Below are positions 1-64,000 of a DNA stretch of 64,000 nt, piece after piece. The notes under the pieces are model-generated. The model did no database searches and was not told where the DNA came from. It saw only the letters and a list, made by a program, of their open reading frames with translations. Positions within the stretch are counted from its first letter, which is position 1, and every line of letters begins with the position of its first letter. The position numbers and the translations under genes were made by a program. Source of the stretch: Flavobacteriales bacterium (GTDB lineage Bacteria > Bacteroidota > Bacteroidia > UBA10329); assembly GCA_021741155.1 (NCBI GenBank), contig JAIOYP010000003.1, positions 7,950 through 71,949 of the forward strand, read 5' to 3'.

Positions 1-2865
1 TGAAGCAATGTGAGATGCAACACCACCCACGTGGAATGTACGGAGTGTCAACTGCGTTCCAGGCTCACCAATCGACTGTGCAGCAATAACTCCAACAGCA
101 GACCCTTTCTTAATCTCACGACCAGTTGAAAGGTCACGTCCGTAGCACTTAGAGCAGCATCCTCTTTGCGTTTCGCAAGTAAGAACTGAACGAATTTCTA
201 CTGAATCGATTCCTACATCTTCGATGGCTTTAGCCTCGTCTTCATTAATCAATTCGCCAGAGGCAACGATTACGTCTCCCGTTTCTGGATTCAATACATC
301 ATGCAAAGACGTACGACCAAGAATTCTGTCATATAATGACTCGATGATGTCCTCATTCTTCTTCAATGCAGTTGCGATAAGCCCACGGAGTGTTCCGCAA
401 TCCACATCGTTGATAACCACATCTTGAGCAACGTCAACAAGTCTTCTTGTTAGGTAACCCGCGTCAGCCGTTTTAAGGGCTGTATCCGCAAGACCTTTAC
501 GCGCACCGTGAGTAGAAATGAAGTACTCAAGGATGGAAAGTCCCTCCTTAAAGTTAGAAAGGATTGGGTTTTCGATAATCTCTTGAGTAGTAGCACCTGA
601 TTTTTGTGGCTTGGCCATCAAACCTCGCATACCTGACAGCTGACGAATTTGCTCCTTAGAACCTCTCGCACCTGAATCAAGCATCATGTAAACAGAGTTG
701 AATCCCTGCTTATCATTCTTCATTTGATCCATCAACGTCTGAGTTAGACGTGAGTTGGTGTGCGTCCAAATGTCAATGATTTGGTTGTAACGCTCGTTGT
801 TTGTAATGAAACCCATGTTGAAGTTGTTCATTACATCATCAACCTCAGCCTGAGCTTTATCAATCATCGGAGCTTTTTGCTCAGGAATCAAAACATCACC
901 TAAGTTGAACGAAAGTCCACCACGGAATGCGCTCATGAAACCAAGTCCTTTGATTCTGTCAAGGAATCGAGCTGACTCAGCCATACCAACTCGGTAAATA
1001 ATATCACCGATAATATCTCGAAGCGCCTTTTTAGTAAGCAACTCATCAATGTAAGCTACTCCTTTAGGAACAACTTGGTTGAAGAGAACACGACCAACAG
1101 TTGTCTCGATCACTCTCGCTCTTTCGCCAACGATATGAGATGGAACACGCACCTTAATGATGGCGTGTAGGTCCACTTTCTTCTCGTTGTGAGCAATAAT
1201 TACTTCTTCAGCCGAGTAGAAGGTCATTCCTTCTCCTTTCACTTTTTCTTCTGGAGTGCTTCTCTTTTCCTTGGTCATGTAGTACAGACCAAGAACCATG
1301 TCTTGAGATGGTACCGCAATCGGTGCACCGTTGGCAGGGTTCAAGATATTGTGAGAAGCAAGCATCAACATTTGTGCTTCCAAAATGGCCGCGTTGCCCA
1401 ATGGCAAGTGTACCGCCATCTGGTCACCATCGAAATCCGCGTTGAAAGCCGTACAAACCAATGGGTGCAATTGGATTGCTTTACCCTCGATCAGCTTTGG
1501 CTGGAATGCCTGAATACCCAAACGGTGAAGGGTCGGAGCTCGGTTAAGCAATACTGGGTGGTTTGTAAGAACGTTCTCAAGAATATCCCAAACAACCGCG
1601 TCTTTCTTATCAACCAATTTCTTGGCTGATTTCACAGTCTTAACGATACCACGTTCAATCATCTTACGAATGATGAACGGCTTGTAAAGCTCAGCCGCCA
1701 TTCCTTTTGGAAGGCCACACTGGTGCATTTCCAATTCTGGACCTACAACAATTACCGAACGTGCAGAATAATCGACACGCTTTCCAAGAAGGTTCTGACG
1801 GAAACGTCCTTGCTTACCTTTCAATGAGTCTGAAAGTGATTTCAGTGCTCGGTTTGATTCAGTTTTAACAGCCGATGACTTTCTAGAGTTATCGAAAAGT
1901 GAATCGACAGACTCTTGAAGCATACGCTTCTCGTTACGCAAAATCACCTCTGGAGCTTTGATCTCAATCAAACGCTTCAAACGGTTGTTACGGATGATAA
2001 CTCTTCTGTAAAGGTCATTCAAATCCGAAGTGGCAAAACGACCACCATCCAATGGCACCAACGGACGAAGGTCTGGTGGAATTACCGGAATAACCTTTAC
2101 AACCATCCACTCTGGACGGTTCTCGATGTTTTCTTGCGCACTACGGAAAGCTTCAACTACTTGAAGACGCTTTAATGCCTCGTTCTTACGTTGCTGGCTG
2201 GTTTCGTTGTTTGCCTTATGACGAAGGTCGAATGACAATTCATCCAACTTCAAGCCCATTAACAAAGCTTCAAGAGCCTCGGCCCCCATCTTTGCAACGA
2301 ATTTGTTTGGATCCTGATCATCCAAGTATTGGTTTTCCTTTGGCATTCTTTCCAAAGCATCCAAATACTCGTCTTCCGTAAGGAAATCCATGTAATTTAA
2401 TGCTTCGCCCTCGTTGTTAACCGCTTCTCCTGGATTGATTACTACATAACGCTCGTAGTAGATAATCATGTCCAACTTCTTAGTCGGAAGACCAAGTAGG
2501 TAACCAATTTTGTTTGGCAAAGAACGGAAGTACCAGATATGCGCAACAGGCACCACCAATTGGATATGCCCCATTCGTTCTCTACGAACCTTCTTCTCTG
2601 TTACCTCAACGCCACAGCGGTCGCAAATAATTCCTTTATATCGGATACGCTTGTATTTACCGCAATGACATTCGAAATCCTTTACAGGTCCGAAAATCCT
2701 TTCGCAGAAAAGACCATCACGCTCAGGCTTGTATGTCCTGTAGTTGATGGTTTCAGGCTTCAGCACCTCACCTCTCGATCCTTCAAGAATCTTTTCTGGT
2801 GAAGTAAGGCTGATGATAACCTTCTTAAAATTGCTTTTAATCTTATTCTCTCTTTTGAGGGCCAT
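1..2865 (-). CDS. rpoC: RNA polymerase beta' subunit (3' end runs off the window)
   Basis: Not in the ORF track. ATG at 2865 reads [13 protein letters not shown]...[47 protein letters not shown]; NADFDGD motif further in; directly downstream of rpoB. Confidence 0.98.
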
Positions 2866-2873
2866 TTCTTTGT

Positions 2874-2901
2874 TCAATTATGAATTAAGAATGATGCATT
2901 A
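2874..2901. repeat. Four degenerate heptamers (tcaatta tgaatta agaatga tgcatta)
   Basis: Period-7 phasing read directly, just upstream of the rpoC start. Confidence 0.5.
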
Positions 2902-2953
2902 AAAATTTGAGCGAGCTCTAATCTTAATAAATCAATCAACTAGGGCGTTTTAA

Positions 2954-2983
2954 TTCCTCGCCACGTTTGAGCGTGGCGAGGAA
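2954..2983. other. 12-bp perfect stem-loop in the rpoB-rpoC spacer
   Basis: ttcctcgccacg-tttgag-cgtggcgaggaa; no U-tract in the transcribed (-) direction. Confidence 0.75.
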
Positions 2984-2989
2984 CATTTA

Positions 2990-5900
2990 TCATTCAAGCG
3001 TTACGTTTAGACATAGACCACGAAGTTCATGTAGCAATACGTTGAAGGATTCTGGAATACCAGGTGTTGGCATTGCATCTCCTTTCACAATTGCTTCGTA
3101 CGCTTTTGCACGGCCAACCACGTCATCTGACTTGATTGTCAACATCTCTTGAAGGATGTTTGCTGCACCGAAGCCTTCGAGTGCCCAAACCTCCATCTCT
3201 CCCAAACGCTGTCCACCGAATTGAGCCTTACCACCCAATGGCTGTTGCGTAATGAGTGAGTATGGTCCGATTGAACGGGCGTGCATCTTATCGTCAACCA
3301 TGTGGCCAAGTTTCAGCATGTAGATGATACCAACGGTTGCTGGTTGATCGAAACGCTCTCCAGTTCCACCATCATAGAGGTATGTTCTACCCAATGAAGG
3401 AACGCCTGCTTCTGCGATTTCAGCTTCAATCTCATCTAATGTAGCTCCATCGAAAATCGGTGTAGCATACTTACGGTCTAGTTTTTCACCTGCCCAAGCA
3501 AGAATGGTCTCATAGATCTGTCCTAAGTTCATCCTTGATGGTACACCAAGTGGGTTAAGAACGATATCTACAGGAGTTCCATCTTCGAGGAACGGCATAT
3601 CTTCCTCACGAACGATTCGGGCAACTATACCCTTGTTTCCGTGACGACCAGCCATCTTATCACCTACTTTCAGCTTACGCTTCTTAGCGATGTAAACCTT
3701 GGCCAACTGAACGATTCCTGTTGGAAGCTCATCACCGATAGAGATGGCGAACTTCTTTCGTTTGAATATTCCGAGAAGGTCATTCACTTTGATGTTGAAG
3801 TTGTGAAGCAACTCCTTAATCAATGTGTTCTTTTCCTCGTCTGTTGTCCAACCTGCCGGGTTGATGTTGTCATACTCGATAGAAGAAAGCGACTTCTGTG
3901 TGAACTTGGTTCCTTTTGGAATCAAAACCTCACGCAAGTTGTTCTCAACTCCTTGAGCAGTTTTACCATTAACAAGAACGAAAAGCTTATCAACAAGAAC
4001 ACCTTTCAGTTTTGCAAACTCGATTTCGTGCTCCTCGTCTATTTTGGCAAGAATTTTCTTCTCGTCTGCCTTGCTCTTTTTATCCTTTATGTTTCTTGAG
4101 AACAATTTCTTCTCAAGAACAACACCGTTCAATGACGGGGGTGCTTTCAATGAAGCATCTTTCACATCGCCTGCTTTGTCACCAAAGATTGCTCTCAAAA
4201 GCTTTTCCTCTGGAGAAGGGTCTGTTTCTCCTTTCGGAGTAATCTTTCCTATAAGAATATCGCCAGGACCAACCTCAGCTCCGATACGGATTAATCCGTT
4301 CTCATCAAGATCTTTGGTGGCTTCCTCACTTACGTTCGGAATATCAGCAGTAAGTTCTTCCAAACCTCGTTTGGTGTCTCTTACTTCCAACGAATACTCA
4401 TCAATATGAATAGAAGTAAAGATGTCTTCTTTGGCAACTTTCTCAGAGATCACGATTGCATCCTCGAAGTTGTAGCCTTTCCAAGGCATGAAAGCCACTT
4501 TCAGGTTACGTCCAATTGCCAACTCGCCCTTCTCTGTTCCGAAACCATCGCAAAGAACCTCTCCTTGCTTCACCTTCTGACCCTTCGTTACAATCGGCTT
4601 CAGGTTAACAGTTGTGTTCTGGTTCGTCTTGCGGAATTTAACAAGGTTGTAGGTCTTCAGGTCATCCTCGAAGCTAATCAACTTGTCCAGCTCGTTACGT
4701 TCGTAGCGGATGCTTATTTTGTTTGCATCAACATATTCTACAACTCCATCGCGCTCTGCGTTGATAAGTACACGCGAATCACGGGCAACAAGCGGCTCTA
4801 AACCAGTTCCTACGATAGGAGCTTGTGGTCTTAAAAGTGGAACTGCTTGACGCATCATGTTCGACCCCATCAATGCACGGTTCGCATCATCATGCTCCAA
4901 AAACGGAATCAGTGATGCAGCGATAGATGCAATCTGGTTTGGAGCAACGTCCATCAAATTGATGTTGTTCGGGTTTTCCACAGGGAAATCACCTTCCAAA
5001 CGTGCCTTGATACGGTCGCTGCCGAAAGAACCATCGTCTTTCAAGATAGCGTTTGCTTGTGCAATCGTGTTTTTCTCCTCGTCCTCAGCACTCAAGTAAA
5101 TCGGCTCGCTCTTCATATCCACTTTTCCGCTATTCACCTTGCGGTATGGCGTTTCAATGAATCCAAGCTTGTTCACTTTTGCATAAACGCAAAGTGATGA
5201 GATAAGACCGATGTTCGGTCCTTCTGGAGTTTCAATTGTACAAAGTCGTCCGTAGTGCGTGTAGTGAACGTCACGAACCTCGAAACCGGCCCTTTCTCTC
5301 GAAAGACCACCTGGTCCAAGGGCAGACATTCTACGCTTATGAGTTACCTCAGAAAGTGGATTGGTTTGATCCATGAACTGAGATAGTTGGTTTGTTCCAA
5401 AGAACGAGTTGATCACAGAAGAAAGAGTCTTCGCGTTAATCAAGTCAATTGGTGTAAAAACCTCGTTATCACGTACGTTCATTCGCTCGCGGATTGTTCT
5501 TGCCATACGAGCAAGTCCAACTCCGAACTGAGCATATAATTGCTCACCAACCGTACGCACACGTCTGTTGCTCAAGTGGTCAATATCATCCACATCTGTC
5601 TTAGAGTTAATCAGCTCAATCAAATACTTGATGATGCAAATGATGTCCTCCTTGGTCAACACTTTTTGATCCTCTGGCGTATTCAAACCGAGTTTACGGT
5701 TGATACGGAATCGACCTACTTCACCAAGATCGTATCTCTTATCAGAGAAGAACAACTTATCGATGATTCCACGAGCGGTTTCCTCATCTGGTGGTTCAGC
5801 ATTACGAAGTTGACGATAGATGTGCTCTACTGCTTCTTTCTCAGAGTTTGAAGTATCCTTGGCAAGTGTGTTGTAAATGATGGCGAAATCGGCAGCATTC

Positions 5901-6799
5901 ACTTCTTCACGGTGAAGAATCACACTCTTCACTCCCGCTTCAAGGATAAGGTCCATGTGATCCTTATCGATGATGGTCTCACGGTCTATGATTACCTCGT
6001 TACGTTCGATAGATACAACCTCTCCGGTATCCTCATCAACGAAATCCTCTACCCATGAGCGGAGAACTCTTGCAGCCAATTTTCGGCCTTTGATTCTTGC
6101 AAGACCTGCTTTGCTAACTTTTACTTCGTCAGCAAGACCGAAGATTTCCAAGATGTCTTTATCGCTTTCGAAACCAATTGCACGAAGCAAAGTGGTTACC
6201 GGAAGCTTTTTCTTACGGTCGATGTAAGCGTACATCGCACCATGTATGTCAGTCGCAAACTCTATCCAAGAACCTTTGAATGGAATAACACGTGCCGAGT
6301 ACAATTTTGTACCGTTGGCATGGTAGCTCTGTCCAAAGAAAACCCCTGGTGAACGGTGAAGCTGAGATACAACCACACGCTCGGCACCGTTGACCACGAA
6401 TGATCCTTTGGGTGTCATGTACGGGATGGTTCCCAAATACACATCCTGAACGATGGTCTCAAAGTCCTCGTGTTCGGGATCTGTACAATAAAGTTTTAGT
6501 TTGGCCTTAAGAGGTACACTGTGTGTGAGTCCTCTTTCGATACACTCTTCTATAGAATAGCGTGGCGGGTCTATAAAGTAATCCAAGAACTCAAGAACGA
6601 AGTTGTTTCTTGTATCAGTAATCGGAAAATTTTCCGCGAATACTTTAAAGAGACCTTCGTTATGTCTGTTCTCTGGAGTTGTCTCCAGCTGGAAAAAATC
6701 TTTAAAAGACTTGAGCTGTATTTCTAAGAAGTCAGGATAAGGAATCTGATTTTTTGTGGAGGCAAAATTCTTACGTCCGGGTTTTGTGTTCAGCGCCAA
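2990..6799 (-). CDS. rpoB: RNA polymerase beta subunit
   Basis: 1269 aa, TTG start; [19 protein letters not shown] and [14 protein letters not shown] motifs. Confidence 0.99.
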
Positions 6800-6847
6800 G
6801 GTCTTGAATTTAGATGTTTGTGAAATGAATTAACTGTAAACGGTAAT

Positions 6848-6891
6848 AGGCCGAAGCCAAACCACACCATAAGTGTGGTTGGCTTCAACCT
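6848..6891 (-). other. Long imperfect stem-loop between rplL and rpoB (attenuator or processing-site candidate)
   Basis: On the - strand aggttgaagccaaccacac pairs with gtgtggtttggcttcggcct (G.U pairs, one bulge). Confidence 0.6.
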
Positions 6892-6911
6892 TTAAAACTC
6901 AGAAAGAGAGA

Positions 6912-7295
6912 TTACTTAACCTCAACTTCGGCTCCTGCCTCAGTAAGCTGAGATTTAAGAGCTTCTGCTTCCTCCTTAGAGACACCTTCTTTAAGTGGCT
7001 TTGGAGCTCCATCAACAAGTTCTTTAGCCTCTTTAAGACCTAGACCTGTAAGCTCTTTTACCAACTTAACTACTGCAAGCTTAGAAGCTCCAGCTGATTT
7101 AAGGATAACATCGAATTCGGTTTGTGCTTCAGCAGCATCGTCACCAGCTCCACCAGCCGCAGGGCCAGCAGCAATAGCAACTGCAGCAGCTGCAGGCTCA
7201 ATTCCGTACTCATCTTTAAGTATTTGAGCAAGTTCGTTCACTTCCTTTACAGAAAGGTTAACGAGTTGTTCTGCGAATTCTTTAAGATCTGCCAT
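6912..7295 (-). CDS. rplL: 50S ribosomal protein L7/L12
   Basis: [33 protein letters not shown]. Confidence 0.99.
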
Positions 7296-7350
7296 TTTAT
7301 TTAATTGTTATTCGTGTTTGTAAATTGATTAGTTGAAAACCGATAAGCGA

Positions 7351-7872
7351 TCATTCGCCTTTTTCGGCAAGTGTTTGTAGTATTCCAGCAAGGTTTCTTC
7401 CAGGTGATTGAAGCGCAGAGATAACGTTCTTCGCAGGCGACTGCAGAAGTCCGATAAGTTCTCCAAGCAACTCTTCTTTCGACTTGATGTTTTCCAAAAA
7501 GTCAATGTTTGCGTCTCCCAGATAGATGCTTTCTCCTACGTAAGCTCCTTTAAGAAGTGGACGGTCACCTTTCTTTCTGTATTCTTTGATAAGCCTTGCC
7601 GGAGCATTGCCTGTTTCAGAGAACATGATCGAAGTATTACCTTTCAAAACGCCATAAAGACCTTCGTAATCGCCAGTGGCTCTTTCCATTGCTTTTCTAA
7701 GCAATGTGTTCTTTACAACTTTTAGTCCAATCGACTTCTTGTGTGCCGCAGCACGAAGCTTATAAGTTTGCTCAGCATTGAGGTTAGAGATGTCAGCCAA
7801 ATAGAAATTCGGGTTGTTCTCCAACTCAACAGTCAAAGCCTCAATTGCTTGATTTTTTTCTTGTTTGTTCAT
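7351..7872 (-). CDS. rplJ: 50S ribosomal protein L10
   Basis: VVKNTLLRKA, SKEELLGELIGLLQSP; operon position. Confidence 0.97.
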   Translation of the reverse strand: MNKQEKNQAIEALTVELENNPNFYLADISNLNAEQTYKLRAAAHKKSIGLKVVKNTLLRKAMERATGDYEGLYGVLKGNTSIMFSETGNAPARLIKEYRKKGDRPLLKGAYVGESIYLGDANIDFLENIKSKEELLGELIGLLQSPAKNVISALQSPGRNLAGILQTLAEKGE

Positions 7873-7889
7873 AGTGTGAGTCTTCCGAA

Positions 7890-8576
7890 TTAAACTGATT
7901 TAACATCCACTCTCACGCTCGGGGTCATTGTTCCCGAAAGAGCGATACTTTTAATGTAGGTTCCTTTAGCCGCAGAAGGCTTGAGTTTAACAAGTGTTTG
8001 AATCAGTTCAACTGCATTTTCAACAATCTTGTCTTCTGAAAAAGACACTTTTCCTATTGATGCGTGAATGATTCCGTACTTATCAACCTTAAAGTCAATC
8101 TTACCGGCCTTTACATCCGAAACCGCCTTACCAATATCCATGGTAACTGTTCCCGCTTTTGGGTTCGGCATAAGACCACGTGGTCCCAATACTCTACCCA
8201 ACGGACCCAATTTGGCCATAACCGTTGGCATGGTTACTATAACATCTACATCGGTCCATCCCCCCTTGATCTTGTCGAGATACTCGTCAAGTCCAACAAA
8301 GTCAGCACCGGCAGCCTTTGCTTCTTCCTCCTTATCAGGAGTACAAAGCGCAAGAACTTTTACTGCTTTACCTGTACCATGCGGAAGGCTGCAAACACCA
8401 CGTACCATCTGGTTCGCTTTTCTCGGGTCGACTCCTAACCTTACGGCAAGGTCAACCGAGGCATCGAACTTTGATGCTGGCATTTGTTTAATCAGCCCTG
8501 CTGCATCGCTAAGTGAATATGTCTTTTCAACATCCACTAGCTCAAGGGCTTTCTTTCTATTCTTAGTAAGTGCCAT
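7890..8576 (-). CDS. rplA: 50S ribosomal protein L1
   Basis: [33 protein letters not shown]. Confidence 0.99.
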
Positions 8577-8582
8577 TTTTAA

Positions 8583-9026
8583 TTAAGCTTTTTGTGGAAG
8601 TTTTCCGGTTACAGTCACTCCCATGCTACGCGCTGTTCCAGCGATCATATGCATGGCAGATTCAACAGTAAAACAGTTCATGTCAGGCAGTTTTTCGTCA
8701 GCGATTGCTTTAATCTGGTCAACAGTAATCTTGCCCACTTTTACGCGGTTAGATTCGGCAGACCCAGTTTTAAGCTTAATCGCTTCTTTAATTGAGACAG
8801 CTACAGGGGATTTCTTAACCACAAACTCGAACGATTTGTCCGCGTACACTGTGATTACCACCGGCAATATTTTTCCTTGCGACTCCTGAGTACGAGCATT
8901 GAATTGCTTACAGAAGTCCATAATATTGACTCCTTTAGCACCCAAGGCTGGCCCAACAGGTGGGGCAGGGTTAGCGGCACCACCCCGTATCTGGAGCTTA
9001 ATTAATGCGCTTATCTCTTTTGCCAT
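8583..9026 (-). CDS. rplK: 50S ribosomal protein L11
   Basis: [27 protein letters not shown]. Confidence 0.99.
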
Positions 9027-9117
9027 GTTTAACTATTGTTATTTGAACTATTTATATATGATAGACAGCGCAGGGGGAAGCATTCATAAATCAATGCACT
9101 GATATATCCTCGTTTAT

Positions 9118-9666
9118 TTACTCTTTTTCTACTTGCATGTAGCTTAATTCCAATGGTGTTTTTCTTCCGAAAATCTTCACCATTACCTTAAGCTTTTTCT
9201 TTTCTTCATTGATTTCTTCAATGATTCCGCTGAATGTGTTAAAAGGCCCGTCAATTACCTTAACCGCTTCGCCAACAACGAAAGGAATATTCATTTCCTC
9301 ATCACTTTCTGCAAGCTCATCCACTTTACCTAGGATTCTGTTCACCTCGGACTGACGCAATGGAACAGGTGCTCCGCCTTTGGTCTCACCTAAAAATCCG
9401 ATAACACCTGTAATGTTCTTAATGATATGTGGAATCTCTCCGATCAGGTCCGCCTCAATAAGAATGTAACCAGGGAAGAAATTTCTCTCCTTACTTACTT
9501 TCTTTCCTTTTCTGATTTGGAATACTTTTTCCTTTGGAATAAGCACTTGAGCTACATGGTCCGACATTCCAGCATGAGAAATCTCTGCCTCGATGTAATC
9601 CTTCACCTTTGATTCCTGACCACTAATAGCCCGAACCACGTACCATTTTTTACTACTCTCGCTCAT
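9118..9666 (-). CDS. nusG: Transcription termination/antitermination factor NusG
   Basis: WYVVRAISGQE, FFPGYILIE, KOW motif VKVIDGPFNTFSG, IFGRKTPLEL. Confidence 0.99.
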   Translation of the reverse strand: MSESSKKWYVVRAISGQESKVKDYIEAEISHAGMSDHVAQVLIPKEKVFQIRKGKKVSKERNFFPGYILIEADLIGEIPHIIKNITGVIGFLGETKGGAPVPLRQSEVNRILGKVDELAESDEEMNIPFVVGEAVKVIDGPFNTFSGIIEEINEEKKKLKVMVKIFGRKTPLELSYMQVEKE

Positions 9667-9689
9667 TCTTGTCTTATACTTCAGTTTGC

Positions 9690-9911
9690 TCAGAATAACT
9701 CATAGAAAAAACCTAGTACGCCTTTCCAAACCGTGTCCTGCCCTCCATTGATACCGAATGCAAAATCCATAACGAAAATCATTAGTGCAATGATGATTGA
9801 AGCAATTGCTACAATCCACGTACTGTTTTGCAACTCAGCCCAAGTTGGCCAAGAAACCTTGTTTACAAGCTCGTTGTAAGATTCTTCTACGTATGTCTTG
9901 ATATTCGCCAT
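9690..9911 (-). CDS. secE: Preprotein translocase subunit SecE (73 aa)
   Basis: Start re-called at ATG 9911 (MANIKTYVEESYNELVNKVSWPTW); the ORF-track extension overlaps tRNA-Trp. Confidence 0.95.
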   Translation of the reverse strand: MANIKTYVEESYNELVNKVSWPTWAELQNSTWIVAIASIIIALMIFVMDFAFGINGGQDTVWKGVLGFFYELF

Positions 9912-9927
9912 TTCGTTTGTTTCGTTG

Positions 9928-10000
9928 CACGGGAGGAGAGACTCGAACTCCCGACACCAGGTTTTGGAGACCTGTGCTCTACCAACTGAGCTACACCCGT
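9928..10000 (-). tRNA. trnW: tRNA-Trp(CCA)
   Basis: ACGGGTGTAGCTCAGTTGGTAGAGCACAGGTCTCCAAAACCTGGTGTCGGGAGTTCGAGTCTCTCCTCCCGTG; CCA end not encoded. Confidence 0.96.
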
Positions 10001-10011
10001 TTATTGAAGGC

Positions 10012-10042
10012 AAAAGGCATCCCGACAAGTCGGGACACCTTT
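10012..10042 (-). terminator. Terminator-like hairpin after tuf
   Basis: - strand aaaggugucccgac-uu-gucgggaugccuuuu. Confidence 0.65.
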
Positions 10043-10059
10043 CACAACTTCAGTTTTTA

Positions 10060-11247
10060 TTATTTGGTGATCTCTGTAATCTGACCAGCGCCTACTGTTC
10101 TACCACCCTCACGGATAGCGAAACGAAGACCAATAGCCATTGCAACAGGAACAATCAATTTTACATTGATAGTCAAGTTATCTCCAGGCATAACCATTTC
10201 CTGTCCTTCTGGAAGGAAAATCTCACCAGTTACGTCTGTAGTTCTGATGTAGAACTGTGGACGGTACTTGTTGTGGAATGGAGTGTGACGTCCACCTTCT
10301 TCTTTTTTCAAAACATAAATCTCAGCTTTGAATTCGGTATGAGGCTTGATTGATCCTGGCTTGGCGATTACCATTCCTCTCTTAATCGCTTCTTTCTCGA
10401 TACCTCTCAAAAGAAGACCAACGTTATCTCCAGCTTCTCCTCTGTCAAGGATTTTACGGAACATCTCAACTCCAGTAATAGTAGAAGTCAATTTCTCCTC
10501 ACCCATTCCAAGGATTTCAACACCGTCTCCTGTATTAATAACACCAGTTTCGATTCTTCCTGTAGCAACAGTTCCACGACCAGTGATTGAGAAAACGTCC
10601 TCAACTGGCATTAGGAATGGCTTATCAATTTCTCTTGGTGGAATTTCAATCCAATTATCAACAGCATCCATCAACTCCAAAATAGTCTTAGACCATTTCT
10701 CGTCTCCGTTCAATCCACCTAGTGCAGAACCTTGGATAACTGGTGTGTTGTCTCCATCGTAATCATAGAAAGACAACAATTCTCTCAATTCCATATCAAC
10801 AAGCTCCAACAACTCCTCGTCATCAACCATGTCGCACTTGTTCATGAAAACAACTACTCTAGGTACGTTTACCTGACGTGCAAGAAGGATATGCTCACGG
10901 GTCTGTGGCATTGGTCCGTCTGTAGCAGCACAAACAAGGATAGCTCCGTCCATTTGAGCAGCTCCAGTAACCATGTTCTTTACGTAATCCGCGTGACCTG
11001 GACAGTCAACGTGTGCGTAGTGACGGTTAGCAGTTGTGTACTCAACGTGCGAAGTGTTAATTGTAATGCCTCTTTCTTTTTCTTCAGGGGCATTATCAAT
11101 TGAATCAAAACTTCTTTCTACTGACAAACCAGCTTTTGCCAATACCATTGTAATAGCAGCGGTTAGTGTTGTTTTACCGTGGTCAACGTGGCCAATTGTA
11201 CCAATGTTGACATGCGGCTTGGAACGATCAAAATTCTCTTTGGCCAT
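10060..11247 (-). CDS. tuf: Elongation factor Tu
   Basis: [25 protein letters not shown] motifs. Confidence 0.99.
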
Positions 11248-11332
11248 GGTTAATTATTGTTTTATTGTTACTTATTTGATTTTACTATTTACTTATTCAC
11301 AAACTACTTCTCACTCCTCTACCGTACTTCAG

Positions 11333-11404
<72 letters not shown>

Positions 11405-11444
11405 TTTCACACCCCGCAGCTTTTGGGGTCATTTGTTTTTAATG

Positions 11445-11517
11445 AGCGGGAGACGAGATTCGAACTCGCGACCCTCAGCTTGGAAGGCTGATGCTCTACC
11501 AACTGAGCTACTCCCGC
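11445..11517 (-). tRNA. trnG: tRNA-Gly(TCC)
   Basis: GCGGGAGTAGCTCAGTTGGTAGAGCATCAGCCTTCCAAGCTGAGGGTCGCGAGTTCGAATCTCGTCTCCCGCT. Confidence 0.96.
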
Positions 11518-11536
11518 TTATAATTATTATTGTTGG

Positions 11537-11622
11537 TGGTGGGGAGAGAAGGATTCGAACCTTCGAAGGTATAAACCAACAGATTTACAGTCTGTCCTCG
11601 TTGGCCGCTTGAGTATCTCCCC
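11537..11622 (-). tRNA. trnY: tRNA-Tyr(GTA)
   Basis: GGGGAGATACTCAAGCGGCCAACGAGGACAGACTGTAAATCTGT..long variable arm..GGTTCGAATCCTTCTCTCCCCACCA. Confidence 0.96.
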
Positions 11623-11648
11623 GACACTATAAATATTTTCAAAGAACG

Positions 11649-11722
11649 AGCCGGTGGAGGGATTCGAACCCCCGACCAGCTGATTACAAATCAGCTGCTC
11701 TGGCCAACTGAGCTACACCGGC
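11649..11722 (-). tRNA. trnT: tRNA-Thr(TGT)
   Basis: GCCGGTGTAGCTCAGTTGGCCAGAGCAGCTGATTTGTAATCAGCTGGTCGGGGGTTCGAATCCCTCCACCGGCT. Confidence 0.96.
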
Positions 11723-11795
11723 TTTTACTCTACTTCCCTTTAACCATGAGGCCTGTGGCGCTTTTGACACTTAGAACCTCCTCGAAAAAGGACTG

Positions 11796-11826
11796 CAAAT
11801 GTAATACTTTAGCTTCAGTAGAACAA
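11796..11826 (-). promoter_or_regulatory. Bacteroidota sigma-70 promoter of the tRNA-tuf operon
   Basis: TACATTTG (-7 box, 11803-11796) with TTG 20 nt upstream (-33 box). Confidence 0.75.
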
Positions 11827-11847
11827 TACCTCTAGAAAAAAATTATC

Positions 11848-12486
11848 CTAAAAACCAATTTGGGCAAAAATGTTTAGAAAGCGGTTATCAACAAGCAGTA
11901 TATAGATGATTCCAAATGGACAAAACATAAGGCTTATGTAGTGAACGGTCAAGAATAAAATTCTTGACGACTTTGGAAGGAGAATAAGTAACAGTGGAAG
12001 CATAAGCAGCCTAGGAGCGAGCGGATAGACGGTTTTGATAGGAGTTGCAATAAACACACCATTTGGAGTATTTACAGCGATTGCCACAATATCATTAAAA
12101 ATTGGGGTTATCTTAATTTTGACAGTTTGCGTTCTACCAATGTACTTACAGGCAAGAGCATTCACTTCCAAAATTTGACCTTCTATGATAGCAATGTTTC
12201 CAAGGCCGATGACACTCCCTGGCCGTCCGAAAGAACTTCGTTTGACCAAAGCGGGATACGCATCCTCCACCTTGCCATGTTTCCAATCGCTTGGAAAATG
12301 AAATCCAAGCAACATTATAGCACCAATGGCGAAGGCAACGAATGCCATTATTCTACTAAACTTATAGACCACGCTTTTTTTCAACTCCTCAACGAGTTCA
12401 GTTTCATCTTTCTCTTCCTGTTGAGCCCGTTGATTTCTTCTATATTGACCTAGAGCAGCCCTTCGTCTTCTTTCGTACTCGTCCAT
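11848..12486 (-). CDS. Hypothetical membrane protein
   Basis: Charged N-terminus (MDEYERRRR...), one TM segment, soluble loop, two C-terminal TM segments; start chosen at ATG 12486. Confidence 0.7.
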   Translation of the reverse strand: MDEYERRRRAALGQYRRNQRAQQEEKDETELVEELKKSVVYKFSRIMAFVAFAIGAIMLLGFHFPSDWKHGKVEDAYPALVKRSSFGRPGSVIGLGNIAIIEGQILEVNALACKYIGRTQTVKIKITPIFNDIVAIAVNTPNGVFIATPIKTVYPLAPRLLMLPLLLILLPKSSRILFLTVHYISLMFCPFGIIYILLVDNRFLNIFAQIGF

Positions 12487-12505
12487 TGAGCAAATATGAA
12501 CAAAC

Positions 12506-12531
12506 AAAAAACTCCAGCAATTGCTGGAGTT
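12506..12531 (-). terminator. Intrinsic terminator after raiA
   Basis: Perfect palindrome aactccagcaattgctggagtt followed by a T-run on the - strand. Confidence 0.8.
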
Positions 12532-12557
12532 CTTGGTATCAGATATTGAAACCGTAA

Positions 12558-12854
12558 CTACGGCATAGCCTTTTCCTTTTGTTTTTTGAGCTGTCTTCTT
12601 AAAGCTTCCACGGCTTGATCAGTTGCTTCCTCAAATGTTTTGCATTGGCGTTTAGCGAAGAGGTCATTCCCAGGTACCAACAATTTAATTTCAGCAATTT
12701 TATTCTCGGCAGAACTGCTTTTGTCTAGTCTAAGAAATACTTCGCTATCAATAATTGTGTTGCTAAACGTATTCAGCTTGCCAACTTTTTCTTCAACGAA
12801 ATTCAAGAGTTTCTCGTCTGCATCGAAATGGATTGATTGAATTTTAACTTTCAT
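12558..12854 (-). CDS. raiA: Ribosome-associated inhibitor / hibernation factor (RaiA/HPF)
   Basis: MKVKIQSIHFDADEKL..ENKIAEIKLLVPGNDLFAK..TFEEATD. Confidence 0.93.
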   Translation of the reverse strand: MKVKIQSIHFDADEKLLNFVEEKVGKLNTFSNTIIDSEVFLRLDKSSSAENKIAEIKLLVPGNDLFAKRQCKTFEEATDQAVEALRRQLKKQKEKAMP

Positions 12855-12865
12855 GGCTTCATGTT

Positions 12866-13762
12866 TTATGCCCTTGGATGGGCTTGTTCATAAATCTGTT
12901 TTAACTTCTCTATTGTATTGTGTGTGTAAACCTGCGTGGCTGAAAGATTGGCATGACCAAGCAACTCCTTAATGGCATTGAGGTCTGCTCCATTATTGAG
13001 CATGTGTGTAGCAAATGTGTGGCGTAATACATGCGGACTCTTTTTTCCAATGGTTGTTACCAATCGAAGGTACTTATTCACTTTTCGATAAACAAATCCG
13101 TCTGACATCATAGCACCATTATCATCGAGTAATAGGCACGTATCTATAGGAGATGTGCCAAAATGTTTCGATGTTGCTTTATAATACTCTTGGATTAGGC
13201 TTATTGTTTGAGGCGACAACGGAATGATGCGTTCTTTATTTCGTTTGCCGAGAACTTTTATTTCCTGTTTGGAAATATTAACATTTGATGCTTTTAGAGA
13301 AATCAGTTCTGCACGCCTCATTCCGGTGCAGTAAAGCAATTCGATGATGAGCTTATCTCGAACACCTTCAAAATCATGTCCAAATGCCATTCCATCGAGC
13401 AAATTCAGAATTTGAGATTGCTCTAGAAATAAAGGAAGCTTTTTCTTGGTTTTGAGCGAAACGATTTTGGCCATCGGGTTCTTCTCCAAAATTTCATTGC
13501 GTACCATATACTTATAGAAGGAGCGCAAACTGGAAATTTTACAATTAACAGAAGTGGCTTGAAGTTTCTCGTCTTCCAGAATGGAAATAATCCACGAACG
13601 AATGTCGTGATGGTCTACTTCATGAATAGAATTGATTTGTAAGTTCTCTGTAAGATGATGAAGAAACTGGTTGAGGTCTTTGGAATAAGCAAGAACAGTG
13701 TGCTGAGAAAATCGCTTTTCTTTCTTGATATAATCAATAAACCCTTCGACAATTTGGAGCAT
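12866..13762 (-). CDS. xerC: Chromosomal tyrosine recombinase (XerC-like)
   Basis: TGMRRAEL, GKRNKERIIP, HVLRHTFATH, LGHANLSATQVYT; conserved rpsU-xerC-raiA context. Confidence 0.88.
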   Translation of the reverse strand: MLQIVEGFIDYIKKEKRFSQHTVLAYSKDLNQFLHHLTENLQINSIHEVDHHDIRSWIISILEDEKLQATSVNCKISSLRSFYKYMVRNEILEKNPMAKIVSLKTKKKLPLFLEQSQILNLLDGMAFGHDFEGVRDKLIIELLYCTGMRRAELISLKASNVNISKQEIKVLGKRNKERIIPLSPQTISLIQEYYKATSKHFGTSPIDTCLLLDDNGAMMSDGFVYRKVNKYLRLVTTIGKKSPHVLRHTFATHMLNNGADLNAIKELLGHANLSATQVYTHNTIEKLKQIYEQAHPRA

Positions 13763-13799
13763 AAAAAAATTCCAGCTAGTATCTCACTAACTGGAATTT
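13763..13799 (-). terminator. Terminator-like hairpin after rpsU
   Basis: - strand aaattccagttagt-gagat-actagctggaattttttt. Confidence 0.7.
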
Positions 13800-13826
13800 C
13801 GATATAATGTTTCAGAAGTTTAAAAA

Positions 13827-14021
13827 CTATCCTTCGTCTTGGATGCGGAGACCTTGTACGTAAGCAGCTTTCTTCATTTCTTTTCTACGCTCAACTGATG
13901 GCTTCACGTATTGCTTTCGGTTTCGAAGATCACGCATTGCGCCTGTTTTTTCAAACTTACGTTTGAATTTTTTCAGACTTTTTTCGATGCTTTCGCCTTC
14001 TTTAACTGGAATAATCAACAT
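13827..14021 (-). CDS. rpsU: 30S ribosomal protein S21
   Basis: MLIIPVKEGESIEKSLKKFKRKFEKTG..YVKPSVERR. Confidence 0.97.
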   Translation of the reverse strand: MLIIPVKEGESIEKSLKKFKRKFEKTGAMRDLRNRKQYVKPSVERRKEMKKAAYVQGLRIQDEG

Positions 14022-14101
14022 ATCTATTACCTCTATTTGTTCAAAACGGGTGGCAAAAATACATTTTTATCTGTACCGCAAACAACCCGAAGATTATTAT
14101 T

Positions 14102-15868
14102 TTACTGTGGAACTTGAAAACTGAAATTATCTACTTGAATGTTGAGTTCTTGCTTATTGATGTTCCAGAAATAGACTTTGAATGAAACGGCATCTTTTCC
14201 GAAATGATAGGTTCGTCTTAGATGTAATTTGTGGCTATTCCAAGATGGACGAAGCCAGTGCATTGGAATCATGGTATAGGTTCCGTTTCCGGAAGAATCG
14301 GCAGACGTTACAATTAACTGACCATCCCAAAGCCCTCCTTTGACGCTTATCGTTGCATTCAATTCTAGGGCACCAGTTGTGCCTGGCAAGCTTGAAGTGG
14401 AATCATTTAGCAATTCATAAAACTCGTCTGAGCCATTGATTTCGGTTGTTCTTAATTGTACCGCCTTGGGTTCTGACCACTTTATAGGGTGGTTCCTTTT
14501 TAGCAAATAGACTCCGTTGGCTTCATCTACGTACATGGTGTCATAGGGAATGCTAGCGAAATCAAAATCGGCAGGACGGGCTATGATTAAATCGGCTAAG
14601 GTGTCTGGGACGGGGTCGCGCTGTAGAAGTTGAAGTTGCGCGTCATTTTGAAAGTTGTAATACGCCCAACCTAACTCATTTAAATACTCGGCACTTAGCA
14701 TAAGTGTTTTGCCTTGTTCTTTTTGATATTCTACTACTCTATTATATATGTCATCGCTTGCATGCCATTTGGGCCATAGAATGGTAGTTTCGAAATTGAA
14801 ATGATAAAGCATGTGAAAGGGAAAAAAAACGAATGACAGTCCAAGCCATTTGAGGTTTTTATTTGTTTGACTCAACTCATCCAACGCGCCAGCGAATGTG
14901 ATGAGAAAGAGCGGAATGTAGTACATGCCGACTCGGTTTTCTGGAAAGTTCATTCCGAAAATCCAATTTAGCAGAAGAGACCCAATGGCATTGAACAGCA
15001 ACATAAATGCGGACAACCGAACGGCAGACCACTGCAAACTTTTGGTTGCCAACCTCAGCAGTACAACCAACGATGCTATGGCCCCAATGGCAGTTATGAA
15101 GGTGGCAATGGTTTCGGATTCTACTTGCAATTGGTACCGAACGAGCGATTGAACAGTAACGCCAATGAATCCATCGTCAAACCCAGTGTAAAGGAGACCG
15201 CGTTCTTTTAACTCAAAGCCGTATTTGGCTGCTACAGCAAAAAACGAAAGTCCAAAACCAGACCAGGTGAGCAGATGTTGCCATCGGCTTTCTTCGGTTT
15301 GGAAGAGCACGAGAAATGAAAGCCCCAGCAATATGATGTATGAATTAATGAGCGTGAGGCTGGCGGCCACAGCCAAACACATCCAAAACCAAAGCATGAT
15401 TTGGTGCTTGAGTTTGGTGGTTCGCAGGTATTGTGCTCCGTGATAAATTGCGCCAAGCAAGAAGGCAAGGGACATGGCGTATCCTCGCGCTAGCGAGAAA
15501 AACTCTAGCGGAAAAACGGCCGTAAGAATGGCAATGAGCGTGACCCAACGTAGAAATCCGCTTTTCAGTTCTTGGGTAATACGAATGGCAAAGAATCCGT
15601 AGACCAAAAAGGAAAGGACGTTGGGAAGTCGAATCCAAATTTGTTCGGCTCCAAAAAGTTTGTAGCAGTAAAAGCCTAATGCGGAATTGAGGATGTGGTT
15701 ATTGGCATCCCAATGTGCTTGGTACGGCCAGTACTTCTCGGTTATGATGTAATGGAAAAATGTGGCGGCTTCATCGTGAAATGTTGGAACATACATGGCG
15801 CGAAGCACCACATAGACAAACACCACAAGAACCGAAAGTGCGGCAATTAGCCGCTCTACTTGACTCAT
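14102..15868 (-). CDS. Polytopic membrane protein, probable GT-C fold glycosyltransferase
   Basis: DEAATF acidic motif after TM1, WDANNHILNS, IRLPNVL, ARGYA, about 11 TM segments and a C-terminal soluble domain; start 15868 (ATG) or 15877 (TTG). Confidence 0.65.
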   Translation of the reverse strand: MSQVERLIAALSVLVVFVYVVLRAMYVPTFHDEAATFFHYIITEKYWPYQAHWDANNHILNSALGFYCYKLFGAEQIWIRLPNVLSFLVYGFFAIRITQELKSGFLRWVTLIAILTAVFPLEFFSLARGYAMSLAFLLGAIYHGAQYLRTTKLKHQIMLWFWMCLAVAASLTLINSYIILLGLSFLVLFQTEESRWQHLLTWSGFGLSFFAVAAKYGFELKERGLLYTGFDDGFIGVTVQSLVRYQLQVESETIATFITAIGAIASLVVLLRLATKSLQWSAVRLSAFMLLFNAIGSLLLNWIFGMNFPENRVGMYYIPLFLITFAGALDELSQTNKNLKWLGLSFVFFPFHMLYHFNFETTILWPKWHASDDIYNRVVEYQKEQGKTLMLSAEYLNELGWAYYNFQNDAQLQLLQRDPVPDTLADLIIARPADFDFASIPYDTMYVDEANGVYLLKRNHPIKWSEPKAVQLRTTEINGSDEFYELLNDSTSSLPGTTGALELNATISVKGGLWDGQLIVTSADSSGNGTYTMIPMHWLRPSWNSHKLHLRRTYHFGKDAVSFKVYFWNINKQELNIQVDNFSFQVPQ

Positions 15869-15901
15869 AAGCGGCAAGTTAGCCGAAGAATTTGAAAGGA
15901 A

Positions 15902-17044
15902 TTAACCTTTGATTAAATTCTTGGCAATGACGACTTTCTGAATTTCGGAAGTGCCTTCTCCAATGGTGCAGAGCTTGCTATCTCGGAAGAACTTTTCTGC
16001 TGGGAAATCTTTAGTGAATCCGTATCCGCCAAAAATCTGTACCGCTTCTGTACTAGAACGTACGCAAACTTCGGAGGCGTAATATTTGGCCATGGCGGAT
16101 TTAACGGTTACGTTGAGTCCGCGGTTTTTCATATCGGCAGCTTGGAGTGTGAGTAGTTCTGCTGCTTCGTACTCTGTGTGCATATCGGCTAGTTTGAATG
16201 CGATGCCTTGGAAATTGGCGATTGGTTGTCCGAATTGCTCGCGCTCTTTGGCGTATTTGGTGGCTGCTTTTGTTGCGCCTTTGGCGATTCCGAGAGAAAG
16301 GGCGGCAATGGAGATCCTTCCGCCATCTAGGACTTTCATGGCTTGAATGAAACCATCGCCTTCTTTGCCAATCATGTTGCTTTGGTGAACGCGGCAGTCT
16401 TGAAAAATCATCTCAGCGGTTTCTGAGGCGCGCATTCCGAGTTTGTTTTCTTTTTTGCCTGAAGAGAAGCCGGGTGTTCCTCGTTCAACGGCAAAGGCTG
16501 TCATTCCATGAGAATCTCCTTTTTCGCCTGTTCTGGTCATTACTACTGCAATGTCGCCAGAGATGGCGTGGGTGATGAAGTTTTTGGCGCCATTGATGAC
16601 CCAGTATTCGCCATCTTTTACGGCTGTGGTGTTCATGCCGCCTGAGTCTGAGCCTGTGTTGTGTTCGGTAAGACCCCATGCGCCAATCCACTCGGCCGTG
16701 GCAAGTTTGGGTAACCATCGTTTTTTCTGCTCTTCGTTGGCGTGTGCTAGAATGTGGCCTGTGCAGAGTGAGTTGTGTGCTGCCATGGACAGGGCAATGC
16801 TTCCGCACACGGCACCTATTTCGGTGATGGCTGTAACGTATTCGAGGTAGGATAGTCCGGCACCTCCGTATTCTTGTGGAACGAGAACTCCCATGAGGCC
16901 GAGTTCGCCCATTTGCTTGAAAAGCGGAATTGGGAATTCTTGGCTTTCATCCCACTCCATCATTTTTGGGCGGATGTTTTTTTCTGCAAAATCGCGGCAC
17001 ATTTCCGCGATCATTTTTTGGTTCTCGTTTTGTGAAAAATCCAT
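15902..17044 (-). CDS. Acyl-CoA dehydrogenase
   Basis: [38 protein letters not shown]. Confidence 0.96.
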
Positions 17045-17130
17045 GTGTTTGTTGGTTCTATTCTATTGGGCCTTTTTAGGCTGATTGGCTATAGGCGTAC
17101 AAATTGGGTACGAATATGCTGATTGTGTTG

Positions 17131-17661
17131 CTATGAATAGCTAATGAGGCTTACAAAGTTGGTGGAATATTTATTCAAGGTGCTTTTGCCGTTTAAAAAA
17201 TCGAGGGTTACTACGAATGCGAAACCTGCAACATTTCCGTTTTGTTTTAGAATGAGTTCGGCAGCTGCGCCTGCTGTTCCGCCTGTGGCGAGTAGGTCAT
17301 CGTGAATGAGGACGTTCCAACCGGGTTGGATGACTTCGGTGTGCATTTCGATGGTTGCTGTTCCGTATTCGAGTTGGTATTGGTGAGAAATGGTTTTGTA
17401 GGGTAGTTTTCCGGCTTTGCGGACGGGGATGAATGGTATGTTGAGGAGTTGTGCCATCATCATTCCGAAGAAGAATCCTCGGCTTTCTACGCCAACGATG
17501 GCATCGATTTTCCAATCTGAGACTTGGTTGGCCATTGCTTCTGCGATGTCGGCACTGAGCTTTGTATCGAGGAGGATGGGGGTGATGTCTTTGAATAGAA
17601 TGCCGGGTTTGGGGAAATCGGGAACATCTCGGATTGCTTGTTTTACGCGGGTTTGGAGCAT
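17131..17661 (-). CDS. apt: Adenine phosphoribosyltransferase
   Basis: PDFPKPGILFKDITP, ESRGF, VLIHDDLLATGGT. Confidence 0.97.
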   Translation of the reverse strand: MLQTRVKQAIRDVPDFPKPGILFKDITPILLDTKLSADIAEAMANQVSDWKIDAIVGVESRGFFFGMMMAQLLNIPFIPVRKAGKLPYKTISHQYQLEYGTATIEMHTEVIQPGWNVLIHDDLLATGGTAGAAAELILKQNGNVAGFAFVVTLDFLNGKSTLNKYSTNFVSLISYS

Positions 17662-17788
17662 AGTGGCGGTGTATGGTGGGGTGCAATTTTACGATAGAAA
17701 TCTGCTGTACGCAAATGGGGTTTGGGTGTAGGGCAAAAGGAAAGGCTGATAGAATATACGCAGTTAGGAAACTCAATCAACGGCATCT

Positions 17789-18697
17789 TTATTCAACAAT
17801 CAGGTATGGCTTCAATTTGGTATAGGTATCTTCTTTAAGAATTTGAATTTTCTTGAGTTCTAGGAGTTTTTTGTACTTGCCGTGCTGTTGGCGATAATTG
17901 ACAATGGTCTTTGCGAGGTTGGGGTCGATGTATGGATGTTTGAGCAATTCTTGGTAATCTGCGGTGTTAACATTGATTCTCTTTCTTATAGTGGTGTCTA
18001 CGTGAACGGATTGGAGGATTGGCAGAATATGAGCGGAGTCTATTTTGTACAGTTCGAATAATTGATTCTTTGAAACGTATCCACCCAATTGCTCTCGATA
18101 TTTGAGAATGCGCTTGGCGTAGGATGGGCCAACTCCGTTGATTGTGACTAGCAGAGCTGAATCGGCAGTGTTCAACTCTACGATTGTCGGTTCATAGGTT
18201 GGTTTTTCCCATTTTGGATATTCTTCAAACTTCCGTTCTGCTCGTTCATCCGAAATTGGTTTGATGTCTATGAAAGGTTGAAGTTCTTTGTAGCGTTCGT
18301 CATTCACCATAAATAAATTCTTGATGTCTTCGGGCTTTCTGAATTTTGCTCCTTTACTTCTATACTTGAGAATGCTAGCGGTTTGTTTTGGGCTGAATCC
18401 GAGTGCTAGCCAGCCTGTACTGTCGAGTGTGTTTGGATCGAACTTGAAATGCTCGTAGGTTTTCGGAATCCATGGCTGTGGCGAGGCTTCTACTAGACTG
18501 ATTGAATCTATTTCTTCTTGAAATTGGACAATCGATGGTCCGTATTTCAATTGCATTTCTTCCCAATTGGCTTTCCAGAAAAAACGTTGGTAGAGATTGA
18601 ATACAATCAACGTAAATAGGAGAATTACCAGAACGATGATGGCGTTTCGCTCTGATCTATGGAATGAGAGATACTCTTTGAACCAAGTTGGCAGCAC
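17789..18697 (-). CDS. Helix-hairpin-helix (ComEA-family) DNA-binding membrane protein
   Basis: N-terminal TM segment; repeated FDPNT/LNTAD..L..INGVGP..A..I..YR modules. Confidence 0.85.
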   Translation of the reverse strand: MLPTWFKEYLSFHRSERNAIIVLVILLFTLIVFNLYQRFFWKANWEEMQLKYGPSIVQFQEEIDSISLVEASPQPWIPKTYEHFKFDPNTLDSTGWLALGFSPKQTASILKYRSKGAKFRKPEDIKNLFMVNDERYKELQPFIDIKPISDERAERKFEEYPKWEKPTYEPTIVELNTADSALLVTINGVGPSYAKRILKYREQLGGYVSKNQLFELYKIDSAHILPILQSVHVDTTIRKRINVNTADYQELLKHPYIDPNLAKTIVNYRQQHGKYKKLLELKKIQILKEDTYTKLKPYLIVE

Positions 18698-18753
18698 CTT
18701 TTCTCTGTATTATGACAGAGTTAAAGGTGGTTAATTTTTAGAACTCCAACAAG

Positions 18754-20346
18754 CTATTTTCCTTTAATGGCTTCCAAATATTTACCCAATTCCTCTTTTA
18801 CATAAGGGGCTAATATGAACAAGCCTATCATGTTTGGCACCATCATGGCAAAGATCATGGCATCGGAGAAGTCGAGTACTGAGCCCATTTTGGATGCTGC
18901 GCCTACTACTACAAACAGACAGAAAAGGATTTTATAGATTTTCTCGTTTCGGTCTGATTTTCCGAAGAGGAATGTCCAAGATTGCATGCCGTAGTATGAC
19001 CATGAAATCATGGTTGAGAAGGCAAAAAGCACCACGGCAATTGTTAGTATGATTGAGAAGTGAGGAATGACACTCTCGAATATGTGGCTGGTGAGGCCGA
19101 CTCCGGATAGTGTTCCAACGCCTTCGATTACGGCATTTCCGTTTGCATTGCCATAGGCGAATGCCCCTTCGATGTTGTAGATAACGATGACCAAGGCGGT
19201 CATGGTGCAAATGACAACGGTATCTATAAATGGCTCAAGTAAGGCAACGATTCCTTCTGAAGCCGCATGTTTTGTCTTTACGGCTGAATGGGCGATGGCG
19301 GCTGAACCGATACCGGCTTCGTTGGAGAAAGCGGCTCTTCTAAATCCTTGAATTAAAACGCCAATAGCACCACCGGCAATTCCTTCTCCAGTAAATGCGC
19401 CACTGAAAATGGCAGCGAATGCTTCGGGAATGTGACCGTAATTCATACCAATGATAACGAGTGCCGCACCTACATAAATGACTGCCATGAAGGGGACAAT
19501 CTTCTCGGTAACTTTGGCTATTCGTTGGATTCCTCCAAGAATGACGATTCCTACCAATACAGCGAGGATAATTCCGAAAACGGTTCCTGCGTAAGGGGAA
19601 GAAATACCTGCTGATGAAAGAAATATTTCTGCCGCTTGATTGGATTGAAACATGTTTCCTCCACCGAATGAGCCGCCAACACACATAATTGCAAAAATGA
19701 CAGCCAACGCTTTTCCTAAACCAGCCATGTTCTTGGCAGAAAGTCCTTTCGACAGATAGTACATAGGTCCTCCATAAACCCTACCATTGGCATCCACTTC
19801 ACGGAATCGAACACCTAGTGTGCACTCCACAAACTTTGACGACATGCCAAGCAATCCGGCAAGAACCATCCAGAATGTGGCTCCAGGACCACCGATGGCA
19901 ATTGCCACGGCAACACCAGCGATATTACCAAGGCCAACAGTTGCAGACAGAGCTGCCGTGAGAGCTTGGAAGTGATTAACCTCTCCATCTGCACCTTCAA
20001 TACGGATGGTATCTGGCTCATCGCCATTTACGATGTTCAAATCTGAAGGCATTTCTTCTACGGACTCATATTTTCCACGAACTGTATTGATGGCGACTCC
20101 GAACAATCTCAGCCCAGGAAATTTGAAGATGATGGTGAAATACAATGCTCCAAGGATTAATGGGAACAGGACCCAGAAAACCTGAATCTCATCCGTGAAC
20201 CGAATCTGATAAAAAATCAGGCTAACGAACCAGCCTGTAGCCTGACCAAAGTAGTAATCTATCTTCTGGTCTAGTCCCATTGTTTCCTGGGCAAAAGTGA
20301 GGATGGGCAATACATTTGCTACAAATAGTGCTAAAAGCTTCTTCAT
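18754..20346 (-). CDS. Alanine/glycine:cation symporter (AGCS family)
   Basis: FQALTAALSATVGLGNIAGVA, GGPGATFWM, FSNEAGIGSA, EPFIDTVVICT. Confidence 0.95.
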   Translation of the reverse strand: MKKLLALFVANVLPILTFAQETMGLDQKIDYYFGQATGWFVSLIFYQIRFTDEIQVFWVLFPLILGALYFTIIFKFPGLRLFGVAINTVRGKYESVEEMPSDLNIVNGDEPDTIRIEGADGEVNHFQALTAALSATVGLGNIAGVAVAIAIGGPGATFWMVLAGLLGMSSKFVECTLGVRFREVDANGRVYGGPMYYLSKGLSAKNMAGLGKALAVIFAIMCVGGSFGGGNMFQSNQAAEIFLSSAGISSPYAGTVFGIILAVLVGIVILGGIQRIAKVTEKIVPFMAVIYVGAALVIIGMNYGHIPEAFAAIFSGAFTGEGIAGGAIGVLIQGFRRAAFSNEAGIGSAAIAHSAVKTKHAASEGIVALLEPFIDTVVICTMTALVIVIYNIEGAFAYGNANGNAVIEGVGTLSGVGLTSHIFESVIPHFSIILTIAVVLFAFSTMISWSYYGMQSWTFLFGKSDRNEKIYKILFCLFVVVGAASKMGSVLDFSDAMIFAMMVPNMIGLFILAPYVKEELGKYLEAIKGK

Positions 20347-20437
20347 TGATGGTTTATTAAATTGCTGTGAATTGTTGGTTCAGAACAAAAGTCTAAAAAT
20401 AGATCAGAAGCGCAAGTGAGAAGATCCCTCAGGGTCT

Positions 20438-21349
20438 TCAAGATTTCATTTCTGCCAATTGTTTCTCGATCAGAGCAATTCCATCAACAAAACTATGCGG
20501 GTTATATCCCAGTTCTCTTCGTGCTTTATCTAGAATAAACCCAGTGATTGGCGGACGCTTTGCTGCTTGGTTGAGGGTTGAAGAAGAAACAGGATTGATG
20601 AGGCTTTTATCCAAGCCATAATAGTCGGCTACTGTACGGACGAGGTCTATAATGGAATACTGGTCTTTTCCAGAGATGTTGTAGATGCCTGTTGCGTTTT
20701 TGTCCACTGCCAAAATGCAGCCATCTGCTAAATCTTCGGCCAAGGTTGGTGAGCGGAATTGGTCATCAACCACATTGATTGGATTTCCTTTTTCCAATGC
20801 GCCTTTTGCCCAAAGCACAATATTGGAACGGCTCATGTTGTCTACAATTCCGTAAACGAGCACCGTTCTGAGAATTGCCCATTTTAGCCTGCTTTGCTGA
20901 ACGATAAGTTCTCCTTTCCATTTGGCTTTGCCGTAGTAGCTGAGTGGGTCGGCAATGCCTTCTTCATCGTAAGGACCTTCTTTTCCATTGAAAATGAAGT
21001 CGGTAGAAATATGAATGAGATGGCATTTGTTGCGTTCTGCAGCATCAACGATATACTGCACGGCTTGCACATTGGCTCGGTCGCAAGCAGCATGATCTAG
21101 TTCACAATCATCGACCTGCGTCATTGCTGCCGTATGGATTATGTAATCGGGTTTTACCTTATCTATTACCTCATCAACATTAGATTGATCTTCAATATTC
21201 AACGAATAAAAGGCGTAGCCATTTTGATTGAGCAAACGGTTTTCTCCCCTTGCCGTGGCTATGAGTTCAACATCTGCCCTGTCTTTGAGTTTATAAACTA
21301 TTTTCTGCCCCAACAGTCCATTGGAACCCGTGACTAGAATCTTCTTCAA
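20438..21349 (-). CDS. RmlD-like extended SDR (dTDP-4-dehydrorhamnose reductase family)
   Basis: VTGSNGLLG, HISTDFIFNG, YGKAK, DQFRSPT. Confidence 0.88.
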   Translation of the reverse strand: MKKILVTGSNGLLGQKIVYKLKDRADVELIATARGENRLLNQNGYAFYSLNIEDQSNVDEVIDKVKPDYIIHTAAMTQVDDCELDHAACDRANVQAVQYIVDAAERNKCHLIHISTDFIFNGKEGPYDEEGIADPLSYYGKAKWKGELIVQQSRLKWAILRTVLVYGIVDNMSRSNIVLWAKGALEKGNPINVVDDQFRSPTLAEDLADGCILAVDKNATGIYNISGKDQYSIIDLVRTVADYYGLDKSLINPVSSSTLNQAAKRPPITGFILDKARRELGYNPHSFVDGIALIEKQLAEMKS

Positions 21350-21350
21350 A

Positions 21351-22388
21351 CTAATTGGTTATGTCGTTTTTCATGTCGGTTATTTGCTTAGATGTTCCTA
21401 GTACAAACAACTTTGATCCTTCTTGAATTTGAGTTTGAGGCGTGGGATTAAAAACATATTCTCCTGCTGATGTCTTGAAACCCACGATATTGGCACCCCA
21501 ATTTTTGCGGACATTGAGTTCCTTGATGGTTTGTCCGATGTATGATTTTGGGAGCAAATCGCACTGAATTTCTTCAATATGGCTGTCTACTCGCGATTGG
21601 CCAGTGAGCATATCGATAAACTCAACCACATCCGGTTTCACAACAAGTTGAGCCATGTGCGCACCTCCAACTTTATCGGGCATAATTACGTTATCAACGC
21701 CTGCATGCCGCAGTTTTGTGTCTGAATTATCCTCAGAAGCACGGCTAATAATCTTCAATTTAGCACTATTAACCCTAGCAGTAAGTACCACAAATAGATT
21801 GTCTGCATCGTTGGGCAATGCTGCAATAAGTGCTCGTGCCTCGGTAATTCCTGCTCTTATCAGAACGTCATCTTGCGTTGCGTCTCCTTCAATAAAAAGC
21901 ACCTCCTTTTCCATTAACTCAGCAATGATGGCTTTGTCTTTTTCCACCACAACGCAGGTCACCCCGTTTTCTGTGAGTGTTTGGTAGGCTTGGCGGCCAT
22001 TCCGACCATAGCCGCAAAGTATGGTGTGGTTTTTCAATTTGCTGATAGATCTATCCACTCGAATGTGTAAAAGAAGTCTTCTGAATTCACCATCCACCAC
22101 GTATTTGGTTACCTCGGTAATGGTGTAGGCGAATGTACCAAAACTGCCGAGGATGAGAATAATCGTAAAGATTCTTCCATTGAAGGTGAGTGGCTTTACC
22201 TCGTTAAATCCGACTGTTGTTACTGTAATTACAGTCATATAAACGGCTTCCCAAAAATCGAAGCCTTCCACAAGCATAAATCCAGCTACGCCAAGCATCA
22301 ACAGCAAGGTGAGGATGACGAAAGGAAAATAGACGGACCGCATGCGTTTATTCACGACCCAAAGGAACGGATTGCTTACAAATCCCAA
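21351..22388 (-). CDS. Potassium channel with TrkA/RCK domains
   Basis: Pore TVTTVGFNEV, CGYGRNG, GDATQD, TrkA-C domain; alternative start ATG 22343. Confidence 0.92.
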   Translation of the reverse strand: MGFVSNPFLWVVNKRMRSVYFPFVILTLLLMLGVAGFMLVEGFDFWEAVYMTVITVTTVGFNEVKPLTFNGRIFTIILILGSFGTFAYTITEVTKYVVDGEFRRLLLHIRVDRSISKLKNHTILCGYGRNGRQAYQTLTENGVTCVVVEKDKAIIAELMEKEVLFIEGDATQDDVLIRAGITEARALIAALPNDADNLFVVLTARVNSAKLKIISRASEDNSDTKLRHAGVDNVIMPDKVGGAHMAQLVVKPDVVEFIDMLTGQSRVDSHIEEIQCDLLPKSYIGQTIKELNVRKNWGANIVGFKTSAGEYVFNPTPQTQIQEGSKLFVLGTSKQITDMKNDITN

Positions 22389-22621
22389 ACACTTTTGCGT
22401 TTAGGCTGAACGGTTGGTTTAAAATAATCCTTGTGCTCTAGAATAAACGAGCTAATAAGATACACGATAATGGGCGAACCGAACGTGAAAAACGATAGAT
22501 AAATGAAGTACACACGAATGCTCGTGGCCTTTATTCCGAGCTTTTCTCCCAGCCAAGAACACACACCAAAAATCTGAAATTCAACCAAGGAAACGACTTT
22601 ACTTTTATCTTCAGAAATCAC
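22376..22621 (-). CDS. PspC domain-containing small membrane protein
   Basis: FGVCSWLGEKLGIKATSIRVYFIYLSF; GTG at 22621 overlaps the upstream TGA (GTGA coupling). Confidence 0.8.
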   Translation of the reverse strand: MISEDKSKVVSLVEFQIFGVCSWLGEKLGIKATSIRVYFIYLSFFTFGSPIIVYLISSFILEHKDYFKPTVQPKRKSVWDL

Positions 22622-23889
22622 AATTCTCTTTTCAAAATGGTTGCACCTATGCTGCAAGATAGGCATTTTTTGTGGTCGCAAAGGTTGGTTTTCAGCTCAA
22701 TTAACGCCTGCGATTGGGCTGCATTCTGAACCACCAAGCCTTGATTCAAGAAAACATTCACTTTGACGTTTATCTCTGCTTCTAGTTGCTGCAAAATGTC
22801 CAAACTTCTATCCTGTAGTTCTGGTTTTGCTTCGCGATGGGCAGAAACAAATAGAAAAGGAGCTACAGCATTAATGAGAATGTTGTGCGCCATGGTTGCT
22901 CCAACTCGTTTTGATTTAGAGGGAGATTCAATTCCGAAATTGTAGTGCGTTTGCCAATATGCTGACGGTGAAACATGCAGTGTTCTCACCGAAAATATTT
23001 CTGGCTGATTAGAAACCCAACGAAGGAACGCACCCGTTTTCTGAAACAGCGCTGCCAACTGGGCAATCCTTACTGTGGGGAAATTGGCCGGTCTCAAACG
23101 AAGGAATTTCCATAGCTTTTTATCCAGCGGTCTCAAATCATATTTATGTTTAAGAAAGTCGTATTCCTTTTTGAGTTGGATGGAATAATCATCTTTCGGA
23201 GTAGCTAAAAACCCAGCATTTCCAAATAGAATTGCTTCCAACTGAAACAGATTATCTTGATGTTTTGCCAGCACTTTCCAAGATGTTTGTCTGGCCAATT
23301 GCTCAAACGGTTCGGCATTCACATTCATGCCAAAAGCCCTAAAAAGTACAACCATAAAGGCTTGCTCTAAATCACCATGAAATTCATCTACGAGCAAATT
23401 CATCCATTCGGACTTGCGCTGCAAGCGTCCTATTAATAAGGAGTCGAACCAAGCAGTCCTGACCAGTTCGGGCACTTCAAAAAACTGCTTGCCACAGGGA
23501 AGTTCGTCTGACGAATTATTGAGGTTTTCATATCGTCTCAGAATCTGATTAGAAATCAAACTTTTCAGTTCCAACGTTGGAAACGAGCCAAGTGATTCTT
23601 CAAAATCATCGTCAAAAACCACATGTAAAATGATGTTTGAATAGGCTGTATCGGTTTGGTGATTATGCCGCAACCAATCCGAGCTCTTTACGTGAATCTC
23701 AATGTTCCCTGCCCATTCCGTTCCATCCACTTTTATGCGGGAATTCCTAAAATCTGGTCCCGAATCTGAGTTTAATTCTCCTGAACGAATAATTTCCAAC
23801 GATTGACCATCAACCGTTCTCAATTCTTGCGAACTGAATAGTCGATGTTGCCAAATATGATGTAAGAGTTCTTCCTTAATGTAAGGCAT
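22618..23889 (-). CDS. DUF2851 family protein
   Basis: EELLHHIWQHRLF, GPDFRNSRI, WAGNIEIHVKSSDW..HNHQTD.AY, LRPANFPTVRIAQLA. Confidence 0.88.
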   Translation of the reverse strand: MPYIKEELLHHIWQHRLFSSQELRTVDGQSLEIIRSGELNSDSGPDFRNSRIKVDGTEWAGNIEIHVKSSDWLRHNHQTDTAYSNIILHVVFDDDFEESLGSFPTLELKSLISNQILRRYENLNNSSDELPCGKQFFEVPELVRTAWFDSLLIGRLQRKSEWMNLLVDEFHGDLEQAFMVVLFRAFGMNVNAEPFEQLARQTSWKVLAKHQDNLFQLEAILFGNAGFLATPKDDYSIQLKKEYDFLKHKYDLRPLDKKLWKFLRLRPANFPTVRIAQLAALFQKTGAFLRWVSNQPEIFSVRTLHVSPSAYWQTHYNFGIESPSKSKRVGATMAHNILINAVAPFLFVSAHREAKPELQDRSLDILQQLEAEINVKVNVFLNQGLVVQNAAQSQALIELKTNLCDHKKCLSCSIGATILKREL

Positions 23890-23957
23890 GAACTAAAGGT
23901 GAGAAATTACCCACTAAATCCCCAAAGAAGACTATAAAAAAGTGAGTCCGTTGTGGT

Positions 23958-24773
23958 TTACAGGCCAGCCTCGTCCAAAATTACTTCCATCTGCTGTTGC
24001 ATAATGAGGGCTTCTGCGCGCGCTGCTTCCGCAAAATCTTCGCCTTGGCTGGCGTAAATAATGCCGCGAGATGAATTCACCAACAGACCGCATTTGTCAT
24101 TTAAACCATTCTCAGCAACTTCAGCAAGGCTTCCGCCTTGAGCGCCAACACCTGGGACAAGGAGAAAATGATTGGGAACAATGCTTCGTACTCGTTTCAT
24201 CAATTCGGCCTTGGTGGCTCCAACCACAAACATGGTATTATCAACCGTTCCCCAATCTTTAGATTGCAGCAAAACCTCTTCGAACAATTGTCCATTCTCC
24301 GTTTTGAGAAATTGAAAATCAGCAGCGCCTTCGTTGGAAGTAAGCGCCAACAGCACTACCCAACGCTCTTTGTACTGGAAATAGGGCAACACACTATCCG
24401 ACCCCATGTACGGAGAAAGGGTGATGGCATCTACATTTAGCTGGTCGAAAAATCCTCTGGCATACATTCTAGTGGTATTTCCAATGTCACCACGCTTTGC
24501 ATCTGCCAGTTTAAAGACGTCTTTCGGAATGTGATTCACGGTTTTTTCGAGCGATAGCCAGCCTTCAAAACCGCGAGATTCGTAAAAAGCCACATTTGGT
24601 TTATACGCAACACACAAATCATGCGTGGCATCGATAATGCGTTTATTAAATTCAAACACTGGGTCTTGATATCCCAGTAAATGAGGTGGAATCTTAGCTA
24701 AATCCGTATCGAGTCCGATGCACAAGAAACTGCGTTTTCGTTGAATGTGCTTAAAGAGTTGTAGGTAGTTCAT
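23958..24773 (-). CDS. pyrF: Orotidine-5'-phosphate decarboxylase
   Basis: [36 protein letters not shown]. Confidence 0.97.
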
Positions 24774-24868
24774 GGAATGTCAAATCTAACGATCACATTC
24801 TTACAAGAACTGTTGATAATAGGTAAACATTCACAGGTTTTTCAACGGGCTGCCGCAGGGAATATTCG

Positions 24869-24876
24869 TAGTTTTG
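24869..24876 (+). promoter_or_regulatory. -7 promoter box of pyrG
   Basis: TAGTTTTG matches TAnnTTTG, 36 nt before the ATG. Confidence 0.55.
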
Positions 24877-24909
24877 TTTCCCGTTCATCAACCTACAGAA
24901 CCACGTTAA

Positions 24910-26517
<1,608 letters not shown>

Positions 26518-26534
26518 AATGAATTGTAATTGGG

Positions 26535-26565
26535 TTAGGGTTTGATACATCAAACCCTAACTTTG
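26535..26565 (+). promoter_or_regulatory. Perfect 12-bp inverted repeat overlapping the yidC -7 box
   Basis: ttagggtttgat-ac-atcaaaccctaa (26535-26560); TAACTTTG at 26558-26565. Confidence 0.6.
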
Positions 26566-26586
26566 CGCCCCAATAAAAAAGTCGGA

Positions 26587-28485
26587 ATGGACAAGAATTC
26601 AGCCATTGGGCTAACGCTCATACTTCTCATTTTCCTAGGATTCAACTGGTATAACATGCCATCTGAAGAGGAACGAGCCGAGGCAAAACGCGTGCACGAT
26701 TCAATCGCTACGGTAGAAGAGCACAATGCACGATTAAACGAAACAGCTATTGAAGAAGCGGTTAGCGCAGACTCAACAACGGTTGTTGAATCAGCAACGC
26801 CAGAAACATTAGCAAAAGATTCTGTTGCATTGGCAGAATACAAAGGCAAATTCGGAGAATTTGGCGATGCTTCGATGGGCGAAGATGGAACGGTCGTTAT
26901 AGAAAACGACTTACTTGCCATTACGGTGAATAAGAAAGGTGGTCATCCGCTTTCGGTTCAACTCAAGAAATATCAGACGTACGATTCGCTTCCGCTGCTC
27001 CTTTTTGATGGTCAGGAAAACCGATTTTCGCTTGATTTCTTTGCCAAAAACAATCGTGTTTCAACCCAAGAATTGTATTTCGAGCCATCAACTCAAGGAT
27101 TTACGGTATCTGGCGAGGAGAAGAAAAGCCTTTCGATGCGACTTAAGGCTGGACCAGAGCAATACATCGAGTATGTGTATACACTGACCGGTGGTTCGTA
27201 TTTGGTTGATTTCGACATCAATTTTGTTGGAATGCAGAACGTAATTGAGCGCAACGCCACCACGCTTGATCTGCATTGGAAAAATGACCTTCCGCATCAG
27301 GAAAAAAGCTTACAAAACGAACGTGACAATTCTACCATCTACTATCGTTTCAGCGATGATGAAGTGGATTACATTTCAGAACGTTCGGACGAAAAAGAAG
27401 AGATAAAGACCGATCTGCAATGGGTTGCTTTCAAGCAGCAATTCTTTAGTTCCGTCCTAATTAATAAGGACGGATGGCAAGGACAATCTGATCTGGAAAC
27501 AATGCGTGACGAAGCTTCTACATCGGTTGTTAAAACCTTTGATGCCAAGCTAACAGTTCCTTACGGTCACCGTGAAATTGAAAACGTTGCGCTGCAATTC
27601 TATTACGGACCAAATCAATACAATTCACTAAAAGACCTTGAACTTGGTTTAGAGCACATGGTACCGCTTGGTTGGGGAATTTTTGGTTGGGTAAACCAAT
27701 TTGCGGTTATCCCAATATTCAATCTTTTGAAGGATACGGGGCTTGGCTACGGAATCATCATTCTGATTCTGACGTTGGTTATAAAGTTGGTTTTGATGCC
27801 ATTTACCTACAAGGCATACATGAGTACTGCCAAAATGCGGGTGTTGAAGCCAGAAATTGACGAAATCAATAAGAAGTTTGAAGGGAAGGATGATCCTATG
27901 GCAAAACAACAGGCCACTATGGCTCTGTATAGTAAGGCAGGTGTAAATCCCCTTGGTGGTTGTTTGCCAATGCTTTTTCAAATGCCAATTTTAATTGCAT
28001 TGTTCCGCTTCTTTCCTGCCTCTATTGAATTGCGCCAGCAAAGTTTTCTTTGGGCAGATGACCTCAGTAGCTACGATAGTATTTACGACCTTCCGTTTGA
28101 GATTCCATTCTATGGCGACCATATTAGCCTATTCACGCTTTTAATGACCATCTCAACCATCATCTACACCCGGTCTAACATGAACATGCAGGCGGGAAAC
28201 CCACAAATGGAGCAGATGAAATGGATGATGTACTTAATGCCAGTGATGATGCTCGGTTGGTTTAACAACTACGCTTCTGGATTGAGCTACTATTACTTCT
28301 TGGCCAACATGGTAACGTTTGGTCAGAACTTTATTTTCACCAAATTGGTTGATGACGATGCTATTCACGCAAAGCTTCAAGAGAATAAGAAAAACCCCAA
28401 AAAACCATCGGGGTTCCAAAAGCGGTTGGAGGAAATGGCTAAGCAGCGCGGTTATCAGCCACCTAAATCGGACAAGAAAAAATAG
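26587..28485 (+). CDS. yidC: Membrane protein insertase YidC
   Basis: Start MDKNSAIG at 26587; WVAFKQQFF, YYGPN, GCLPMLFQMP, SFLWADDLS. Confidence 0.97.
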   Translation: MDKNSAIGLTLILLIFLGFNWYNMPSEEERAEAKRVHDSIATVEEHNARLNETAIEEAVSADSTTVVESATPETLAKDSVALAEYKGKFGEFGDASMGEDGTVVIENDLLAITVNKKGGHPLSVQLKKYQTYDSLPLLLFDGQENRFSLDFFAKNNRVSTQELYFEPSTQGFTVSGEEKKSLSMRLKAGPEQYIEYVYTLTGGSYLVDFDINFVGMQNVIERNATTLDLHWKNDLPHQEKSLQNERDNSTIYYRFSDDEVDYISERSDEKEEIKTDLQWVAFKQQFFSSVLINKDGWQGQSDLETMRDEASTSVVKTFDAKLTVPYGHREIENVALQFYYGPNQYNSLKDLELGLEHMVPLGWGIFGWVNQFAVIPIFNLLKDTGLGYGIIILILTLVIKLVLMPFTYKAYMSTAKMRVLKPEIDEINKKFEGKDDPMAKQQATMALYSKAGVNPLGGCLPMLFQMPILIALFRFFPASIELRQQSFLWADDLSSYDSIYDLPFEIPFYGDHISLFTLLMTISTIIYTRSNMNMQAGNPQMEQMKWMMYLMPVMMLGWFNNYASGLSYYYFLANMVTFGQNFIFTKLVDDDAIHAKLQENKKNPKKPSGFQKRLEEMAKQRGYQPPKSDKKK

Positions 28486-28527
28486 TCTGGTAGGATTTTT
28501 GGCTCTTGCCGACAAAAATATTCGGAC

Positions 28528-29064
28528 ATGAAAAATCTATTTCCAGTATTGGCAATCAGCTTCATCGCCTTATTTGCGTTGAGTTGTAAAAGCAATAAGG
28601 ATACGGCTACGGCTGCGCCAATAACCCAAAATTCAGTGAACACTTCCGTGCAAACAGAACCACAAATGTTGGCCTCAATCCAACGCACCGCCTGTTACGG
28701 AAGATGCCCCATGTACAAAACCACCTTTATGGATAATGGTGAAGTGACTTATGTTGGAAAACGATTTGTGGAGAAGATTGGCACGTACAAAACCCTTTTA
28801 TCTGCGGATGAAGTGCTTCAAATTCAGAATAAAATTGTGGAATACGGTTACTTTGAGTTAGATAGTCTTTACCCAACGCCAATCTCAGATTTTCCTTCAG
28901 TAATTACAGAGGCTAATTTGAATGGCAAACAGAAAAAAGTGGTTGATATGCGAACCCCCCCAGAAAACCTTTCTGCGTTTGAGAAATTCCTTGACAGTCT
29001 TTTAGAAGGAAAGGAACTGGAAAAAATTTCTGACGAGACGAATTACGATCCGAAAGCGAAGTAA
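28528..29064 (+). CDS. Lipoprotein, DUF6438-like
   Basis: Lipobox ALS-C; IQRTACYGRCPMY..NGEVTYVG..TDFP-type motif. Confidence 0.75.
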   Translation: MKNLFPVLAISFIALFALSCKSNKDTATAAPITQNSVNTSVQTEPQMLASIQRTACYGRCPMYKTTFMDNGEVTYVGKRFVEKIGTYKTLLSADEVLQIQNKIVEYGYFELDSLYPTPISDFPSVITEANLNGKQKKVVDMRTPPENLSAFEKFLDSLLEGKELEKISDETNYDPKAK

Positions 29065-30453
29065 TTATTCGTTAAGCTTGGTTGGCTCGATAAGGCTGTA
29101 GTTGCTCAAATCGATTTTCATGATGTCGTACTTGCCATTTGCTGAACCTTTCACGCTGTAGTAAGCTGTTTTGCCATCGGCAGTAATGGTAAATTCCGAT
29201 TCATCTCCTGGTGTATTTATCGGGTAGCCTAGGTTTTGAGGTTCTCCCCAAGAGCCATCTGCTTGCTTCACCGACTTGAAAATATCGTAGCCGCCCATGT
29301 TCTTGTGGCCATTGCTGCTAAAGAACAAGGTTTTACCATCTGGGGCTATGAATACGCTTTTTTCGTCATCAATCGTGTTCAGCGCGCTTACATTCTCTGC
29401 CTTGCCCCAATCGGTTGTAGATACAGCTGTTGACATCCAAATATCCCCGTTGCCCTTAGCGCCCATTGGTCTTTCGGAAATGAAGTACATGGTTTTTGAA
29501 TCTGCTGTCAGCGATGCGTTGCTATCGAAATAGCCGCTATTCACATTCTTGCCAAGCGAATAGGCCTTAGACCAACGGTTTAAGCTCATCAACTGAGCTG
29601 CATCTGAAGAACCATCGGCAATAGCATCCGTGGCATTTTTATTCATCCTTGTTTTAGAAACAAAAATATCTCCCGCATTCTGATTTCTGAAAGTGAATAG
29701 TTGACGGCCGTCCGGTGAAATACTCAAATTCGCATCGTGTCCATCTGTATTAATTGCTCCCGGAATCGGAACTGCTGGTGCCCAACCATTAAGGCTGTCG
29801 CTCCAATAAGAGATGTAAACATCCTCATGCCAATCATTATCGCCTTCATAACGCTTTCCTCCTTCTGTGTCTTTTCTTCTTGAAGTAAACACCATAATTC
29901 TGCCATCAGCGGTTACCGATGGATGATACTCGTGATTTTCCTCTGTGTTGATGTTTTCGCCAGCGGAAGTAATTTTCACATCCACAGGATTTGCCATCAT
30001 TTGAATGGTGGCTTCACATTTTGACAACAACTCCTGTCCTTTTTCTTTATCCGCGTTTGCCAGTTTATCATTGGCTAAATAGGTTTTCAGATGAACAATT
30101 GCGTTTTCTTGATCGGCAATCATCCGATATGCCAGGCCTGTGCTGTATTCCAAATCTTTATCAATAGCTGGGTCAGATTCTTTCGCTTTTTGCAAATATG
30201 CTAAGGCATCCTGTCCCTGTTCGAGGGCCATGTAGCACTCGGCCATGCGCCAATTGAGCATGGCATCTGTTCCATGGTCTGTGTATAGAACCCGATAAAT
30301 ACGAAGAGCACCATTGTAATCGCCATCGGTCATGCTGGCTTTTGCCTGCAACATTTTAATCTTATCTGGCCCAGCAAGTAGCTGTGCTGAAGCAGAAAAC
30401 TTGATGGTTTGAAAGCAAAGAACGATTGCAATAACTGTAATAATTGGTCTCAT
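29065..30453 (-). CDS. Secreted TPR + PD40 (TolB-like beta-propeller) protein
   Basis: Signal peptide, TPR helices, PD40 repeats (HPSVTADG, NLSISPDG, FIAPDGKTLFFSS, NLGYPINT). Confidence 0.85.
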   Translation of the reverse strand: MRPIITVIAIVLCFQTIKFSASAQLLAGPDKIKMLQAKASMTDGDYNGALRIYRVLYTDHGTDAMLNWRMAECYMALEQGQDALAYLQKAKESDPAIDKDLEYSTGLAYRMIADQENAIVHLKTYLANDKLANADKEKGQELLSKCEATIQMMANPVDVKITSAGENINTEENHEYHPSVTADGRIMVFTSRRKDTEGGKRYEGDNDWHEDVYISYWSDSLNGWAPAVPIPGAINTDGHDANLSISPDGRQLFTFRNQNAGDIFVSKTRMNKNATDAIADGSSDAAQLMSLNRWSKAYSLGKNVNSGYFDSNASLTADSKTMYFISERPMGAKGNGDIWMSTAVSTTDWGKAENVSALNTIDDEKSVFIAPDGKTLFFSSNGHKNMGGYDIFKSVKQADGSWGEPQNLGYPINTPGDESEFTITADGKTAYYSVKGSANGKYDIMKIDLSNYSLIEPTKLNE

Positions 30454-30529
30454 GTGAAGTGCGGTTTGCGTCTAAAATTAACAATTCGAAAAATGCTGCA
30501 ACGGCTGGTTAGAATAGGATTTCAACAGC

Positions 30530-31288
30530 CTATGATGACTTACTCAACCACTCATGAAAAAGTTTCAGCGCTTGGAGCTTTTTATCATCAAGTTTATAAC
30601 TGATTACCTTTTCCACGTACCGCACCAAGGTTTCGTTATTGTCGTTTGCCAAGGATGCGATGGCTTCTTGCTTATGGTTTAGCCCGAAGTTTAATGCTTC
30701 TTGAAACTCGGAAACAAACTCAGCGCTCAATGGCTTATTACTTACCCAGCAGGCGAATACGAATGGAAGTCCAGTCAAATCTTTCCATTCCTGTGCCAAA
30801 TCCTTTACAACAGGAAACTTCTCGTGCAACGGAAAGGCACGGTCACCGATGACCACGCCAGCGGTTTTTCCTTTGATGTTTTCAATGAAATCGGCATCGG
30901 CCTGTTTCCATTTGGGAGTAATCTTCCAATGCTTTTGTGCCAACAGTTGAACCAATTGCACAGAGGTTCTGGACTGATAATCGAGCAACACCTCCTCAAT
31001 CTCCTCCAACGGAACTTCGCTGAAGAGGCAAACAGTTTCTACCGCGCCATCGGCACCAATACAGCAATCGGAAATAATATGTGCTTCTTTTAAGTCTGGA
31101 ATGATGGCAACGGGTACAAGTCCTAGTTCGACTTCTCCGCTGAGGAGTTTTTTGGCACAATGGGCTGGCGTGTCTAGTTGCAAGTCGATTAAATCAATTA
31201 CCGCATGGTTCTTTAACCCGAAAATGAACGGATAAGAATTGGCGTACGATACGACCGATACCTTTATTTTGTCTGTGGTTTGTTCCAA
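30530..31288 (-). CDS. mqnA: Chorismate dehydratase (futalosine menaquinone pathway)
   Basis: VSYANSYPF, ADGAVETVCLF, SRTSV, VIGDRA, DLAQEWK..TGLPFVFACW. Confidence 0.88.
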   Translation of the reverse strand: MEQTTDKIKVSVVSYANSYPFIFGLKNHAVIDLIDLQLDTPAHCAKKLLSGEVELGLVPVAIIPDLKEAHIISDCCIGADGAVETVCLFSEVPLEEIEEVLLDYQSRTSVQLVQLLAQKHWKITPKWKQADADFIENIKGKTAGVVIGDRAFPLHEKFPVVKDLAQEWKDLTGLPFVFACWVSNKPLSAEFVSEFQEALNFGLNHKQEAIASLANDNNETLVRYVEKVISYKLDDKKLQALKLFHEWLSKSS

Positions 31289-31334
31289 AATTCCGCCTCA
31301 AAAATCGCTATTTTCGCGCCTTAACCGACAACAC

Positions 31335-32687
31335 ATGGAACTCAATGCTCTCTCGGCCGTTTCGCCAATTGATGGGCGTTACCGAAGACACACCAATTCG
31401 CTTTCTGATTATTTCTCTGAAGCTGCGCTGATTAAGTATCGCGTACGGGTTGAAATCGAGTATTTCATACAGCTTTGCGAACTGCCTTTGCCGCAGTTGA
31501 AAGACTTCGACAAATCGCTATTTCCAACACTTAGAAAGATTTATTCGGAGATTTCTGAAGCCGATGCGCAGCGTGTAAAGGAGATTGAGAAAACCACCAA
31601 TCACGATGTGAAGGCTGTGGAATATCTCATCAAAGAGAAAATGGAAACGCTTGGGATTGGCGAGCAAATGGAGTTCGTGCATTTCGGGCTTACCAGCCAA
31701 GACATCAATAATACCGCCACTCCGTTAATGATGAAGGAGGCAACGGAGCAGGTTTACATTCCACTTTTAGATGAGTTAATTGCGAAGCTAAGGTCGTTGG
31801 CCACCGAGTGGAAGGATATTCCATTGTTAGCACGAACCCACGGACAACCAGCCTCACCAACCCGTATGGGAAAGGAAGTGTACGTTTTTGTGGAGCGATT
31901 AGAAGCCCAGAAAAAGCAGTTGCTGGCCATTCCCTTCTCTGCCAAATTCGGTGGGGCCACAGGAAATTTCAATGCGCATTTTGTCGCTTATCCTAAATTG
32001 GATTGGGTTGATTTCGGAAACAACTTTGTAAACGGAACGCTTGGGCTGACCCGCTCGCAGACCACCACGCAGATTGAACATTACGACAACATTGCCGCCT
32101 GGTGCGATGCACTACGCAGGATAAACACCATCATCCTCGACCTTGACCGTGATGTTTGGACCTACGTATCAAACGACCTTTTCAAGCAGAAAATAAAGGA
32201 AGGCGAGGTCGGTTCTTCGGCCATGCCACATAAAGTTAATCCTATTGATTTTGAAAATTCGGAAGGAAACATAGGTCTTGCCAATGCGCTTTTCGGCCAC
32301 TTGGCAGAGAAGCTGCCTGTTTCGCGTTTGCAGCGCGATTTGACCGATAGCACCGTCTTACGGAACATCGGTGTGCCGTTGGGATATACATTGATCGCGT
32401 TCCGATCTACGCTGCGCGGATTGGAGAAACTTCTTATCAATGAGGACAATATCCGCAGGGAATTGGAGAACAATTGGGTGGTGGTGGCCGAGGCCATACA
32501 AACCATCCTCAGAAGGGAAGGTTATCCGAAACCCTACGAGGCATTGAAAGCATTCAGCCGAACCAATGCCAAGTTGGATGAGAAGGCGATGCTAGCGTTT
32601 ATCGATTCGCTGAATATTTCGGAGGCTGTGAAAGTGGAGATGCGTGCGATAACGCCTTTCAATTATACGGGGCAACCCCTCCCCTGA
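31335..32687 (+). CDS. purB: Adenylosuccinate lyase
   Basis: Start MELNALSAVSPIDGRY at 31335; HFGLTSQDIN, GSSAMPHKVNPIDFEN; last codons lie inside a repeat unit. Confidence 0.98.
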   Translation: MELNALSAVSPIDGRYRRHTNSLSDYFSEAALIKYRVRVEIEYFIQLCELPLPQLKDFDKSLFPTLRKIYSEISEADAQRVKEIEKTTNHDVKAVEYLIKEKMETLGIGEQMEFVHFGLTSQDINNTATPLMMKEATEQVYIPLLDELIAKLRSLATEWKDIPLLARTHGQPASPTRMGKEVYVFVERLEAQKKQLLAIPFSAKFGGATGNFNAHFVAYPKLDWVDFGNNFVNGTLGLTRSQTTTQIEHYDNIAAWCDALRRINTIILDLDRDVWTYVSNDLFKQKIKEGEVGSSAMPHKVNPIDFENSEGNIGLANALFGHLAEKLPVSRLQRDLTDSTVLRNIGVPLGYTLIAFRSTLRGLEKLLINEDNIRRELENNWVVVAEAIQTILRREGYPKPYEALKAFSRTNAKLDEKAMLAFIDSLNISEAVKVEMRAITPFNYTGQPLP

Positions 32688-32812
32688 CCCCAACTGACCC
32701 CCTCTAACTCCCCCAAAGGGGGAGAACCGATGCCTCGTTTAAACTTTTGCTTTAATCTCCAATCAACGCACTCCGAATTCCCCTTCCCTTCGGGGAGGGG
32801 TTGGGGGAGGCC
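32676..32812. repeat. GC-rich palindromic REP-like doublet element (intergenic) plus a partial unit
   Basis: Partial unit 32676-32691, left hairpin ctccccc-aaa-gggggag (32698-32726), AT-richer spacer, inverted right hairpin 32774-32810; homologous to copies in hutU and pheT. Confidence 0.9.
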
Positions 32813-32813
32813 G

Positions 32814-33794
32814 TCAATACTCGCTCTTCTTCCTTTTTCGCAACCAGATCTTCTGCCCTGCAATGGGTTCTTCGCCCGGATTGAGCTCGTTGTGCTTATA
32901 GAGCTGCTTCATCAGAATGCCGTATTCCTGCGATATCCACCGTAGGGTTTCGCCTGAGGCCACCATATGGTAATCGTGGCCACGGTTGCGGTTGCGTTTG
33001 GGCTGTAGGTAAATCAATTCTCCCTCATCCAATGGCGCACCGTTCGGCTTGTCGTTGTACCTCAGTATTTGCGCTTTCCGAACTTGGGTTAGGCGCTCCA
33101 GCTTTTCGTATGTATCGCCTTCTTCTACTCTCACATAGCGAATATCATTTCGCAAATACATTTGCCGTTGCGATGTAGAAACGAATGCCTCTTGCGGATT
33201 ATCTGTATTGTGCTTACCTCCCTTTGAACCCTTATCCTTAGGGATTTCTCCTCCTTTAGGTGGGGTTTTCATTCGGTCATATTTGTCGAGTTCGTTCTCT
33301 TCAATGATTTTAATCAGCAATGCCGGATACTTGGGGTTTGTGGCATATCCCGCTTCTTTCAGCCCATGGGCCCATCCTTTGTAATCGGTTATTCTGAGTT
33401 TGAAAAGACCGGCATAACGGTCGCGGCCACTCAAAAATTCGGAATGATCGCGATAGCTTTCGAACACATTCTCGTACACACGAAAGCACTCGCCCTTGGA
33501 GTCATCATCCATGTGAAACTTCTTTCCTTCCCACATGCCGTGGCACTTGATACCGAAATGATTGTTGGCCTTTTGCGCCAGCGTGCTGTTGCCATCACCA
33601 CTTTCGAGGATTCCCTGCGCCAGCGTGATGCTTGCCGGAACGCCACTTATCAGCATTTCCTTTACAGCATAGGGCGCATACATTTCGATGTACTCTGCAC
33701 GGGTCAGTTTATCTGAAGGCTGCGCGAGGTTGCTGCTTTGAGCAACCGCCACCAGATGTAGTGTGATGAGTAATTGAGAGAAGATACCACGCAT
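32814..33794 (-). CDS. Glucosaminidase (GH73/FlgJ-like) with LysM domains
   Basis: ASITLAQGILES, NNHFGIKC, GYATNPKY, LysM HMVASGETLRWISQEYG. Confidence 0.93.
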   Translation of the reverse strand: MRGIFSQLLITLHLVAVAQSSNLAQPSDKLTRAEYIEMYAPYAVKEMLISGVPASITLAQGILESGDGNSTLAQKANNHFGIKCHGMWEGKKFHMDDDSKGECFRVYENVFESYRDHSEFLSGRDRYAGLFKLRITDYKGWAHGLKEAGYATNPKYPALLIKIIEENELDKYDRMKTPPKGGEIPKDKGSKGGKHNTDNPQEAFVSTSQRQMYLRNDIRYVRVEEGDTYEKLERLTQVRKAQILRYNDKPNGAPLDEGELIYLQPKRNRNRGHDYHMVASGETLRWISQEYGILMKQLYKHNELNPGEEPIAGQKIWLRKRKKSEY

Positions 33795-33866
33795 GAGCCA
33801 AAAGTAGATGCCGCAAACAGCCTAACGTTTAATGGGCCTTGATGTTTTAAACACGCTTGTGTTGAT

Positions 33867-34883
33867 TTAGACCAGACCTCTATGCTTCATTCCCATCCAA
33901 CCTTGCAGGCCGCCTGTATGGATGGCGAGGATGGTGGTTCCCTTGAGTAAGGGCGTGTCGCGGCATGCCCCTACAGATTGCTTGTTCAGAATCATATCAT
34001 AGATGCCGAACATCATTTTGCCGGTATAAATGGGGTCGAGGGGAATACCGGTGCGTTCGGTGAAACCGTTGATGAAAGCCATGAGTTCGGGTTTCATCTT
34101 GGCGTAGCCTCCGAAATGGTAGTTGGTTGACAGTCCATAGTCCATGGTCGATGGCGGTCGTAAAGCAGATTCTCCCATTAGTCTTTCAACGTCTTCTTTG
34201 AGAAAGCCGCCACCTTTCAAGACAGGAAAGCCGATCAATCGCTGATCCCGTTTCAAGGTGAGGGCCAATCCGGCAAGGGTGGTTCCTGTTCCAGCCGCGC
34301 AGCACACAACATCAAAAGGTTCCTCCACCTCGGTCAAAATTTCGGCACAGCCGCGCACACCAAAGCCGTTGGCACCCCCTTCGGGAATGATGAAACAGCG
34401 ACCGAAACGATTTTTCAACTCACCCCCTGCTCCACTCGCGGAGCCTTCCTCCTCTCTTGCAAGAAAGGGGGTGTTTGCCTCTGGCAGATGGGGGTGAGTC
34501 AATTTCCGGTAATCCTCACGGGAAACAAACACCAACCGCATATCATTCTCCCTAGCAAATTGCAGGGTTGGGTTGCTGGGGTCGTCCTCTCCGCGGATAA
34601 TGCCGATGCTTTCCATCCCCGCCTTTTTGCAGGCATAGGCCGTGGCGGCAATATGGTTGCTATACGCCCCTCCGAAGGTGAGGATGGTATGATGGTTCTG
34701 CTGAACGGCCTCCGAAAGATTGTATTTCAGCTTGCGCCACTTGTTGCCGCTTATGTGTTCATGGATAAGGTCGTCCCGTTTGATGAGCAAACGCACTCCG
34801 GTGCCATCCAACAGCGGGTCTTTCACCTCCTGAACAGGCAATCCGGCAGGTCTGTACGATTTTGCGTAATCAATGGCATCCAT
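33867..34883 (-). CDS. PLP-dependent ACC deaminase / D-cysteine desulfhydrase family protein (carries in-frame repeat insertions)
   Basis: IKRDDL..SGNKWRKLKY, TFGGAYSNH, PEGGAN, GTGTTLAG, LDPIYTGK, IHTGGLQG. Confidence 0.92.
   Translation of the reverse strand: MDAIDYAKSYRPAGLPVQEVKDPLLDGTGVRLLIKRDDLIHEHISGNKWRKLKYNLSEAVQQNHHTILTFGGAYSNHIAATAYACKKAGMESIGIIRGEDDPSNPTLQFARENDMRLVFVSREDYRKLTHPHLPEANTPFLAREEEGSASGAGGELKNRFGRCFIIPEGGANGFGVRGCAEILTEVEEPFDVVCCAAGTGTTLAGLALTLKRDQRLIGFPVLKGGGFLKEDVERLMGESALRPPSTMDYGLSTNYHFGGYAKMKPELMAFINGFTERTGIPLDPIYTGKMMFGIYDMILNKQSVGACRDTPLLKGTTILAIHTGGLQGWMGMKHRGLV
33947..33974 (-). repeat. GTAG-type REP hairpin inside the CDS
   Basis: - strand GTAGGGGCATG-CCGCGA-CACGCCCTTAC, read in frame as VGACRDTPL. 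Confidence 0.75.
34126..34160. repeat. Heptamer tandem run inside the CDS
   Basis: gttgaca gtccata gtccatg gtcgatg gcggtcg; read as RPPSTMDYGLST on the - strand. Confidence 0.6.
34418..34499. repeat. 82-bp element with terminal inverted repeats inside the CDS
   Basis: actcacccc...ggggtgagt ends; internal hairpins cctctcttgcaagaaaggg and tgcc-tct-ggca. Confidence 0.8.
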
Positions 34884-35150
34884 CGGGGCAAAGGAAGCAG
34901 AAAAGCGGGGGTGCAGAAATCATTCCCACACATAAGCAGATGGTTTTTTCTTGAGGGAGAACCGTTCCGGAACGTAAGCGGATCATTTTTTCTTACCAAT
35001 GAATTATTTATTTGAACCGATTAATTATTAATTGGTGTTTTCTTTATATTTATTGGCATCAATTCGGAATATTACAATACCTTTTTTTATATCATTCATT
35101 CCATATAAATAATAAATTGTTTCCATTTTAATTTTCTTGTAATCGATTTT

Positions 35151-35768
35151 ATGAAAAGTGACTTCATTCCGATAAAACTTGTTGATATAGATGCTTGGGA
35201 AGGTAGATTTTTAACAGCCCTTAACCAGCAGGCAGCATCTTTAGGCATCACACCTCAGCAGCTTATTGATATAACGCAGAAAATCACCAACCACCGAGAA
35301 GCCTATGTGGCCGCTGAGGAGGCTAAGAAGGTTGCCAAGAGTAAAGTGGCCCACATGCAGGCGCTTAAAGTGGATACGATACGCTCCATCCGCAAGATGG
35401 TGCGCCAGATAAAGAGCAGTCCGACCTATGCGTCCGCCAATGCTCATTCTCTTGGAGTGATCGGCCCAGAAGACAGCAAGGAGCTCACCAGCCCTAAACT
35501 TAAGGCACGGTCAGTTGGTGGCAGAGCCGTTATCAGTTACCGCAAATACCGCAGCCACGGAATCTACCTATATGGCAAGCGCGGCAACGAAACTAGCCTA
35601 ACCCTGCTTGCTGTGGATACCCGCAGCCCCTATGTGGATACGCGTCCAAACCTAGACCCTAACGCCCCCGAGCAGCGCGAATATGCTGCCCGATATATGC
35701 TCAATGATGAACCCGTGGGTCAAATGGGAAACATTCATTTGCTGCTAGTGGCCCCAGGAGACCATTGA
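35151..35768 (+). CDS. Hypothetical protein (helical N-domain plus predicted Fn3-like C-domain)
   Basis: DFIP..W N-terminal motif, coiled segment, LGVIGP linker, HGIYLY.KRG.E..LLAVDTRSPYVDTRP; preceded by an AT-rich 160-bp leader. Confidence 0.75.
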   Translation: MKSDFIPIKLVDIDAWEGRFLTALNQQAASLGITPQQLIDITQKITNHREAYVAAEEAKKVAKSKVAHMQALKVDTIRSIRKMVRQIKSSPTYASANAHSLGVIGPEDSKELTSPKLKARSVGGRAVISYRKYRSHGIYLYGKRGNETSLTLLAVDTRSPYVDTRPNLDPNAPEQREYAARYMLNDEPVGQMGNIHLLLVAPGDH

Positions 35769-35818
35769 GCCAAAACCTTCAGCGACCTATTCTTGTTTAC
35801 TTTGCAAACGTGAACGAG

Positions 35819-35998
35819 ATGGACGATTATTTCGGAAAACCGAAGCTTGACCCTGATGATTTTTACTACTCCAAAGAAGGCTACATCGTCTTTACGGAAA
35901 AGTATCTGCTCAAACGGGGTTACTGCTGCAAGAATAGTTGCAAGCATTGCCCGTATGGGTTTGATAGGAAAACGGGCAGGATAAAGCCCCTCCCCTGA
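35819..35998 (+). CDS. DUF5522 family small Cys-rich protein
   Basis: DFYYSKEGYIVFTEKYLLKRGYCCKNSCKHCPYG; start re-called at ATG 35819. Confidence 0.85.
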   Translation: MDDYFGKPKLDPDDFYYSKEGYIVFTEKYLLKRGYCCKNSCKHCPYGFDRKTGRIKPLP

Positions 35999-36026
35999 CC
36001 CCTCCCCAAAGGGGCGGGGAATTCGG
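35987..36026 (+). repeat. Single REP-like unit of the GC-rich family, containing the DUF5522 stop codon
   Basis: cccctcccctgacccctccccaaaggggcggggaattcgg. Confidence 0.88.
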
Positions 36027-36059
36027 ATGGCGTAGATTTGATTATTGACCAAGTGATAA

Positions 36060-38273
36060 ATGGATTTTAAGACCGCAGTTTCAGAAGGTATTCCTAAGCA
36101 ACTTCCAGAAAGACGCCCCCTTGATGCGAGCGTGAGCCACGCCCCCAAACGCAAGGATATTCTCAGTGTCGATGACAAAAAACTAGCGCTACGCAATGCC
36201 CTGCGCTATTTTCCCAAGGAATGGCACGCCCAGCTTGTCGCAGAATTTGCCAATGAACTGAAGGAATACGGCCGCATTTACATGTATCGGTTTATGCCCG
36301 AATATGAGATGCACGCACGGCCAATCTCACACTATCCGGCCAAGTGCCAACAGGCGGCTGCCATTATGCTGATGATTCAGAATAATTTGGATCCTGCCGT
36401 GGCGCAACATCCACAAGAACTGATTACCTACGGTGGAAATGGAGCCGTTTTTCAGAATTGGGCGCAATATCGCCTCACTATGAAATACCTTTCTGAAATG
36501 ACCGAGGCGCAAACTTTGGTGATGTACAGCGGACATCCTATGGGATTGTACCCGAGCCATAAAGATGCACCGCGTGTCGTTGTAACCAACGGCATGATGA
36601 TTCCGAACTACAGCAAACCAGACGATTGGGAGAAATTCAACGCGCTAGGCGTTACCCAATACGGACAGATGACGGCTGGTTCCTATATGTACATTGGTCC
36701 GCAGGGAATTGTGCATGGAACCACCATCACCGTGCTGAATGCAGTCCGGAAACTGACCTCCCCCAACCCCTCCAATGGAGGGGAGAAGCACTCCGATTTA
36801 ACTTTATCTAAAACATCAAATCAAGGCACCCCGAATTCCCCTTCCCTTCGGGGAGGGGTCAGGGGTGGGGTTGGTCTTCCTCTTTTTGTGACCAGCGGAC
36901 TGGGCGGCATGAGCGGAGCCCAGCCAAAGGCGGGCAACATTGCAGGAGTTGTGACCATCTGTGCTGAGATAAATCCGGCAGCAGCCGAAAAACGTCATTC
37001 GCAGGGTTGGGTAGATGAGTTGATTAATGATGTGGATGTGTGTATTGATACCGCTATCGGGTTTCAAGCAAAGAGAAAAGCCCGAAGCATTGCCTTCGTT
37101 GGTAATGTGGTTGATTTGTGGGAACGCCTAGCGGAACGAAACATTCACGTTGATCTGGGTTCAGACCAAACTTCCCTACATAATCCGTGGGCTGGTGGGT
37201 ACTATCCCGTTGGTTTGACTTATGAGGAAAGCAACGCATTGATGGCGAAAGAACCAGAGGTGTTCAAGAAACGTGTACAAGAAACCCTTCGCAGACAGGT
37301 AATAGCCATCAACAAATTGGCGGCAAACGGTATGTATTTCTTCGATTATGGGAATGCATTTCTCCTAGAGGCGGGAAGAGCTGAGGCTGATATATGGACC
37401 TCCCACAACCCTTCCAAAGGAGGGGAGTTGCGCTCCGAACAAGCTTCATCTACACTTTCCAATCAAGGCACCAGTTCTCCCCCATTGGGGGAGTTAGAGG
37501 GGGCTGTTGGTGGGGCCGCTGGGGACGGTGCTTATCGCTACCCAAGCTATGTTCAAGACATAATGGGCCCCATGTGTTTCGATTACGGTTTTGGGCCATT
37601 TCGCTGGGTCTGTGCTTCTGGAAAAGAAGAAGACCTACAAGCCACCGATATCATTGCCGCCCAAGTCATAGAAGAAATGCTTTTGAGCGCGCCTGCTGAA
37701 ATTCGATCTCAACTACAAGACAACTTGCGTTGGGTTCAAGAAGCGCAAAAAAACAAGTTAGTAGTTGGGTCGCAAGCACGCATATTGTATGCAGATGCCG
37801 AGGGAAGAATCAAAATTGCAGCTGCATTTAATCAAGCAATCAAAGAAGGAAAAATTGGTCCCGTGGTTTTGGGTCGAGACCACCATGACGTATCAGGTAC
37901 AGATTCGCCCTACCGAGAAACGTCAAATATTTACGATGGCTCGCAATTTACTGCAGACATGGCAGTTCAGAATTTTGTTGGCGATGCCTTTCGTGGAGCC
38001 ACTTGGATAAGTCTTCACAACGGTGGTGGCGTTGGTTGGGGAGAAGTAGTAAACGGTGGGTTCGGAATGCTTTTGGATGGTTCTGACGATGCCGACCGCA
38101 GGCTCAGAATGATGCTTCATTGGGATGTAAACAACGGAATTTCGCGCAGAAGCTGGGCTCGAAACGAGGGGGCAATCTTTGCCGCCAAACGTGCAATGCA
38201 GCAAGAACCGAATTTGAAAATTACCATCCCCAACTTGGTTGATGATAGCCTCTTAGAAAATCTCGAAAAATAA
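36060..38273 (+). CDS. hutU: Urocanate hydratase (long Bacteroidota type) with two in-frame repeat insertions
   Basis: ELITYGGNG, YGQMTAGSYMYIGPQGIVHGT, GLGGMSGAQPKA, SDQTSLHN, FFDYGNAF, GRDHHDVSGTDSP, HNGGGVGWG. Confidence 0.97.
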   Translation: MDFKTAVSEGIPKQLPERRPLDASVSHAPKRKDILSVDDKKLALRNALRYFPKEWHAQLVAEFANELKEYGRIYMYRFMPEYEMHARPISHYPAKCQQAAAIMLMIQNNLDPAVAQHPQELITYGGNGAVFQNWAQYRLTMKYLSEMTEAQTLVMYSGHPMGLYPSHKDAPRVVVTNGMMIPNYSKPDDWEKFNALGVTQYGQMTAGSYMYIGPQGIVHGTTITVLNAVRKLTSPNPSNGGEKHSDLTLSKTSNQGTPNSPSLRGGVRGGVGLPLFVTSGLGGMSGAQPKAGNIAGVVTICAEINPAAAEKRHSQGWVDELINDVDVCIDTAIGFQAKRKARSIAFVGNVVDLWERLAERNIHVDLGSDQTSLHNPWAGGYYPVGLTYEESNALMAKEPEVFKKRVQETLRRQVIAINKLAANGMYFFDYGNAFLLEAGRAEADIWTSHNPSKGGELRSEQASSTLSNQGTSSPPLGELEGAVGGAAGDGAYRYPSYVQDIMGPMCFDYGFGPFRWVCASGKEEDLQATDIIAAQVIEEMLLSAPAEIRSQLQDNLRWVQEAQKNKLVVGSQARILYADAEGRIKIAAAFNQAIKEGKIGPVVLGRDHHDVSGTDSPYRETSNIYDGSQFTADMAVQNFVGDAFRGATWISLHNGGGVGWGEVVNGGFGMLLDGSDDADRRLRMMLHWDVNNGISRRSWARNEGAIFAAKRAMQQEPNLKITIPNLVDDSLLENLEK
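36752..36870. repeat. REP-like doublet inserted in frame in hutU (insertion 1)
   Basis: Left hairpin cccctcc-aat-ggagggg; right unit 36832-36870 identical over 39 nt to 53705-53743. Confidence 0.92.
37397..37505. repeat. REP-like doublet inserted in frame in hutU (insertion 2)
   Basis: Left unit cctcccacaacccttccaaaggagggg; right unit 37475-37503 is the reverse complement of 32698-32726 at 28/29 nt. Confidence 0.92.
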
Positions 38274-38305
38274 AAGCAGCGGAAGTATTACTACTTCCGC
38301 TGCTT
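38274..38305. terminator. Bidirectional terminator between hutU and the PID-CTERM-like gene
   Basis: 14-bp stem aagcagcggaagta-ttac-tacttccgctgctt. Confidence 0.82.
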
Positions 38306-38319
38306 CTTTATTCATTCAG

Positions 38320-38502
38320 TTACTTCTTATTGCGATTCAGCCGAACCGCACCGTATGCAACTCCTCCAACCATAAGCACCATGCTTAAAGCATCTAATGG
38401 TGCGCCTATAAGAGGTTGGCTAGGTGGCGGGGTTTGAGCAAATGCTTGCGCAATTCCCAACATCATGACCCCAATAAAGGTAATTCCAATTTTAAATTTC
38501 AT
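38320..38502 (-). CDS. PID-CTERM-like mini protein (signal peptide, Pro-rich linker, sorting TM segment)
   Basis: AFA-QTPPPSQPLIG-APLD-ALSMVLMVGGVAYGAVRL-NRNKK; 11 nt downstream of the T9SS cargo gene. Confidence 0.8.
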   Translation of the reverse strand: MKFKIGITFIGVMMLGIAQAFAQTPPPSQPLIGAPLDALSMVLMVGGVAYGAVRLNRNKK

Positions 38503-38513
38503 CGTTCCGAATT

Positions 38514-41500
38514 TTATTTGATCACCTTTTGAGAAGAAATCTCCCCGTTTGCAATCATTCTTACTACATAAACTCCCATAGACAGGCTAGACACATCGAC
38601 TTTTGCTAACCCGTTGGAGAAACCAACTGACCCAGAAGTCCAAACCATTCTGCCACTCATATCAAAAATCTCCAAAGCAGCCATCTCAACATTAGCTTTC
38701 GAAACCGTCAACATATCATTGTTGATGAACGCATGCATTGGATTCATTTGTACATCATACATACCCGTTACACTTGGCGTAGCAAAATGTAGGAAGAAAC
38801 GATCGTTGTAAGTAACCGCATTCGTTTGGAACACATATGAACCTTCATGTAAGTCTTGGAAAACATTCAAATGACGGTCTTCTAAGTAAATGATGTCGCT
38901 TTCCATATTGAAATTCGTATCCAGGCTTATAGTGACCATAGATTGAGTATTCGAAATATATCCTAACGGAACAATTCTATCAGGGAATAACGATCCATAA
39001 GCTTGAGTCACGTATGGAGTATTATCATCCATTAGACTGTAAAAACTATGCCCAGAGCCTAGATTAATTTTTGGAGTATCGTAAGACCAATCTGGTCCAT
39101 CTGTACCGTCCTCCAAAAATCCAATAGCCATTTGATTATATCGGCCTTCAGCATTAACTGCAGATAGCCATAACTTCTTAGCATCGCTTTGTCTAAATAG
39201 CATGTTTGTATTGCCAGCAACTCGCATTGCGTTGGTAAACTGAACACTGCCAGCTCCGTTCACTCTAACTTCAAAACCTTGAGCAGATCCAATTACTGGT
39301 CCCGGAGTGTTTCCACCGCCACCAGCAGTTTGCAACGTTGGATTCCAAACCGCAAAATCTTGCGAATCGTACGGAGTTGTTGCTGGACTATCCCATAGGT
39401 AAATTGAGTTTACAGAAAGGATTCCGCTGTTAGCTGACAAGAATGTTGCAGCGTCTATTCCACTTGGATAAGGATTACCAACCAAATTGAACGGAACTCC
39501 AGGCAACATTGGATCAGGATTGTTAAAATACTGAACCGGAATACTAACGTTACCGTTATTAACAGTACCAGTAAATGTTTCTACAGTGCTGGCAAATGCT
39601 GCATAGCCTTTACCAGGAATCATAGTAGCACCTGGTGCAACCCAACCTGGATCATGCAAATCATCAAACGGATCCGCAGTACTCAACTGTGGGTCGTAGG
39701 CATATGCCTGCCCAAAGATGTTTGTTGAAACAGTAGTTATTGGAGAACTCCAGAAATCGAAAACAGTACTTCCATTACGAGTTACGTTGTAGATACCTGT
39801 TCCTACTCGAGTACTTCCTGTGGCCTGTACCAAACTACCGCCAGAGGCAACATTTATAGTTCCATTATTTGTTAAAACACCTGTAACCGACAGAGAATGT
39901 CCACCTTGAATACTAACCGATGAACCAGTTGCAAGCGTAAGGGTTGCAATTGAAGCTGCCTCGTCAATAATTGGGAAGTTACCTCCAACTGGTGTGGTAG
40001 GAATGAACGCAACACCATTTGATGCTGGAACGGTTCCTTCACTCCAGTTACCATTGGTAGCCCAATCGTTAGCTACAGCGCTACCAGTCCATTCATTCAC
40101 ACCGCAGGTACGAGAGATTGTAAATGTTCCTGTTGTGGTGCTACCAGATAACCAATACGAGATATAAACATAATACCTTGTACCTAGAACAGTGGTAAAG
40201 GTGGCAGACTCACTTCCACCAGCATCATCAATGCAATTGACGTTAGACAGAGCACCACAAGTTCCTCTAGTAATCGACAATTCGATGTCAAATGTGGCGT
40301 CACAAGTGACCGTAGTACTGTATCCATTTCCAACAAACGTATACCAAACTCCAAATTGTCCCATGCTACACATTCCAATTGCACCAGAAACGAATGCTGG
40401 CTCAGGTCGAGACCATTCGGTAGTACCAGCCAAACCAGATGTTCCGCAAGGAAGCGAGATTGCGTTAGCGCACTCATCATTAGCCGGTGCTGGTGGCAAC
40501 GTTTTAATACAAATGTCTTGTTGCGAAAACGCCCCTGAACCTGCCCAAGTATACATTCTCAGGTAGTACGTATTTCCAGGAGTAAGACCGTATAAAATAC
40601 TTCCAGCGTTATCGTCACTACATACAATTGAAGTCATAGAAGAAGCACAAGCAGAACTAAATACCTGCCAGTAAATATCAGTGGATCCAGCAACGTATGT
40701 AAACTCTATGCTTAGTGCCGTTTCTGGGGCTACAAATGAGAACCATACATCATCATCAGGGTTGCCCGAGTTGGATGTACACGAACCCGTAGGTGTAACT
40801 CCTGAGTTTGTACCATTCAAAGTAGTTTGGTTTGAAAGTGTAGCACAAGTCTGGTTAGTAGGAATAACCGGGAATGGTGTTGCTGTGCTACAGTTGTCGT
40901 TTGCAGGCGGAACTCCCGATATAGTCCTTAGATTTCCCAATGCAGTACCAGTGGGGGTCACAACTGGAGTGGTAGTAACCGCTATGTTTCCAACTGGTGT
41001 TATCCTTGCGGTAATGGTTCGTCCAACCGTAGCCGTTCCGCTTACATCAGCAACCAAAAGATATCTTCGATTAGTACTGATTCCTGTTTGACCTGCTATA
41101 CCAAATGTCATGCTCGCAGCAAGTGCTTGCGCAGCGGTCGAAGCAAGCAAATCCGTTCCTACCTCGTACGTACCATTTGCATTCACATCTTGATAAATTC
41201 TAAAATTAGAAAGGTCTGCAGTTGTGGCTGTTCCAGTGGTTGTATAGGTTACAGAAGTCAGCGATGCTGATACGCAACCTGGAGCTAATTGAAAACCAGA
41301 GATAACCACATTGTTTGAGGACTGACCAATATTTCCTGCTGCAGGTGTTCCTGTATTACTAAGAACCAAAGCAGGGGTAGGACTAGTTACCTGAATATTG
41401 AAGGTTCCTCCTAAACCATCCCAATCCTGAACCATGACGTAATAAGTAGTTCCTGCAACTACTGTGGCAGAAGCTGTTTCGGAGGAAGTACTGAAACTAG

Positions 41501-44500
41501 TACCTGTACCAATCAATGGGGGATTAGTAGTAGTAAATGTACCTGGACACAACGTATAAATTCCTAAGTCGTAGTCGGCAGGGAAGCCATATCCATTTGT
41601 GGTAACCGTATGCACTCCACTACAGGTCGGTGTAAACGAAAACCAAACGTCATTGAGTGTACCTCCTGTCATAGGAGTTGCTCCGTTTGCTGTACCTGAA
41701 ACCGAAGGGGCATCAACAGTTAATGCTACCACACCGGCACAATCATCATTGGCAGGAGGTGGCGGTGGAACGTTTAGGCAGAATTCGAAATTCGAAACAG
41801 TTGATGTTGTACTTGAATACGTGTGAGTTCTAACCAAATACGTGTTTCCAGGAGTAAGACCTGTAACCGAACCAGACTCAGGGTCTGAACAAAGCAAACT
41901 GGTTCCTCCGCAAGCATCAAAGAATTGGAATACGCGGTCTGTACTTCCTGAAATGGTGTTAGTAACGCTGAAATTAATGGTTGTTTCACCAGCAGGCATT
42001 ACAAAGCTGAACCACACATCATCATTAGCTCCAGTACCAGCACAAGCGGCTAATGATTCTGTTGCCGAAGCTGTATTAACAGTTACTGAGGCACATGTTC
42101 CATCGGATGGAATAGTTGGGAATGCAATGGCAGCTGCACACTCATCATTTGCAGGAGCTGGCGGTGGAACGCTCAGACAGAAATCGAAATTCGAAACAAT
42201 CGATGTTGTACTTGAATAGGTGTGAGCTCTAACCCAATACGTGTTTCCAGGAGTAAGACCTGTAACCGAACCAGATTCAGGGTCTGAACAAAGCAAACTG
42301 GTTCCTCCGCAAGCATCAAAGAATTGGAATACGCGGTCTGCACTTCCTGAAATGGTGTTAGTAACGCTGAAATTGACTGTTGTTTGACCAGCAGGCATTA
42401 CAAAGCTAAACCACACATCATCATTGGCTCCAGAACCAGTACAAGCAGCTAATGATTGAGTTGCCGAAGCTGTATTAACAGTTACTGAGGCACATGTTCC
42501 ATCGGATGGAATAGTTGGGAATGCAATGGCAGCTGCACACTCATCATTTGCTGGTGGTGGTGGCGGTACACTCAAGCACAAGTCGAAACTTGTTGCAGAA
42601 GCATTGAAAAAGCTATAGGTTCTAAGAACATAGGTGTTTCCTGCAACCAATCCTGTCCACGTTCCAGATTCTGGATCGTTACAGAACAAACTTGTTCCGC
42701 CACAAGCACTGAACAATTGGAACATTCTATCAGTTGAACCAGAAATGTTTGTTGTAGAATAGTTTACGGATGTATTTCCTGCAGGCACTACAAACGTGAA
42801 CCATTGATCGTCATCTGCCGTACCCGAACAACCAGCTAAAGATTGTGTATAGCCAGTATTATTAACGGTAACTGTTGCACAGTTTCCGTTGGTCGGAATG
42901 ATTGGGAATGCGTATGCTCCTCCACAATCGTCATTATTGGTTACAAGCGCATACGGACCAGCCCAAGCACTATAGCTGCTTCCGCCACAGAATGATCTCA
43001 CGTAAACATTATAAGATGTATTTACCGTAAGGCCAGTTACGTTTGCAGTAACAACTCCAGCAGCAGTAGAACCAGAAGCAACAGCTCCTGCAATTCCAGG
43101 TGTTAAATCTGTTCTCACTTCCCACTGATAACCACCGCTTGGCGCGTTGGTTGGAGCTGTCCAATTGATGGTAGCGGTTGTAGCCAAAATGTTTGTAGAA
43201 GCAACAATGGTTGGTACTTCGCAAGCCGGTGGAGCCACACAGTTTAATTGAACTGAAAAAGGCGTGTATCCACTTGAATTACATGTTCCAGAAACATCCG
43301 AGTTAATTGCAAAGGAAATATTTCCCGTAGTGCTTGTAATCGTAGATACACCAGAGTAATCTGCCAAACCTCCGCCAGTAAGTGCTCCATAAAGAATGTT
43401 TCCTGTGGCATTAAGACCATCATAAACAACTACCTCATCGCAGCACGTTTCAACGCCTCCAGCTAAGAAGGTAAGTGTAGCGTAATCTCCTGGAGTGCTA
43501 ACCGAAAAGTTAAGCATAACCTGAAGAGAACTAGTTTGATTGTAGCAAAGACCGCTAACCACATCACCGCAAGCTGCAGGAGTAGTAAAACTATATGCGG
43601 TAGACCATGTGCTGTAGCCACTTCCGCCACAATCGCTTCTAACAAATACGTAATAAGTGGTATTGCTTGATAAGCCTGTAATTGCTGCAGATGTACCGCT
43701 TTCATCCGTTCCTGTGTTAGCTGCAGTGCTAGGGGTTACATTCGAGGTAGAAACAACATATTCGTAACCAGCACTCGGAGCAGGGCTCGGTGCTGTCCAG
43801 TTAATAGTGGCTGTTGTGCCAGTTACAGACGTTGGAGCTGTAACGGTTGGTGTAAGACAAGATGGAATGGCCTCAACCACAAAATCATCTAAATGAAAAT
43901 CAATATCTGGACTAGTGGATGCAGTAGTAGCAATGAAAGCTACCCTAACAACGCCACTGTAACCAGTGAGGTCAATCGTTTCGGTTGCACCTGTATTGCT
44001 GTATGTTGCTACACCTGTATAGGTTCTTAGCACGTTTGCCGCAGCCCAAGTACTTCCACCATCCGTAGAAATAACCACTTTAACAACATGTGTTCCCAAA
44101 GTTGCAACAGCACCTGTACCAAGATAAGTAGTAACCGCCATTCGGTAACTCACTCTGTAAAGACCTGGAGTGACACCCAAATCTATGGGTTGAGAAATAA
44201 TCCAATCGTCTGAATCAGTTCCGTAAAGATTGGTCCTTACGCCCACATTGGTACCTGTGTTGGCGAAACCTGTTGAACTCAACCATTCGCTATTGGCTGT
44301 GTTGGCACTGACGGTTCCAGAAAACAGGGTTGAAGACTCTGACCAGCAAATTGGATTTGGTGCCGAACCCGTGAACGTTGCAAACGTTTGTACCGCTGTA
44401 GGTGCTGCTTCTGCTGCACAAGGCGTTGTAAAAGTTACCGCGCTACTCCAAGAGCTAAAAACACTGCTTCCGCAATCGGATCTAACATAAATGCTATAAG

Positions 44501-45455
44501 TAGTGTTTGCCGTAAGTCCAGTTACGTTGGCAGTCAATACTCCTGCCGCTACAGAACCACTTGCTTGCAAACCCGTGGCACCGCTACCTGCCGCACCGCT
44601 CGTACGAACTTCCCACTGATATCCTCCGCTTGGCGCAGGACTAGCCGCATTCCAATTGAGCGTAGCCGAAGTTGACGTTAATGCCGTTGCCGCAGTAACC
44701 GCTGGAGCCGCACATGATGGTGGAGTCCAAGTGAATGTTAGTCCTGATGCAGGAACAGTTCCAGCGTTAGCGGAACGGAAATACATGATATGGTTATTCG
44801 CTGTTCCTTGAATACTATTTATCCAACTACCACCAGCAGCTGCAATCCTCCGGTTGTTAACATTCGTGGCAATTGCGTTGGTAGGTCCCTTCAAGCCTAC
44901 TTGCGGATACGCGGTATTGTTACCTGGAGCAATAGTTCCGCCATAAACAACTTGAATGACGTTAGTTAAGGTGTTCAACCTTATTTGGAACGAAATGATC
45001 TCACCCGCGATGCCGTAGCGTCTTACATCCTGAAATTGCACCACGAATTCGTTACCAACCAACTCATACCGTATCTCCGGTGAACCGGAAGCCGCATTGT
45101 TAAGGTCGGCTCCAAAAGCTGAAATAATGCCCCCAGTTGCATTGGTAGCAGAACTTATTGGAGTATAGTTGCCAGTTGATGTGTATGTACCAAAGGCAAT
45201 ATGTCCATTTGCATTGATTCCCAGACTAGTGTAGGCATTGCCATCGTAGGTAAATGAAGGAATGGTGATTGCCCCAGAATTACCATCGTCAAACGTTCCA
45301 GATAGATACACCGTACCCCCTGTAATTGGTGTGTAAGTACCCGCGGTTTGACTGAAGGTGTAAGTACTGGCCACCTGCGCCTTGGCCTGCCAAGCCCCGA
45401 AAACGGAAAGGAGAATAAGAAAGAGGCCTGCGAATTGAGTAGAGACTTTTTTCAT
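38514..45455 (-). CDS. Large T9SS type A sorting-domain surface protein (Fn3, CUB-like and Cys-containing NDxC repeats)
   Basis: Start re-called at MKKVSTQF (45455); signal peptide AKA-Q; three Fn3 (ANVTGLT.NT.Y..YVRS.CG); C-terminal domain LEIFDMSGRMV..SSLSMGVYVVRM..SQKVIK. Confidence 0.92.
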   Translation of the reverse strand: MKKVSTQFAGLFLILLSVFGAWQAKAQVASTYTFSQTAGTYTPITGGTVYLSGTFDDGNSGAITIPSFTYDGNAYTSLGINANGHIAFGTYTSTGNYTPISSATNATGGIISAFGADLNNAASGSPEIRYELVGNEFVVQFQDVRRYGIAGEIISFQIRLNTLTNVIQVVYGGTIAPGNNTAYPQVGLKGPTNAIATNVNNRRIAAAGGSWINSIQGTANNHIMYFRSANAGTVPASGLTFTWTPPSCAAPAVTAATALTSTSATLNWNAASPAPSGGYQWEVRTSGAAGSGATGLQASGSVAAGVLTANVTGLTANTTYSIYVRSDCGSSVFSSWSSAVTFTTPCAAEAAPTAVQTFATFTGSAPNPICWSESSTLFSGTVSANTANSEWLSSTGFANTGTNVGVRTNLYGTDSDDWIISQPIDLGVTPGLYRVSYRMAVTTYLGTGAVATLGTHVVKVVISTDGGSTWAAANVLRTYTGVATYSNTGATETIDLTGYSGVVRVAFIATTASTSPDIDFHLDDFVVEAIPSCLTPTVTAPTSVTGTTATINWTAPSPAPSAGYEYVVSTSNVTPSTAANTGTDESGTSAAITGLSSNTTYYVFVRSDCGGSGYSTWSTAYSFTTPAACGDVVSGLCYNQTSSLQVMLNFSVSTPGDYATLTFLAGGVETCCDEVVVYDGLNATGNILYGALTGGGLADYSGVSTITSTTGNISFAINSDVSGTCNSSGYTPFSVQLNCVAPPACEVPTIVASTNILATTATINWTAPTNAPSGGYQWEVRTDLTPGIAGAVASGSTAAGVVTANVTGLTVNTSYNVYVRSFCGGSSYSAWAGPYALVTNNDDCGGAYAFPIIPTNGNCATVTVNNTGYTQSLAGCSGTADDDQWFTFVVPAGNTSVNYSTTNISGSTDRMFQLFSACGGTSLFCNDPESGTWTGLVAGNTYVLRTYSFFNASATSFDLCLSVPPPPPANDECAAAIAFPTIPSDGTCASVTVNTASATQSLAACTGSGANDDVWFSFVMPAGQTTVNFSVTNTISGSADRVFQFFDACGGTSLLCSDPESGSVTGLTPGNTYWVRAHTYSSTTSIVSNFDFCLSVPPPAPANDECAAAIAFPTIPSDGTCASVTVNTASATESLAACAGTGANDDVWFSFVMPAGETTINFSVTNTISGSTDRVFQFFDACGGTSLLCSDPESGSVTGLTPGNTYLVRTHTYSSTTSTVSNFEFCLNVPPPPPANDDCAGVVALTVDAPSVSGTANGATPMTGGTLNDVWFSFTPTCSGVHTVTTNGYGFPADYDLGIYTLCPGTFTTTNPPLIGTGTSFSTSSETASATVVAGTTYYVMVQDWDGLGGTFNIQVTSPTPALVLSNTGTPAAGNIGQSSNNVVISGFQLAPGCVSASLTSVTYTTTGTATTADLSNFRIYQDVNANGTYEVGTDLLASTAAQALAASMTFGIAGQTGISTNRRYLLVADVSGTATVGRTITARITPVGNIAVTTTPVVTPTGTALGNLRTISGVPPANDNCSTATPFPVIPTNQTCATLSNQTTLNGTNSGVTPTGSCTSNSGNPDDDVWFSFVAPETALSIEFTYVAGSTDIYWQVFSSACASSMTSIVCSDDNAGSILYGLTPGNTYYLRMYTWAGSGAFSQQDICIKTLPPAPANDECANAISLPCGTSGLAGTTEWSRPEPAFVSGAIGMCSMGQFGVWYTFVGNGYSTTVTCDATFDIELSITRGTCGALSNVNCIDDAGGSESATFTTVLGTRYYVYISYWLSGSTTTGTFTISRTCGVNEWTGSAVANDWATNGNWSEGTVPASNGVAFIPTTPVGGNFPIIDEAASIATLTLATGSSVSIQGGHSLSVTGVLTNNGTINVASGGSLVQATGSTRVGTGIYNVTRNGSTVFDFWSSPITTVSTNIFGQAYAYDPQLSTADPFDDLHDPGWVAPGATMIPGKGYAAFASTVETFTGTVNNGNVSIPVQYFNNPDPMLPGVPFNLVGNPYPSGIDAATFLSANSGILSVNSIYLWDSPATTPYDSQDFAVWNPTLQTAGGGGNTPGPVIGSAQGFEVRVNGAGSVQFTNAMRVAGNTNMLFRQSDAKKLWLSAVNAEGRYNQMAIGFLEDGTDGPDWSYDTPKINLGSGHSFYSLMDDNTPYVTQAYGSLFPDRIVPLGYISNTQSMVTISLDTNFNMESDIIYLEDRHLNVFQDLHEGSYVFQTNAVTYNDRFFLHFATPSVTGMYDVQMNPMHAFINNDMLTVSKANVEMAALEIFDMSGRMVWTSGSVGFSNGLAKVDVSSLSMGVYVVRMIANGEISSQKVIK
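41761..42558. repeat. 399-bp tandem duplication (133-aa domain x2) within the T9SS protein
   Basis: Anchors 41761/42160 and 42091/42490 are both 399 bp apart; about 25 differences counted by eye. Confidence 0.92.
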
Positions 45456-45840
45456 GAAGTTCGAATTAAAATAAAGGGATAGTTGCGAAAAATAATGGGT
45501 ATTCGGCTGTTTGTTTAAGCGTATTGGCAATCTGCAGTACGTGATTTACGCAAATTGGACTGTGAAATAACGAAATTTTATCATTGATGTAACATGCCTA
45601 TTGCATTTATTTTTCTGGCAGACCACTAAATCTATCCTTTCAGCGAACATTTTTGTTCGACAAAACTGATTTTAGGCTTATTCGGTATTCGGTAACCTGC
45701 TATGAATTTTAATGTGATTTTACCCATCCAAGTCTTCGAGGCTTATCTATTTGGTTTTGCAATGCGTTATTGGCACTTAGAAAACCTCAATACCAGAGCG
45801 CGAGTACCAAGCGAAATAGGAATCAATTACTTTCACATCC

Positions 45841-46401
45841 ATGAAAGGGGTTATACTTTTCTCAATTTCATTGCTCAGCACCATCGCCATTCGTGCGCAA
45901 GAAACGAGCACCGAACCAACTTTTAACGAGCAGATACAACATCAACTTGGAGTAGGTTTTGCCATTACGGGTTTCCATTCTAGCTTCAGTTATTTTGTGT
46001 CGCCCCATTATTCGGTGCGGTATCATCGACATTGGTTTGGGTTTACGCCTTTCTATGGCCGCTTAGATGATGGGGTAAACCAACAAGATTTGGGCATTGG
46101 TCTTGATTATCGGCTCTATCCGTTTAAAAATCTTAACTCCACGCAACTCTATTTTCCACTTGGCTTATATTACAATTATAAGTGGAGTGAGCAAAGTCAA
46201 AAATCGGCTCTTATATATAAGGTAGGATTTGGAGTAGACAATCAGCTTGGAAAGCATTTTTCTGTTTCGCTTGATACGAACTTCGGTATTGGCCAAACGT
46301 TCTACTCGAACATAGAAACGAGCGAATCGGCTAGTTTTGGTCCATCCAAAGATTTGAACTTCTATTTCCTACCTGTAATCAGAATAGCCTACAACCTGTG
46401 A
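45841..46401 (+). CDS. Hypothetical secreted protein, probable outer-membrane beta-barrel
   Basis: Signal peptide, amphipathic beta-strands, C-terminal RIAYNL. Confidence 0.65.
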   Translation: MKGVILFSISLLSTIAIRAQETSTEPTFNEQIQHQLGVGFAITGFHSSFSYFVSPHYSVRYHRHWFGFTPFYGRLDDGVNQQDLGIGLDYRLYPFKNLNSTQLYFPLGLYYNYKWSEQSQKSALIYKVGFGVDNQLGKHFSVSLDTNFGIGQTFYSNIETSESASFGPSKDLNFYFLPVIRIAYNL

Positions 46402-47447
46402 GCAACCATATTTCTAAGAAGAAACATTTCGTTCCCATTATTCCAAGCCTCAGAAAATATCTGAAGAAAGAAGGAAGGGAAATGAAATTCGGTTTGGTTT
46501 ACACAGATTTGTTGGAACATAGGCTTGCAACACCTTTACTAGACAAAAAAGGCCAAGACACGCTTTGGGAAACGGTTTTTTACGAGCCCGAACGAACCGA
46601 GGCATTATATAAGTCGCTTACCTATATATATGTAATGCTGAAAAATGAGGGCGATTTCAGTTCGCTCGAACATTTGGATGTGGACCGAATTGATTACTGT
46701 TCGTTTGGCAATTCGAACCCATTCCGCATTCGCATCATCAATAAGTTCAACGACAACTACGATTACTTCTATATAAAAACAGCCGATGCCTCGCGGGTGT
46801 ATGGTTTGGAGTTGGAGCACCTCCTCTCCCCTAACCGCATTAGTTATTATGTGGATGACAATACCTTGATTGAAGAACACATTGCCGGTATTCCGGGCGA
46901 TATGTACATCAATACCATGATGCAGACCAAGCAAACCAATAAGGTTCGTTTGGCCAAGGAATTCGTGAAATTTAACGAACGCTGCTTTGTGCGGCTATTG
47001 GGCGACATGCGCAGTTACAATTATGTGCTAGACATTACCCCCGATTTTGATGATGTGCAATACCGTATTCGCGCCATTGATTTTGACCAACAGTGCTACG
47101 AAGGCCGAAAAAACCTTTATCTACCGCAGTTCTTTAAAGAGAATTTTCCGTTGGTAGAATTGGGCATGCAACTCATTAACGAAAAAACGGTGAAGCAATA
47201 TCAGGCAGAAGAGCGTTCTTTAATTGCGAGAAGGTTAATTGCTTCGCGCTATCGACTCAAAGATTTAATCGACTGCATGGAAGAGGATAATATCTCTACT
47301 CCAGAGAAGGTGAAACAACTGACCGAAGATTTAGCCAAGCACCACAATAACCCGTTGTTTTTAGCATGCGAAAACATGGGAGAGATTCTGAAGCTTCAGT
47401 TAAAGTCTACCCTTGCAAAGCACATCAGAAAAGTAAGAAACCTTTAA
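46398..47447 (+). CDS. Hypothetical protein with predicted PI3/4-kinase-like (atypical kinase) motifs
   Basis: GTG start; FYIKTAD..LELEHLL, LIEEHIAG, LLGDMRSYNY, AIDFDQ. Confidence 0.7.
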   Translation: MSNHISKKKHFVPIIPSLRKYLKKEGREMKFGLVYTDLLEHRLATPLLDKKGQDTLWETVFYEPERTEALYKSLTYIYVMLKNEGDFSSLEHLDVDRIDYCSFGNSNPFRIRIINKFNDNYDYFYIKTADASRVYGLELEHLLSPNRISYYVDDNTLIEEHIAGIPGDMYINTMMQTKQTNKVRLAKEFVKFNERCFVRLLGDMRSYNYVLDITPDFDDVQYRIRAIDFDQQCYEGRKNLYLPQFFKENFPLVELGMQLINEKTVKQYQAEERSLIARRLIASRYRLKDLIDCMEEDNISTPEKVKQLTEDLAKHHNNPLFLACENMGEILKLQLKSTLAKHIRKVRNL

Positions 47448-48604
47448 TGCGATGAAAATTGCGACTCCAAGTGGCGCTCCACAATCATATTTACTAGAAT
47501 GTCGGGCTTTTCATTTACAATCATGGTGGTGTCGAACGTATTACTCCAAATAAATACCGACTCACCGAAACTTTCTCGGATATATTCGACCATAGAAACG
47601 CCAAACGAGTCTCGAAGCACCATTATTTTTAATGGCCTTGATTTGTTGGAGTAACGCTCTTCATAACCATCGGCCAAAGCACCAAAAACGTTGTGCTCTT
47701 CTGGTTTATATATTTTGCCTAGCTCAACGCAGTTTGCCGCACTATTTCGCTGCAAAATGTACTGATATTCAGGCGTATGTTGGCGAATTTGACGCACCAA
47801 ATCATTTTGAATACCAACAATTGAATCTAACGTGTATTCTTCGCTTGCAATGATTTGAACATCTGGAAACTGATTTTGAATTGCCTCCATTAGTTGCACA
47901 TAGGCGAAATATGCACCAACCTGATTCCAATGCGTATCATCATTATGGTAAAGCTGACGCTCGGCTTTATGATTGAGTAAGGTTGCTGTATAATCTATAA
48001 AGTTGATTGTTGGAGGCAGCTTGTCTTTCACAAGTTCTCGAAGAGGTGGATTTCCGAAATGTTCTATTGGCAAATTTTCTCCGTAAACCGTAAGCTTATT
48101 TGGCGCTACTGCAAAATAATAGGCTATGGCGTGTTGTGCACACCAATTAGATTGTTCTTCAATTGTATTGGATACGGATGCTACGGTATTGGATTCGTAT
48201 GCGAGGAAACCTTTAGATGCATTGACATACTGATGATGCCAATTTCCGCAAAACATCATATCGTTATCTCCATTAATAACCCTGTGCGGCATGGGTTCGG
48301 TTTTCAGTAAACCCTGAACGAAATGGACATAAATATCGAAGAGGTTGTACTTTAATACGTAATGGTCATTAAAGTAGCGGTCAAATTCATACTTGTAGTC
48401 AATTACCGATACGTAAACACTTTTAGCCATTTTGGTGGTAAAGAAATCTTCCGAAATGAATTGAAGTTTTGGCTTTGGTTCTCTTTCTGAACCTGGAAAA
48501 AAACTGTTAAAAGCGTAAACACCACATAACGCTGATACGGCAGGTATAACCAACAGAGACAAAAAGCCTACAATCAAAAACCAATTTAAAACACGTTGAA
48601 CCAT
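47444..48604 (-). CDS. AlgJ/AlgX-family SGNH-like O-acetyltransferase
   Basis: N-terminal TM segment, VAPNKLTVY, DTHWNQVGAY, LRDSFG; coupled to the MBOAT gene. Confidence 0.85.
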   Translation of the reverse strand: MVQRVLNWFLIVGFLSLLVIPAVSALCGVYAFNSFFPGSEREPKPKLQFISEDFFTTKMAKSVYVSVIDYKYEFDRYFNDHYVLKYNLFDIYVHFVQGLLKTEPMPHRVINGDNDMMFCGNWHHQYVNASKGFLAYESNTVASVSNTIEEQSNWCAQHAIAYYFAVAPNKLTVYGENLPIEHFGNPPLRELVKDKLPPTINFIDYTATLLNHKAERQLYHNDDTHWNQVGAYFAYVQLMEAIQNQFPDVQIIASEEYTLDSIVGIQNDLVRQIRQHTPEYQYILQRNSAANCVELGKIYKPEEHNVFGALADGYEERYSNKSRPLKIMVLRDSFGVSMVEYIRESFGESVFIWSNTFDTTMIVNEKPDILVNMIVERHLESQFSSH

Positions 48605-50028
48605 CAGAATCTGAAATAGATGAACGGATTATAGGAGTCGGCAGCAACAAATGTTAGCGTAATAACGAATAGTAAAACCAACAGAATATGTTCGAATGAG
48701 TTGGATATGGTGTGTCCTAGAGTGGATGCAAATTGCTCACGCATTTTGGTATAAATCGGGGTAGAAAAAACAAGGCCTAATGCGACTCCCAGAATTGTCA
48801 ATCCATTAAAACCGAAAAAGGTCAAATAACTATTGACAGATTCTGTTCCCGGTGCATAAACTACCATTTTACTTAGGTAGATAACTGCCGATGTAAAATC
48901 GTCTGCCCGAAAAAACACCCAACCAACCAAAACAACTAGCAACACATATATATGGCGGCAAATAGACGGAACGCGTTCTAAAAAATGGGTCAGGCCTACT
49001 CTTTCTAGAATTAAAAAAGACCCGTGAAAGAGCCCCCAAAAGACAAAGTTCCAACTGGCACCGTGCCATAATCCGGTTACAGCAAAAACGACAACTAGGT
49101 TCAAATACGTTCTGGCATTTCCTCGCCTGTTTCCACCTAAAGAAATGTACAAATAGTCTCTAAACCATGTTGATAAGGAAATGTGCCACCTGCGCCAAAA
49201 TTCTTGAATGCTCTTAGAAATGTAGGGGTAATTGAAGTTTTCTAAAAAGTCGAAACCGAGCATTTTACCAAGCCCAATGGCCATGTCTGAATAGCCAGAA
49301 AAATCGAAATAAATCTGTAATGCGTATGCGATAATTCCGGTCCAAGCCCAAAGAGTTGACAAGTCGGATGGACTAAAATCAAAAACCATATCTGCCACAC
49401 TTGCACACGAATTAGCGATTATCATTTTCTTGGCAAGTCCAATCACAAATCGTTTAATGCCTATAGAGAAGTTATCTACCGAAAGGTTCTTTGTTTTGAG
49501 TTGTTCTTGAATGGTAGCGTACCGAACAATTGGCCCGGCTACCAATTGAGGGAATAGCGTTACGTAGGTTCCAAACTCAATGAAATTCTTAGATGCTTTT
49601 ACTTCTCCCCGATAGACATCTATGGAGTACGACATGGTTTGAAACGTGTAAAAGCTTATTCCGATAGGTAAGGCGATGGTTGGAACCGATTGTAGCCCAG
49701 CCGATGAAATTTCTAACCAGTTTAGGAGGGCTCGATAATTCTCAAAACCAAAGTTGAAGTATTTGAATACTCCTAATAGGGTTAGGTTGGCTATAATTGA
49801 AGTAGTGAGTCCTAGTTTTCTCCATCCTTTTTCTATCAATTGGCCACAACCGAAGTCAACCACTGCCGAAAAAAGCATAACCAACACCAATTTATCCTCG
49901 CCCCAAGTGTAAAAAACGATGCTTGCAATAAATAGAATGTAGTTCTTAATGAACTTGGGCGACAAATAATAGAGCCCAAGGAAAAGCGGAAGAAATAGAA
50001 ATAAAAAAACTGAATGGCTGAATAGCAT
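48604..50028 (-). CDS. MBOAT O-acyltransferase (AlgI/DltB family)
   Basis: LPIGISFYTFQ, FPQLVAGPIVR, YFDFSGYSDMAIG, FWRRWHISLSTW, GLWHGA. Confidence 0.95.
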   Translation of the reverse strand: MLFSHSVFLFLFLPLFLGLYYLSPKFIKNYILFIASIVFYTWGEDKLVLVMLFSAVVDFGCGQLIEKGWRKLGLTTSIIANLTLLGVFKYFNFGFENYRALLNWLEISSAGLQSVPTIALPIGISFYTFQTMSYSIDVYRGEVKASKNFIEFGTYVTLFPQLVAGPIVRYATIQEQLKTKNLSVDNFSIGIKRFVIGLAKKMIIANSCASVADMVFDFSPSDLSTLWAWTGIIAYALQIYFDFSGYSDMAIGLGKMLGFDFLENFNYPYISKSIQEFWRRWHISLSTWFRDYLYISLGGNRRGNARTYLNLVVVFAVTGLWHGASWNFVFWGLFHGSFLILERVGLTHFLERVPSICRHIYVLLVVLVGWVFFRADDFTSAVIYLSKMVVYAPGTESVNSYLTFFGFNGLTILGVALGLVFSTPIYTKMREQFASTLGHTISNSFEHILLVLLFVITLTFVAADSYNPFIYFRF

Positions 50029-50156
50029 CTTCCGAAAACAGAATAATCACATAAGAATCAGCCGTAAATATGGGCTATTTTTAACGAAGGCATGTAGCTC
50101 ATTTGTATTGCGCGAATGGAGTTGAATCAGTGTGCCAAGGCTAGTTAGTAGGATAA

Positions 50157-52358
50157 TTACAAGGTAATCCACCATATCATTTTTAGCACAACGGCTCTAT
50201 TTTTTACAGAAAGCGTTTGGTCGTAATTGTCGGTATAAACCAAGTATAAATCAGACATGGGTTTAAAACGCCATTGAAAACGCGCGTTAATATTGAAATT
50301 GTCTTGCTGCGTGTTGTACTGAAAAAAGGTTGTAAAGAAAATGCTTCTCGTAAAGGAGAATTCAAATTTGGGCCCTATCAAATGTAAACTAGCCTTTAGC
50401 CCGTTAGGAAGCCAAATTTGATTTTGATCATAAACCACGGAGAAAATGCCCCAAGGTTGGGTACGATAATTAACGGTAAGATTGGAACTAATCTTCTGAC
50501 CTGAGAAATACGAGCCATACTCGACCGAAGAAGAACCGTTTAATCGTTTTCGTGCATTAGTCTTGTAAAAAATGCGACCGGTTCGGTAATCGTATCCACC
50601 TTTTGAAATAAAATCTTGATTGGTAAACGTAACATCGGTGTTGAAGAATAGCTTAGTAAACCACTCGTTGTAATTGAATTCTAGGTAAGATGTATTGGTG
50701 AATTTGACTTTATAAAAAAGTTGAATCTGTCTGTCGGTTTCGCCCCAGTATTCATCAAAGTAGCCATCATAATAAATACCTGGAGCGTGGTAATTAACCA
50801 CGTTTCCATTTTTAGGATAAAATCGGTGCTCAATACTTGGCTCTAGCCGCCAATAGGAATGTTGCTCCACTGTGCCAGATTCGGGATTGAAACGAGACAA
50901 GCGGGGTACAAAACCCACTTCGGCATTGTAGCTTTTGTTCACGTATTCGTGGTTCCAATGCACGGTTAGATTGGCCGAATTGTACATGAGCCACGTGGCA
51001 TTTGCACCCACAAAAGCCTTATCGCCAGGCGAAAATGAATGGTGATAAAACGCCTTTCCTTGCCATTTTCCGTTGGCTGACGCCAAATCGAAATCCAATC
51101 CAAGTAAGCGGTTGTAATCTGACCACAGCGGTTTATACAAATCGAACGCTTGCTTATTAACGAAGATCATTCCGATGTTGGAACGCTTAAACACGCGTCT
51201 TTGCACTGCTGCCACCACAAAATTCTCGGAATTGGAACCCTGTGGAACACCGCCCTCGGTTTGCATGCTCATAATGCCAATGCGCCAATTCTGGTTCACT
51301 TTTCCACTCAAGCGAAAACCGCCTAAAATAGGAACAACCTTTCCGTCTTGAAGGCCAATTCTGCGACTGAAAAACGGTCTTATCTTGCTGAAACCGAAGC
51401 GTGCAAAAAGGTCGTTGTTCTCAATAAAAAACTGACGTTGCTCCGGAAAGAAAAGCGAAAAACGCGATAGGTTAGTTACCTGCCGGTCTACTTCCACTTG
51501 CGAAAAGTCTGGACGCACAGTTAAATCAAGATTGAGCGATGAGGTAACCGCAATCTTGGCGTCTAGTCCCAGATTCCATGGAACTTTCGTTTTCTTCTCC
51601 ACTTCATAATCGTGATTCACGCCTACGATTCCGTAGGGAATGAGCGAAACGTTGCCGCCAGCTTTTTTCGGTGGCGCATCCCATATGAGTTTGCCTGTGT
51701 AGGCCAGATTGGCCACGTTCTGACCGCGCTGCACCCAGCTCCATGTACTGCTTTCGTTCTGCTTGAGGTCGTTGCGGGCGAAATTGATGCCCCATTCCGA
51801 AATATCTGAACGATAACGGATGGACTTGAATGGAATCCGCATTTCAACGGTCCATTTTCCTTCCTCAATCTTCACTTCGCTGAACCAGCGATTGTCCCAA
51901 GCGGTGGTCACGCCAAATCCGCCTCCGTTTTCGAGCGTTCCTTCGCGTTGTACGCCCAAGGGATTGACGGAAAAATTGAAGCCATTGGCGCCATCGTCAA
52001 ATGGGTCAATGAATATTCCGAAAGCATCACTCACGGGAAAGGAAAAGTCGCGCTTCAGCGACTCAATGATGAAACTTCCCGGCACAGGATCGTGGCAAAT
52101 GGCGCCAACGTAAAGGTTCTTATCGTCATAGGTCATCATCACCTCCGTGAGGGTCTGCGCCAAGGAACTATCGTAAGGAAAGGTCTGCTGAAAATCCTGC
52201 GCCACATCGGCCGTAAGCCAATCAGCATCATCCAAAACACCATCCAGCCTGATCTCGCCTTGCGCCTTTTTGATGCGCATCATCCGCACTTCCTGACCGA
52301 GGAGGGAAAACGGAAAAAGGAGAAAAAGAAAAATGGCAGGTCTATGCATAGGCAGCAA
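50157..52358 (-). CDS. CBM9-like + DUF5916 outer-membrane protein
   Basis: IRLDGVLDDADW, YDDKNLYVG, NPLGVQ, WTVEMRIPF, PDFSQVEVD, LFFPEQRQFF; start 52358 or 52349. Confidence 0.85.
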   Translation of the reverse strand: MLPMHRPAIFLFLLFPFSLLGQEVRMMRIKKAQGEIRLDGVLDDADWLTADVAQDFQQTFPYDSSLAQTLTEVMMTYDDKNLYVGAICHDPVPGSFIIESLKRDFSFPVSDAFGIFIDPFDDGANGFNFSVNPLGVQREGTLENGGGFGVTTAWDNRWFSEVKIEEGKWTVEMRIPFKSIRYRSDISEWGINFARNDLKQNESSTWSWVQRGQNVANLAYTGKLIWDAPPKKAGGNVSLIPYGIVGVNHDYEVEKKTKVPWNLGLDAKIAVTSSLNLDLTVRPDFSQVEVDRQVTNLSRFSLFFPEQRQFFIENNDLFARFGFSKIRPFFSRRIGLQDGKVVPILGGFRLSGKVNQNWRIGIMSMQTEGGVPQGSNSENFVVAAVQRRVFKRSNIGMIFVNKQAFDLYKPLWSDYNRLLGLDFDLASANGKWQGKAFYHHSFSPGDKAFVGANATWLMYNSANLTVHWNHEYVNKSYNAEVGFVPRLSRFNPESGTVEQHSYWRLEPSIEHRFYPKNGNVVNYHAPGIYYDGYFDEYWGETDRQIQLFYKVKFTNTSYLEFNYNEWFTKLFFNTDVTFTNQDFISKGGYDYRTGRIFYKTNARKRLNGSSSVEYGSYFSGQKISSNLTVNYRTQPWGIFSVVYDQNQIWLPNGLKASLHLIGPKFEFSFTRSIFFTTFFQYNTQQDNFNINARFQWRFKPMSDLYLVYTDNYDQTLSVKNRAVVLKMIWWITL

Positions 52359-52391
52359 AAGTAATCCTCTCTATCGTTGAATTTCTATCCG

Positions 52392-52421
52392 TATTTTTGT
52401 AATCACTTAGTAATTACAAAA
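52392..52421 (+). promoter_or_regulatory. TA operon promoter with overlapping palindromic operator
   Basis: TATTTTTG -7 box (52392-52399) overlaps ttttgtaatcact-t-agtaattacaaaa (52395-52421, one mismatch). Confidence 0.7.
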
Positions 52422-52660
52422 TGAAAATTCCAATAATTAAGATCGGCAACTCAAAAGGGCTTCGCATCCCGAAAATGCTCATCGACAGATATGCATTTGA
52501 AGAAGAGGTGGAGGTGGAATTGACAGACGAGGGTCTGGTGGTGCATCCGGTTAAGAAAGTACGTCAAGGTTGGGGTGACGCCTTTGCCAAAATGCACAAG
52601 AACGAGGATGATGTGCTGTTAATGGATGATATATTCAGCGATGAGGAATGGGACGATTGA
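52421..52660 (+). CDS. AbrB/MazE-family antitoxin
   Basis: IIKIGNSKGLRIPK..R.GW..AF; acidic tail. Confidence 0.9.
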   Translation: MKIPIIKIGNSKGLRIPKMLIDRYAFEEEVEVELTDEGLVVHPVKKVRQGWGDAFAKMHKNEDDVLLMDDIFSDEEWDD

Positions 52661-52980
52661 GTGTTGAACAATATGCGGTGGTACTGATCAACCTTGACCC
52701 AACAATAGGAAGTGAGATCAAAAAGACCCGTCCATGCTTGATCATCTCTCCAATCGAAATGAACCAGCACCTACGAACCATAGTTATTGCACCCTTGACC
52801 ACCACCATGCGCAAATATCCTTCGCGCGTCAAAGTGCATTTCTCGGATAAGGAAGGTATGATCGCATTGGACCAAATTCGCACCATTGACAAGCAGCGAA
52901 TCATCAAAACTTTAGGCGGCATCAAACCAAGTGAAATAAAAAATGTGAAAGAGGTATTGATGGAAACGTATGTACGCTAA
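52648..52980 (+). CDS. PemK/MazF-family mRNA interferase toxin
   Basis: NLDPTIGSEIKKTRPCLIISP, DQIRTIDKQR; start 52648 (ATG) or 52657 (TTG). Confidence 0.92.
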   Translation: MGRLSVEQYAVVLINLDPTIGSEIKKTRPCLIISPIEMNQHLRTIVIAPLTTTMRKYPSRVKVHFSDKEGMIALDQIRTIDKQRIIKTLGGIKPSEIKNVKEVLMETYVR

Positions 52981-55565
52981 CCCCTCAAAACCGCGCCAAC
53001 TTCCTGTTCAAATCGCTGTTGGAGTCGGTTCATGGTTTTTTCGATAGTCTTATCGTTAAGGGTGGCTTTCTCATCCTGAAGAATGAAACTCATGGCGTAG
53101 GAGCGCTTGCCTTCTGGTACGCCTTTTCCTTCGTACACATCAAACAAATCAACCTCTTTGAGAATGTTTCTTTCTGTTTGAAAAGCAAGTTGCTCTAGCT
53201 GGGCGTATTTCACGGTCTTGTCTACGAACAGAGCTAAATCTCTTCGAACCGAAGGATACTTGGCCAACTCGGTTACTTCAATCGAATTTAGTGCGGAACG
53301 TTTTAGGACCAAGTCCCAATCGAAATCGGCATAGAACACCTCTTGGTCGATATCAAAAGCCTCAAGAACATCTGCATTGACCAGACCGAAATTGGCGAGG
53401 AGCTTTCCGTCCTTGGTTCGGAATTCCATGCCATAAGCATAGGCTTTTGTGCCCGTCACGTCATGCAACTGTGCTTCGATTCCAAGTCTGTTTAGAATGG
53501 ATTTTACCGCGCCATGAATATGATGGAAAGTGGCATTTCCTGCCGCAGCATTCCAACGTTCCTTCTGCCACCTGCCAGTGATGAACAGTGCCAGAGAACG
53601 GTGTTCGCTGTAAGGCCAAACAACCCCATCGGCCCCCGCCCCCTCCAAAGGAGGGGAGGTGCGCTCCGATTTAACATTACCAGAATCGTCCGACCGAGTC
53701 ACCGCGAATTCCCCTTCCCTTCGGGGAGGGGTCAGGGGTGGGGCTTGCTTCCCTTCTTTGGAGGGGTTGGGGGAGGTTTCATACAGATTTCCGAATTCGT
53801 AGAATTTGCAGTTCAGATTCTGATGTCGGATGTTACGCGAAACGCTTTCCAAACCTCCAAAAAGCAATGACTGACGCATGGCGTTGAGGTCGGTACTGAG
53901 CGGATTCAGAATCTCCACCTTAGCATTGGCCTGTTCTGGAAAAAGCTTGTCCATGTAACTCGCTTTCGTCAGCGAATTGTTCATGATCTCGTTGAAGCCT
54001 TGGGCCGTCAACGCATCCGAAACCAAGTTGCGCAACTGCTCTGGGCTTTTCTTATTGGAAGCAATCAACGGTACGCGTAATTGTCCGCTGCCCAAGATGC
54101 GGTCGTAGCCATAAACGCGGAGTACCTCTTCAATCACATCAGCTTCGCGGGTCACATCATTCTTGAAGGACGGCACGGAGAGTTTCAGCCCGTCTTCCCT
54201 CTTCTTCTCCACATAAATACCCAGATCATCGAGAATGGAAAGCACGGTTTCCTTGGGAATGTCCTGCCCGATGAGTCGGTTGATATTGGCAAACTTCACC
54301 TCCACCTTTTGGTGCGGAATCGGATTTGGATAGATGTCGGTGATGACAGACAGTTTTCCGCCAGCAACTTCCTGAATGAGAAGGGCGGCACGTTTAGCTG
54401 CATAAACAACCGTTTCGGGGTCGATTCCTCGCTCAAACCGGAAAGAAGCATCGGTGCTCAATCCATGACGTTTGGCCGTTTTTCGGATGGAAACAGGATT
54501 AAAGTAGGCGCTTTCCAAAAACACATTCTTGGTTTTTTCGGTCACACCTGAGTTCAATCCACCAAACACACCTGCAATGCACATACCATCGCTTGCATTG
54601 CAAATCATCAAATCATCTTGATTCAAATCTCGTTCAACTTCATCCAACGTGGTAAATTTCTCTCCTGTCTTGGCTGTGCGTACAACTACTTTATGATCTT
54701 TAATCTTATCGGCATCAAACGCATGCAGCGGCTGACCCAGTTCGTGCAATACGAAATTGGTGACATCAACCACGTTATTAATAGGCCGAGCGCCAATGGC
54801 TTTCAGTCGATTTTGCAACCAAGCTGGCGATGGTTTTACTTCAATTCCTTGAATGTAAAGCCCAACGTAACGCGGACAAGCCTCCAAATCCTGCACATCG
54901 ATGGCGATTGGGTTCTCCTTCAATTCGGCCGAATAGCCCATCACATCAGGCCATTCCAATTTCAGGTTTTCGTGACCACCTTTTATCTCACGGATAACAG
55001 CTCTCAGGTCGCGCGCCACGCCAATATGGCTCATGGCATCGGCTCGGTTTGGCGTGAGACCTATCTCGAGCACAAAATCATTTTCAATCTTGAAATACTC
55101 GGAAGCCGGTGTCCCAACCTTTACATCGGCAGGAAGAACCATGATACCATCGTGGCCCTGGCCTAGGCCAATCTCATCTTCGGCACAAATCATCCCTTCA
55201 GATACTTGCCCTCTAATTTTCGATTTTTTAATCTCAAACGGCTCTCCTTCTGATGGATACAGCTTTGCTCCGACCACAGCTACAACTACCTTCTGCCCTG
55301 CTGCAACATTTGGCGCGCCACAAACGATATCCAACGGTTCACCTGTTCCAATATTCACTTTGGTGCAGTTAAGACGATCGGCATCGGGGTGTTTTTCCTT
55401 GCTCAAAACTTCGCCAATAACCAGTCCTTCTAAACCGCCTTCCACAGACGAAAAAGGGATGACTTTTTCTACTTCCAAACCGCTTCCCGTTAGGAGCGCG
55501 GCCGCTTCGTTCACGTCAAGGTTGATAGGTAAATATTGGCGAAGCCAGTTGTAGGAAATGTCCAT
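52977..55565 (-). CDS. pheT: Phenylalanine--tRNA ligase beta subunit with an in-frame repeat insertion
   Basis: HPDADRL, VCGAPNV, GLTPNRADA, GQPLHAFD, RFERGID, PSVRRDLA FDX-ACB domain; 862 aa. Confidence 0.98.
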   Translation of the reverse strand: MDISYNWLRQYLPINLDVNEAAALLTGSGLEVEKVIPFSSVEGGLEGLVIGEVLSKEKHPDADRLNCTKVNIGTGEPLDIVCGAPNVAAGQKVVVAVVGAKLYPSEGEPFEIKKSKIRGQVSEGMICAEDEIGLGQGHDGIMVLPADVKVGTPASEYFKIENDFVLEIGLTPNRADAMSHIGVARDLRAVIREIKGGHENLKLEWPDVMGYSAELKENPIAIDVQDLEACPRYVGLYIQGIEVKPSPAWLQNRLKAIGARPINNVVDVTNFVLHELGQPLHAFDADKIKDHKVVVRTAKTGEKFTTLDEVERDLNQDDLMICNASDGMCIAGVFGGLNSGVTEKTKNVFLESAYFNPVSIRKTAKRHGLSTDASFRFERGIDPETVVYAAKRAALLIQEVAGGKLSVITDIYPNPIPHQKVEVKFANINRLIGQDIPKETVLSILDDLGIYVEKKREDGLKLSVPSFKNDVTREADVIEEVLRVYGYDRILGSGQLRVPLIASNKKSPEQLRNLVSDALTAQGFNEIMNNSLTKASYMDKLFPEQANAKVEILNPLSTDLNAMRQSLLFGGLESVSRNIRHQNLNCKFYEFGNLYETSPNPSKEGKQAPPLTPPRREGEFAVTRSDDSGNVKSERTSPPLEGAGADGVVWPYSEHRSLALFITGRWQKERWNAAAGNATFHHIHGAVKSILNRLGIEAQLHDVTGTKAYAYGMEFRTKDGKLLANFGLVNADVLEAFDIDQEVFYADFDWDLVLKRSALNSIEVTELAKYPSVRRDLALFVDKTVKYAQLEQLAFQTERNILKEVDLFDVYEGKGVPEGKRSYAMSFILQDEKATLNDKTIEKTMNRLQQRFEQEVGAVLRG
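53631..53778. repeat. Three REP-like units inserted in frame in pheT
   Basis: Units at 53631-53658 (+), 53705-53743 (-) and 53751-53776 (-); spacer gcgctccgatttaac matches 36788-36802. Confidence 0.93.
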
Positions 55566-55658
55566 AGTGCAAATTTGTGCCGCGAAATTAAGGTTTGTAG
55601 CTTGGAATACTTGGCTAACGGTTCACCGAGAATTCCACCAAATGCCGCCATTGAGGTT

Positions 55659-55666
55659 TACATTTG
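55659..55666 (+). promoter_or_regulatory. -7 box 5 nt before the sua5 ATG
   Basis: TACATTTG cgctg ATG. Confidence 0.55.
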
Positions 55667-55671
55667 CGCTG

Positions 55672-56631
55672 ATGGCCGAAATAGGAAAAGACATACAGAA
55701 AGCTGCGCGCCTTCTCAGGCAAGGAAAGTTGGTAGCTATTCCAACAGAAACGGTTTATGGATTGGCTGGAAATGCATTCAACGAAGAAGCAGTGCTGAGC
55801 ATATTCGAAACTAAGAACAGGCCGCAGTTTGACCCATTAATTGTTCACTGTTCTGATGTTGAATGGATAAAGGAACATGTGGCTGAAATAACTCCGCTTG
55901 CTCGAACATTAATGGATGAGTTTTGGCCTGGTCCTATGACCTTGGTATTGCCTAAAAAACCGATTATTCCAGATGTGGTTACTTCGGGCTTAGATAACGT
56001 GGCTGTAAGAGTTCCATCACATCCAATGGCGCAGCAACTATTGCGGATGCTCGATTTTCCGTTGGCCGCGCCAAGTGCCAATCCATTCGGGTATGTAAGC
56101 CCAACTACTGCGCAGCATGTTCAGGATCAACTAGGCGACAAAATCGATTACATTTTGGATGGCGGCCCCACCACAGTTGGACTAGAAAGCACCATCATTG
56201 GATTTGAGGAAGGAAAACCAATTGTATATCGCCTAGGAGGATTGAGTGTAGATGTGATTGAGGATCTAATCGGCCCTGTTGAGGTTGGTCTAAACCAATC
56301 CTCAGATCCCAAAGCCCCAGGAATGCTGAAAAGCCATTACGCTCCAGGCAAGCCGCTTTATTTCGGTAATCCGGGCGAAATGATTTCAGACTTTGAAGGA
56401 AAAAGAATTGGTTTTCTTGGTTTTATGACGCGGTTAGAATTCCTTCCACCCGAAAGACAATTAATCCTTTCGCCCCATGGAGATTTGCACGAAGCGGCCG
56501 TAAACTTGTTCTCATTCATGCGGAAGTTTGAGAAATTTCCCGTGGATGTGATTCTGGCTGAAAAGCTACCCGAAATTGGACTAGGAAAAGCAATTAATGA
56601 TAGGTTACGGAGAGCTGCTGTGAATACGTAG
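55672..56631 (+). CDS. tsaC: L-threonylcarbamoyladenylate synthase (Sua5 type)
   Basis: AIPTETVYGLA, KNRPQFDPLIVH, AAPSANPFG, PGMLKSHYAP; start re-called at 55672. Confidence 0.95.
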   Translation: MAEIGKDIQKAARLLRQGKLVAIPTETVYGLAGNAFNEEAVLSIFETKNRPQFDPLIVHCSDVEWIKEHVAEITPLARTLMDEFWPGPMTLVLPKKPIIPDVVTSGLDNVAVRVPSHPMAQQLLRMLDFPLAAPSANPFGYVSPTTAQHVQDQLGDKIDYILDGGPTTVGLESTIIGFEEGKPIVYRLGGLSVDVIEDLIGPVEVGLNQSSDPKAPGMLKSHYAPGKPLYFGNPGEMISDFEGKRIGFLGFMTRLEFLPPERQLILSPHGDLHEAAVNLFSFMRKFEKFPVDVILAEKLPEIGLGKAINDRLRRAAVNT

Positions 56632-56726
56632 GGGTTTGCCGTTGTCATGCTGACGAAGGAAGCATCTCATTCAATAAAAAAGAGATTCCTCGTGCCTCGG
56701 AATGACAAAATGGAAACGCCCCTATG
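56627..56726. repeat. Nested palindromic repeat: GTAG-type outer arms enclosing a TTGTCAT...ATGACAA element
   Basis: Outer cgtaggggtttgcc / ggaaacgcccctatg; inner 56642-56708 with atctc/gagat internal stem. Confidence 0.8.
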
Positions 56727-58836
56727 ACACCCTCGCCCAATTGGGTCTGTCCTTCATTTCTTTTACAAGGTGATGTTTGGTTAACGCGTTTTCGCGCTTC
56801 TCCAACTTTGGGTCGTCTGTTAGCAGGTCGATGGCGGTACTACGCGCAGCTTGCAATATCTGTCCATCCTTACTCAAATTGGATATTTTGAAAATAGGCT
56901 GACCGCTCTGTTGCGTTCCCTGAATATCGCCCGGGCCGCGCAGGCGCATATCCACTTCCGCAATCTCAAAACCATCGTTGGTGCGCACCATGGTTTCCAT
57001 CCGTGTGCGGGCCTCCTGACCAAGCGCGTAACCGGTCATCAGCACACAAAAGCTTTGCTCTGCTCCTCGCCCAACCCTTCCGCGAAGCTGATGCAACTGC
57101 GAAAGCCCGAATCGCTCGGCACTTTCAATTACCATCATCGAGGCATTAGGCACATCAACCCCAACTTCAATAACCGTGGTGGAAACCATAATTTGCGTTT
57201 TGCCTTCCTTAAAGCGCTGCATCTCATATTCCTTGTCCTGCGGTTTCATCTTCCCATTCAGAACGCCCACCTGATATTGCGGCTGTGGGAATTCACGCAC
57301 TATGGATTCGTACCCGTCTGTCAAGTCCTTATAATCCATCGTTTCGCTCTCATCAATAAGCGGATAGACTACATAGATTTGCCGCCCAAGAGCGATTTCC
57401 TGCTTCATAAAATCGAAAATCTTTTGGCGAGCAGAATCAAATCGATGGAGCGTTTTTATTGGTTTTCGGCCGGGAGGAAGTTCATCAATTACCGAAGTAT
57501 CGAGGTCGCCATAAACCGTCATGGCCAAGGTGCGCGGAATGGGCGTTGCGGTCATAATGAGCATATGCGGCACTTCTCCATCATTTCCCTTGAGCCACAG
57601 TTTGGCGCGCTGCTCTACACCAAAACGGTGCTGCTCATCCACAATTACCAATCCCAATTTCTGAAACTGTACAACCTCCTCAATCAGCGCATGTGTTCCA
57701 ATGAGAATATGAATTTCTCCGGTTCTAAGCTGCTCATGCAAAATCCTTCGCTCGGCCGTTTTGGTTGAACCCGTAAGCAAGGCAATATGCAGGTTAAGTT
57801 TTGATAGAAGTGCTGAAATGTTGGAGAAATGCTGCTCGGCCAAAATTTCGGTTGGGGCCATTAGTGCTGCTTGATATCCGTTGTCAACTGCCAATAGCAT
57901 CGACATCAGTGCCACAATGGTCTTTCCGCTTCCTACATCTCCCTGCACCAAGCGGCTCATTTGTTTTCCTGAGCCAAGGTCATGTCGAATTTCACGAATC
58001 ACACGCTTTTGTGCTCCTGTAAGTTCAAACGGCAAACATTCGGAATAAAAACGATTGACCATTTCGCCAACTTCGGAGAAAACTGCTCCTTTAAATTTGT
58101 TTTGATTGAGAATTTTCAACTTCAACAATCGTAGCTGAATAAAAAACAACTCATCAAATTTTAATCGGAAAAGTGCCTTCTGTAATGTTTGGCTGTCTTG
58201 CGGAAAATGAACATTAATGAATGCTTCTTCGCGCGACATCAAATGGTTCTTTTCACGAAAATCGGACCCATACAATTCGGCTACATGTCCTTGTCCTTTG
58301 AGTTGCAAAACGAGCGTATTCATCAACTTGCCAATGGCTTTGGTATCGAGGTTCTTGGCCTTTGCTTTTTCTGTTCCAGAATAAACCGGCTGAAGCGCAG
58401 TTGATACTTTTTTCTCTCGCGATTCGGCCGTTTCAAATTCGGGATGAACGATATTGTATTTACCCTTAAAATTGGTGGGCTTACCAAATACCACGTAGTC
58501 GATTCCGGTCTTGAGATTAGGCTGCACCCATTTAATGCCTTTAAACCAAATGAGTTCCATGGCGCCTGTACCATCGGTAAACTCGGCCACCAATCGCATG
58601 GCTCTTCCTGTGCCAATTAGCCTAACCGAAGTTATTTTTCCTTGAAGTTGAATATCGCCTTCAACGTTGGCAATGCCGCTGATTTGGTGCAACTGCGTTT
58701 TATCGACATAGCGGAATGGGAAATGCTGCAGCAGATCGCCATAGGTTTTGATATGAAATTCTTCACGCAACAATTTGGCGCGCTCGGTACCCACGCCAGA
58801 CAGAAATTCGATAGCTGTTTCGAGAAAGGGTTTCAC
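56722..58836 (-). CDS. recG: ATP-dependent DNA helicase RecG
   Basis: GTG start; QGDVGSGKT, DEQHRFG, MTATPIPRTL, HQLRGRVGRG, DMRLRGPG. Confidence 0.98.
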   Translation of the reverse strand: MKPFLETAIEFLSGVGTERAKLLREEFHIKTYGDLLQHFPFRYVDKTQLHQISGIANVEGDIQLQGKITSVRLIGTGRAMRLVAEFTDGTGAMELIWFKGIKWVQPNLKTGIDYVVFGKPTNFKGKYNIVHPEFETAESREKKVSTALQPVYSGTEKAKAKNLDTKAIGKLMNTLVLQLKGQGHVAELYGSDFREKNHLMSREEAFINVHFPQDSQTLQKALFRLKFDELFFIQLRLLKLKILNQNKFKGAVFSEVGEMVNRFYSECLPFELTGAQKRVIREIRHDLGSGKQMSRLVQGDVGSGKTIVALMSMLLAVDNGYQAALMAPTEILAEQHFSNISALLSKLNLHIALLTGSTKTAERRILHEQLRTGEIHILIGTHALIEEVVQFQKLGLVIVDEQHRFGVEQRAKLWLKGNDGEVPHMLIMTATPIPRTLAMTVYGDLDTSVIDELPPGRKPIKTLHRFDSARQKIFDFMKQEIALGRQIYVVYPLIDESETMDYKDLTDGYESIVREFPQPQYQVGVLNGKMKPQDKEYEMQRFKEGKTQIMVSTTVIEVGVDVPNASMMVIESAERFGLSQLHQLRGRVGRGAEQSFCVLMTGYALGQEARTRMETMVRTNDGFEIAEVDMRLRGPGDIQGTQQSGQPIFKISNLSKDGQILQAARSTAIDLLTDDPKLEKRENALTKHHLVKEMKDRPNWARVS

Positions 58837-59061
58837 GGCTTTAAAAGTAATTGGTTGAGTGGGCTTGCCGAAATTGAATCTCTCTTAATTCAATGGTAAA
58901 GCGTTGGTTACAATCGTAATTATGCCACACCGTTCTTGCTTACTTAAATAGAAAAACAAGTTGCCGCAGTACTTTACCAGAGCCGAGCGTTAGTAGCCTT
59001 ATCCGAGTTAATCCGACTTACAATCAATTCTAATTTTCGAAAGAACACGACTCTAAGAAAC

Positions 59062-59091
59062 AAAAAAGCCTTCTCGTTTGAGAAGGCTTTT
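59062..59091. terminator. Intrinsic terminator after tRNA-Val
   Basis: aaaaaagccttctc-gttt-gagaaggctttt. Confidence 0.85.
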
Positions 59092-59094
59092 CTT

Positions 59095-59172
59095 TGGTGG
59101 GAAATGAGGGATTCGAACCCCCGACCCCCTCGGTGTAAACGAGGTGCTCTGAACCAACTGAGCTAATTTCCC
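59095..59172 (-). tRNA. trnV: tRNA-Val(TAC)
   Basis: GGGAAATTAGCTCAGTTGGTTCAGAGCACCTCGTTTACACCGAGGGGGTCGGGGGTTCGAATCCCTCATTTCCCACCA. Confidence 0.97.
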
Positions 59173-59184
59173 GAATTCGGGCTG

Positions 59185-59214
59185 CAAATGTAACTAAGGA
59201 TTTGAAACTTACAA
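59185..59214 (-). promoter_or_regulatory. Promoter of tRNA-Val
   Basis: TACATTTG at 59192-59185, TTG 19 nt upstream. Confidence 0.75.
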
Positions 59215-59223
59215 GAAGAATTT

Positions 59224-60525
59224 TCACACTACTTCTGCTACCACAAATGTGCTGCCGCCAACATAGATGATTTCATCCGCTTTGGTGAGTTGTTTTGCAG
59301 CTTGCAATGCTTCTGATACCGACTGAAATGAATTGTGTTGCAATCCTAATTCGCTCGCTTTTTGTTCAAGCACGGAAACATCTAACCCTCTTGGCACATC
59401 GGGCTTACAGAAATAGTAATTGGCATCTTTCGGCAACATCCTGAGTGTTTTAGAAACATCCTTGTCGTTTACCATTCCCCACACGAAGTGTAGTTGCTCT
59501 GGCTTGCGGTTGGATAGCAGCCGTTGTAAATTAGGCAGCAAGCCTTCCATATTATGGCCAGTATCGCAAACAACCAACGGATTGCGTTGTAGTATTTGCC
59601 ATCGGCCCAGAAGCCCGGTTCGATCAACAACTGTTTTTACCCCTTCTTTAAAATGATCAAGCGTAACGTTCCAACCTGCATCGCTCAAGGTTCTAACTGC
59701 CTCAAGCACGGTAATAAGGTTTTTTGTTTGATGTGGACCTGTTAGCTGGGCCTCTACATCCAACTCAACTCCATCGTAATGACGCACGCTCATCTTAAGC
59801 GAGTAATCGTCTACTGAATTGGATAAAAGCTCAGCATTACGGATTTCCCATTCGCGGTTGGCGAAACGCAAACGGCTATTGGTTAGCCGAGCTTTTTCTT
59901 CAAATACTTCTGCCACTTCTTGCTGAAACTCACCGATAACAACAGGAACGTTTGGTTTGATGATTCCTGCTTTCTCTCCTGCTATTTCTGGCAGTGTTTC
60001 TCCTAGAAACTGTTGATGATCGTAACCGATGTTTGTGATAACAGAAAGCGCTGGAGTGATGATATTGGTGCTATCCAATCTGCCACCTAAGCCCACTTCA
60101 ACGATGGCAATATCTACCTGATTCTTGGCAAAATGGTCGAATGCTAAGGCCACGGTCATTTCAAAGAAGGATGGTTTAATACGTTCAAAATCGCTTTGAA
60201 ACTTCTCCACGAAATCAACCACCGATTGTTCGGATATCATCTGTCCATCCATCTTAATGCGCTCGCGAAAATCCCTTAAGTGAGGCGAAGTGTAGAGCCC
60301 CACTTTATAACCTGCCGATTGAAAAACGGAAGCCAACATATGGCTAACAGAACCTTTGCCGTTGGTTCCGGCTACATGAATACTCTTGAATTTGTGCTGC
60401 GGATTTCCGAGCAATTGGCACAGAGCAAGTGTATTGGTAAGGTCTTTCTTAAATGCAGGAGCACCTTGCCGCTGATACATCGGCAGCTGGCTGAAGAGGT
60501 AGTCCAGCGTTTCCGCGTAATTCAT
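59224..60525 (-). CDS. folC: Folylpolyglutamate synthase / dihydrofolate synthase
   Basis: HVAGTNGKGS, YTSPHL, EVGLGGRLDSTN, IAGEKAGII, CDTGHN. Confidence 0.97.
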   Translation of the reverse strand: MNYAETLDYLFSQLPMYQRQGAPAFKKDLTNTLALCQLLGNPQHKFKSIHVAGTNGKGSVSHMLASVFQSAGYKVGLYTSPHLRDFRERIKMDGQMISEQSVVDFVEKFQSDFERIKPSFFEMTVALAFDHFAKNQVDIAIVEVGLGGRLDSTNIITPALSVITNIGYDHQQFLGETLPEIAGEKAGIIKPNVPVVIGEFQQEVAEVFEEKARLTNSRLRFANREWEIRNAELLSNSVDDYSLKMSVRHYDGVELDVEAQLTGPHQTKNLITVLEAVRTLSDAGWNVTLDHFKEGVKTVVDRTGLLGRWQILQRNPLVVCDTGHNMEGLLPNLQRLLSNRKPEQLHFVWGMVNDKDVSKTLRMLPKDANYYFCKPDVPRGLDVSVLEQKASELGLQHNSFQSVSEALQAAKQLTKADEIIYVGGSTFVVAEVV

Positions 60526-61349
60526 TACTCCAGAATGAAGACGAAGGTCATATAGCCTTTTTGCTGAATGGCGGCATCAGACTTGGCGTTGAATTTAGTG
60601 TTGTAAGCCGCTTCGGTTGCTAGTTTCTCCAAATGGCGGTCGGTGGTGGTTGAGCCGCGCGAACCCGGAGTTGCTTTCACAACTTTACCGTATTTATCTA
60701 CAATGATTTCTACAACCACCTTACCTTCTTTCTGAGAGGTGTCGACAATTTTAGGAGCGCTAACGAGCGAACGTCCGCCTAAATCAAAAGAAAAGCCATC
60801 TCCACTTCCTCCTAAACCATGCGGTGCGCCTGGTGTACCGTTTAACGAGCCTTGATTTCCGCCCGGTTGATTGTTTCCTTCGCCTTTACCCTTTCCTTCT
60901 TTGGCTTTGGCAAAAAGGGCATCGCTGGCAGCTTTCTTTTCTGCTTGAACGCGCGCTTCTTCAGCTTTACGTCTTTCTTCCTCAGCTTTTTTCTCGGCCT
61001 CCTCTTGCTGTTTTTTCTTCTGTTCCTTTTTCAGGGCAATGGCATCTAGCATTTCCTGCGTAACCACTTCTTCCTCCACCACCGGTGTAGAAACTTCTTC
61101 AACCGCTGTTTCTACAGGTGTTACTTCCTCTTCAGCTACTTCCTCAACGATTTCTTCTGATTGAGCCGGGTCCATCTCCGAATCTCCAAGGCCTGTTTCG
61201 GTATTTCCGAAATTAATCATCATGCCTTCTTCGGGCTTTGGATGTATGTAGGTGAGTCCCAAAAACAGGAATAGCAGCAACAGCAACGCATGTATCGTAA
61301 GCGTTGTAACGAGGGCTTTACTCTTGTTTTTCTTTTCTTCAGAGGTCAT
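60525..61349 (-). CDS. TonB-family energy transducer
   Basis: N-terminal anchor with conserved His (TLTIHALLL), charged linker, C-terminal TonB_C fold; start re-called at MTSEEKK. Confidence 0.85.
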   Translation of the reverse strand: MTSEEKKNKSKALVTTLTIHALLLLLFLFLGLTYIHPKPEEGMMINFGNTETGLGDSEMDPAQSEEIVEEVAEEEVTPVETAVEEVSTPVVEEEVVTQEMLDAIALKKEQKKKQQEEAEKKAEEERRKAEEARVQAEKKAASDALFAKAKEGKGKGEGNNQPGGNQGSLNGTPGAPHGLGGSGDGFSFDLGGRSLVSAPKIVDTSQKEGKVVVEIIVDKYGKVVKATPGSRGSTTTDRHLEKLATEAAYNTKFNAKSDAAIQQKGYMTFVFILE

Positions 61350-61371
61350 AGTAAACCTTTGTGTCGTGTTT

Positions 61372-61764
61372 TTATTCTGGCTTAGTTGCCAGCACAATCT
61401 TGTATTGATTTTGATAAGCGATATCCATCACTTTTACCGCATATTCTATTGGAACTCCTTTCTCTACTCGAAGCACTATTACTTTCTCTTCGGCAGTTGC
61501 TAGACGCTGATTAATTGCTGATTCCATAAATGCAGGTTCAACTTTGTCTCGATCTATGTAATGAACCAAGTCTTTGTCTATAGAAACAGAAACAGTTTCC
61601 TTCTTTACGGATTTAGACTTACTGCTTGGCAATACGAGGTCTAAGGCATTTGTGGTTACCAGTGTAGAGGTAAGCATGAAGAATATTAACAACAGGAATA
61701 CGATGTCGGTCATAGACGACATATTGAAGTTCGGACTGACTTTGTTTCTTGTTTTGAGACCCAT
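61372..61764 (-). CDS. exbD: Biopolymer transport protein ExbD/TolR
   Basis: SSMTDIVFLLLIFFML. Confidence 0.93.
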   Translation of the reverse strand: MGLKTRNKVSPNFNMSSMTDIVFLLLIFFMLTSTLVTTNALDLVLPSSKSKSVKKETVSVSIDKDLVHYIDRDKVEPAFMESAINQRLATAEEKVIVLRVEKGVPIEYAVKVMDIAYQNQYKIVLATKPE

Positions 61765-61770
61765 TTTTTC

Positions 61771-61805
61771 TAATTATTAATTCGTAATTCTCAATTAATA
61801 ATTGA
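61771..61805. repeat. Five tandem heptamers YAATTNN in the exbB-exbD spacer
   Basis: taattat taattcg taattct caattaa taattga. Confidence 0.75.
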
Positions 61806-62507
61806 TTAAGCTGGTTCGTGAAGGAGGTCGATAAACTCGGTAGAGCGCGCTTCCATCTTAAAAACCACGTTCTCAACTTTGGCAACCAACGAGTTGTATC
61901 CCAAATAAGCCATAATACCAACTACAAGTCCGGCCACGGTAGTTGTCATGGCTGTATAAATTCCTCCAGCAAGCATTTCTACGTTCACCGATCCACCGGC
62001 CATGGCCATTTCGTGAAAAGCGAGAATCATCCCAATCACGGTTCCAAGAAAGCCAATCATAGGTGCGGCTCCCGAAATGGTTGCTAATGCTGCTAAGTTC
62101 TTCTCCAATTTGTAGGTTTCTAGTTTACCTACATTTTCTACTGCAGCAGAAATATCTCCCAACGGACGACCAATTCTCGAAATGCCTTTTTCAATCATTC
62201 TAGAAACTGGGCTATCTGTTCGGAGGCAAAGTGCTTTAGCAGAAGCCAAATCGCCTTTATGAATGGCATCTTTTACCGCGCTCATAAACGCTGCATCCTC
62301 TTCTCCTGCTTTGCGTATGGTGAGGTATCGTTCTACAAAAATGTAGATGGCCACAATGGAAAGTATAAGCAGCGAGAGCATGATGATGTTTCCGCCAATT
62401 CCTCCAGAGGTCATCAATTCTAAAATGGAAAGGGTTTTTTCTTCTCCTATTTCTTCGGGCACCATTGTTTCTTGTGCCATTGCTGTTGTGATGAACATCA
62501 AATTCAT
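61806..62507 (-). CDS. exbB: MotA/TolQ/ExbB proton channel protein
   Basis: LATISGAAPMIGFLGTVIGM, GIYTAMTTTVAGLVVGI. Confidence 0.93.
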   Translation of the reverse strand: MNLMFITTAMAQETMVPEEIGEEKTLSILELMTSGGIGGNIIMLSLLILSIVAIYIFVERYLTIRKAGEEDAAFMSAVKDAIHKGDLASAKALCLRTDSPVSRMIEKGISRIGRPLGDISAAVENVGKLETYKLEKNLAALATISGAAPMIGFLGTVIGMILAFHEMAMAGGSVNVEMLAGGIYTAMTTTVAGLVVGIMAYLGYNSLVAKVENVVFKMEARSTEFIDLLHEPA

Positions 62508-62840
62508 GCGTTTTTTCTTAAAGGTTGAGGTAGTTTACTTCGAATCGAAATTACTATTGACGAATGTGAGGTGAATGCAATCTGCTTTCACTTACAAACA
62601 CCAAAATGTTAGCTTTAGTATAAACCAAGGTTAGAAAGTTCTTTCTTAAGCCGACCTAGTTTAAAATTTGCAACATAATTGAAGGCGGGAGCTAGTTTGG
62701 TAGATTGCTCGAATCAAAATGTAAGAAGTAGCAAGATAGTATGTTCAGAATCTGTGTAGGTTAATCAGCGTTGTGCAGTTTTCGGCTATTCTATCTCATT
62801 TTTTCTTAACCTTGAAACGCACTTACGCATAGGCACTAGG

Positions 62841-64000
62841 ATGACGAATTTCTTATTGAGTATTCCATTGATGGACGCAGGTATTTCTTTCATGAGCATT
62901 TCTCGCGGACTGCTTGGCATGTTGGTGCTAGTTGGCATTGGCTTCCTTTTTAGCCAAGATAAAAAGGCTATAGACTGGAAACTTATTGGAACAGGATTGC
63001 TCATTCAGCTTGTATTAGCCATTGCCATCCTAAAAATTGATTGGGTTGCAACGGGTTTTGATGTGGTTGGAAAAGGATTTGTGAAGATGATTTCCTTCAC
63101 CGATTTCGGTTCAGACTTTCTGTTCTCTTCGTTTGTAACAGGAAGCTCCGAAGTGGCCGTTATTAGCTTCGCTTTCAGAATACTTCCTACCATCGTTTTC
63201 TTCTCAGCGCTTACCTCCCTCCTTTATTATATAGGAGTGCTTCAAAAAATTGTGTTCGTTTTTGCCTGGTTGATGAAGAAGACCATGAACCTTTCGGGTG
63301 CCGAAAGTTTGGCAGCTGCCGGAAACATCTTCTTGGGTCAAACCGAATCTCCTTTCCTCATCAAACCCTATTTGGATAAGATGACCAAGAGCGAGATTAT
63401 GTGTTTGATGACCGGAGGCATGGCAACCATAGCAGGTGGCGTTTTGGCGGCCTACATTGGGTTTCTGGGTGGAGAAGATCCAGCCCAGCAGATTTTATTT
63501 GCCAAACACCTTTTGGCTGCTTCGGTCATGTCGGCCCCCGCGGCAGTTGTTGCTGCAAAGTTGCTCGTTCCGGAAAAGGAAAAGTTTAATGAGAGCATGG
63601 AGATTAGCAAGGATAAGATGGGCGCAAATGTGCTAGAGGCAGTTGCCAACGGCACTTCTGATGGCGTAAAACTTGCCGTTAACGTGGGCGCCATGCTTTT
63701 GGTTTTTACAGCCTTTGTGTACATGGGCAATTGGATTATGCGCGATCTTATTGGAGATGTAACCGGCCTTAATGCCATCATTATTGCCAATACAGGCTTT
63801 GATGGGCTAAGCTTTCAATTCCTTGTAGGCTACACCTTTGCCCCTATTGCCTGGTTGATGGGCGTGCCCACCGAAGACATCTTCTTGGTAGGACAACTCT
63901 TAGGCGAGAAAACCATTCTCAACGAATTTTACGCCTACAAAACCTTGGGCGAGATGAAATTCGGTGGCATGTTTGTTCACGAAAAATCGATGATTATGGC
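62841..64000 (+). CDS. Concentrative nucleoside transporter (NupC/CNT family), 3' end outside the window
   Basis: Not in the ORF track. ATG 62841 or 62871 reads ..SRGLLGMLVLVGIGFLFSQDKKAIDWKL; FAFRILPTIVFFSAL, NIFLGQTESP, MTGGMATIAG, GEKTILNEF. Confidence 0.93.
   Translation, partial: MTNFLLSIPLMDAGISFMSISRGLLGMLVLVGIGFLFSQDKKAIDWKLIGTGLLIQLVLAIAILKIDWVATGFDVVGKGFVKMISFTDFGSDFLFSSFVTGSSEVAVISFAFRILPTIVFFSALTSLLYYIGVLQKIVFVFAWLMKKTMNLSGAESLAAAGNIFLGQTESPFLIKPYLDKMTKSEIMCLMTGGMATIAGGVLAAYIGFLGGEDPAQQILFAKHLLAASVMSAPAAVVAAKLLVPEKEKFNESMEISKDKMGANVLEAVANGTSDGVKLAVNVGAMLLVFTAFVYMGNWIMRDLIGDVTGLNAIIIANTGFDGLSFQFLVGYTFAPIAWLMGVPTEDIFLVGQLLGEKTILNEFYAYKTLGEMKFGGMFVHEKSMIM

Follow-up and report, generated by a model that had tools for sequence, protein, structure and literature searches.

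BoxC-type triplex-motif repeats read in frame within housekeeping genes of a Bacteroidota genome and their association with DUF559 nuclease genes

The repeats dispersed through the window, a 64-kb stretch (64,000 nt) of a Bacteroidota genome that was analysed as a whole, can be assigned by their unit layout to the G/C-rich intrastrand triplex motif class (BoxC / PIT / TM), and are MITE- or REPIN-like. The analysis revealed that a BoxC-type repeat forms part of the open reading frames of housekeeping enzymes, whereas the class has been known as an intergenic repeat. Elsewhere, the repeat brackets genes for DUF559 nucleases, a new link that provides the first candidate mobility enzyme for the BoxC/triplex motif class. 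We consider it somewhat better than an even chance (about 0.55) that the window repeats are non-autonomous derivatives of a DUF559 element and are mobilised by its nuclease.

Hairpin units and their host genes

A total of ten hairpin units were detected in the window, nine of which pass the strict motif test (finder pattern: C-rich stem, loop of 3-7 nt, complementary G-stem, loop of 1-5 nt, mirrored G-stem), with the tenth, at 53748-53777, being a decayed copy. The same search in 100 dinucleotide-preserving shuffles of the window gave a mean of 0.02 units and a maximum of 1. The units are arranged as four inverted doublets and one half element (Table 1), with about 50 nt of spacer separating the (-) unit of a doublet from the (+) unit that follows, and element lengths ranging from 115 to 155 nt. 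Three doublets are read in frame, two in hutU and one in pheT. Every coordinate and identity in the first-pass annotation proved correct on checking: the 39-mer at 36832-36870 recurs at 53705-53743 (39/39 bases), its first 28 nt are found again at 32774-32801, and 32698-32726 and the reverse complement of 37475-37503 agree at 28/29 positions. The spacer motif AATCAASGCAC occurs only at 32761, 36819 and 37461, and GCRCTCCGA only at 32768, 36788, 37430 and 53661.

Table 1. Repeat elements and host genes in the window; units marked (-) or (+) are those returned by the structural finder on that strand.
Feature	Position	Strand	Description
purB	31335..32687	+	adenylosuccinate lyase; likely start 31335; C-terminal QPLP and stop from E1
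E1	32672..32812	.	inverted doublet, units 32698-32725(-) and 32780-32812(+)
E1 partial unit	32676-32691		CCCCTCCCCTGACCCC
E2	35984..36061	-	half element, unit 35987-36019(-) and spacer remnant
hutU	36060..38273	+	urocanate hydratase, 737 aa; hosts E3 and E4
E3	36756..36872	+	117-nt doublet, units 36757-36784(-) and 36838-36870(+); hutU site 1
E4	37398..37512	+	doublet, units 37399-37425(-), partly decayed, and 37476-37503(+); hutU site 2
pheT	52977..55565	-	phenylalanyl-tRNA synthetase beta chain, 862 aa; hosts E5
E5	53628..53780	+	doublet, units 53630-53657(-) and 53711-53743(+), plus decayed extra unit 53748-53777

E3 covers aa 233-271 of HutU (TSPNPSNGGEKHSDLTLSKTSNQGTPNSPSLRGGVRGGV) and E4 about aa 447-490, while E5 is read through by pheT from the opposite strand as ETSPNPSKEGKQAPPLTPPRREGEFAVTRSDDSGNVKSERTSPPLEGAGADG. 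As a correction to the first-pass annotation, two further copies also touch coding sequence. E1, located where purB and a glucosaminidase/LysM gene converge with their 3′ ends, gives purB its final four codons and TGA stop, and E2, located between a DUF5522-like ORF (35819-35998) and the hutU ATG at 36060, contributes the KPLP end and the stop of that upstream ORF. The proposal that coding copies occupy surface loops is supported indirectly, with the inserts lying between Pfam domains (in HutU, the N domain at 84-210, the Rossmann-like domain at 275-444 and the C domain at 507-710) and in alignment gaps against solved structures.

Reading frames, empty sites and age

The claim of in-frame insertion was borne out, with hutU reading through two elements and pheT through one. 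The coding copies have retained an open reading frame: of the six frames of E3, only the one used by hutU is free of stops, and in the intergenic E1 stops interrupt five of six, a pattern suggesting that the open frame of the coding copies may be under selection. The common starting frame of the coding copies was likewise observed but has to be reinterpreted, as it results from spacer stop codons and, in the case of pheT, from an additional unit. In pheT the same doublet lies in the opposite orientation, and the shared TSPNPS start therefore comes from this additional unit; the pheT copy has lost a stop codon that is present, in the frame concerned, in the E3 spacer.

Empty sites, which had been proposed as a check, were found in relatives in pheT, at the 3′ end of purB and in the two hutU loops. 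The first two are empty in the syntenic relative L124, where the purB stop codon overlaps that of its neighbour, and both hutU sites are empty in the relative L123. The same pheT loop is occupied by an element in the other orientation in L125, L127 and L128, and E2 is present in L124 in decayed form. Among 113 HutU orthologues, inserts were observed at site 1 in 18, at site 2 in 19 and at both in nine; length differences are confined to these two loops, and the 145 residues between them are constant in length. E3 and its L124 counterpart differ at 6 of 122 nt (5%) and at 1 of 29 fourfold-degenerate sites, against 51% of the fourfold-degenerate sites of hutU overall, indicating that E3 is young or homogenised rather than an old peptide. 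Four of the five changes inside E3 alter the amino acid, all five fall in the loop or spacer and none in the stems, and the flanks of E3 diverge between relatives right up to the element ends. The earlier description of a dispersed, recently active, ORF-less repeat is thereby upheld in its main points, and its gain among relatives is patchy and recent.

Known repeats and the link to DUF559 genes

The earlier view that such a system is undescribed did not hold, as the unit has the architecture of BoxC, PIT or the "triplex motif" (PMC4666352); the core of the window unit is found across many phyla. These repeats have been reported from E. coli, cyanobacteria and Neisseria (PMC4666352; also Bergler 1992; Hoyne and Maher 2000). 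BoxC has been known for 30 years as an intergenic repeat lacking an explanation. The window units and these repeats share the order of C-stem (about 9 nt), loop (3-6 nt), complementary G-stem, second loop (about 3 nt) and mirrored G-stem, and the window layout agrees with the published 9-3-9-3-9 pattern (PMC4666352); both are multi-copy, often in inverted pairs of two unit types, more conserved in stems than in loops, and patchy among close relatives. The differences lie in the Bacteroidota host and in sequence, CCCCTYCCC...GGGGAGGGG in the window against CCCTCNCCC...GGGNGAGGG in TMECO. Between a window unit and E. coli TMECO #9, 27-31 of 36 bases are identical. For E. coli K-12, all TMECO copies were reported to lie between genes, without a mobility gene in the vicinity (PMC4666352), whereas six of the ten window units are read in frame inside enzymes, and presumably translated, and the units bracket DUF559 genes, E. 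coli ycjD included.

Other systems share single traits with the repeat. Rickettsia palindromic elements are, in outline accounts, 100-150 bp palindromes lying in frame in unrelated housekeeping genes and read as an extra peptide (Ogata et al. 2000; PMC10969869); they belong to another phylum, appear to differ in sequence and have no known enzyme partner, while the window units are G/C-tract triplex motifs occurring in many phyla. REPINs are likewise inverted hairpin doublets scattered genome-wide (Bertels and Rainey 2011, PMC3116915), and in both systems the same units flank a nuclease gene, which is single-copy in E. coli, with unit copy number in E. coli going with presence of the gene; however, RAYT is a Y1 (HUH) transposase rather than a PD-(D/E)XK DUF559 nuclease, REPINs are extragenic, and the GTAG/CGTC tag is absent here. 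Vsr-like (EDxHD) homing endonucleases such as I-Bth0305I have a related nuclease fold, to judge from a weak profile match, and invade fixed sites in conserved housekeeping genes across taxa, as at hutU site 1, but reside in group I introns or inteins, which are removed by splicing (PMC3239194, PMC2677866). In the HutU-DUF559 protein P0083, by contrast, only urocanase and DUF559 domains were matched, no intron or intein is apparent and the element is read through, and copies lacking the ORF are present at many unrelated sites. The ShiLan element also bears a nuclease, is open in frame with its host gene and has no recognisable intron or intein, but has an HNH endonuclease and a phage methylase gene as host; its abstract-level description contains neither hairpin/triplex-motif ends nor a dispersed ORF-less family (PMC11855218). 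The recurrent potential G-quadruplex sequences of Methanomicrobiaceae are likewise repeated, are built from the same sequence elements as the window units, two G4-type tracts adjoining a GGGGAGGGG / CCCCTCCCC hairpin, and can switch structure in vitro, and differ in their archaeal hosts, mirrored strand order and intergenic-only location, with no gene link proposed (PMC8044849).

As the first-pass annotation stated, the 64-kb window contains no mobility enzyme; its hint of DUF559/Vsr-like genes flanked by the units proved right, only outside the window. In one relative (L001/P0083), a complete DUF559 ORF lies in frame at hutU site 1, bounded by a 37-nt imperfect inverted repeat that holds the hairpins. 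DUF559 with units also occupies in-frame positions in an IleRS-like gene (Saprospiraceae genome L019) and a Tgt-like gene (Saccharibacteria genome L043), and an intergenic position in a Parcubacteria genome (L056). Twelve DUF559 loci were sampled without reference to the hairpin (L001, L129, L131, L133, L137, L140, L142, L143 and L144-L147), E. coli ycjD among them; all 12 carry units no more than about 250 nt away, in most cases in the form of terminal inverted repeats. Window and DUF559-flanking units match at 28-30 of 34 bases, and in about a third of the 120 DUF559 ORFs called, one end continues into palindrome-coded peptides. The profile of DUF559 hits PDB 3HRL (E 7e-28) and, weakly, the homing endonuclease I-Bth0305I (PDB 3R3P, E 0.03). 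To our knowledge, transposition or homing activity has been demonstrated for no DUF559 protein. These proteins are otherwise regarded as Vsr-like mismatch-repair nucleases (Caulobacter VsrA, PMC12907096).

Of the 23 TMECO copies in the 4.6-Mb E. coli genome, #9 is located 168 nt downstream of ycjD, the DUF559 gene of that genome. This gene replaces the eefRABCD operon at one site, the operon having been lost independently at least twice (PMC12817139), and is missing in 38% of complete E. coli genomes. Near-identical copies of TMECO #9 number a median of 4 in genomes with ycjD and 1 in those without it, a correlation that follows phylogroups, the genomes being non-independent observations.

Proposed mechanism and competing explanations

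In the reading that we favour, the autonomous form would be a small DUF559 (Vsr-like, PD-(D/E)XK) endonuclease gene between the inverted units, whose product may nick or cut DNA at, or guided by, the structure-prone units, with repair then copying the element into the break. ORF-less doublets as in the window would be moved in trans by the nuclease, or might be remnants left after ORF decay at a site invaded earlier. The units are C and G runs coding Pro/Gly/Ser-rich peptides and are stop-free in five or six frames, so coding insertions can survive where they have a length divisible by three, bring no spacer stop into the host frame and fall in a tolerant loop or inter-domain linker; a surviving insert would be translated as an extension of 35-50 residues. 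Several results weigh against a DUF559 origin: the window itself has no DUF559 gene; the same lineage yielded no DUF559 copy that has exactly the window's spacer or termini, L001 coming closest with other hairpin sequences; DUF559 is lacking near most of the 126 unit sites that were sampled in various phyla; and comparison of inserts with empty sites gave no clean target-site duplication, the inserts replacing about 7-9 loop codons. The similarity between the spacer and the DUF559 ORF 3′ end is borderline given 35 comparisons.

The order unit, DUF559, unit would also arise if a DUF559 homing-endonuclease gene invaded doublets without moving them, the doublets having spread through a trans-acting transposase elsewhere or through structure-induced breaks with replication/repair template switching. 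This is a possible though distinctly less probable explanation. It fits the position of DUF559 in place of the spacer of the ORF-less form, the absence of the ORF from most unit sites, the enzyme-free local instability tied to TM motifs in E. coli (PMC4666352), and the tandem unit arrays that differ in copy number between samples (L133 vs L135; L131), as slippage would produce. However, it requires a second agent besides DUF559, no transposase family recurs near the 126 unit sites, and the higher unit copy number in ycjD-positive E. coli is unpredicted by it unless the nuclease depends on the units. We regard as improbable that these are classical REPINs or MITEs moved by a RAYT (Y1) or IS transposase elsewhere, with the DUF559 association incidental, though the inverted doublets and multi-copy dispersal are REPIN-like and the transposase check of the host's own genome covers 64 kb. 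The window holds no Y1, RAYT or IS transposase, and the RAYT/Y1 gene suggested earlier was found near none of the copies; no such transposase recurs in 67 unit-adjoining ORFs from 120 loci in many phyla, and Holder et al. (PMC4666352) report all TMECO sites to be free of transposases and integrases. By inspection, the units also lack the GTAG/CGTC tag that outline descriptions give for REP superfamilies (PMC3733652), and unit flanking at 12 of 12 independently sampled DUF559 loci makes an incidental link hard to accept.

Quite unlikely is an origin without mobile DNA, in which HutU and PheT would have inherited the inserts vertically as old loop extensions, retained for a useful peptide or mRNA structure, such as linkers or translational pauses at domain borders. 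Both hutU sites do lie at domain boundaries, the same loops hold inserts in many orthologues, and the conservation of E3 far above synonymous sites could equally result from nucleotide-level selection. Against this stand the 39-nt end common to unrelated genes and intergenic sites, the patchy presence in four roughly equidistant relatives, the predominance of non-synonymous changes in E3, the two orientations at one loop, and the emptiness of either HutU loop in about 84% of orthologues. GC-rich hairpin repeats are hard to sequence and assemble, yet the chance that the inserts are assembly or binning artefacts from repeat-induced chimeric joins is negligible, as the same elements occupy the same sites in independent assemblies (L124 for hutU; L125, L127 and L128 for pheT), and the inserts in many HutU orthologues of different origin are always in frame.

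Palindromic units of the window and the triplex-motif class

Nine units were detected in the window by a structural finder for the full unit, which requires a C-rich stem followed by a loop, a complementary G-stem, a second, short loop and a mirrored G-stem; 100 dinucleotide-preserving shuffles of the window yielded 0.02 units on average and never more than one. A tenth unit is decayed. One example unit reads CCCCTTCCC TTC GGGGAGGGG TCA GGGGTGGGG. The units form four inverted doublets and one half element (E1–E5, listed in the table), in the order of (-) unit, spacer and (+) unit, with the extra G/C tracts facing outwards, and the elements are 115–155 nt in length according to a reading of three regions and repeat detection in the window. 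The sequence identities reported in the first-pass annotation were reproduced: a 39-nt stretch is the same at 36832-36870 and 53705-53743, its first 28 nt recur at 32774-32801, and 32698-32726 matches the reverse complement of 37475-37503 at 28 of 29 positions. AATCAASGCAC and GCRCTCCGA, two words of the spacer, were likewise recovered, at three and four sites respectively, and are absent from the rest of the window. DNA hairpin folding gave z-scores of only -0.6 to -2.3, which carry no weight here because any sequence of C and G tracts folds well.

Positions of the repeat elements and other features in the window
Feature	Position	Strand	Description
E1	32672-32812		element
E2	35984-36061		half element
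E3	36756-36872		element
E4	37398-37512		element
E5	53628-53780		doublet plus one extra unit
Tenth unit	53748-53777		decayed
tRNA gene cluster	9930-11727		around tuf
Further tRNA gene	59095-59151
Xer-like gene	12866-13762		sole recombinase in the window
Hammerhead_II match	32898-32955	-	inside the glucosaminidase gene
2338-aa ORF	38514-45530	-	between hutU and pheT
Tandem repeats	41722-42420		399 nt, 92% identical
MazF/PemK-type toxin ORF	52648-52980	+	110 aa, Pfam E 1e-26

The first-pass annotation knew of no such system described for this group of bacteria; the unit itself has an architecture published under the names of BoxC, PIT and TM for a G/C-rich intrastrand triplex motif. BoxC goes back to a 1992 finding at envM (fabI) of E. 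coli, PIT elements date from 2000, and TM, or TMECO, was described by Holder et al. in 2015 (PMC4666352). The published layout of a C-rich stem of about 9 nt, a loop of 3–6 nt, a G-stem, a loop of about 3 nt and a mirrored G-stem (PMC4666352) was found in nine window units, which are also multi-copy, dispersed and paired in inverted order, and five inverted A+B pairs are reported among the TMECO sites of E. coli K-12 (PMC4666352). The window family is a member of this known class, of which it represents a new sequence subfamily with a new habit. TMECO counts 3610 copies in 262 proteobacterial genomes, its copy number varies strongly between strains and the motif is tied to local instability, while for transposases or integrases near it Holder et al. 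state 'We never found' (PMC4666352); a mirrored version of the motif is repeated in methanogenic archaea (PMC8044849). Though the architecture is shared, the sequence subfamily differs, as the TMECO consensus CCCTCNCCC-N3-6-GGGNGAGGG-N3-GGGNGAGGG is not matched by the window units, whose stems are CCCCTYCCC / GGGGAGGGG and which are identical to TMECO copy #9 at 27–31 of 36 positions. The 23 TMECO copies of K-12 are reported as intergenic without exception (PMC4666352), whereas the window units lie mostly in genes, location being a habit that stands outside the structural definition.

Other known systems were compared as well. With less than 300 bp, no ORF and terminal inverted repeats, the elements have the size and structure of MITEs, and similar termini (28–30 of 34 positions matching) occur on elements of other genomes that carry a gene of DUF559 (PF04480), a family of small Vsr-like nucleases, the window itself holding none. 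The likeness to Rickettsia palindromic elements is one of behaviour only, namely in-frame palindromic inserts.

In-frame insertion into HutU and PheT

The window has a G+C content of about 44%, and its genes include rpoB, ribosomal protein genes, tuf, CTP synthase, YidC, purB, hutU and pheT; the nearest HutU sequences belong to metagenome-assembled genomes labelled 'Flavobacteriales bacterium'. Of the ten units, six are inside hutU and pheT, and two more provide stop codons. E3 and E4 are read through in frame by hutU and E5 by pheT, which bears out the in-frame insertion into enzymes claimed earlier. E1 sits where purB and a glucosaminidase/LysM gene converge and supplies the QPLP tail and TGA stop of purB, and E2 supplies the KPLP* end of a small DUF5522-like ORF upstream of hutU.

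Alignment with relatives, which had been proposed as a way of finding empty sites, did reveal them. The syntenic relative L124, with a HutU 85% identical, lacks E1, both stop codons overlapping there, and lacks E5, its PheT reading YEFGNVYGLSGKEKWPYEEH; E2 is decayed in it, E3 is present, and E4 carries one additional unit. In a further relative, L123, hutU sites 1 and 2, the loops that hold E3 and E4 in the window, are both empty. Length variation in 113 HutU orthologues is confined to these two loops, with inserts of ≥8 residues at site 1 in 18 orthologues, at site 2 in 19 and at both sites in nine, and the 145 residues between the sites are constant in length. Nearly all HutU inserts contain palindrome-coded peptides (SPNPSKGGE, PPLxGG, PSPKGRE), and the ORF-less inserts span 39–51 codons. 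The predicted surface-loop placement has indirect support: HutU residues 234-274 and 450-490 are alignment gaps against the solved structure 6uek, PheT residues 594-657 are one against 3pco_B, and the HutU inserts also fall between Pfam domains, while the AlphaFold model of HutU (31 sequences, mean pLDDT 55), in which the inserts are low-confidence coil as is much of the core, is too poor to add support. No clean target-site duplication was found against the empty sites, and each insert replaces about 7–9 variable loop codons. A doublet of opposite orientation occupies the same pheT loop in three metagenome contigs, and in one orthologue (P0009) the element at hutU site 2 is read antisense.

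The copies are recent or homogenised, in keeping with the earlier view of a recently spreading repeat. The window, L124, L123 and another relative, L128, are about equidistant, with fourfold-degenerate sites differing at 0.44–0.55, and they share the inserts only patchily. Between the window and L124, E3 has 6 differences over 122 nt and a single one in 29 fourfold sites, compared with a fourfold difference of 0.51 over the whole of hutU. All five internal changes are in a loop or the spacer, none in the stems, and four of them alter an amino acid; the host sequence is diverged right up to the element ends. Such near-identical DNA with mostly nonsynonymous changes and diverged flanks indicates that the peptide of E3 is not under selection, and E3 would either have entered recently at the same site in both lineages or be held constant at the DNA level. 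The insert at hutU site 1 of L128 (gene at 8499-10661 (-)) has a homologous spacer, and both of its hairpins are altered yet palindromic (CCCCTCCTTTGAAAGGAGGGG, CTCCCCTTTTCAGGGGAG), so that stems evolve by compensatory change or are replaced. A metagenome scan with a lineage-specific 27-mer returned four loci, which are informative for pheT and too few for a coding versus intergenic count, and a profile search with the element-coded peptide gave no match at E ≤ 1e-3.

It had also been noted that the in-frame elements begin in the same frame. The C/G-tract units are free of stops in five or six frames, the only possible stop being TGA or TAA on the C-rich strand when the second loop is TCA or TTA, and the remaining stops of the elements fall in the spacer. 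Open-frame selection is evident in the copies: E3 is open in one of six frames, namely that of hutU, intergenic E1 has stops in five of six, and the pheT copy no longer has the stop expected in its frame from the E3 spacer. This is the pattern that selection on read-through would produce, and together with the distribution of stops it accounts for the common frame. The second loop is mostly TCA, TTA or CTA, which are complementary to the three stop codons, and the C-rich strand consequently has a stop in one frame. Both purB and the DUF5522-like ORF terminate on such a TGA (CCCCTCCCCTGA; 32676-32691, 35987-35999), and ycjD, the DUF559 gene of E. coli, stops at a TGA located within the first loop of a unit that is decayed (L141/L143).

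DUF559 genes bracketed by units in other genomes

With one genome per species, the core CCCCKYCCCTTYGGGGAGGGG was found at ≥120 loci. The phyla among the matches listed include Firmicutes, Bacteroidota, Chloroflexota, Desulfobacterota, Proteobacteria, CPR groups and others, several copies per genome are common among them, and their conservation does not stop at the palindrome but runs on in the 3′ direction through another GGGGNGGGG tract. About six of the 126 unit sites at the loci listed are in frame in real proteins, the hosts being the IleRS of Tenacibaculum, a second IleRS- or ValRS-like gene, a Tgt gene, a trigger-factor-like linker (Nomurabacteria), a glutamine amidotransferase of Prevotella and a response-regulator linker, while the other sites adjoin unrelated housekeeping genes. 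Two of the 67 ORFs beside units (loci L003-L122, possibly not independent) belong to the uracil-DNA glycosylase superfamily, which acts in mismatch/uracil repair.

Genes of the DUF559 type flanked by the same units, which it had been suggested to look for, were found in other genomes. The HutU orthologue P0083 (836 aa) from locus L001 contains a whole DUF559 domain at site 1, and its precomputed Pfam domains are three urocanase domains and DUF559 only. In the DNA, the DUF559 ORF has its own ATG and is flanked by a 37-nt imperfect inverted repeat containing the hairpins, and the left end recurs by itself 1.4 kb downstream. Among the core matches listed, DUF559 occurs at three hairpin loci, each time directly beside units: in frame in an IleRS-like gene of Saprospiraceae, in frame in a Tgt-like gene of Saccharibacteria and between genes in Parcubacteria. 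A DUF559 ORF lies between inverted units at L001, L019, L056, L133, L145, L146 and L147. A protein search with the DUF559 domain yielded 1485 homologues, the best 120 of which are 119–203 aa long and 60–68% identical to the query, come from several phyla where a source is named, and in about one third of cases run into palindrome-coded peptides at one end. Eleven DUF559 loci were chosen independently of the hairpin, seven from the protein matches (L129, L131, L133, L144-L147), one on a viral contig (L137) and three from annotated records (Picosynechococcus plasmid pAQ6, N. gonorrhoeae and E. coli ycjD), and L001 was added. Units of the window type are present within about 250 nt in all 12 of these loci, usually as terminal inverted repeats made of an outer hairpin, an inner variable hairpin and GGGGTGG, so that DUF559 is strongly associated with the units in a range of phyla. 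Two distant homologues (28–37% identical) have no units, and a scan of viral contigs with the DUF559 profile gave three loci. The same profile matches 3HRL, a structural-genomics entry, and has a weak match to the homing endonuclease I-Bth0305I.

Tandem arrays of units are often found downstream of DUF559 genes, the repeat period being 67 nt, about 150 nt or about 280 nt (L133 versus L135, ~1918-2140; L131, 1930-2270; L142, 2000-2700); their copy number varies between samples of one locus, and the repeats of the Vitreoscilla locus include copies of the last 18–23 codons of the DUF559 ORF. Many units carry a single fixed stem mismatch, which in the window is T·G at 32780, 36838 and 53711 (CCCCTTCCC/GGGGAGGGG) and G·A in the E2 unit at 35987 (CCCCGCCCC/GGGGAGGGG); of the 23 copies in E. 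coli K-12, 13 likewise have G·A (TMECO 'type A mm'). Vsr is a T·G mismatch endonuclease to which DUF559 is related, and given this kinship the fixed mismatches are suggestive. Caulobacter VsrA, a DUF559 protein, is a Vsr-like endonuclease able to cause DNA damage (PMC12907096), and other functional work on DUF559 proteins was not found in the literature searched.

In E. coli, the gene order is sapF, ycjD, TMECO #9 and fabI, and we estimate the chance of a TMECO copy within 300 nt of a given gene at about 0.003 (23 copies in 4.6 Mb). The gene is accessory, being present in 3378 of 5426 complete E. coli genomes (62%). In a spread sample of 60 genomes, near-identical copies of the TMECO #9 unit had a median of four with ycjD versus one without, and a further 281 genomes have no copy of this unit; the copy-number difference follows phylogroups and supports the link without proving it. 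Phylogroups A, B1 and C have ycjD in the exact place of the eefRABCD efflux operon, as do ST69 and ST182 through a separate event, so that at least two replacements are reported (PMC12817139), which fits an element entering or rearranging one site more than once; in phylogroup B2 ycjD is absent. The 3′ end of ycjD is not dispersed in E. coli and has a local duplicate only.

Origin of the elements and further features of the window

On the best-supported reading, the window elements would derive from a DUF559 element with triplex-motif ends and lack its ORF, and the loops that they occupy would be permissive enough for them to be tolerated and translated. That DUF559 moves the doublets, and by which route, we infer. 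The wider proposal, to which we give a probability of roughly 0.4, is that DUF559 proteins are the mobility enzymes of the BoxC/PIT/triplex-motif repeats, and that both together would form a selfish element class across bacteria, in which a nuclease gene between structure-forming G/C-tract inverted repeats sheds ORF-less doublets that settle in loops of HutU, PheT, IleRS and Tgt without splicing. Nearly stop-free ends encoding Pro/Gly-rich peptides would permit this settlement in loops of essential proteins. If true, it would be a third way, beside introns and inteins, for a nuclease element to live in a gene; in contrast to inteins and group I/II introns, no splicing domains were listed for P0083 around its DUF559 domain (Pfam), and no ribozyme was found in the elements of the window at 32500-37700 (Rfam).

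In the main rival, the doublets spread by some other route and DUF559 acts as a homing gene that inserts itself into them. A remnant of the DUF559 ORF in the E1 spacer may be suggested by its match to the 3′ end of the L001 ORF (22 of 27 positions, with none of 200 shuffles as good, among 35 comparisons and with a conflicting second match), and we regard it as no more than a lead. A RAYT-type mobiliser outside the window, among the genes that the first-pass annotation had advised looking for, would make the family similar to REPIN-RAYT and is a less probable alternative, with nothing pointing to one: in that system RAYT is flanked by the repeat, whereas the 64-kb window has none and no transposase family, RAYT included, recurs among the 67 ORFs beside units at the core matches listed, and the GTAG/CGTC end tag is absent from the window units by inspection. 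The earlier statement that the window itself has no candidate mobility enzyme was upheld, with no DUF559 gene (tblastn), Y1 transposase or IS transposase found in it. Vertical inheritance of a useful peptide and an assembly artefact are both contradicted by the data.

The repeat class, and in-frame palindromic inserts as a phenomenon, are already known. The presence of triplex-motif units in housekeeping proteins, both in Bacteroidota and in further phyla, appears to be new, as does, above all, the systematic pairing of such units with DUF559 genes, and searches for DUF559, ycjD and the hairpin sequence, in mostly non-subscription literature, gave no paper linking DUF559 to these repeats. BoxC/PIT/triplex-motif repeats have been known since 1992, with thousands of occurrences in hundreds of genomes, and to our knowledge neither an origin nor a function nor a mobility enzyme has been established for them. 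In-frame palindromic repeats in housekeeping enzymes were, as far as we know, previously known mainly from Rickettsia palindromic elements, and we know of no function assigned to E. coli ycjD. The window adds Bacteroidota housekeeping enzymes with units of this kind predicted to be translated, and the other loci add a consistent bracketing of DUF559 nuclease genes, ycjD included. If the link is causal, it would explain an old orphan repeat class, give the very large DUF559 family a role and open the question to ordinary genetics in E. coli K-12. For annotation, length variation of conserved enzymes in Bacteroidota and CPR can be repeat insertion rather than error or a new domain.

Further decayed elements were sought in the PALP, glucosaminidase, YidC and TPR/PD40 genes by comparison with L124, and none was convincing. 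An Rfam search of 32500-37700 (E ≤ 5) gave only a weak Hammerhead_II match outside the elements (20.2 bits, where the gathering score is 37; E 1.5), which is most likely due to chance. The tRNA genes, seen as repeat families D3, D7, D11 and D19, are ordinary, and a T9SS-associated galactose-binding domain is present among the window ORFs (Pfam scan). The 2338-aa ORF and the genes up to 52358 are missing from the syntenic stretch of L124. The MazF/PemK-type toxin ORF overlaps the 3′ end of pheT at 52977-52980, and a PemK gene is also located near hutU in the relative L001 (7285-7617).

Follow-up and report, generated by a model that had tools for sequence, protein, structure and literature searches.

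An 82-nt palindromic unit read in frame in a PLP-dependent enzyme gene of a Flavobacteriales bacterium, and the association of its family with DUF559 genes

The host gene and the palindromic unit within it

The window, by which we mean the whole 64,000-nt stretch of DNA analysed here, comes from a freshwater Flavobacteriales bacterium whose assembly is estimated to be 94.7% complete. On its minus strand lies the gene of a PLP-dependent enzyme, in which the PLP lysine motif SGNKWRKL is conserved. In profile searches the protein scored 60.5 bits against PF00291 (E 2e-16; cut-off 35 bits) and 145.7 bits against TIGR01275 (E 2e-42), the latter below the curated cut-off of 289.4, and it matched PDB entry 1J0A with E 2e-32. 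The gene and the features located within it are as follows.

33867..34883, minus strand: host gene, intact ORF for a PLP-dependent enzyme (338 aa), probably D-cysteine desulfhydrase/ACC deaminase-like
34411..34417, plus strand: flank motif TTTTTCA adjoining the canonical left arm (coding strand TGAAAAA, within codons Leu-Lys-Asn)
34418..34499, plus strand: whole 82-nt palindromic unit, from alignment with five relatives and a consensus fold with compensatory pairs
34418..34427, plus strand: 5′ terminal arm ACTCACCCCC, 10/10 complementary to 34490-34499
34429..34444, plus strand: hairpin 1, GCTCC-ACTCGC-GGAGC, from the fold
34448..34471, plus strand: inner, family-defining hairpin CCTCCTCTCT-TGCA-AGAAAGGGGG, a decayed form of CCCCCTCTCT/AGAGAGGGGG
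34473..34489, plus strand: hairpin 3, GTTTGCC-TCT-GGCAGAT, a variable module, from the fold
34490..34499, plus strand: 3′ terminal arm GGGGGTGAGT, 10/10 complementary to the 5′ arm

The exact pattern ACTCACCCC-N-GGGGTGAGT occurred once in the window, at 34418-34499, where the first-pass annotation had placed the element, and in none of 100 dinucleotide shuffles. The terminal inverted repeats and three internal hairpins described there agreed with the fold of the unit strand, an outer stem with three hairpins at -44.5 kcal/mol, and the consensus fold contained 6 compensatory pairs among 6 genus units. The canonical unit order on the plus strand is arm, hairpin 1, TT, inner hairpin, TG, hairpin 3 and arm, and the canonical orientation of the window unit is antisense to the host gene. 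The units in the P0004 and P0012 orthologs share the 5′ arm ACTCACCCCC nucleotide for nucleotide, and hairpins of type 1 were also found in another copy from the same genome (C32) and in the P0004, G015 and G021 units. The purine arm of the inner hairpin mirrors the 3′ terminal arm; compared with the consensus, this hairpin contains a G-T and a C-A mispair. Hairpin 3 shows compensatory differences from its relatives, and three substitutions in the contig of run X3. Rfam offered no family for the unit, either with the locus at E up to 10 or with seven good copies at the gathering threshold, so that a described structured RNA is not supported.

The flank motif is either a part of the element or a target preference. 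Among the ~17 genus-level copies, TTTTCA lies immediately 5′ of the canonical left arm in four, including the window copy, and TTTTTA in two more; the motif was also observed on the outer side of a DUF559 cassette (L092). A target-site duplication is possible at the window copy (TG/TTG) and in P0012 (TTA/TTG), but no duplication of fixed length was found across copies, and none at C51 or P0004.

The minus-strand ORF reads ...VSREDYRKL-THPHLPEANTPFLAREEEGSASGAGGE-LKNRFGRCFIIPEGG..., as had been annotated. The unit length of 82 nt is not divisible by 3; compared to native alleles, 30 nt (RKNEDDFIDE) are lost and 87 nt gained, the latter comprising two codons for x-Leu and 81 nt of the unit, which leaves the gene 57 nt (19 codons) longer. 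Native sequence has been replaced at the junction and not cleanly interrupted, an observation that speaks against the mobile-cassette model considered below. Protein alignment, which the first-pass annotation had proposed, sized the insert at +19 residues net: the residues between YRx and FGR number 13 in 73 of 102 homologs and 32 in the host protein, and alignment to 1J0A leaves an 18-residue gap at the insert position. The loop is thus not of normal length, and the unit, as described in the next section, has other copies; the reverse of both had been named as evidence against an inserted repeat. Since contigs of two other metagenomes also carry the insertion, the first without any difference and the second with 11 over 255 nt, it is not an assembly artefact.

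An AF2 model of the host protein (mean pLDDT 84.7, pTM 0.86) showed a confident fold outside the insert, and residues 132-150, between helices 122-129 and 152-160, had pLDDT below 50. The ORF stays open and the conserved residues are kept, as in other in-frame palindromic repeats. The unit occupies a permissive surface loop and is read through, with no stop introduced, as ~27 residues that are predicted to be disordered. We take the insert not to be spliced out, and a role in the enzyme is improbable.

The first-pass annotation had further counted three repeat types in this 1-kb gene. Two of them, the 82-nt unit and a GTAG-type hairpin (VGACRDTPL), are true insertions, but the third, a "heptamer run" RPPSTMDYGLST, is native and of normal length. 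The number of repeat types had been called unusual; within the genus such insertions are not out of the ordinary, and the loop contains at least 5 different hairpin repeats across species. BLAST found no similarity of the unit to the CCCCTCC-family elements in hutU, from which it had been said to differ, and the unit is therefore a second sequence family inserted in frame. In our reading the two are related in design, with a C-tract block that mirrors the adjacent hairpin arm in both.

Dispersed copies and repeated insertion at one codon

A search of the genome, as the first-pass annotation had suggested, yielded two more copies, C51:21982-22064 and C32:~18448-18530, neither of which is within a long reading frame. 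The C32 copy has variant arms and was found only via its inner hairpin. A looser search (one mismatch per 8-nt arm, ends paired) returned only the two exact copies from this genome and did not rise above shuffled controls; the family is low-copy here. In related genomes, 25 units were found in 12 of 41, compared to 0 with a reversed-pattern control. The C51 copy is 96.4% identical to a unit of another species (G021:C11:30698), although orthologous genes in the genus are only ~68-75% identical at the nucleotide level; the flanks of these two copies have no homology, and the loci are non-orthologous. Beyond the genus, at least 118 loci on contigs of other genomes, across many phyla, matched the arm pattern, against a chance expectation of ~17 by our own arithmetic with uniform base composition. 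An inner CCCCTCTC..GAGAGGGG hairpin, which was absent from the search pattern, was present in 87 of 125 units from other genomes, and in 71 of the 125 the inner hairpin lies at most 6 nt from an arm. At one of these loci (L056) units are inside a uvrA-like gene.

Insertion into the host gene has occurred more than once. Its orthologs in P0004 and P0012 have an 82-nt unit at the identical codon junction, with the P0004 unit inverted, so that one codon has been struck repeatedly and in both orientations, and in the ortholog of the sister species another loop contains a unit (G003:C201:18137-18215). The replacement junction (x-Leu/THP..GGE/) and the 82-nt length are the same in all three orthologs, as would follow from a single ancient insertion in the genus ancestor, kept by selection on DNA or RNA structure, with allele recombination and inversion between the 10-bp arms accounting for patchiness and flip. 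Such an origin would also suit the arms ACTCACCCC and GGGGGTGAG, nucleotide-identical in the three orthologs despite only 45-56% identity at third-codon positions elsewhere, the Leu codon just 5′ of the unit, which differs in each (TTG, CTG, TTA), and the compensatory nature of the hairpin differences. Monophyly of the three unit-bearing genes was, however, rejected (AU p=0.017), and P0051, the closest relative of P0012 (82.6% nucleotide identity), has the full native loop, which could not be regenerated after a deletion. Additionally, the hairpin modules of the three units differ and match different dispersed copies elsewhere in genus genomes, and the two mispairs in the inner hairpin of the window unit indicate that there is no strict structural constraint. 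We therefore regard a single ancient insertion as unlikely.

The identical replacement in three lineages could be the outcome of allele exchange by recombination, not of three transpositions. To the right of the unit, 27 consecutive nt are identical between the window gene and P0004; we rejected them as a sign of a recombination tract, since they fall in conserved codons and were not significant by our own estimate. Replacement of a pre-existing GTAG REP by the unit would fit the common x-Leu-Thr left junction at loop 1, but not the C-terminal loop, where the unit-bearing allele retains native residues that are missing in REP-bearing alleles. Among the 120 best homologs of the PLP gene family, none contained a full DUF559 cassette, and the longer ones were N-terminal mis-calls or REP/tandem-repeat expansions.

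DUF559 genes and a proposed mobile cassette

DUF559 is a very large uncharacterised family, and we know of no nuclease activity, cut site or transposition intermediate for its proteins. Of the 13 DUF559 matches in the at least 118 loci, 10 had a unit no more than 100 nt away (binomial p 6e-12), an adjacency far above chance. Cassettes of the form unit-DUF559-unit were found at L077, L052, L121 and G039:C47, and within the genus at G002:C31 and G001:C2. Unit count and DUF559 count were correlated among 22 genus genomes (Spearman 0.67, p 6e-4, phylogeny not corrected for). The cassette is present or absent between congeners: in the genome studied here, the two genes that flank the G002 cassette overlap at ATGA, with no cassette at the orthologous junction. 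The literature on DUF559 and palindromic repeats together gave only a superfamily classification paper, and the link of DUF559 to these units is new.

The window copy has no DUF559 neighbour, and the end units of the sole DUF559 gene in the genome, at C30, are of another kind. Since the 94.7% complete assembly contains no DUF559 gene flanked by this unit type, the window copy is probably stranded. Approximately 90% of the sampled loci have no nearby DUF559 gene; with most units lacking such a neighbour, the nuclease might simply be carried along, or might have the units as no more than its target.

We believe that the 82-nt sequence is probably a solo copy of a small mobile palindromic element, the cassette form of which consists of two units around DUF559, with the nuclease as its proposed mover. 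Between 10-bp inverted arms, the element would have an inner G/C-tract hairpin that is conserved and one or two further hairpins that can be exchanged, and its full-length form would be two units bracketing the gene of a DUF559 (Vsr-like PD-(D/E)xK) nuclease. This nuclease would act on folded hairpin or cruciform ends, possibly triplex ones, and its action would drive copying of units and cassettes to new sites, solo units such as the window copy being non-autonomous derivatives. We infer the mobilising role of DUF559, the chemistry of movement and any role of a triplex. More tentatively, and with clearly less confidence, BoxC/TMECO-like units and DUF559 Vsr-like nucleases may together form an undescribed, phylum-spanning mobile class, in which the nuclease would recognise the unit folded as a cruciform or triplex, trigger repair-mediated copying, hit a permissive codon again and leave translated solo units behind. 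As the arms of the unit are inverted copies of each other, copying under this broader reading could run in either orientation.

Movement of the unit by another enzyme, such as a RAYT/IS200-like Y1 transposase, or by host recombination at cruciforms, with DUF559 hitch-hiking or homing into units, would agree with the majority of units having no adjoining DUF559 gene. The genome does encode a Y1_Tnp-like protein (C13:108084-108299), but this gene is the single such match and does not have the unit in its flanks. GTAG-type REPs occupy the same loops of the host gene in relatives, and REPs are known insertion-sequence targets (PMC3733652), but the unit lacks the GTAG or CGTC tag by which REPs are marked (tag definition from the same source). 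DUF559, on the other hand, is bracketed on both sides by one unit type and is gained and lost together with units, and we consider a different mover improbable. It is scarcely credible that no mobile element is involved and that the palindrome is a local product of loop expansion or slippage, or else an adaptive protein insertion. Loop length does vary across the genus, but the AF2 model shows the segment as disordered, and the symmetry of the DNA determines its sequence. A local origin is refuted by the occurrence of these 10-bp arms and this inner hairpin at unrelated loci, both in the same genome and in the genus and other phyla.

In-frame palindromic repeats as such are already known from Rickettsia RPEs and intragenic REPs; repeated, flippable insertions at one site are new. 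The host gene provides a natural experiment, with one repeat family in two loops of one gene and one codon struck in three non-sister lineages in both orientations, while cassette-bearing and empty sites coexist in one genus. BoxC, PIT and TMECO repeats have been known since the 1990s, and to our knowledge neither their origin nor a partner enzyme nor a function has been established. The natural experiment, combined with the strong unit-DUF559 adjacency, leads to a hypothesis on the mover of these repeats that can be tested directly. As regards annotation, selfish DNA and not adaptation can be the source of additional low-complexity loops in conserved Bacteroidota enzymes, and protein-length variation in the genus is largely repeat-driven.

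Comparison with known repeat systems

RPEs, as summarised from Ogata et al. 2000 in PMC3733652, are in-frame palindromic repeats in Rickettsia genes, and Di Nocera et al. 2013 (PMC3733652) describe intragenic REPs in several genes, uvrA and uvrB among them. As with these, the family of the window copy consists of short palindromes that are dispersed, mostly intergenic, and in frame in functional genes, where they add loop residues. It differs in its sequence, in having no GTAG/CGTC tag, in its composite structure of an outer stem and three hairpins, in its cross-phylum distribution, and in being linked with DUF559 and not with RAYT or with no gene. GTAG/CGTC REPs are lone hairpins of 20-40 bp with the tetranucleotide tag at one end; the unit begins with ACTC and forms four stems over its 82 nt, and it does not flank a RAYT gene.

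BoxC, PIT and TMECO, the intrastrand-triplex repeats of E. coli (PMC4666352), have three G/C-tract blocks, a hairpin CCCTCTCCC/GGGAGAGGG and a third block GGGTGAGGG, which resemble CCCCCTCTCT/AGAGAGGGGG and GGGGGTGAGT in the unit. Judged base by base for its pairing potential, in our own reading, the third block GGGGGTGAGT could form 10/10 purine-motif triads (G.G, A.A, T.A) when antiparallel to the consensus purine arm AGAGAGGGGG, and 9/10, with one mismatch, against the window's own arm AGAAAGGGGG. Palindromic double forms and unstable surrounding loci are also shared, and the close spacing of inner hairpin and arm in the 71 units mentioned above recalls TMECO. In E. coli, ycjD, the only annotated DUF559 gene in the stretch examined, is followed by a TMECO at a distance of ~190 nt downstream, and its last codons contain a CCCTCTCCC hairpin. 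The TMECO consensus CCCTCNCCC-N3-6-GGGNGAGGG-N3-GGGNGAGGG (PMC4666352) had 0 matches in the genome of the window, the unit itself included, and the blocks of the window copy are separated by extra hairpins. TMECOs were reported to be always intergenic and without a link to mobile genes (Holder et al. 2015, PMC4666352), whereas the window copy is coding.

Like MITEs such as Correia, Nezha and ERIC (PMC3184786, PMC10969869), which are small and non-coding, have TIRs, occur in several copies and have longer gene-carrying relatives, the unit has perfect 10-bp TIRs, a length of 82 nt (below ~300 bp) and no ORF of its own. Its longer form, however, is a DUF559 gene between two whole units and not a transposase gene between TIRs, target duplication is inconsistent, and the partner is a Vsr-like nuclease, DUF559 not being a known transposase. 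With the REPIN/RAYT system (Bertels and Rainey 2011, PMC3116915) the family shares dispersed hairpin repeats that flank an accompanying single-copy gene. The enzymes are unrelated, PD-(D/E)xK and not HUH Y1, and the architecture of the repeats is different.

Homing endonucleases of the Vsr fold, for example I-Bth0305I, are a case of a small Vsr-like nuclease gene acting as selfish DNA in or beside host genes. The unit family differs from this type in having no intron or intein, and in that its palindromic end units also occur alone.

The 82-nt unit and its host gene

The first-pass annotation had described an element with terminal inverted repeats and three internal hairpins, translated in frame within an ACC deaminase-like gene, and both points were confirmed with the following features of the window.

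34418-34499, plus strand: 82-nt unit, ACTCACCCCC-T-GCTCCACTCGCGGAGC-CTT-CCTCCTCTCTTGCAAGAAAGGGGG-TGT-TTGCCTCTGGCAGA-T-GGGGGTGAGT
33867-34883, minus strand: host ORF of 338 aa, in which the unit is read as K-L-[THPHLPEANTPFLAREEEGSASGAGGE]-L-K-N-R
33947-33974: GTAG-type REP (another hairpin repeat), read VGACRDTPL, in the C-terminal loop of the host gene between MMFGIYDMI and GTTIL

The terminal arms are complementary at 10 of 10 positions, and the predicted fold of the unit strand consists of an outer stem and three hairpins (-44.5 kcal/mol). The pattern of the two 9-mers matched once in the window and in 0 of 100 shuffles. The element was also present on contigs of two other metagenomes, identical in one and with 11 differences over 255 nt in the other, which excludes an assembly artefact. 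The run in which the sequence is complete is a lake-water metagenome, and the source organism is an uncultured Flavobacteriales bacterium whose nearest records are Flavobacteriales MAGs.

Matches of the host protein to PF00291 (E 2e-16), TIGR01275 (E 2e-42, yet below the curated cut-off) and PDB 1J0A (E 2e-32) place it, at the level of sequence, among the PLP-dependent enzymes in the D-cysteine desulfhydrase/ACC deaminase family. When the insert was sized by protein alignment, as the annotation had proposed, YRx and FGR were 32 residues apart, compared to 13 in 73 of the 102 homologs in which both landmarks could be found, and alignment with the 1J0A structure left an 18-residue gap at the unit's place. 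An AlphaFold2 model built from 27 orthologs (mean pLDDT 84.7, pTM 0.86) fell below pLDDT 50 precisely for residues 132-150, which lie between helices 122-129 and 152-160; given this drop in an otherwise confident model, the insert is predicted to form a disordered loop, with a normal fold in the rest of the enzyme. In the DNA, native sequence has been replaced with a net gain of 57 nt: native alleles carry AGG AAA AAT GAG GAT GAT TTC ATT GAT GAA (RKNEDDFIDE) at the junction, and unit-bearing alleles carry two codons (x-Leu) and 81 nt of unit.

Dispersed copies and their link with DUF559 genes

Together with the insert seen against orthologs, dispersed copies bore out the proposal that the unit is an in-frame insertion from a second, distinct family of repeats. 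The suggested search for other copies located two in the source genome, and 12 of 41 related genomes held 25 units in total (0 with the reversed-pattern control). The loci of interest on other contigs (C) of the source genome are as follows.

C51:21982-22064: second copy, exact arms, between lgt-like and suhB-like genes
C32:~18448-18530: third copy, slightly different arms, same hairpin 1 and same loop of the inner hairpin as the window copy
C30:11402-11719: the only DUF559 (small Vsr-like nuclease) gene, between the permease and ATPase genes of an ABC transporter
C13:108003-108557: single Y1_Tnp (IS200/RAYT-like) gene, ~184 aa, outside the window

The units are modular, with constant arms and inner hairpin and two side hairpins drawn from a small set, which differ by compensatory changes. 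A unit from a different species of the genus (G021:C11:30698) matches the C51 copy at 96.4% identity, with flanks that show no alignment at all, while orthologous genes in the genus are only about 68-75% identical in nucleotides. Taken together, these sequence comparisons point to a recent movement or transfer of the unit.

Across a collection of 185,579 species, the exact 10+10 pattern was found at no fewer than 118 loci (at least 118), compared to a chance expectation of ~17 by our own arithmetic on uniform base composition. The loci listed belong to Bacteroidota, Bacillota, Chloroflexota, Planctomycetota, Ignavibacteriota and other phyla; a few of them, e.g. L025 and L091, are clear chance matches, and the inner CCCCTCTC..GAGAGGGG hairpin, which was absent from the query, occurs in 87 of the 125 copies among them. 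Copies are mainly intergenic, and the few in long open frames are those of L056 (twice, in a uvrA-like gene), L064, the window and G003. Tandem arrays with constant spacing were seen in a Prolixibacteraceae MAG (L038:5234-5725, four units ~135 nt apart) and in Anaerobacterium chartisolvens (L095:1566-2004, three units 173 nt apart).

A tblastn search of the at least 118 loci listed (822 kb), using the DUF559 protein of the source genome as query, gave 13 matches, 10 of them no more than 100 nt away from a unit, although only 4.3% of the DNA is that close (binomial p 6e-12). In L077, L052, L121 and G039:C47 the gene stands between two units of the same orientation, and in two genomes of the genus (G002:C31 and G001:C2) it abuts a unit. 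At the source-genome locus orthologous to the G002 cassette there is zero intergenic DNA and the flanking genes overlap at ATGA; therefore unit, nuclease gene and unit occur, or are missing, as one block. Unit and DUF559 counts also correlate across the genus (22 genomes; Spearman 0.67, p 6e-4, not phylogeny-corrected).

The DUF559 gene of the source genome (region C30:11300-11950) is bracketed by a different type of hairpin unit in inverted arrangement (AAATCCCCC, hairpin, CCCCCTTTG.AAAGGGGG), which has at least 3 solo copies elsewhere in that genome, near C61:8287, C67:103576 and C69:20825. Since its only DUF559 gene is flanked by the other unit type, the assembly, estimated to be 94.7% complete, lacks a nuclease cognate to the window unit. 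The flanks of the Y1_Tnp gene showed no unit and no visible GTAG REPs; GTAG-type REPs do occur in this genome.

DUF559 domains of relatives (G003, G012, G015, G021, G025, G029 and others) often lie in open frames of 900-1900 aa, which makes them in-frame parts of large host genes. In a Prevotellaceae MAG (L056:569-2582), a DUF559 domain and a unit are fused in frame to the N-terminus of the uvrA-like gene, which has its second unit in frame at mid-gene.

Repeats in the loops of the host gene

Two metagenomic orthologs, P0004 (74% aa identity) and P0012 (72%), carry an 82-nt unit at exactly the junction of the window gene. The flanks of the inner hairpin are asymmetric (T/CCCCC...GGGGG/TG), which places the P0012 unit in the window orientation and the P0004 unit in the inverted one. 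Side hairpins differ among the three units and match different dispersed copies elsewhere in genomes of the genus. The three genes fall apart in a loop-masked tree, and the AU test rejects their grouping (p=0.017); P0012 is 82.6% identical in nucleotides to P0051, which has the native loop, and ~70% to the window gene. All three genes have exactly the same arm nucleotides (ACT CAC CCC and GGG GGT GAG), the Leu codon before the unit is different in each, and third codon positions elsewhere are only 45-56% identical.

The simplest reading of these alignments is that units arrived repeatedly, and fairly recently, at one spot of the host gene; selection would then let them survive only in the small number of loops that tolerate them. 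Short segments of alleles may also have been exchanged between species. A target preference is possible: TTTTCA directly precedes the canonical left arm in four of ~17 genus-level copies, including the window copy, and TTTTTA in two more, and the native gene reads TTG/TTT GAA at the junction, so that the unit may prefer such flanks.

The loop after FVSREDYR carries at least 5 different hairpin fillings across the genus: the present unit, GTAG-type REPs (VGAYGxTPL), ETRLIAS REPs, ETLHATS REPs, and ETLHATS REPs with in-frame tandem 15-mers between them. Two more loops of the gene also hold repeats. G003/L142, the nearest relative with a sequence (78% aa identity), has REPs in the FVSREDYR loop and a ACTCACCCC-family unit, read SPRHDRFGRPSLEREGKGAPKLDRGE, in the C-terminal loop (G003:C201:18137-18215). 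In a relative from an activated-sludge metagenome (run X4 contig, window 34507), a GTAG REP (CATACGCCCCTAC) stands where the window has the unit; the site is therefore filled differently in different samples.

Related REPs (VGAYGxTPL) were seen in the C-terminal loop of several orthologs (compared in L143, P0002, P0004 and P0006), and L147, L149 and P0045 have a REP in the third loop (PVRAYGRTP between GLALSL and LLGFP). In the sister lineage (L142:1501-2607, the same as G003; P0008; P0002), two GTAG REPs (GTAGAGACGTTGCATGCAACGTCTCTA) enclose tandem repeats of 15 nt that keep the frame (SEASV/SETSV, or EQTLA six times); close relatives differ in the number of these copies.

Of the three repeat types that the annotation had assigned to this gene, the unit and the GTAG-type REP stood. 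The third, a heptamer tandem run (window 34126-34160, read RPPSTMDYGLST), is not an insertion but native sequence; its length does not change among orthologs, and the closest of them conserve most of it (RPPSTMDYELST, RPPSTINHQLIT).

Comparison with known repeats

The BoxC/PIT/TMECO repeats of E. coli have the consensus CCCTCNCCC-N3-6-GGGNGAGGG-N3-GGGNGAGGG (Holder et al. 2015, PMC4666352). They were shown to form triplexes in vitro and are described there as unstable, intergenic in every case and not known to have a mobile partner, with 23 TMECOs reported in the 4.6-Mb K-12 chromosome (PMC4666352). The unit does not match this consensus, which has zero matches in the source genome, but follows the same rule: by our own reading of the sequence, when the terminal arm GGGGGTGAGT and the inner hairpin's consensus purine arm AGAGAGGGGG are aligned in antiparallel sense, all triads are G.G, A.A or T.A, with a mismatch at one of ten triad positions for the window's own decayed purine arm AGAAAGGGGG. 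Of the 125 units that other genomes contributed among the loci listed, 71 place the inner hairpin no more than 6 nt from an arm, as in TMECOs, whereas extra hairpins separate the two in the window copy. The DUF559 gene ycjD of E. coli K-12 has a CCCTCTCCC..GAGCGAGGG hairpin at its end (L161:3040-3840), and a canonical TMECO/BoxC lies ~190 nt downstream. A partial duplicate of the ycjD 3' end (GGAGACGGTGCTGGAGAATATTC) was observed ~60 nt downstream.

We found no link between DUF559 and palindromic repeats in the open-access full-text literature. The nuclease may act on folded units, and this action would be the mechanism of their movement. Translated palindromic repeats are a known kind, as in the RPEs of Rickettsia and intragenic REPs (PMC3733652). 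What goes beyond them is the architecture of this family, its occurrence in many phyla, how tightly it is associated with DUF559 nuclease genes, and the apparent repeated colonisation, in either orientation, of one codon and two loops of one enzyme.

Follow-up and report, generated by a model that had tools for sequence, protein, structure and literature searches.

As relayed by two later papers, the RPEs of Rickettsia are dispersed repeats of ∼100–150 bp with stem-loop potential, which stand in frame in unrelated housekeeping genes as well as outside genes and are translated, with a preferred reading frame, as an extra peptide at a fold-compatible position (Ogata et al. 2000 via PMC10969869, PMC3733652). 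GTAG- and CGTC-tagged REPs are palindromic units of 20–40 nt, often found as inverted pairs (Di Nocera et al. 2013, PMC3733652). They are mostly extragenic and carry the GTAG or CGTC tetranucleotide at one unit end; when intragenic, dimers encode 20–30 amino acids and clusters 43–82, and some lie at ORF ends (PMC3733652). REPINs (Bertels and Rainey 2011, PMC3116915) comprise two inverted REP-like units and a spacer, together ∼100–120 nt; they are non-autonomous and almost exclusively extragenic, and they are linked to a single-copy RAYT gene that has the same REP at its flanks.

Within the window, as we call the whole 64-kb stretch of Flavobacteriales DNA that was analyzed, the hutU gene carries two copies of an element resembling these systems. 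In size, dispersal, stem-loops, in-frame insertion, and preferred frame, the element is like the RPEs as relayed in those papers; it was found at several unlinked loci, in frame in genes that have insert-free orthologs, and with palindromy beyond chance. The two differ in host (free-living freshwater Flavobacteriales as opposed to an obligate intracellular alphaproteobacterium), in the modular build of the window element, whose 30-nt hairpin plus C/G-tract units are also found alone, and in its Pro/Gly/Ser-rich peptide, which is predicted to be disordered. As phylum and composition differ and no relationship in sequence is expected, the element would be an analog of RPEs rather than a member of RPE-1 to RPE-10. 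The hutU insert is best read as RPE-like behavior outside the phylum of Rickettsia, hence as selfish DNA of a known kind and not a new system. With REPs, the element shares palindromic units paired in inverted orientation around a spacer and a location partly within genes and partly at ORF ends; unlike REPs, it has no GTAG or CGTC tag at the unit ends of any aligned copy, no flanked tyrosine transposase (REPtron) was found, and every copy in the window touches coding sequence. The inverted pair with spacer, the lack of a target-site duplication, and the frequency of single units are reminiscent of REPINs, whereas the intragenic position is not, and no RAYT gene with the same flanking units was found. 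Compared with a MITE, the element has inverted terminal units but no target-site duplication, no direct repeat flanking any of eight aligned copies. Elhai et al. are said to have described, in 2008, very small dispersed repeats or mini-MITEs of heterocyst-forming cyanobacteria that form in-frame additions within conserved protein genes. The window element is likewise recognizable against orthologs without it, but the cyanobacterial repeats are of other sequence, size, and phylum and do not consist of hairpin plus G-tract units.

Five related copies lie within the 64 kb; these and the parts of hutU that concern us are the following.

36060–38273, plus strand: hutU (urocanate hydratase), 737 amino acids, with two in-frame repeat insertions; Pfam and PDB match.
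36753–36872, plus strand: insertion 1, a 120-nt doublet of 40 codons, LTSPNPSNGGEKHSDLTLSKTSNQGTPNSPSLRGGVRGGV; the corresponding sites of L002 and L003 are empty.
36756–36785, plus strand: left unit of insertion 1, made up of the C-tract tail ACCTCCCCCAA and the hairpin CCCCTCC-AAT-GGAGGGG (36767–36783); hairpin scan and DNA fold.
36786–36837, plus strand: doublet spacer, A+T-richer, GCRCTCCGA ... ATCAAGGCAC; semi-conserved in an alignment of eight doublets.
36838–36872, plus strand: right unit of insertion 1, hairpin CCCCTTCCC-TTC-GGGGAGGGG (36838–36858) plus G-tract tail TCAGGGGTGGGGTT; hairpin scan and DNA fold.
36873–36902, plus strand: native linker remnant GLP, then the first Rossmann-like β-strand and the start of the Gly-rich motif (LFVTSGL), which runs on as GGMSGAQ to ∼36923; conserved in 120 of 120 homologs.
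∼37395–37515, plus strand: insertion 2 of hutU, another doublet of this family, 73% identical to insertion 1 over 122 nt.
32676–32810, plus strand: copy between two convergent genes, one purB-like (adenylosuccinate lyase family) and the other for a glucosaminidase; blastn and hairpin scan.
35984–36061, minus strand: inverted partial copy made of the right unit and some of the spacer; abuts the hutU ATG.
53623–53790, plus strand: composite copy, in which a doublet is extended by one more inverted unit; lies in frame in pheT (52977–55565, minus strand).

Three urocanase domains follow one another in HutU in the expected order, namely Urocanase_N (PF17391, 196 bits), the Rossmann-like, NAD-binding Urocanase domain (PF01175, 237 bits), and Urocanase_C (PF17392, 287 bits), with E values of 2e-58 to 9e-86 and scores above the curated cut-offs (∼23). 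The T. cruzi urocanase 6UEK matches the protein over its full length (E 3.5e-244) in three blocks, HutU residues 5–233, 275–449, and 491–732, that skip both inserts; the PF01175 match also picks up again at residue 275. The Gly-rich NAD-binding motif after the first Rossmann strand, LFVTSGLGGMSGAQPKAG, aligns with VVLTSGLGGMSGAQGKAG of 6UEK and is invariant among 120 HutU homologs, all of whose invariant columns are kept in the window protein. The ORF reads ...VLNAVRK LTSPNPSNGGEKHSDLTLSKTSNQGTPNSPSLRGGVRGGVG LPLFVTSGLGG..., exactly the peptide given in the original prediction. With boundaries set in a codon-aware manner against the empty sites of relatives, insertion 1 takes the place of ∼8 codons in a linker that is short and variable and that joins a helix to the first β-strand with its Gly-rich motif (LFVTSGLGGMSGAQ); the matching linker in 6UEK is residues 240–247. 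Pfam, 6UEK, the empty sites, and an AF2 model thus agree with the earlier claim that hutU has an in-frame two-unit repeat immediately ahead of the NAD-binding Rossmann strand.

At 737 residues, HutU compares with ∼660 in most close relatives; an insert-free homolog (P0005) has 665, 72 fewer, which equals 32 + 40. Urocanases had been held to have a short variable loop at this position, and an alignment of 120 HutU sequences bears this out, the site 1 loop having 8 residues in 59 and 11 residues in 34 of them; since the loops of repeat-free relatives are this short, homologs without the repeat do not have the equally long loop that would speak against an insertion. At site 2, the loop has 6 residues in 93 of the 120 relatives versus 46 in the window. 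Expansions of HutU are confined to these two loops (site 1 in 24, site 2 in 19, both in 12; n = 120). Empty hutU sites were seen in L002, L003, and L172, and an empty pheT site, reading GLSGKEK, in L001. In-frame copies occupy one pheT loop in three genomes and in both orientations, the site also being filled in L017 and L169 with an orientation relative to pheT opposite to that in the window. In divergent lineages, lineage-specific subfamilies fill all three loops, the pair in hutU and the one in pheT, and insert sequences and unit composition vary freely among lineages. Among at least 31 variants of HutU and three of PheT, no insert shifts the frame or brings a stop codon into the frame that is read. 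The two hutU inserts of L169 are 84% alike and have common lineage-specific features.

A single chromosomal orientation for all copies was considered and dropped because pheT copies face both ways between genomes. As for within-genome gene conversion as a possible sole cause, paralogous copies in the window are only 73–82% alike (blastn), but the L169 inserts reach 84%. Among lake Flavobacteriales, the unit has settled time and again in these few inter-domain loops of housekeeping enzymes.

Insertion 1 consists of two inverted hairpin-plus-C/G-tract units flanking a ∼54-nt spacer. Both hairpins are perfect (7 and 9 bp), and the fold of the whole element has z = −2.4. The left unit reads TSPNPSNGGE in the hutU frame, and its left end is complementary at 17 of 17 positions to the right end of the 32.7-kb copy; four G-runs of the right unit, at 36850–36870, match a G-quadruplex motif. 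Unit ends read ACCTCCCCCAA... and ...GGGGTGGGG(C/T)TG. The 30-nt unit is stop-free in all six frames; when the six frames of insertion 1 were checked, only the frame in use was stop-free. Pro, Gly, Ser, Thr, and Asn make up 65% of its residues, and the insert presumably persists because it is a multiple of three in length, stop-free in the used frame, and rich in these amino acids.

In the window, the 28-mer CCGAATTCCCCTTCCCTTCGGGGAGGGG occurs four times at up to three mismatches and not once in 100 shuffles, and all eight strong C-first hairpins of the 64 kb fall within the four full doublets (0–1 in 20 shuffles). Collinearity between insertion 1 and the 32.7-kb copy, as originally predicted, was upheld by the alignment (36751–36868 versus 32692–32810, 76% over 121 nt, E 5e-20). 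Both copies do begin aactgacc, at 36751–36758 and 32692–32699, in each case one base off the start that had been given. The further claim that they end in the same right unit holds for the right hairpin (21 of 21 nt) but not for the G-tails, which differ, as do the left units. The 32.7-kb copy, which had been called noncoding, indeed lies outside hutU and between genes, but its C-tail supplies the last three codons and TGA of the purB-like gene (...QPLP-TGA, stop at 32685–32687); in relatives, the purB-like and glucosaminidase genes share 4 nt, and ...TGV-stop is the end of the lyase. The partial copy gives the ending ...KPLP-TGA to a small DUF5522-like ORF (35765–35998) upstream of hutU, so that family copies end two further genes with stop codons; its ortholog in L001 (9921–10003) is 83% identical. 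Insertion 2, whose boundaries are approximate, lies between the Rossmann-like and C-terminal domains of HutU and has a different right unit, CTCCCCC-ATT-GGGGGAG plus TTAGAGGGGG.

Further copies were found in L001, L003, L017, L023, L037, L169, L170, and L171, and doublets from several genomes have common units and a semi-conserved spacer. In metagenomes, units are common as singletons within and outside genes; of 120 nonredundant copies of the left unit, 31 lie within ORFs of at least 200 codons, and 18 of these use the frame SPNPSxGGE, which is that of hutU. Near-identical right units were detected in Alphaproteobacteria, Firmicutes, candidate-phyla-radiation bacteria, and Bacteroidota by a scan of genome contigs among species representatives, with a right-unit pattern anchored on GAATTC that is too specific for a census of Flavobacteriales. 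The 41-residue insert peptide shared no words with the protein collections and had no match among 1.84 billion representative proteins, of which its shortness and biased composition are the likely cause. No transposase was found in the annotated part of the window. Y1_Tnp genes lie near units in the metagenome loci L051 and L066 (PF01797, E 1e-26; found by tblastn), and these have another flanking hairpin, CCGTxxxx-TAAA; at these loci, a link of the element to Y1 transposases was not supported. In contigs of four public runs, the joints seen linked one repeat copy to another, and none marked a clean excision or an empty site; with neither target-site duplication nor empty-site polymorphism, mobility is judged from the distribution of copies.

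An AF2 model built from the 120-sequence alignment (mean pLDDT 68.9, moderate; a 24-sequence alignment gave 46.5) shows residues 234–271 as coil with pLDDT 24–29, preceded by a helix (214–233) and followed by a strand (275–280), and insertion 2 with pLDDT 23–33. Because some core segments also score low and the model is moderate, these low values speak only weakly for disorder; as modeled, insertion 1 most probably forms a disordered loop on the surface, at the domain junction.

Comparison with the L001 ortholog bears on the history of the insert. The two hutU genes have an amino-acid identity of 88.6% and a third-position identity of 53.7%; given this sign of purifying selection outside the inserts, the enzyme would still convert urocanate to 4-imidazolone-5-propionate with the inserts in place. 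Insertion 1 is 95.8% identical between the two, with 95% at third positions versus 54% in the gene (binomial P ∼1e-8). Along the alignment, identity is 74.9% upstream, 90.4% over the 187 nt at 36566–36752, 95.8% in the element, and ∼80% thereafter. Overall, L001 hutU is 85.2% identical to L172, a member of its own clade, and 79.6% to the window; around the insert, the values are 73% and 88%, and clade-informative sites switch to the window clade. In the HutU tree, the window and L001 are not sisters and the nearest relatives of both are without the insert, and the two strains are present in the same lake sample. The near-identical insert of L001 is better explained as a short recombined hutU patch that would have passed between lineages, its high identity to the window being largely due to recent recombination. 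Nucleotide-level purifying selection as the reason for the 95.8% identity was withdrawn, the tree, the flank switch, and the 90% upstream identity speaking against it.

We consider it likely that insertion 1 is a translated copy of a non-autonomous REP/REPIN/MITE-like palindromic repeat, tolerated in a disordered surface loop. The basic unit, ∼30 nt long, combines a C-arm/loop/G-arm hairpin with a C- or G-tract as its tail; two inverted units and the ∼54-nt spacer make up a doublet of 115–130 nt, of the REPIN/MITE type. Insertion at the DNA level would have placed such a doublet in the linker before the first β-strand of the urocanase Rossmann-like domain, where it would encode a tolerated loop and leave the enzyme intact, as selfish DNA rather than a functional module. 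Between lineages found in one sample, insert-bearing alleles can then pass when a short patch of hutU recombines homologously. Neutrality of pure tolerated junk does not obviously explain the occupation of the same three loops or the strong frame bias.

Co-option of the insert, on which peptide loops, or mRNA capable of forming hairpins or G-quadruplexes at domain boundaries, serve the host, appears unlikely; possible roles are translation pausing for stepwise domain folding, a change in oligomerization or regulation, and control of mRNA stability. Both hutU inserts do sit at Pfam domain boundaries, the G-quadruplex motifs of the 64 kb occur only inside elements, and the same loops are filled in many lineages, but most close relatives, the nearest ones included, have no insert, and insert sequence and unit make-up are free to differ by lineage. 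The strong preference for one frame (18 of 31 intragenic copies) would fit a function, yet is explicable by selection against harmful frames (polyproline, Arg-rich) with no function needed. The element is also conserved slightly above its recombined flank (95.8% versus 90.4%); however, recent recombination accounts for most of the apparent nucleotide conservation, and all five differences between the window and L001 copies are amino-acid changes.

In the mitochondria of the yeast Magnusiomyces, mobile GC-rich palindromic “byp” elements are skipped by ribosomes, and the window element too can fold into stable hairpins. That the 120 nt are missing from the mature product, through intron-like removal from the mRNA, programmed bypass, or a mini-intein, is nevertheless highly improbable: an in-frame, stop-free state such as all the inserts have would be required by neither removal nor bypass, Rfam returned no match in 30000–56000 even at E up to 1, and the 40 residues are without intein motifs and far too short for a mini-intein. 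No more probable is an incidental similarity, by slippage or low-complexity growth of a loop, or a metagenome assembly chimera at a repeat, since, for all the simple composition (C and G runs), the breaks of public-run contigs at the right unit, and the joints that in some cases connect different copies, the ∼120-nt matches to the 32.7-kb copy and to the 53.6-kb copy (blastn E 3e-28) include the nonrepetitive A+T-rich spacer, the independent NCBI assembly L001 has the same insert with the same junctions, and the L001-type variant, also found in run X3, stands in run X1 on a contig of depth 59.5, with a total depth over the insert of 72–77 and a remainder of ∼12.7, equal to that of the error-free contig which the window strain itself has in X1.

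On the preferred reading of a tolerated selfish repeat, in-frame palindromic repeats, usually presented as a curiosity of Rickettsia, occur here in free-living freshwater Flavobacteriales, in the essential gene pheT and the metabolic enzyme gene hutU. RPEs are still the extreme case in a 2024 review of prokaryotic MITEs, which does not mention Bacteroidota. For annotation, such repeats lengthen proteins, provide stop codons, and break metagenome assemblies. Dozens of close orthologs with zero, one, or two inserts, differing and at two loops, form an unusually clean natural series, which lets one test the loop size tolerated at a domain junction, the neutrality of the peptide, and transposition versus allele recombination. 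It is possible, if still doubtful, that the 30-nt unit, which has two more G-runs besides its C-arm, loop, and G-arm and could form a hairpin or G-quadruplex, represents an undescribed and very widespread REP-like mobile family. If so, either insertion would be targeted or copies would still be converting one another, and the nucleic-acid structure might have a role for the host.

Insertion 1 lies within hutU, whose product was assigned as a urocanase from its Pfam matches (Urocanase_N, residues 84–210; the Rossmann-like Urocanase domain, residues 275–444, beginning only at profile position 29; and Urocanase_C, residues 507–710) and from its best match of known structure, Trypanosoma cruzi urocanase 6UEK (E 3.5e-244). 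The 6UEK alignment comprises three blocks (query 5–233, 275–449, and 491–732) and leaves two stretches of ∼40 residues unaligned, the first being insertion 1; both hutU inserts fall at Pfam domain junctions. The peptide quoted in the original prediction was found exactly in the translation, and the position proposed for the insertion was correct to within one or two bases. Limits were set by alignment to insert-free orthologous loci L002 and L003 (encoding the HutU cluster representatives P0005 and P0002).

36060–38273, forward strand: hutU ORF, 737 aa
36753–36872, forward strand: insertion 1, 120 nt, 40 codons
36767–36783, forward strand: hairpin of the left unit, CCCCTCC-AAT-GGAGGGG, with C-tract tail ACCTCCCCCAA
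between the units, forward strand: spacer, ∼54 nt, A+T-richer
36838–36858, forward strand: hairpin of the right unit, CCCCTTCCC-TTC-GGGGAGGGG, with G-tract tail TCAGGGGTGGGGTT

At empty sites, the sequence is RK-IGKTKNEKGLP-LFV (11-residue loop) or RK-IGAENRT(A/P)-LFV (8-residue loop), while the window reads RK-(40 residues)-GLP-LFV; thus, ∼8 codons of the 11-residue linker have been replaced by the element, with GLP retained. The right unit is of the left-unit type in reverse orientation, and 17/17 nt at the left end of insertion 1 can base-pair with those at the right end of the 32.7-kb copy, so the doublet termini are inverted, as in REPINs or MITEs. No target-site duplication was visible among eight aligned copies. 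Of the six reading frames across insertion 1, the hutU frame alone contains no stop.

The element is a dispersed, modular palindromic repeat, and two unrelated conserved genes carry copies that are in frame and free of stops. The repeat in insertion 1 is real and far above chance: four instances of the 28-nt core of its right unit (≤3 mismatches) were counted in the window versus none in 100 shuffles, and the anticipated collinearity with the 32.7-kb copy was recovered by blastn (36751–36868 versus 32692–32810; 76% identity over 121 nt, E 5e-20). Five related copies were detected in the window by blastn; those outside insertion 1, with the gene ends that two of them supply, are as follows.

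32676–32810: copy at the junction of a purB-like (adenylosuccinate lyase family) gene and a convergent glucosaminidase gene
32676–32687: element tail supplying the stop of the purB-like gene
35984–36061: partial inverted copy, directly up to the hutU start codon (ATG at 36060)
35987–35998: element tail supplying the stop of a small DUF5522-like ORF upstream of hutU
about 37395–37515, forward strand: insertion 2 in hutU
53623–53790: copy in frame within pheT (52977–55565, minus strand)

All eight strong C-first hairpins of the 64 kb lie inside the four full doublets (0–1 in 20 shuffles). G-quadruplex-type motifs, defined as four runs of at least three G (or of C on the other strand), likewise occur exclusively within element copies, in four of the five (36850–36870, 53723–53743, 32676–32714, and 35987–36007); hairpin and quadruplex would compete, since two of the four G-runs double as the hairpin 3′ arm. 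The 32.7-kb copy had been regarded as non-coding. The lyase and glucosaminidase genes overlap by 4 nt in three of four relatives versus an element-filled gap of 126 nt in the window. The copy is not purely intergenic, as its tail supplies the stop of the lyase gene. This gene and the DUF5522-like ORF both end in ...PLP-TGA, with the stop within element tail CCCCTCCCCTGA, versus ...TGV* and ...EKK*, respectively, in their orthologues. Because the two copies outside hutU and pheT supply gene ends, every copy in the window touches coding sequence. The partial copy at the hutU ATG, which has an orthologous copy in L001 (83% identity), could affect hutU transcription or translation initiation. In pheT, all five PheRS beta-chain domains are present and the repeat adds ∼47 residues. 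The pheT copy is composite, and the corresponding loop of this essential gene reads GLSGKEK in L001; the same loop is filled in L017 and L169, by inserts that face the other way with respect to pheT and differ in unit make-up. Downstream of hutU, a gene for a 2338-aa protein (38514–45530, minus strand; fibronectin type III, galactose-binding-like, and purple-acid-phosphatase N-terminal domains, and a sorting tail for type IX secretion) appears to have been inserted into a conserved gene order, as it parts hutU from ORFs of 186 and 349 aa that directly follow hutU (adjacent or overlapping) in L001 and L002.

Loop length was surveyed in the 120 closest HutU cluster representatives (68–90% identical). 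A short variable loop is normal at site 1, as had been proposed: 8 residues in 59 and 11 in 34 of the 120, lengths that characterize most insert-free relatives and compare with 40 residues for the insert; repeat-free homologues with a loop of equal length were sought and not seen. At site 2, 93 of 120 carry 6 residues. Expanded loops (>14 residues at site 1, >12 at site 2) were found in 24 and 19 proteins, respectively, and at both sites in 12; apart from the N terminus, the alignment contained no insertions elsewhere. At the DNA level, inserts of three further variants draw on the same unit kinds, differently combined and in different frames: that of L169 has two units of left type with another right unit, and the L170 loop reaches 66 residues. 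An AF2 model built from the 120-sequence alignment was of moderate quality (mean pLDDT 68.9, pTM 0.65). It places helix 214–233 ahead of insertion 1 and strand 275–280 behind it, with residues 234–271 and 449–489 at pLDDT 23–33 and lacking secondary structure; as some core segments were also modeled poorly, low confidence at the inserts is supporting evidence only. Because strand 275–280 and, directly after it, the invariant motif GLGGMSGAQ follow the insert, its description as lying just before the NAD-binding Rossmann strand is accurate.

Insert-free orthologues, recurrence at a few loops, and recombinational spread mark the history of the insertion. Among the 120 HutU, only P0001, encoded by L001 (GCA_021739695.1), carries this insert, with identical junctions. 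Five nucleotide differences, each altering an amino acid, separate the two 120-nt inserts (95.8% identity; third positions 95%), while the rest of hutU is 79.4% identical (third positions 53.7%); so few third-position changes in the insert have a binomial P of ∼1e-8. Nucleotide-level selection on the insert, the first reading of the 95.8% identity, was displaced by the non-sister relationship of the genes, the switched flanks, and the identity profile. The nearest relatives of P0001 (P0016, P0020, P0027, and others; 91–92.5% identical) have an 8-residue loop, and that of the window HutU (P0005; 90.9%) an 11-residue loop. Over the whole gene, L001 hutU is 85.2% identical to L172 (encoding P0016) and 79.6% to the window, versus 73% and 88%, respectively, for the block spanning the insert; from about 36566 to about 37007, clade-informative sites in L001 are of the window-clade type. 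The window and L001 are 74.9% identical over 36060–36565, 90.4% over 36566–36752, 95.8% in the element, and ∼80% downstream. The simplest account would be a single insertion in the window's clade, with a short hutU patch carrying the insert then passing to the P0001 lineage by homologous recombination, its right-hand crossover probably at or near the element end. The element plus GLP differs at 6 of 129 nt versus 43 of 313 in the two flanks combined (Fisher P 0.004), a small residual excess of conservation that is mainly due to the diverged downstream flank. Compared with L172, L171, and L003, L001 hutU (10001–12235) is a mosaic, of its own clade at the 5′ end, of the window clade near insertion 1, and alternating beyond, which suggests frequent recombination among lake Flavobacteriales of the same sample. 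Both the window and L001 strains are present in contigs of a lake-water run (∼13x and ∼60–97x).

Entry of the element would have been a transposition-like DNA event catalyzed in trans. The annotated window ORFs include no transposase and one XerC/D-like recombinase (12866–13762). Insertion 1 is presumably translated, as a loop predicted to be disordered and exposed, and the urocanase with inserts probably remains active; outside the insert, hutU is under clear purifying selection. A tblastn probe matched Y1_Tnp genes (PF01797, E 1e-26) in two unit-bearing metagenome loci reached via the left unit, encoding nearly identical IS200-like proteins of 144–147 aa.

L051, 1521–1964: Y1_Tnp gene, hairpin ∼200 nt upstream
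L066, 43–477: Y1_Tnp gene, hairpin ∼20 nt downstream

These hairpins, CCGTCCCA-TAAA-TGGGACGG or CCGTTGGC-TAAA-GCCAACGG followed by CAAAGGAT, are of another kind, and no link to movement of the units was found; Y1_Tnp and the TAAA hairpin possibly form a separate REP/RAYT system. In L169 (GCA_016124845.1; 169–2415 and 5482–8046), both hutU sites and the pheT site hold an L169-specific subfamily with a 5-nt hairpin loop and CAAAATGACC leader, its two hutU copies being 84% alike; in the window, the same three loops hold the window-type subfamily. Either the active subfamily of each lineage repeatedly finds these loops, or copy-to-copy conversion overwrites old inserts.

Beyond the window, metagenome contigs scanned for the left unit (CCTCCCCCAACCCCTCCNNNGGAGGGG) gave at least 120 stretches; among the matches listed, copies were mostly single units rather than doublets. 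Among these matches, 31 of 120 non-redundant copies lay inside ORFs of at least 200 codons (counted only with at least 40 codons on either side), 18 of the 31 in the SPNPSxGGE frame used in hutU. The left unit has no stop in any frame, its other sense frames reading PPPTPPKEG or LPQPLRRRG, and the bias would most simply reflect selection for the most innocuous peptide. In IMG/VR, the left unit was present in 13 viral or proviral contigs (L173–L185), which are possible vehicles of between-host spread; the right-unit pattern had no match there. Several Flavobacteriales assemblies carry doublets that share the semi-conserved spacer, and the right-unit scan of species-representative genomes reached only a few Flavobacteriales. 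Against expectation, it also returned closely similar units of hairpin and G-tail (GAATTCCCCTCCCC-loop-GGGGAGGGG-TYAGGGGWGGGG) in Alphaproteobacteria (Hyphomicrobium and others), Ruminococcus, Omnitrophota, and candidate-phyla-radiation genomes. These units (L004–L048; e.g., L007, L008, L010, L019, and L042), mostly one or two per locus, resemble the window units beyond the searched pattern too, and may reflect either homology or convergence.

The element behaves like the palindromic elements of Rickettsia and like the REP dimers and clusters described within genes of several phyla, which encode 20–30 and 43–82 residues, respectively (Di Nocera et al. 2013, PMC3733652), and it shares the doublet architecture of REPINs (PMC3116915). 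However, the GTAG/CGTC tag that marks the two REP superfamilies is absent, no RAYT flanked by the same units was found, and, unlike a classical MITE, the element has no target-site duplication. Rfam gave no match across positions 30000–56000, diagnostic 14–16-mers of the element retrieved only unrelated human-genetics matches from full-text literature, and Bacteroidota and Flavobacteria both go unmentioned in a 2024 review of prokaryotic MITEs. The interpretation offered in the original prediction is supported. The element is of a known kind; the phylum is new, and the unit architecture is its own. It implies no new principle; its value lies in the clean comparative series that a single enzyme affords at two loops, and in the question of why the same loops recur.

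Follow-up and report, generated by a model that had tools for sequence, protein, structure and literature searches.

Rickettsia palindromic elements (RPEs) are AT-rich repeats for which we know of no autonomous partner or mechanism, and in-frame palindromic repeats are, to our knowledge, a textbook feature of Rickettsia only. Small dispersed repeats (SDRs) of cyanobacteria, studied by Elhai and colleagues in 2008, are reportedly tiny hairpins that insert into or next to one another, and occasionally into genes, to give composite arrays; we know of no report linking these to a nuclease. As summarised by Delihas 2011 (PMC3184786) from Ogata et al. 2000, RPEs are approximately 105-146 bp in length, occur in many copies and are found in frame in genes, including essential ones, as well as in intergenic regions. 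Other short non-autonomous elements are represented by the MITE and REP/REPIN-RAYT systems (Bertels & Rainey 2011, PMC3116915; Di Nocera 2013, PMC3733652), and a Vsr-like family of homing endonucleases has also been described (Dassa 2009, PMC2677866; I-Bth0305I, Taylor 2011, PMC3239194).

Here we describe an insertion at positions 37395-37523 of a 64-kb stretch of Flavobacteriales DNA, the whole of which is termed the window. It is probably a nuclease-less miniature of a family with inverted 'hairpin plus mirror G-arm' ends, the full-length members of which carry a DUF559 (Vsr-like PD-(D/E)xK) ORF and lie in frame in variable loops of conserved enzymes. The family is apparently both widespread and undescribed: literature mentioning DUF559 contains no account of a mobile in-frame element, and no description was found in the literature on palindromic in-frame elements in Bacteroidetes/Flavobacteria.

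Like RPEs, the elements in the window are palindromic, multi-copy and present in genes, in frame and without destroying them, as well as in intergenic regions. They are set apart from RPEs by description, in that the family occurs in Bacteroidota and others rather than Rickettsia, its ends are C/G-run hairpins with a mirror G-arm, its units are modular and exchangeable, and it is linked to a DUF559-bearing full-length form. SDRs differ from it in sequence and taxa. Two inverted hairpin-forming units around a spacer are reminiscent of a REPIN doublet, and single units also occur alone, like REPs; however, the units have no GTAG or CGTC head, as read from their sequences, the ORFs found flanked by them are DUF559, and REPs are extragenic by definition, whereas about half of the copies in low-GC genomes (33 of 68) are intragenic and in frame. 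The miniatures, ~110-140 nt long with no ORF of their own and with inverted units as their ends, have the size and structure of MITEs (<~400 bp, no transposase ORF, terminal inverted repeats), but longer relatives with matching ends encode a DUF559 endonuclease-like domain and no transposase family, and target-site duplications are not seen. With homing-endonuclease elements (inteins, group I introns and free-standing HEGs) the family shares a predicted Vsr/PD-(D/E)xK-clan nuclease in its full-length forms, use of an identical site in a given conserved gene across distant taxa with patchy presence, conservation exceeding that of host synonymous sites, and nuclease-less 'mini' forms, as the homing cycle predicts. 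Unlike inteins and introns it is without splicing machinery, the element apparently staying in the mature protein as a loop or extra domain, and unlike homing elements in general it is bounded by inverted hairpin units, and its miniatures also turn up between genes and at unrelated sites.

Insertions in hutU and elsewhere in the window

The copies in the window, with the component parts of insertion 2, are as follows:

36060..38273, + strand: hutU (urocanate hydratase) ORF, 737 aa, intact, with two in-frame inserts
36756..36875, + strand: insertion 1, hutU loop 1, aa T233-G272; rc(unit A)-spacer-unit B
37395..37523, + strand: insertion 2, the whole inserted segment, hutU loop 2, aa W446-G488, 129 nt
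37397..37427, no strand assigned: left terminal unit of insertion 2, type A, inverted (outer G-arm2 complement first), GACCTCCCACAA CCCTTCC AAA GGAGGGG AG
37428..37474, no strand assigned: spacer of ~47 nt, AT-richer, with the 3' end AATCAAGGCACC
37475..37503, no strand assigned: right terminal unit, type C, CTCCCCC ATT GGGGGAG TTA GAGGGGG
37504..37523, no strand assigned: G-rich tail CTGTTGGTGGGGCCGCTGGG, homologous to the sequence 3' of unit B in the L200 orthologue
35984..36045, - strand: half element, one B-like unit and adjoining arm, just upstream of the hutU start codon
32673..32812, no strand assigned: intergenic copy, a partial unit and rc(unit C)-spacer-unit B
53626..53780, - strand: pheT copy, in frame, unit A and a whole element

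Urocanase (HutU) is an enzyme of histidine degradation. The ORF matches PDB 6uek (E = 3.5e-244) in three aligned blocks, between which the two inserts lie, and its 737 aa compare with ~661 aa in ~80 orthologues; an exact-protein look-up returned no identical protein for it. Insertion 2 is missing from these ~80 orthologues and, relative to the empty allele, replaces three host residues (LKE) for a net gain of 40 aa, in frame and with no stop codon. The peptide AEADIW-TSHNPSKGGELRSEQASSTLSNQGTSSPPLGELEGAVGGAAGDG-AYRYPSYVQD quoted in the initial annotation is the exact translation of ORF 36060..38273(+), and SEQASSTLSNQGTSSPPLGELEGAVGGAAGDGAYR is an example of the peptide predicted from insertion 2. 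The extent given there, 37397-37505, forms most of the in-frame insert, but comparison with the empty allele places the true end ~18 nt further on, at 37523. The view that this was a second, separate hit in the same gene is borne out by its position in a different loop, the mere 79% identity of its left 76 nt to insertion 1 and its other right unit. A Logan assembly contig (independent, from the source lake metagenome) covers 36845-38300 with 0 differences, hence insertion 2 is not an assembly artefact of the metagenome-assembled genome (MAG). The insert would be transcribed and translated as a Pro/Gly/Ser-rich flexible loop tolerated by urocanase. In an AF2 model of the 737-aa HutU (30-sequence alignment; mean pLDDT 56) the inserts are disordered, as is much of the remaining model, which is too poor to serve as proof of the putative surface location of the insert-bearing loop.

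Insertion 2 is a miniature inverted-repeat element, in which a 47-nt spacer separates an inverted end unit, on the left, from an end unit of a different subtype on the right. Within each unit the order is C-arm, 3-nt loop, G-arm, short linker and a further G-arm that mirrors the first. The left unit (type A) recurs at 36757 and 53748, where none is expected, and the spacer is homologous to those at 36786-36837, 53659-53710 and 32727-32779. As originally noticed, the right unit TTCTCCCCCATTGGGGGAGTTAGAGGGGG (37475-37503) is present at 32698-32726 in inverted form with 1 mismatch (0 expected in 100 shuffles), the type C unit there being the left end of the copy; the match continues to 43 nt at 88% identity. 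The G-rich tail marks a right boundary common to insertion 2 and the L200 orthologue. Single-stranded DNA folding of each copy predicts the unit hairpins, and whole-element energies are no better than those of shuffles (z -0.15 to -1.8), a comparison that is uninformative because the composition is itself self-complementary.

The intergenic copy occupies the whole interval between purB and a glucosaminidase gene, which converge on it. The copy in pheT, the gene for the essential Phe-tRNA synthetase beta, is reversed relative to the one that L001 carries at this site; both sense and antisense insertions are seen within genes. Copies reside in frame and without disruption in hutU (twice), in pheT and, in L002, in a GT1 gene. 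In two related metagenome contigs, L200/P0001 (L200, 22 kb) and L201/P0002 (L201, 16.5 kb), the sites of the intergenic and pheT copies are empty, and L200 also carries a unit at the equivalent place upstream of hutU. Both hutU loops are empty in L003, P0011, P0016, P0031 and P0041. The filled and empty junctions of the intergenic and hutU copies reveal neither a target-site duplication nor a conserved target motif, and at coding sites a few host codons are replaced, not duplicated.

Unit exchange, recurrence and conservation

The proposal that units are shuffled modularly between elements is upheld by the orthologous loop-2 inserts, which share their left boundary, left unit, spacer and right flank and differ in their right units: the right end is unit B in L201/P0002, units A'+B in L200/P0001 and unit C in the window. 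Two insertions in one gene had also been attributed to local hopping or a hotspot. The hopping is not supported, and the hotspot is, being specific to hutU, both loops of which are recurrent targets across Bacteroidota. The clustering of copies at 32.7-37.5 kb, with three of the five window copies in or just upstream of hutU, reflects this hotspot. Every unit in L200 and L201 lies in or next to hutU, 30 close relatives display many different insert states in both loops, and in distant Bacteroidota (for instance Aequorivita, Maribacter, Croceivirga, Lutibacter and Vicingaceae) these loops hold solo units. Such patchy use of the same insertion site in orthologues of divergent hosts, as at hutU loops 1 and 2 across Bacteroidota, extends to the MetH linker (Ignavibacteriaceae and a Bacteroidetes MAG) and to Tgt (two Saccharibacteria).

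Insertion 1 is 95% identical between the window and L200/P0001, with 28 of 29 4-fold sites identical, as against 42-46% of host 4-fold sites. Likewise, the solo unit in hutU loop 2 has 93% identity across nine Flavobacteriia loci (Aequorivita, Croceivirga, Lutibacter, Maribacter and MAGs; whole-segment identities), compared with 63% for adjacent codons. Conservation so far above that of neutral host sites suggests that the inserts have recently re-invaded specific sites, undergo gene conversion or are constrained at the nucleotide level. On either side of insertion 1 the conservation of the flanks is unremarkable (89% and 73% over ~26 nt), which argues against the long co-conversion tracts expected of classical homing.

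DUF559-bearing relatives and competing explanations

Elsewhere, DUF559 ORFs are bracketed by units of types B and C, inverted relative to each other as in the window copies. These unit types are likely to form the terminal inverted repeats of full-length elements with a DUF559 (Vsr-like) endonuclease ORF as cargo. Full-length elements are arranged as rc(unit)-cargo-unit and, like the window copies, end in two different subtypes; stand-alone DUF559 ORFs bear a unit peptide at each end. In P0083 and Lutibacter L119 the arrangement unit-DUF559-unit lies within hutU loop 1, in frame; other in-frame hosts are MetH in L106, L120, L135 and L160 (Pfam for L135), Tgt in L094 and L156, and acetyl-CoA synthetase in L275, where a perfect 32-nt terminal inverted repeat ends in unit C. 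A DUF559 domain is found close to the unit, mostly within ~160 nt, at 13 of ~117 unit-B loci and 4 of 120 unit-C loci, the chance of one near a random genomic point being ~3e-4 by our own rough estimate.

The nuclease domain of the full-length relatives is DUF559 (PF04480; E 1e-31 to 1e-35), with predicted activity, and DUF559 has been placed with Vsr and I-Bth0305I in the PD-(D/E)xK clan (Steczkiewicz 2012, PMC3424549). The closest DUF559 structure, which is also the sole one, is the structural-genomics entry 3hrl, and the stretches conserved with it (FRRQ, DF and E.DG..H) are present in the P0083 copy. No DUF559 gene was detected across the 64 kb of the window or on the four related contigs (L001, L002, L200 and L201), and therefore a nuclease acting in trans is assumed for this genome. 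The miniature spacer bears an apparent, weak resemblance to the sub-terminal sequence of full-length elements (GCRCTCCGATTTAAC versus GCRGATCCGATTTTAT), and a metagenome scan with the left end and spacer returned five loci and no full-length relative of this subfamily. An exact 27-mer (unit B and flank) has only two loci in GTDB representatives, placing the window genome outside that collection.

It is unlikely, though worth weighing, that the units and miniatures are a REP/REPIN- or MITE-like family in their own right, dependent on a conventional transposase for movement, with DUF559 a secondary parasite or cargo preferring hairpins. Solo units and miniatures are far commoner than full-length forms, with 104 of ~117 unit-B and 116 of 120 unit-C loci having no nearby DUF559, the same units enclose ORF-less spacers of 170-220 nt in L216, L225 and L239, and REP sequences are documented as targets of IS elements (Delihas 2011, PMC3184786). 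By contrast, no transposase was seen beside any copy examined, in an unsystematic look at neighbouring genes, and both target-site duplications and GTAG or CGTC tags are lacking. Furthermore, DUF559 is placed symmetrically between inverted units at a constant ~50-160 nt in five host genes and several phyla, which points to the units being element termini, rather than to random landing in repeats.

Removal of the inserts after transcription or translation, in the manner of introns or inteins, is highly improbable. The sites in conserved genes are like those of inteins and group I introns, and hairpin ends could in principle define RNA structure; however, every intragenic copy keeps the reading frame and has no stop in it (other frames mostly having stops), a state that would be needless were the RNA spliced, and that the C/G-only units, being almost without stop codons, may make possible. 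The occurrence of both orientations inside genes argues against an RNA-level signal, an Rfam scan of 32000-38500 at a permissive E-value gave chance-level matches only, with no intron or other known RNA family, and there are neither intein splice motifs nor, in Pfam scans of insert and host, a Hint/intein domain, for which 40 aa would be far too small. Least probable of all is that the segments are not mobile DNA but assembly artefacts, or low-complexity loops expanded locally in this lineage by slippage or template switching: indels are common in loop regions, snap-back synthesis could generate C/G-run hairpins and the window comes from a MAG, but the window has near-identical units and spacers at five unlinked positions, some of them intergenic, and in either orientation, filled and empty sites are clean, insertion 2 is reproduced by an independent assembly, and the same 21-mer is present at >118 genome loci against ~1 expected (our own uniform-composition estimate).

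Possible mode of spread and significance

If insertion 2 is a nuclease-less miniature of a DUF559-bearing family, its spread and maintenance would be driven by a DUF559 nuclease supplied in trans. The nuclease may cut empty sites or units, the element then being copied in by repair or gene conversion in a homing-like manner, and recombination between copies at the conserved ends and spacer could swap units. The copies in pheT, in the GT1 gene of L002 and between genes occupy unrelated sites with the same miniature structure, indicating that the miniature can get to new sites as well, something that strict site specificity of the nuclease leaves unexplained; mobility may be homing-like or by transposition.

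A more ambitious proposal, which we advance tentatively and hold to be somewhat doubtful when all of its components are taken jointly, is that 'in-frame homing elements' constitute a new selfish class. Such elements would comprise a DUF559/Vsr-like nuclease gene between inverted C/G hairpin units encoding stop-free Pro/Gly/Ser linkers, would colonise permissive loops of HutU, MetH, Tgt, Acs and PheT, being kept in the mature protein with no splicing out, and would decay to miniatures and solo units still exchanged by gene conversion. The mirror-repeat third arm might allow each end to fold as an intramolecular purine-motif triplex or G-quadruplex recognised by the nuclease or repair machinery.

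These observations place in-frame palindromic repeats in free-living Bacteroidota, with a candidate driver in the DUF559 nuclease found between the same ends, and solo units and full-length forms are also found in Ignavibacteria, Saccharibacteria and others. The inserts inflate and fragment gene calls and break short-read assemblies at repeats, and could serve as strain markers. How the elements move, why certain loops are preferred and how peptide segments or whole domains are added are all open to experiment. DUF559, a very large family without known function (3396 matches at E<1e-10 among the candidates scored), would gain a biological role.

Insertion 2 in the urocanate hydratase gene

The ORF at 36060..38273(+) encodes a urocanate hydratase (HutU) of 737 aa, which aligns with solved urocanases in three blocks separated by two gaps, at aa ~234-274 and ~449-490. 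The gene spans 2211 nt, compared with ~1983 nt in orthologues (n = 80, GTDB genomes), and a six-sequence alignment confines the extra residues to two loops. The peptide that the initial annotation had read across loop 2 is an exact translation from this ORF. The right unit of the insertion (37475-37503) is found again, inverted and with one mismatch, at 32698-32726, and the left unit has further copies at 36757 and 53748, with no matches to either in 100 shuffles. A Logan contig, an independent assembly of the source lake-water metagenome run, matched 36845-38300 with no differences. As the peptide is exact, the orthologues are shorter, the units recur and the Logan contig agrees, the observation of insertion 2 is confirmed; its presence stands, although comparison with the empty allele extends the real segment to 37395-37523, 18 nt longer than first proposed.

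The hutU stop codon (38271-38273) falls in a 21-nt inverted repeat (38267-38312; 86% complementarity, 4-nt loop) that continues downstream and is likely to be the intrinsic terminator. Further downstream, on the minus strand, 38514-45530 encodes a 2338-aa T9SS-secreted protein with four GBD_T9SS_assoc stretches, fn3 and Por_Secre_tail, and internal ~399-nt tandem repeats (41722-42420) that are 92% identical.

A repeat family with hairpin ends

Insertion 2 belongs to a single repeat family with five copies within the 64-kb window:

32673-32812, intergenic copy between purB and a glucosaminidase gene
35984-36045, half element directly upstream of the hutU start codon
36756-36875, insertion 1, in hutU loop 1
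37395-37523, insertion 2, in hutU loop 2
53626-53780, minus strand, copy within pheT

Full copies follow the plan rc(unit)-spacer-unit, where rc denotes an inverted unit and the spacer is ~47 nt. Each unit consists, in order, of a C-rich arm of 7-9 nt, a 3-nt loop, a complementary G-rich arm, a 2-3-nt linker and an outer, second G-rich arm. Three subtypes, found paired as A+B, A+C and C+B, are distinguished by these arms:

subtype A, CCCCTCC/GGAGGGG/GGGGGAGG
subtype B, CCCCTTCCC/GGGGAGGGG/GGGGTGGGG
subtype C, CTCCCCC/GGGGGAG/GAGGGGG

Among 90 distinct units with asymmetric arms, taken from all loci and not phylogenetically independent, the outer G-arm was better fitted as a mirror image of the inner G-arm in 57 and as a direct copy in 11, with 22 ties; window examples of mirrored outer arms lie at 36838-36871 and 37476-37503. 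Unit B (GGGGAGGGGTCAGGGGTGGGG) is by sequence also a canonical G-quadruplex (G4) motif, and it is possible that the units could form an intramolecular triplex or a G4/hairpin switch.

Comparison with related contigs, in which sites are empty, identifies the copies as insertions. The intergenic copy occupies the whole gap between the convergent purB and glucosaminidase stop codons, and in L200 and L201, which are syntenic here, the two genes abut. A partial unit (32673-32691) supplies the last purB codons and stop, giving …TGQPLP rather than the …TGV of L200, so that the element lengthens PurB slightly at its C terminus. Similarly, the essential gene pheT (ORF 52977..55565, minus strand) contains an in-frame three-unit insert, ETSPNPSKEGKQAPPLTPPRREGEFAVTRSDDSGNVKSERTSPPLEGAGADG, at 53626-53780, in place of the short loop GLSGKEK retained in L200 PheT; elements at this site in a related MAG (L001) and three JGI contigs (L203, L204 and L206) have the opposite internal orientation. 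In L201, pheT (13675-16194) is called as two ORFs of 688 and 150 aa, and no unit was detected there. Copies at coding sites take the place of a few host codons, and no target-site duplication was visible at any junction examined. Each of the window's three intragenic copies preserves the reading frame and has no stop in it, with stops in most other frames. No repeat units lie near the tRNA cluster at 9927-11722 (Trp, Thr, Gly, Tyr and Thr, beside a tuf/rpoB-type region) or the single tRNA-Val at 59095-59172.

Recurrent occupancy and unit exchange at hutU

A search of 5.8 billion proteins retrieved close HutU relatives with 70-90% identity and lengths of 657-748 aa. Across 30 of these, both loops exist in many states: empty (RKIGAENRTPLF in loop 1, ADILKEDGSFIY in loop 2), or with solo units, two- or three-unit composites, or inverted copies. 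In DNA sequence, the loop-2 inserts in the window, in L201 (encoding P0002) and in L200 (encoding P0001) start at the same left boundary, have a common left unit and spacer, and run into a common right flank; at the right end stands unit C in the window, unit B in L201 and units A'+B in L200. These differing right units in orthologous inserts are direct evidence for the modular shuffling that had been proposed. All units of L200 (22 kb) and L201 (16.5 kb) lie in or beside hutU, and solo units of several sequence types occupy the same loops in a range of Bacteroidota, among them Aequorivita, Maribacter, Croceivirga, Lutibacter and Vicingaceae. A hotspot at hutU, instead of the local hopping suggested as the other option, therefore accounts for the clustering in the window.

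Conservation of inserts and host sequence between the window and related contigs
Host hutU, versus L200: nt identity 79-82%; 4-fold sites 42-46%
Insertion 1, versus L200: nt identity 95%; 4-fold sites 28/29
Insertion 2, left unit and spacer, versus L201: nt identity 82%; too few 4-fold sites
Insertion 2, left unit and spacer, versus L200: nt identity 70%; too few 4-fold sites

In nine Flavobacteriia loci, the loop-2 solo unit has 93% mean identity, compared with 63% for the adjacent upstream codons and 81% for a highly conserved coding stretch downstream. The inserts are therefore either younger than the host divergence, with repeated delivery to the same site, or homogenised from other copies, or under nucleotide-level constraint.

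Association with DUF559 domains

The relative P0083 (836 aa) has a 175-aa in-frame insert in HutU loop 1, consisting of a DUF559 domain (PF04480, putative Vsr-like endonuclease; E 1e-31) between two unit peptides. When this domain was used as a tblastn query against the collected loci, DUF559 was found near a unit, mostly within ~50-160 nt, in 13 of ~117 loci chosen solely for containing a unit-B 21-mer. In-frame examples include methionine synthase (MetH; L106, L120, L135 and L160, in L135 between the Pfam B12-binding_2 and B12-binding domains); others lie in tRNA-guanine transglycosylase (L094 and L156) and hutU loop 1 of Lutibacter (L119). The layout is constant, host/rc(unit1)-~60 nt-DUF559-~50 nt-unit2/host, and the outward-facing outer G-arms and unequal subtypes at the two ends are the plan of the window miniatures. 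Likewise, unit C, the right unit of insertion 2, was found in at least 120 loci, almost all Bacteroidota, with DUF559 within 80 nt in four; one of the four is an acetyl-CoA synthetase gene (L275) that contains rc(unit C)-DUF559-unit C, with a perfect 32-nt terminal inverted repeat. Stand-alone DUF559 ORFs have unit-encoded peptides at both start and end. Of 68 oriented unit-B copies in low-GC genomes, 33 fall inside open frames 250 codons or more in length, using four of the six possible frames; that both orientations occur favours a DNA-level element over an RNA signal.

Several variants were also observed. Directly upstream of hutU (~200-750 nt from its position at 3001), seven Chryseobacterium genomes (L025, L030, L034, L037, L041, L057 and L062) contain an ORF with a weaker resemblance to DUF559 (E 1e-7 to 1e-10), echoing the half element that precedes hutU in the window and L200. 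Two Chitinophagales MetH genes (L133 and L110) contain an in-frame DUF559 element at a second site, in the activation domain, with ~30-40 extra nt between hairpin and outer G-arm of the flanking unit. High-copy, genome-specific forms comprise a ~60-nt perfect palindrome derived from the hairpin in one Saccharibacteria MAG (L087, L095, L114, L115, L121, L125, L126 and L143) and a two-hairpin composite with spacer AATAAAGCGGAATGAGGTCT in one delta-proteobacterial MAG (L088, L103, L129, L134, L140, L149 and L184).

The main alternative, in which the units form a REP/MITE-like family of their own that DUF559 genes target, appears rather unlikely; the units lack the GTAG or CGTC head of REPINs, and the window family shows neither the target-site duplication nor the transposase parent of MITEs. 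No sign of splicing, as in inteins or introns, was found for the window inserts, and like local slippage or artefact it is poorly supported as an explanation when weighed against the Logan contig, the frame and stop pattern, an Rfam scan that gave only chance-level hits and the filled and empty sites.

Spread of the family may be homing-like or through gene conversion, with the nuclease supplied in trans, because DUF559 is related to Vsr/I-Bth0305I (PMC3424549), occupancy of the same sites recurs, nuclease-less forms exist, and element and host conservation contrast. Against this, no DUF559 gene was found in the 64-kb window or four related contigs, co-conversion tracts flanking insertion 1 are short or absent, and miniatures of the same kind occur at unrelated sites. 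The family resembles Rickettsia palindromic elements in being in-frame palindromic repeats (PMC3184786), and Vsr-like homing-endonuclease elements in behaviour (PMC2677866, PMC3239194). Within the literature covered, which took in few subscription journals, nothing was found that describes DUF559 elements with hairpin ends or inserts of this kind in Bacteroidota. We rate the family as a variation on known kinds of element, and the window copy as an ordinary member. The best reading of insertion 2 is a miniature of the DUF559 element family that lacks the nuclease; its translation would give a flexible loop rich in Pro, Gly and Ser.
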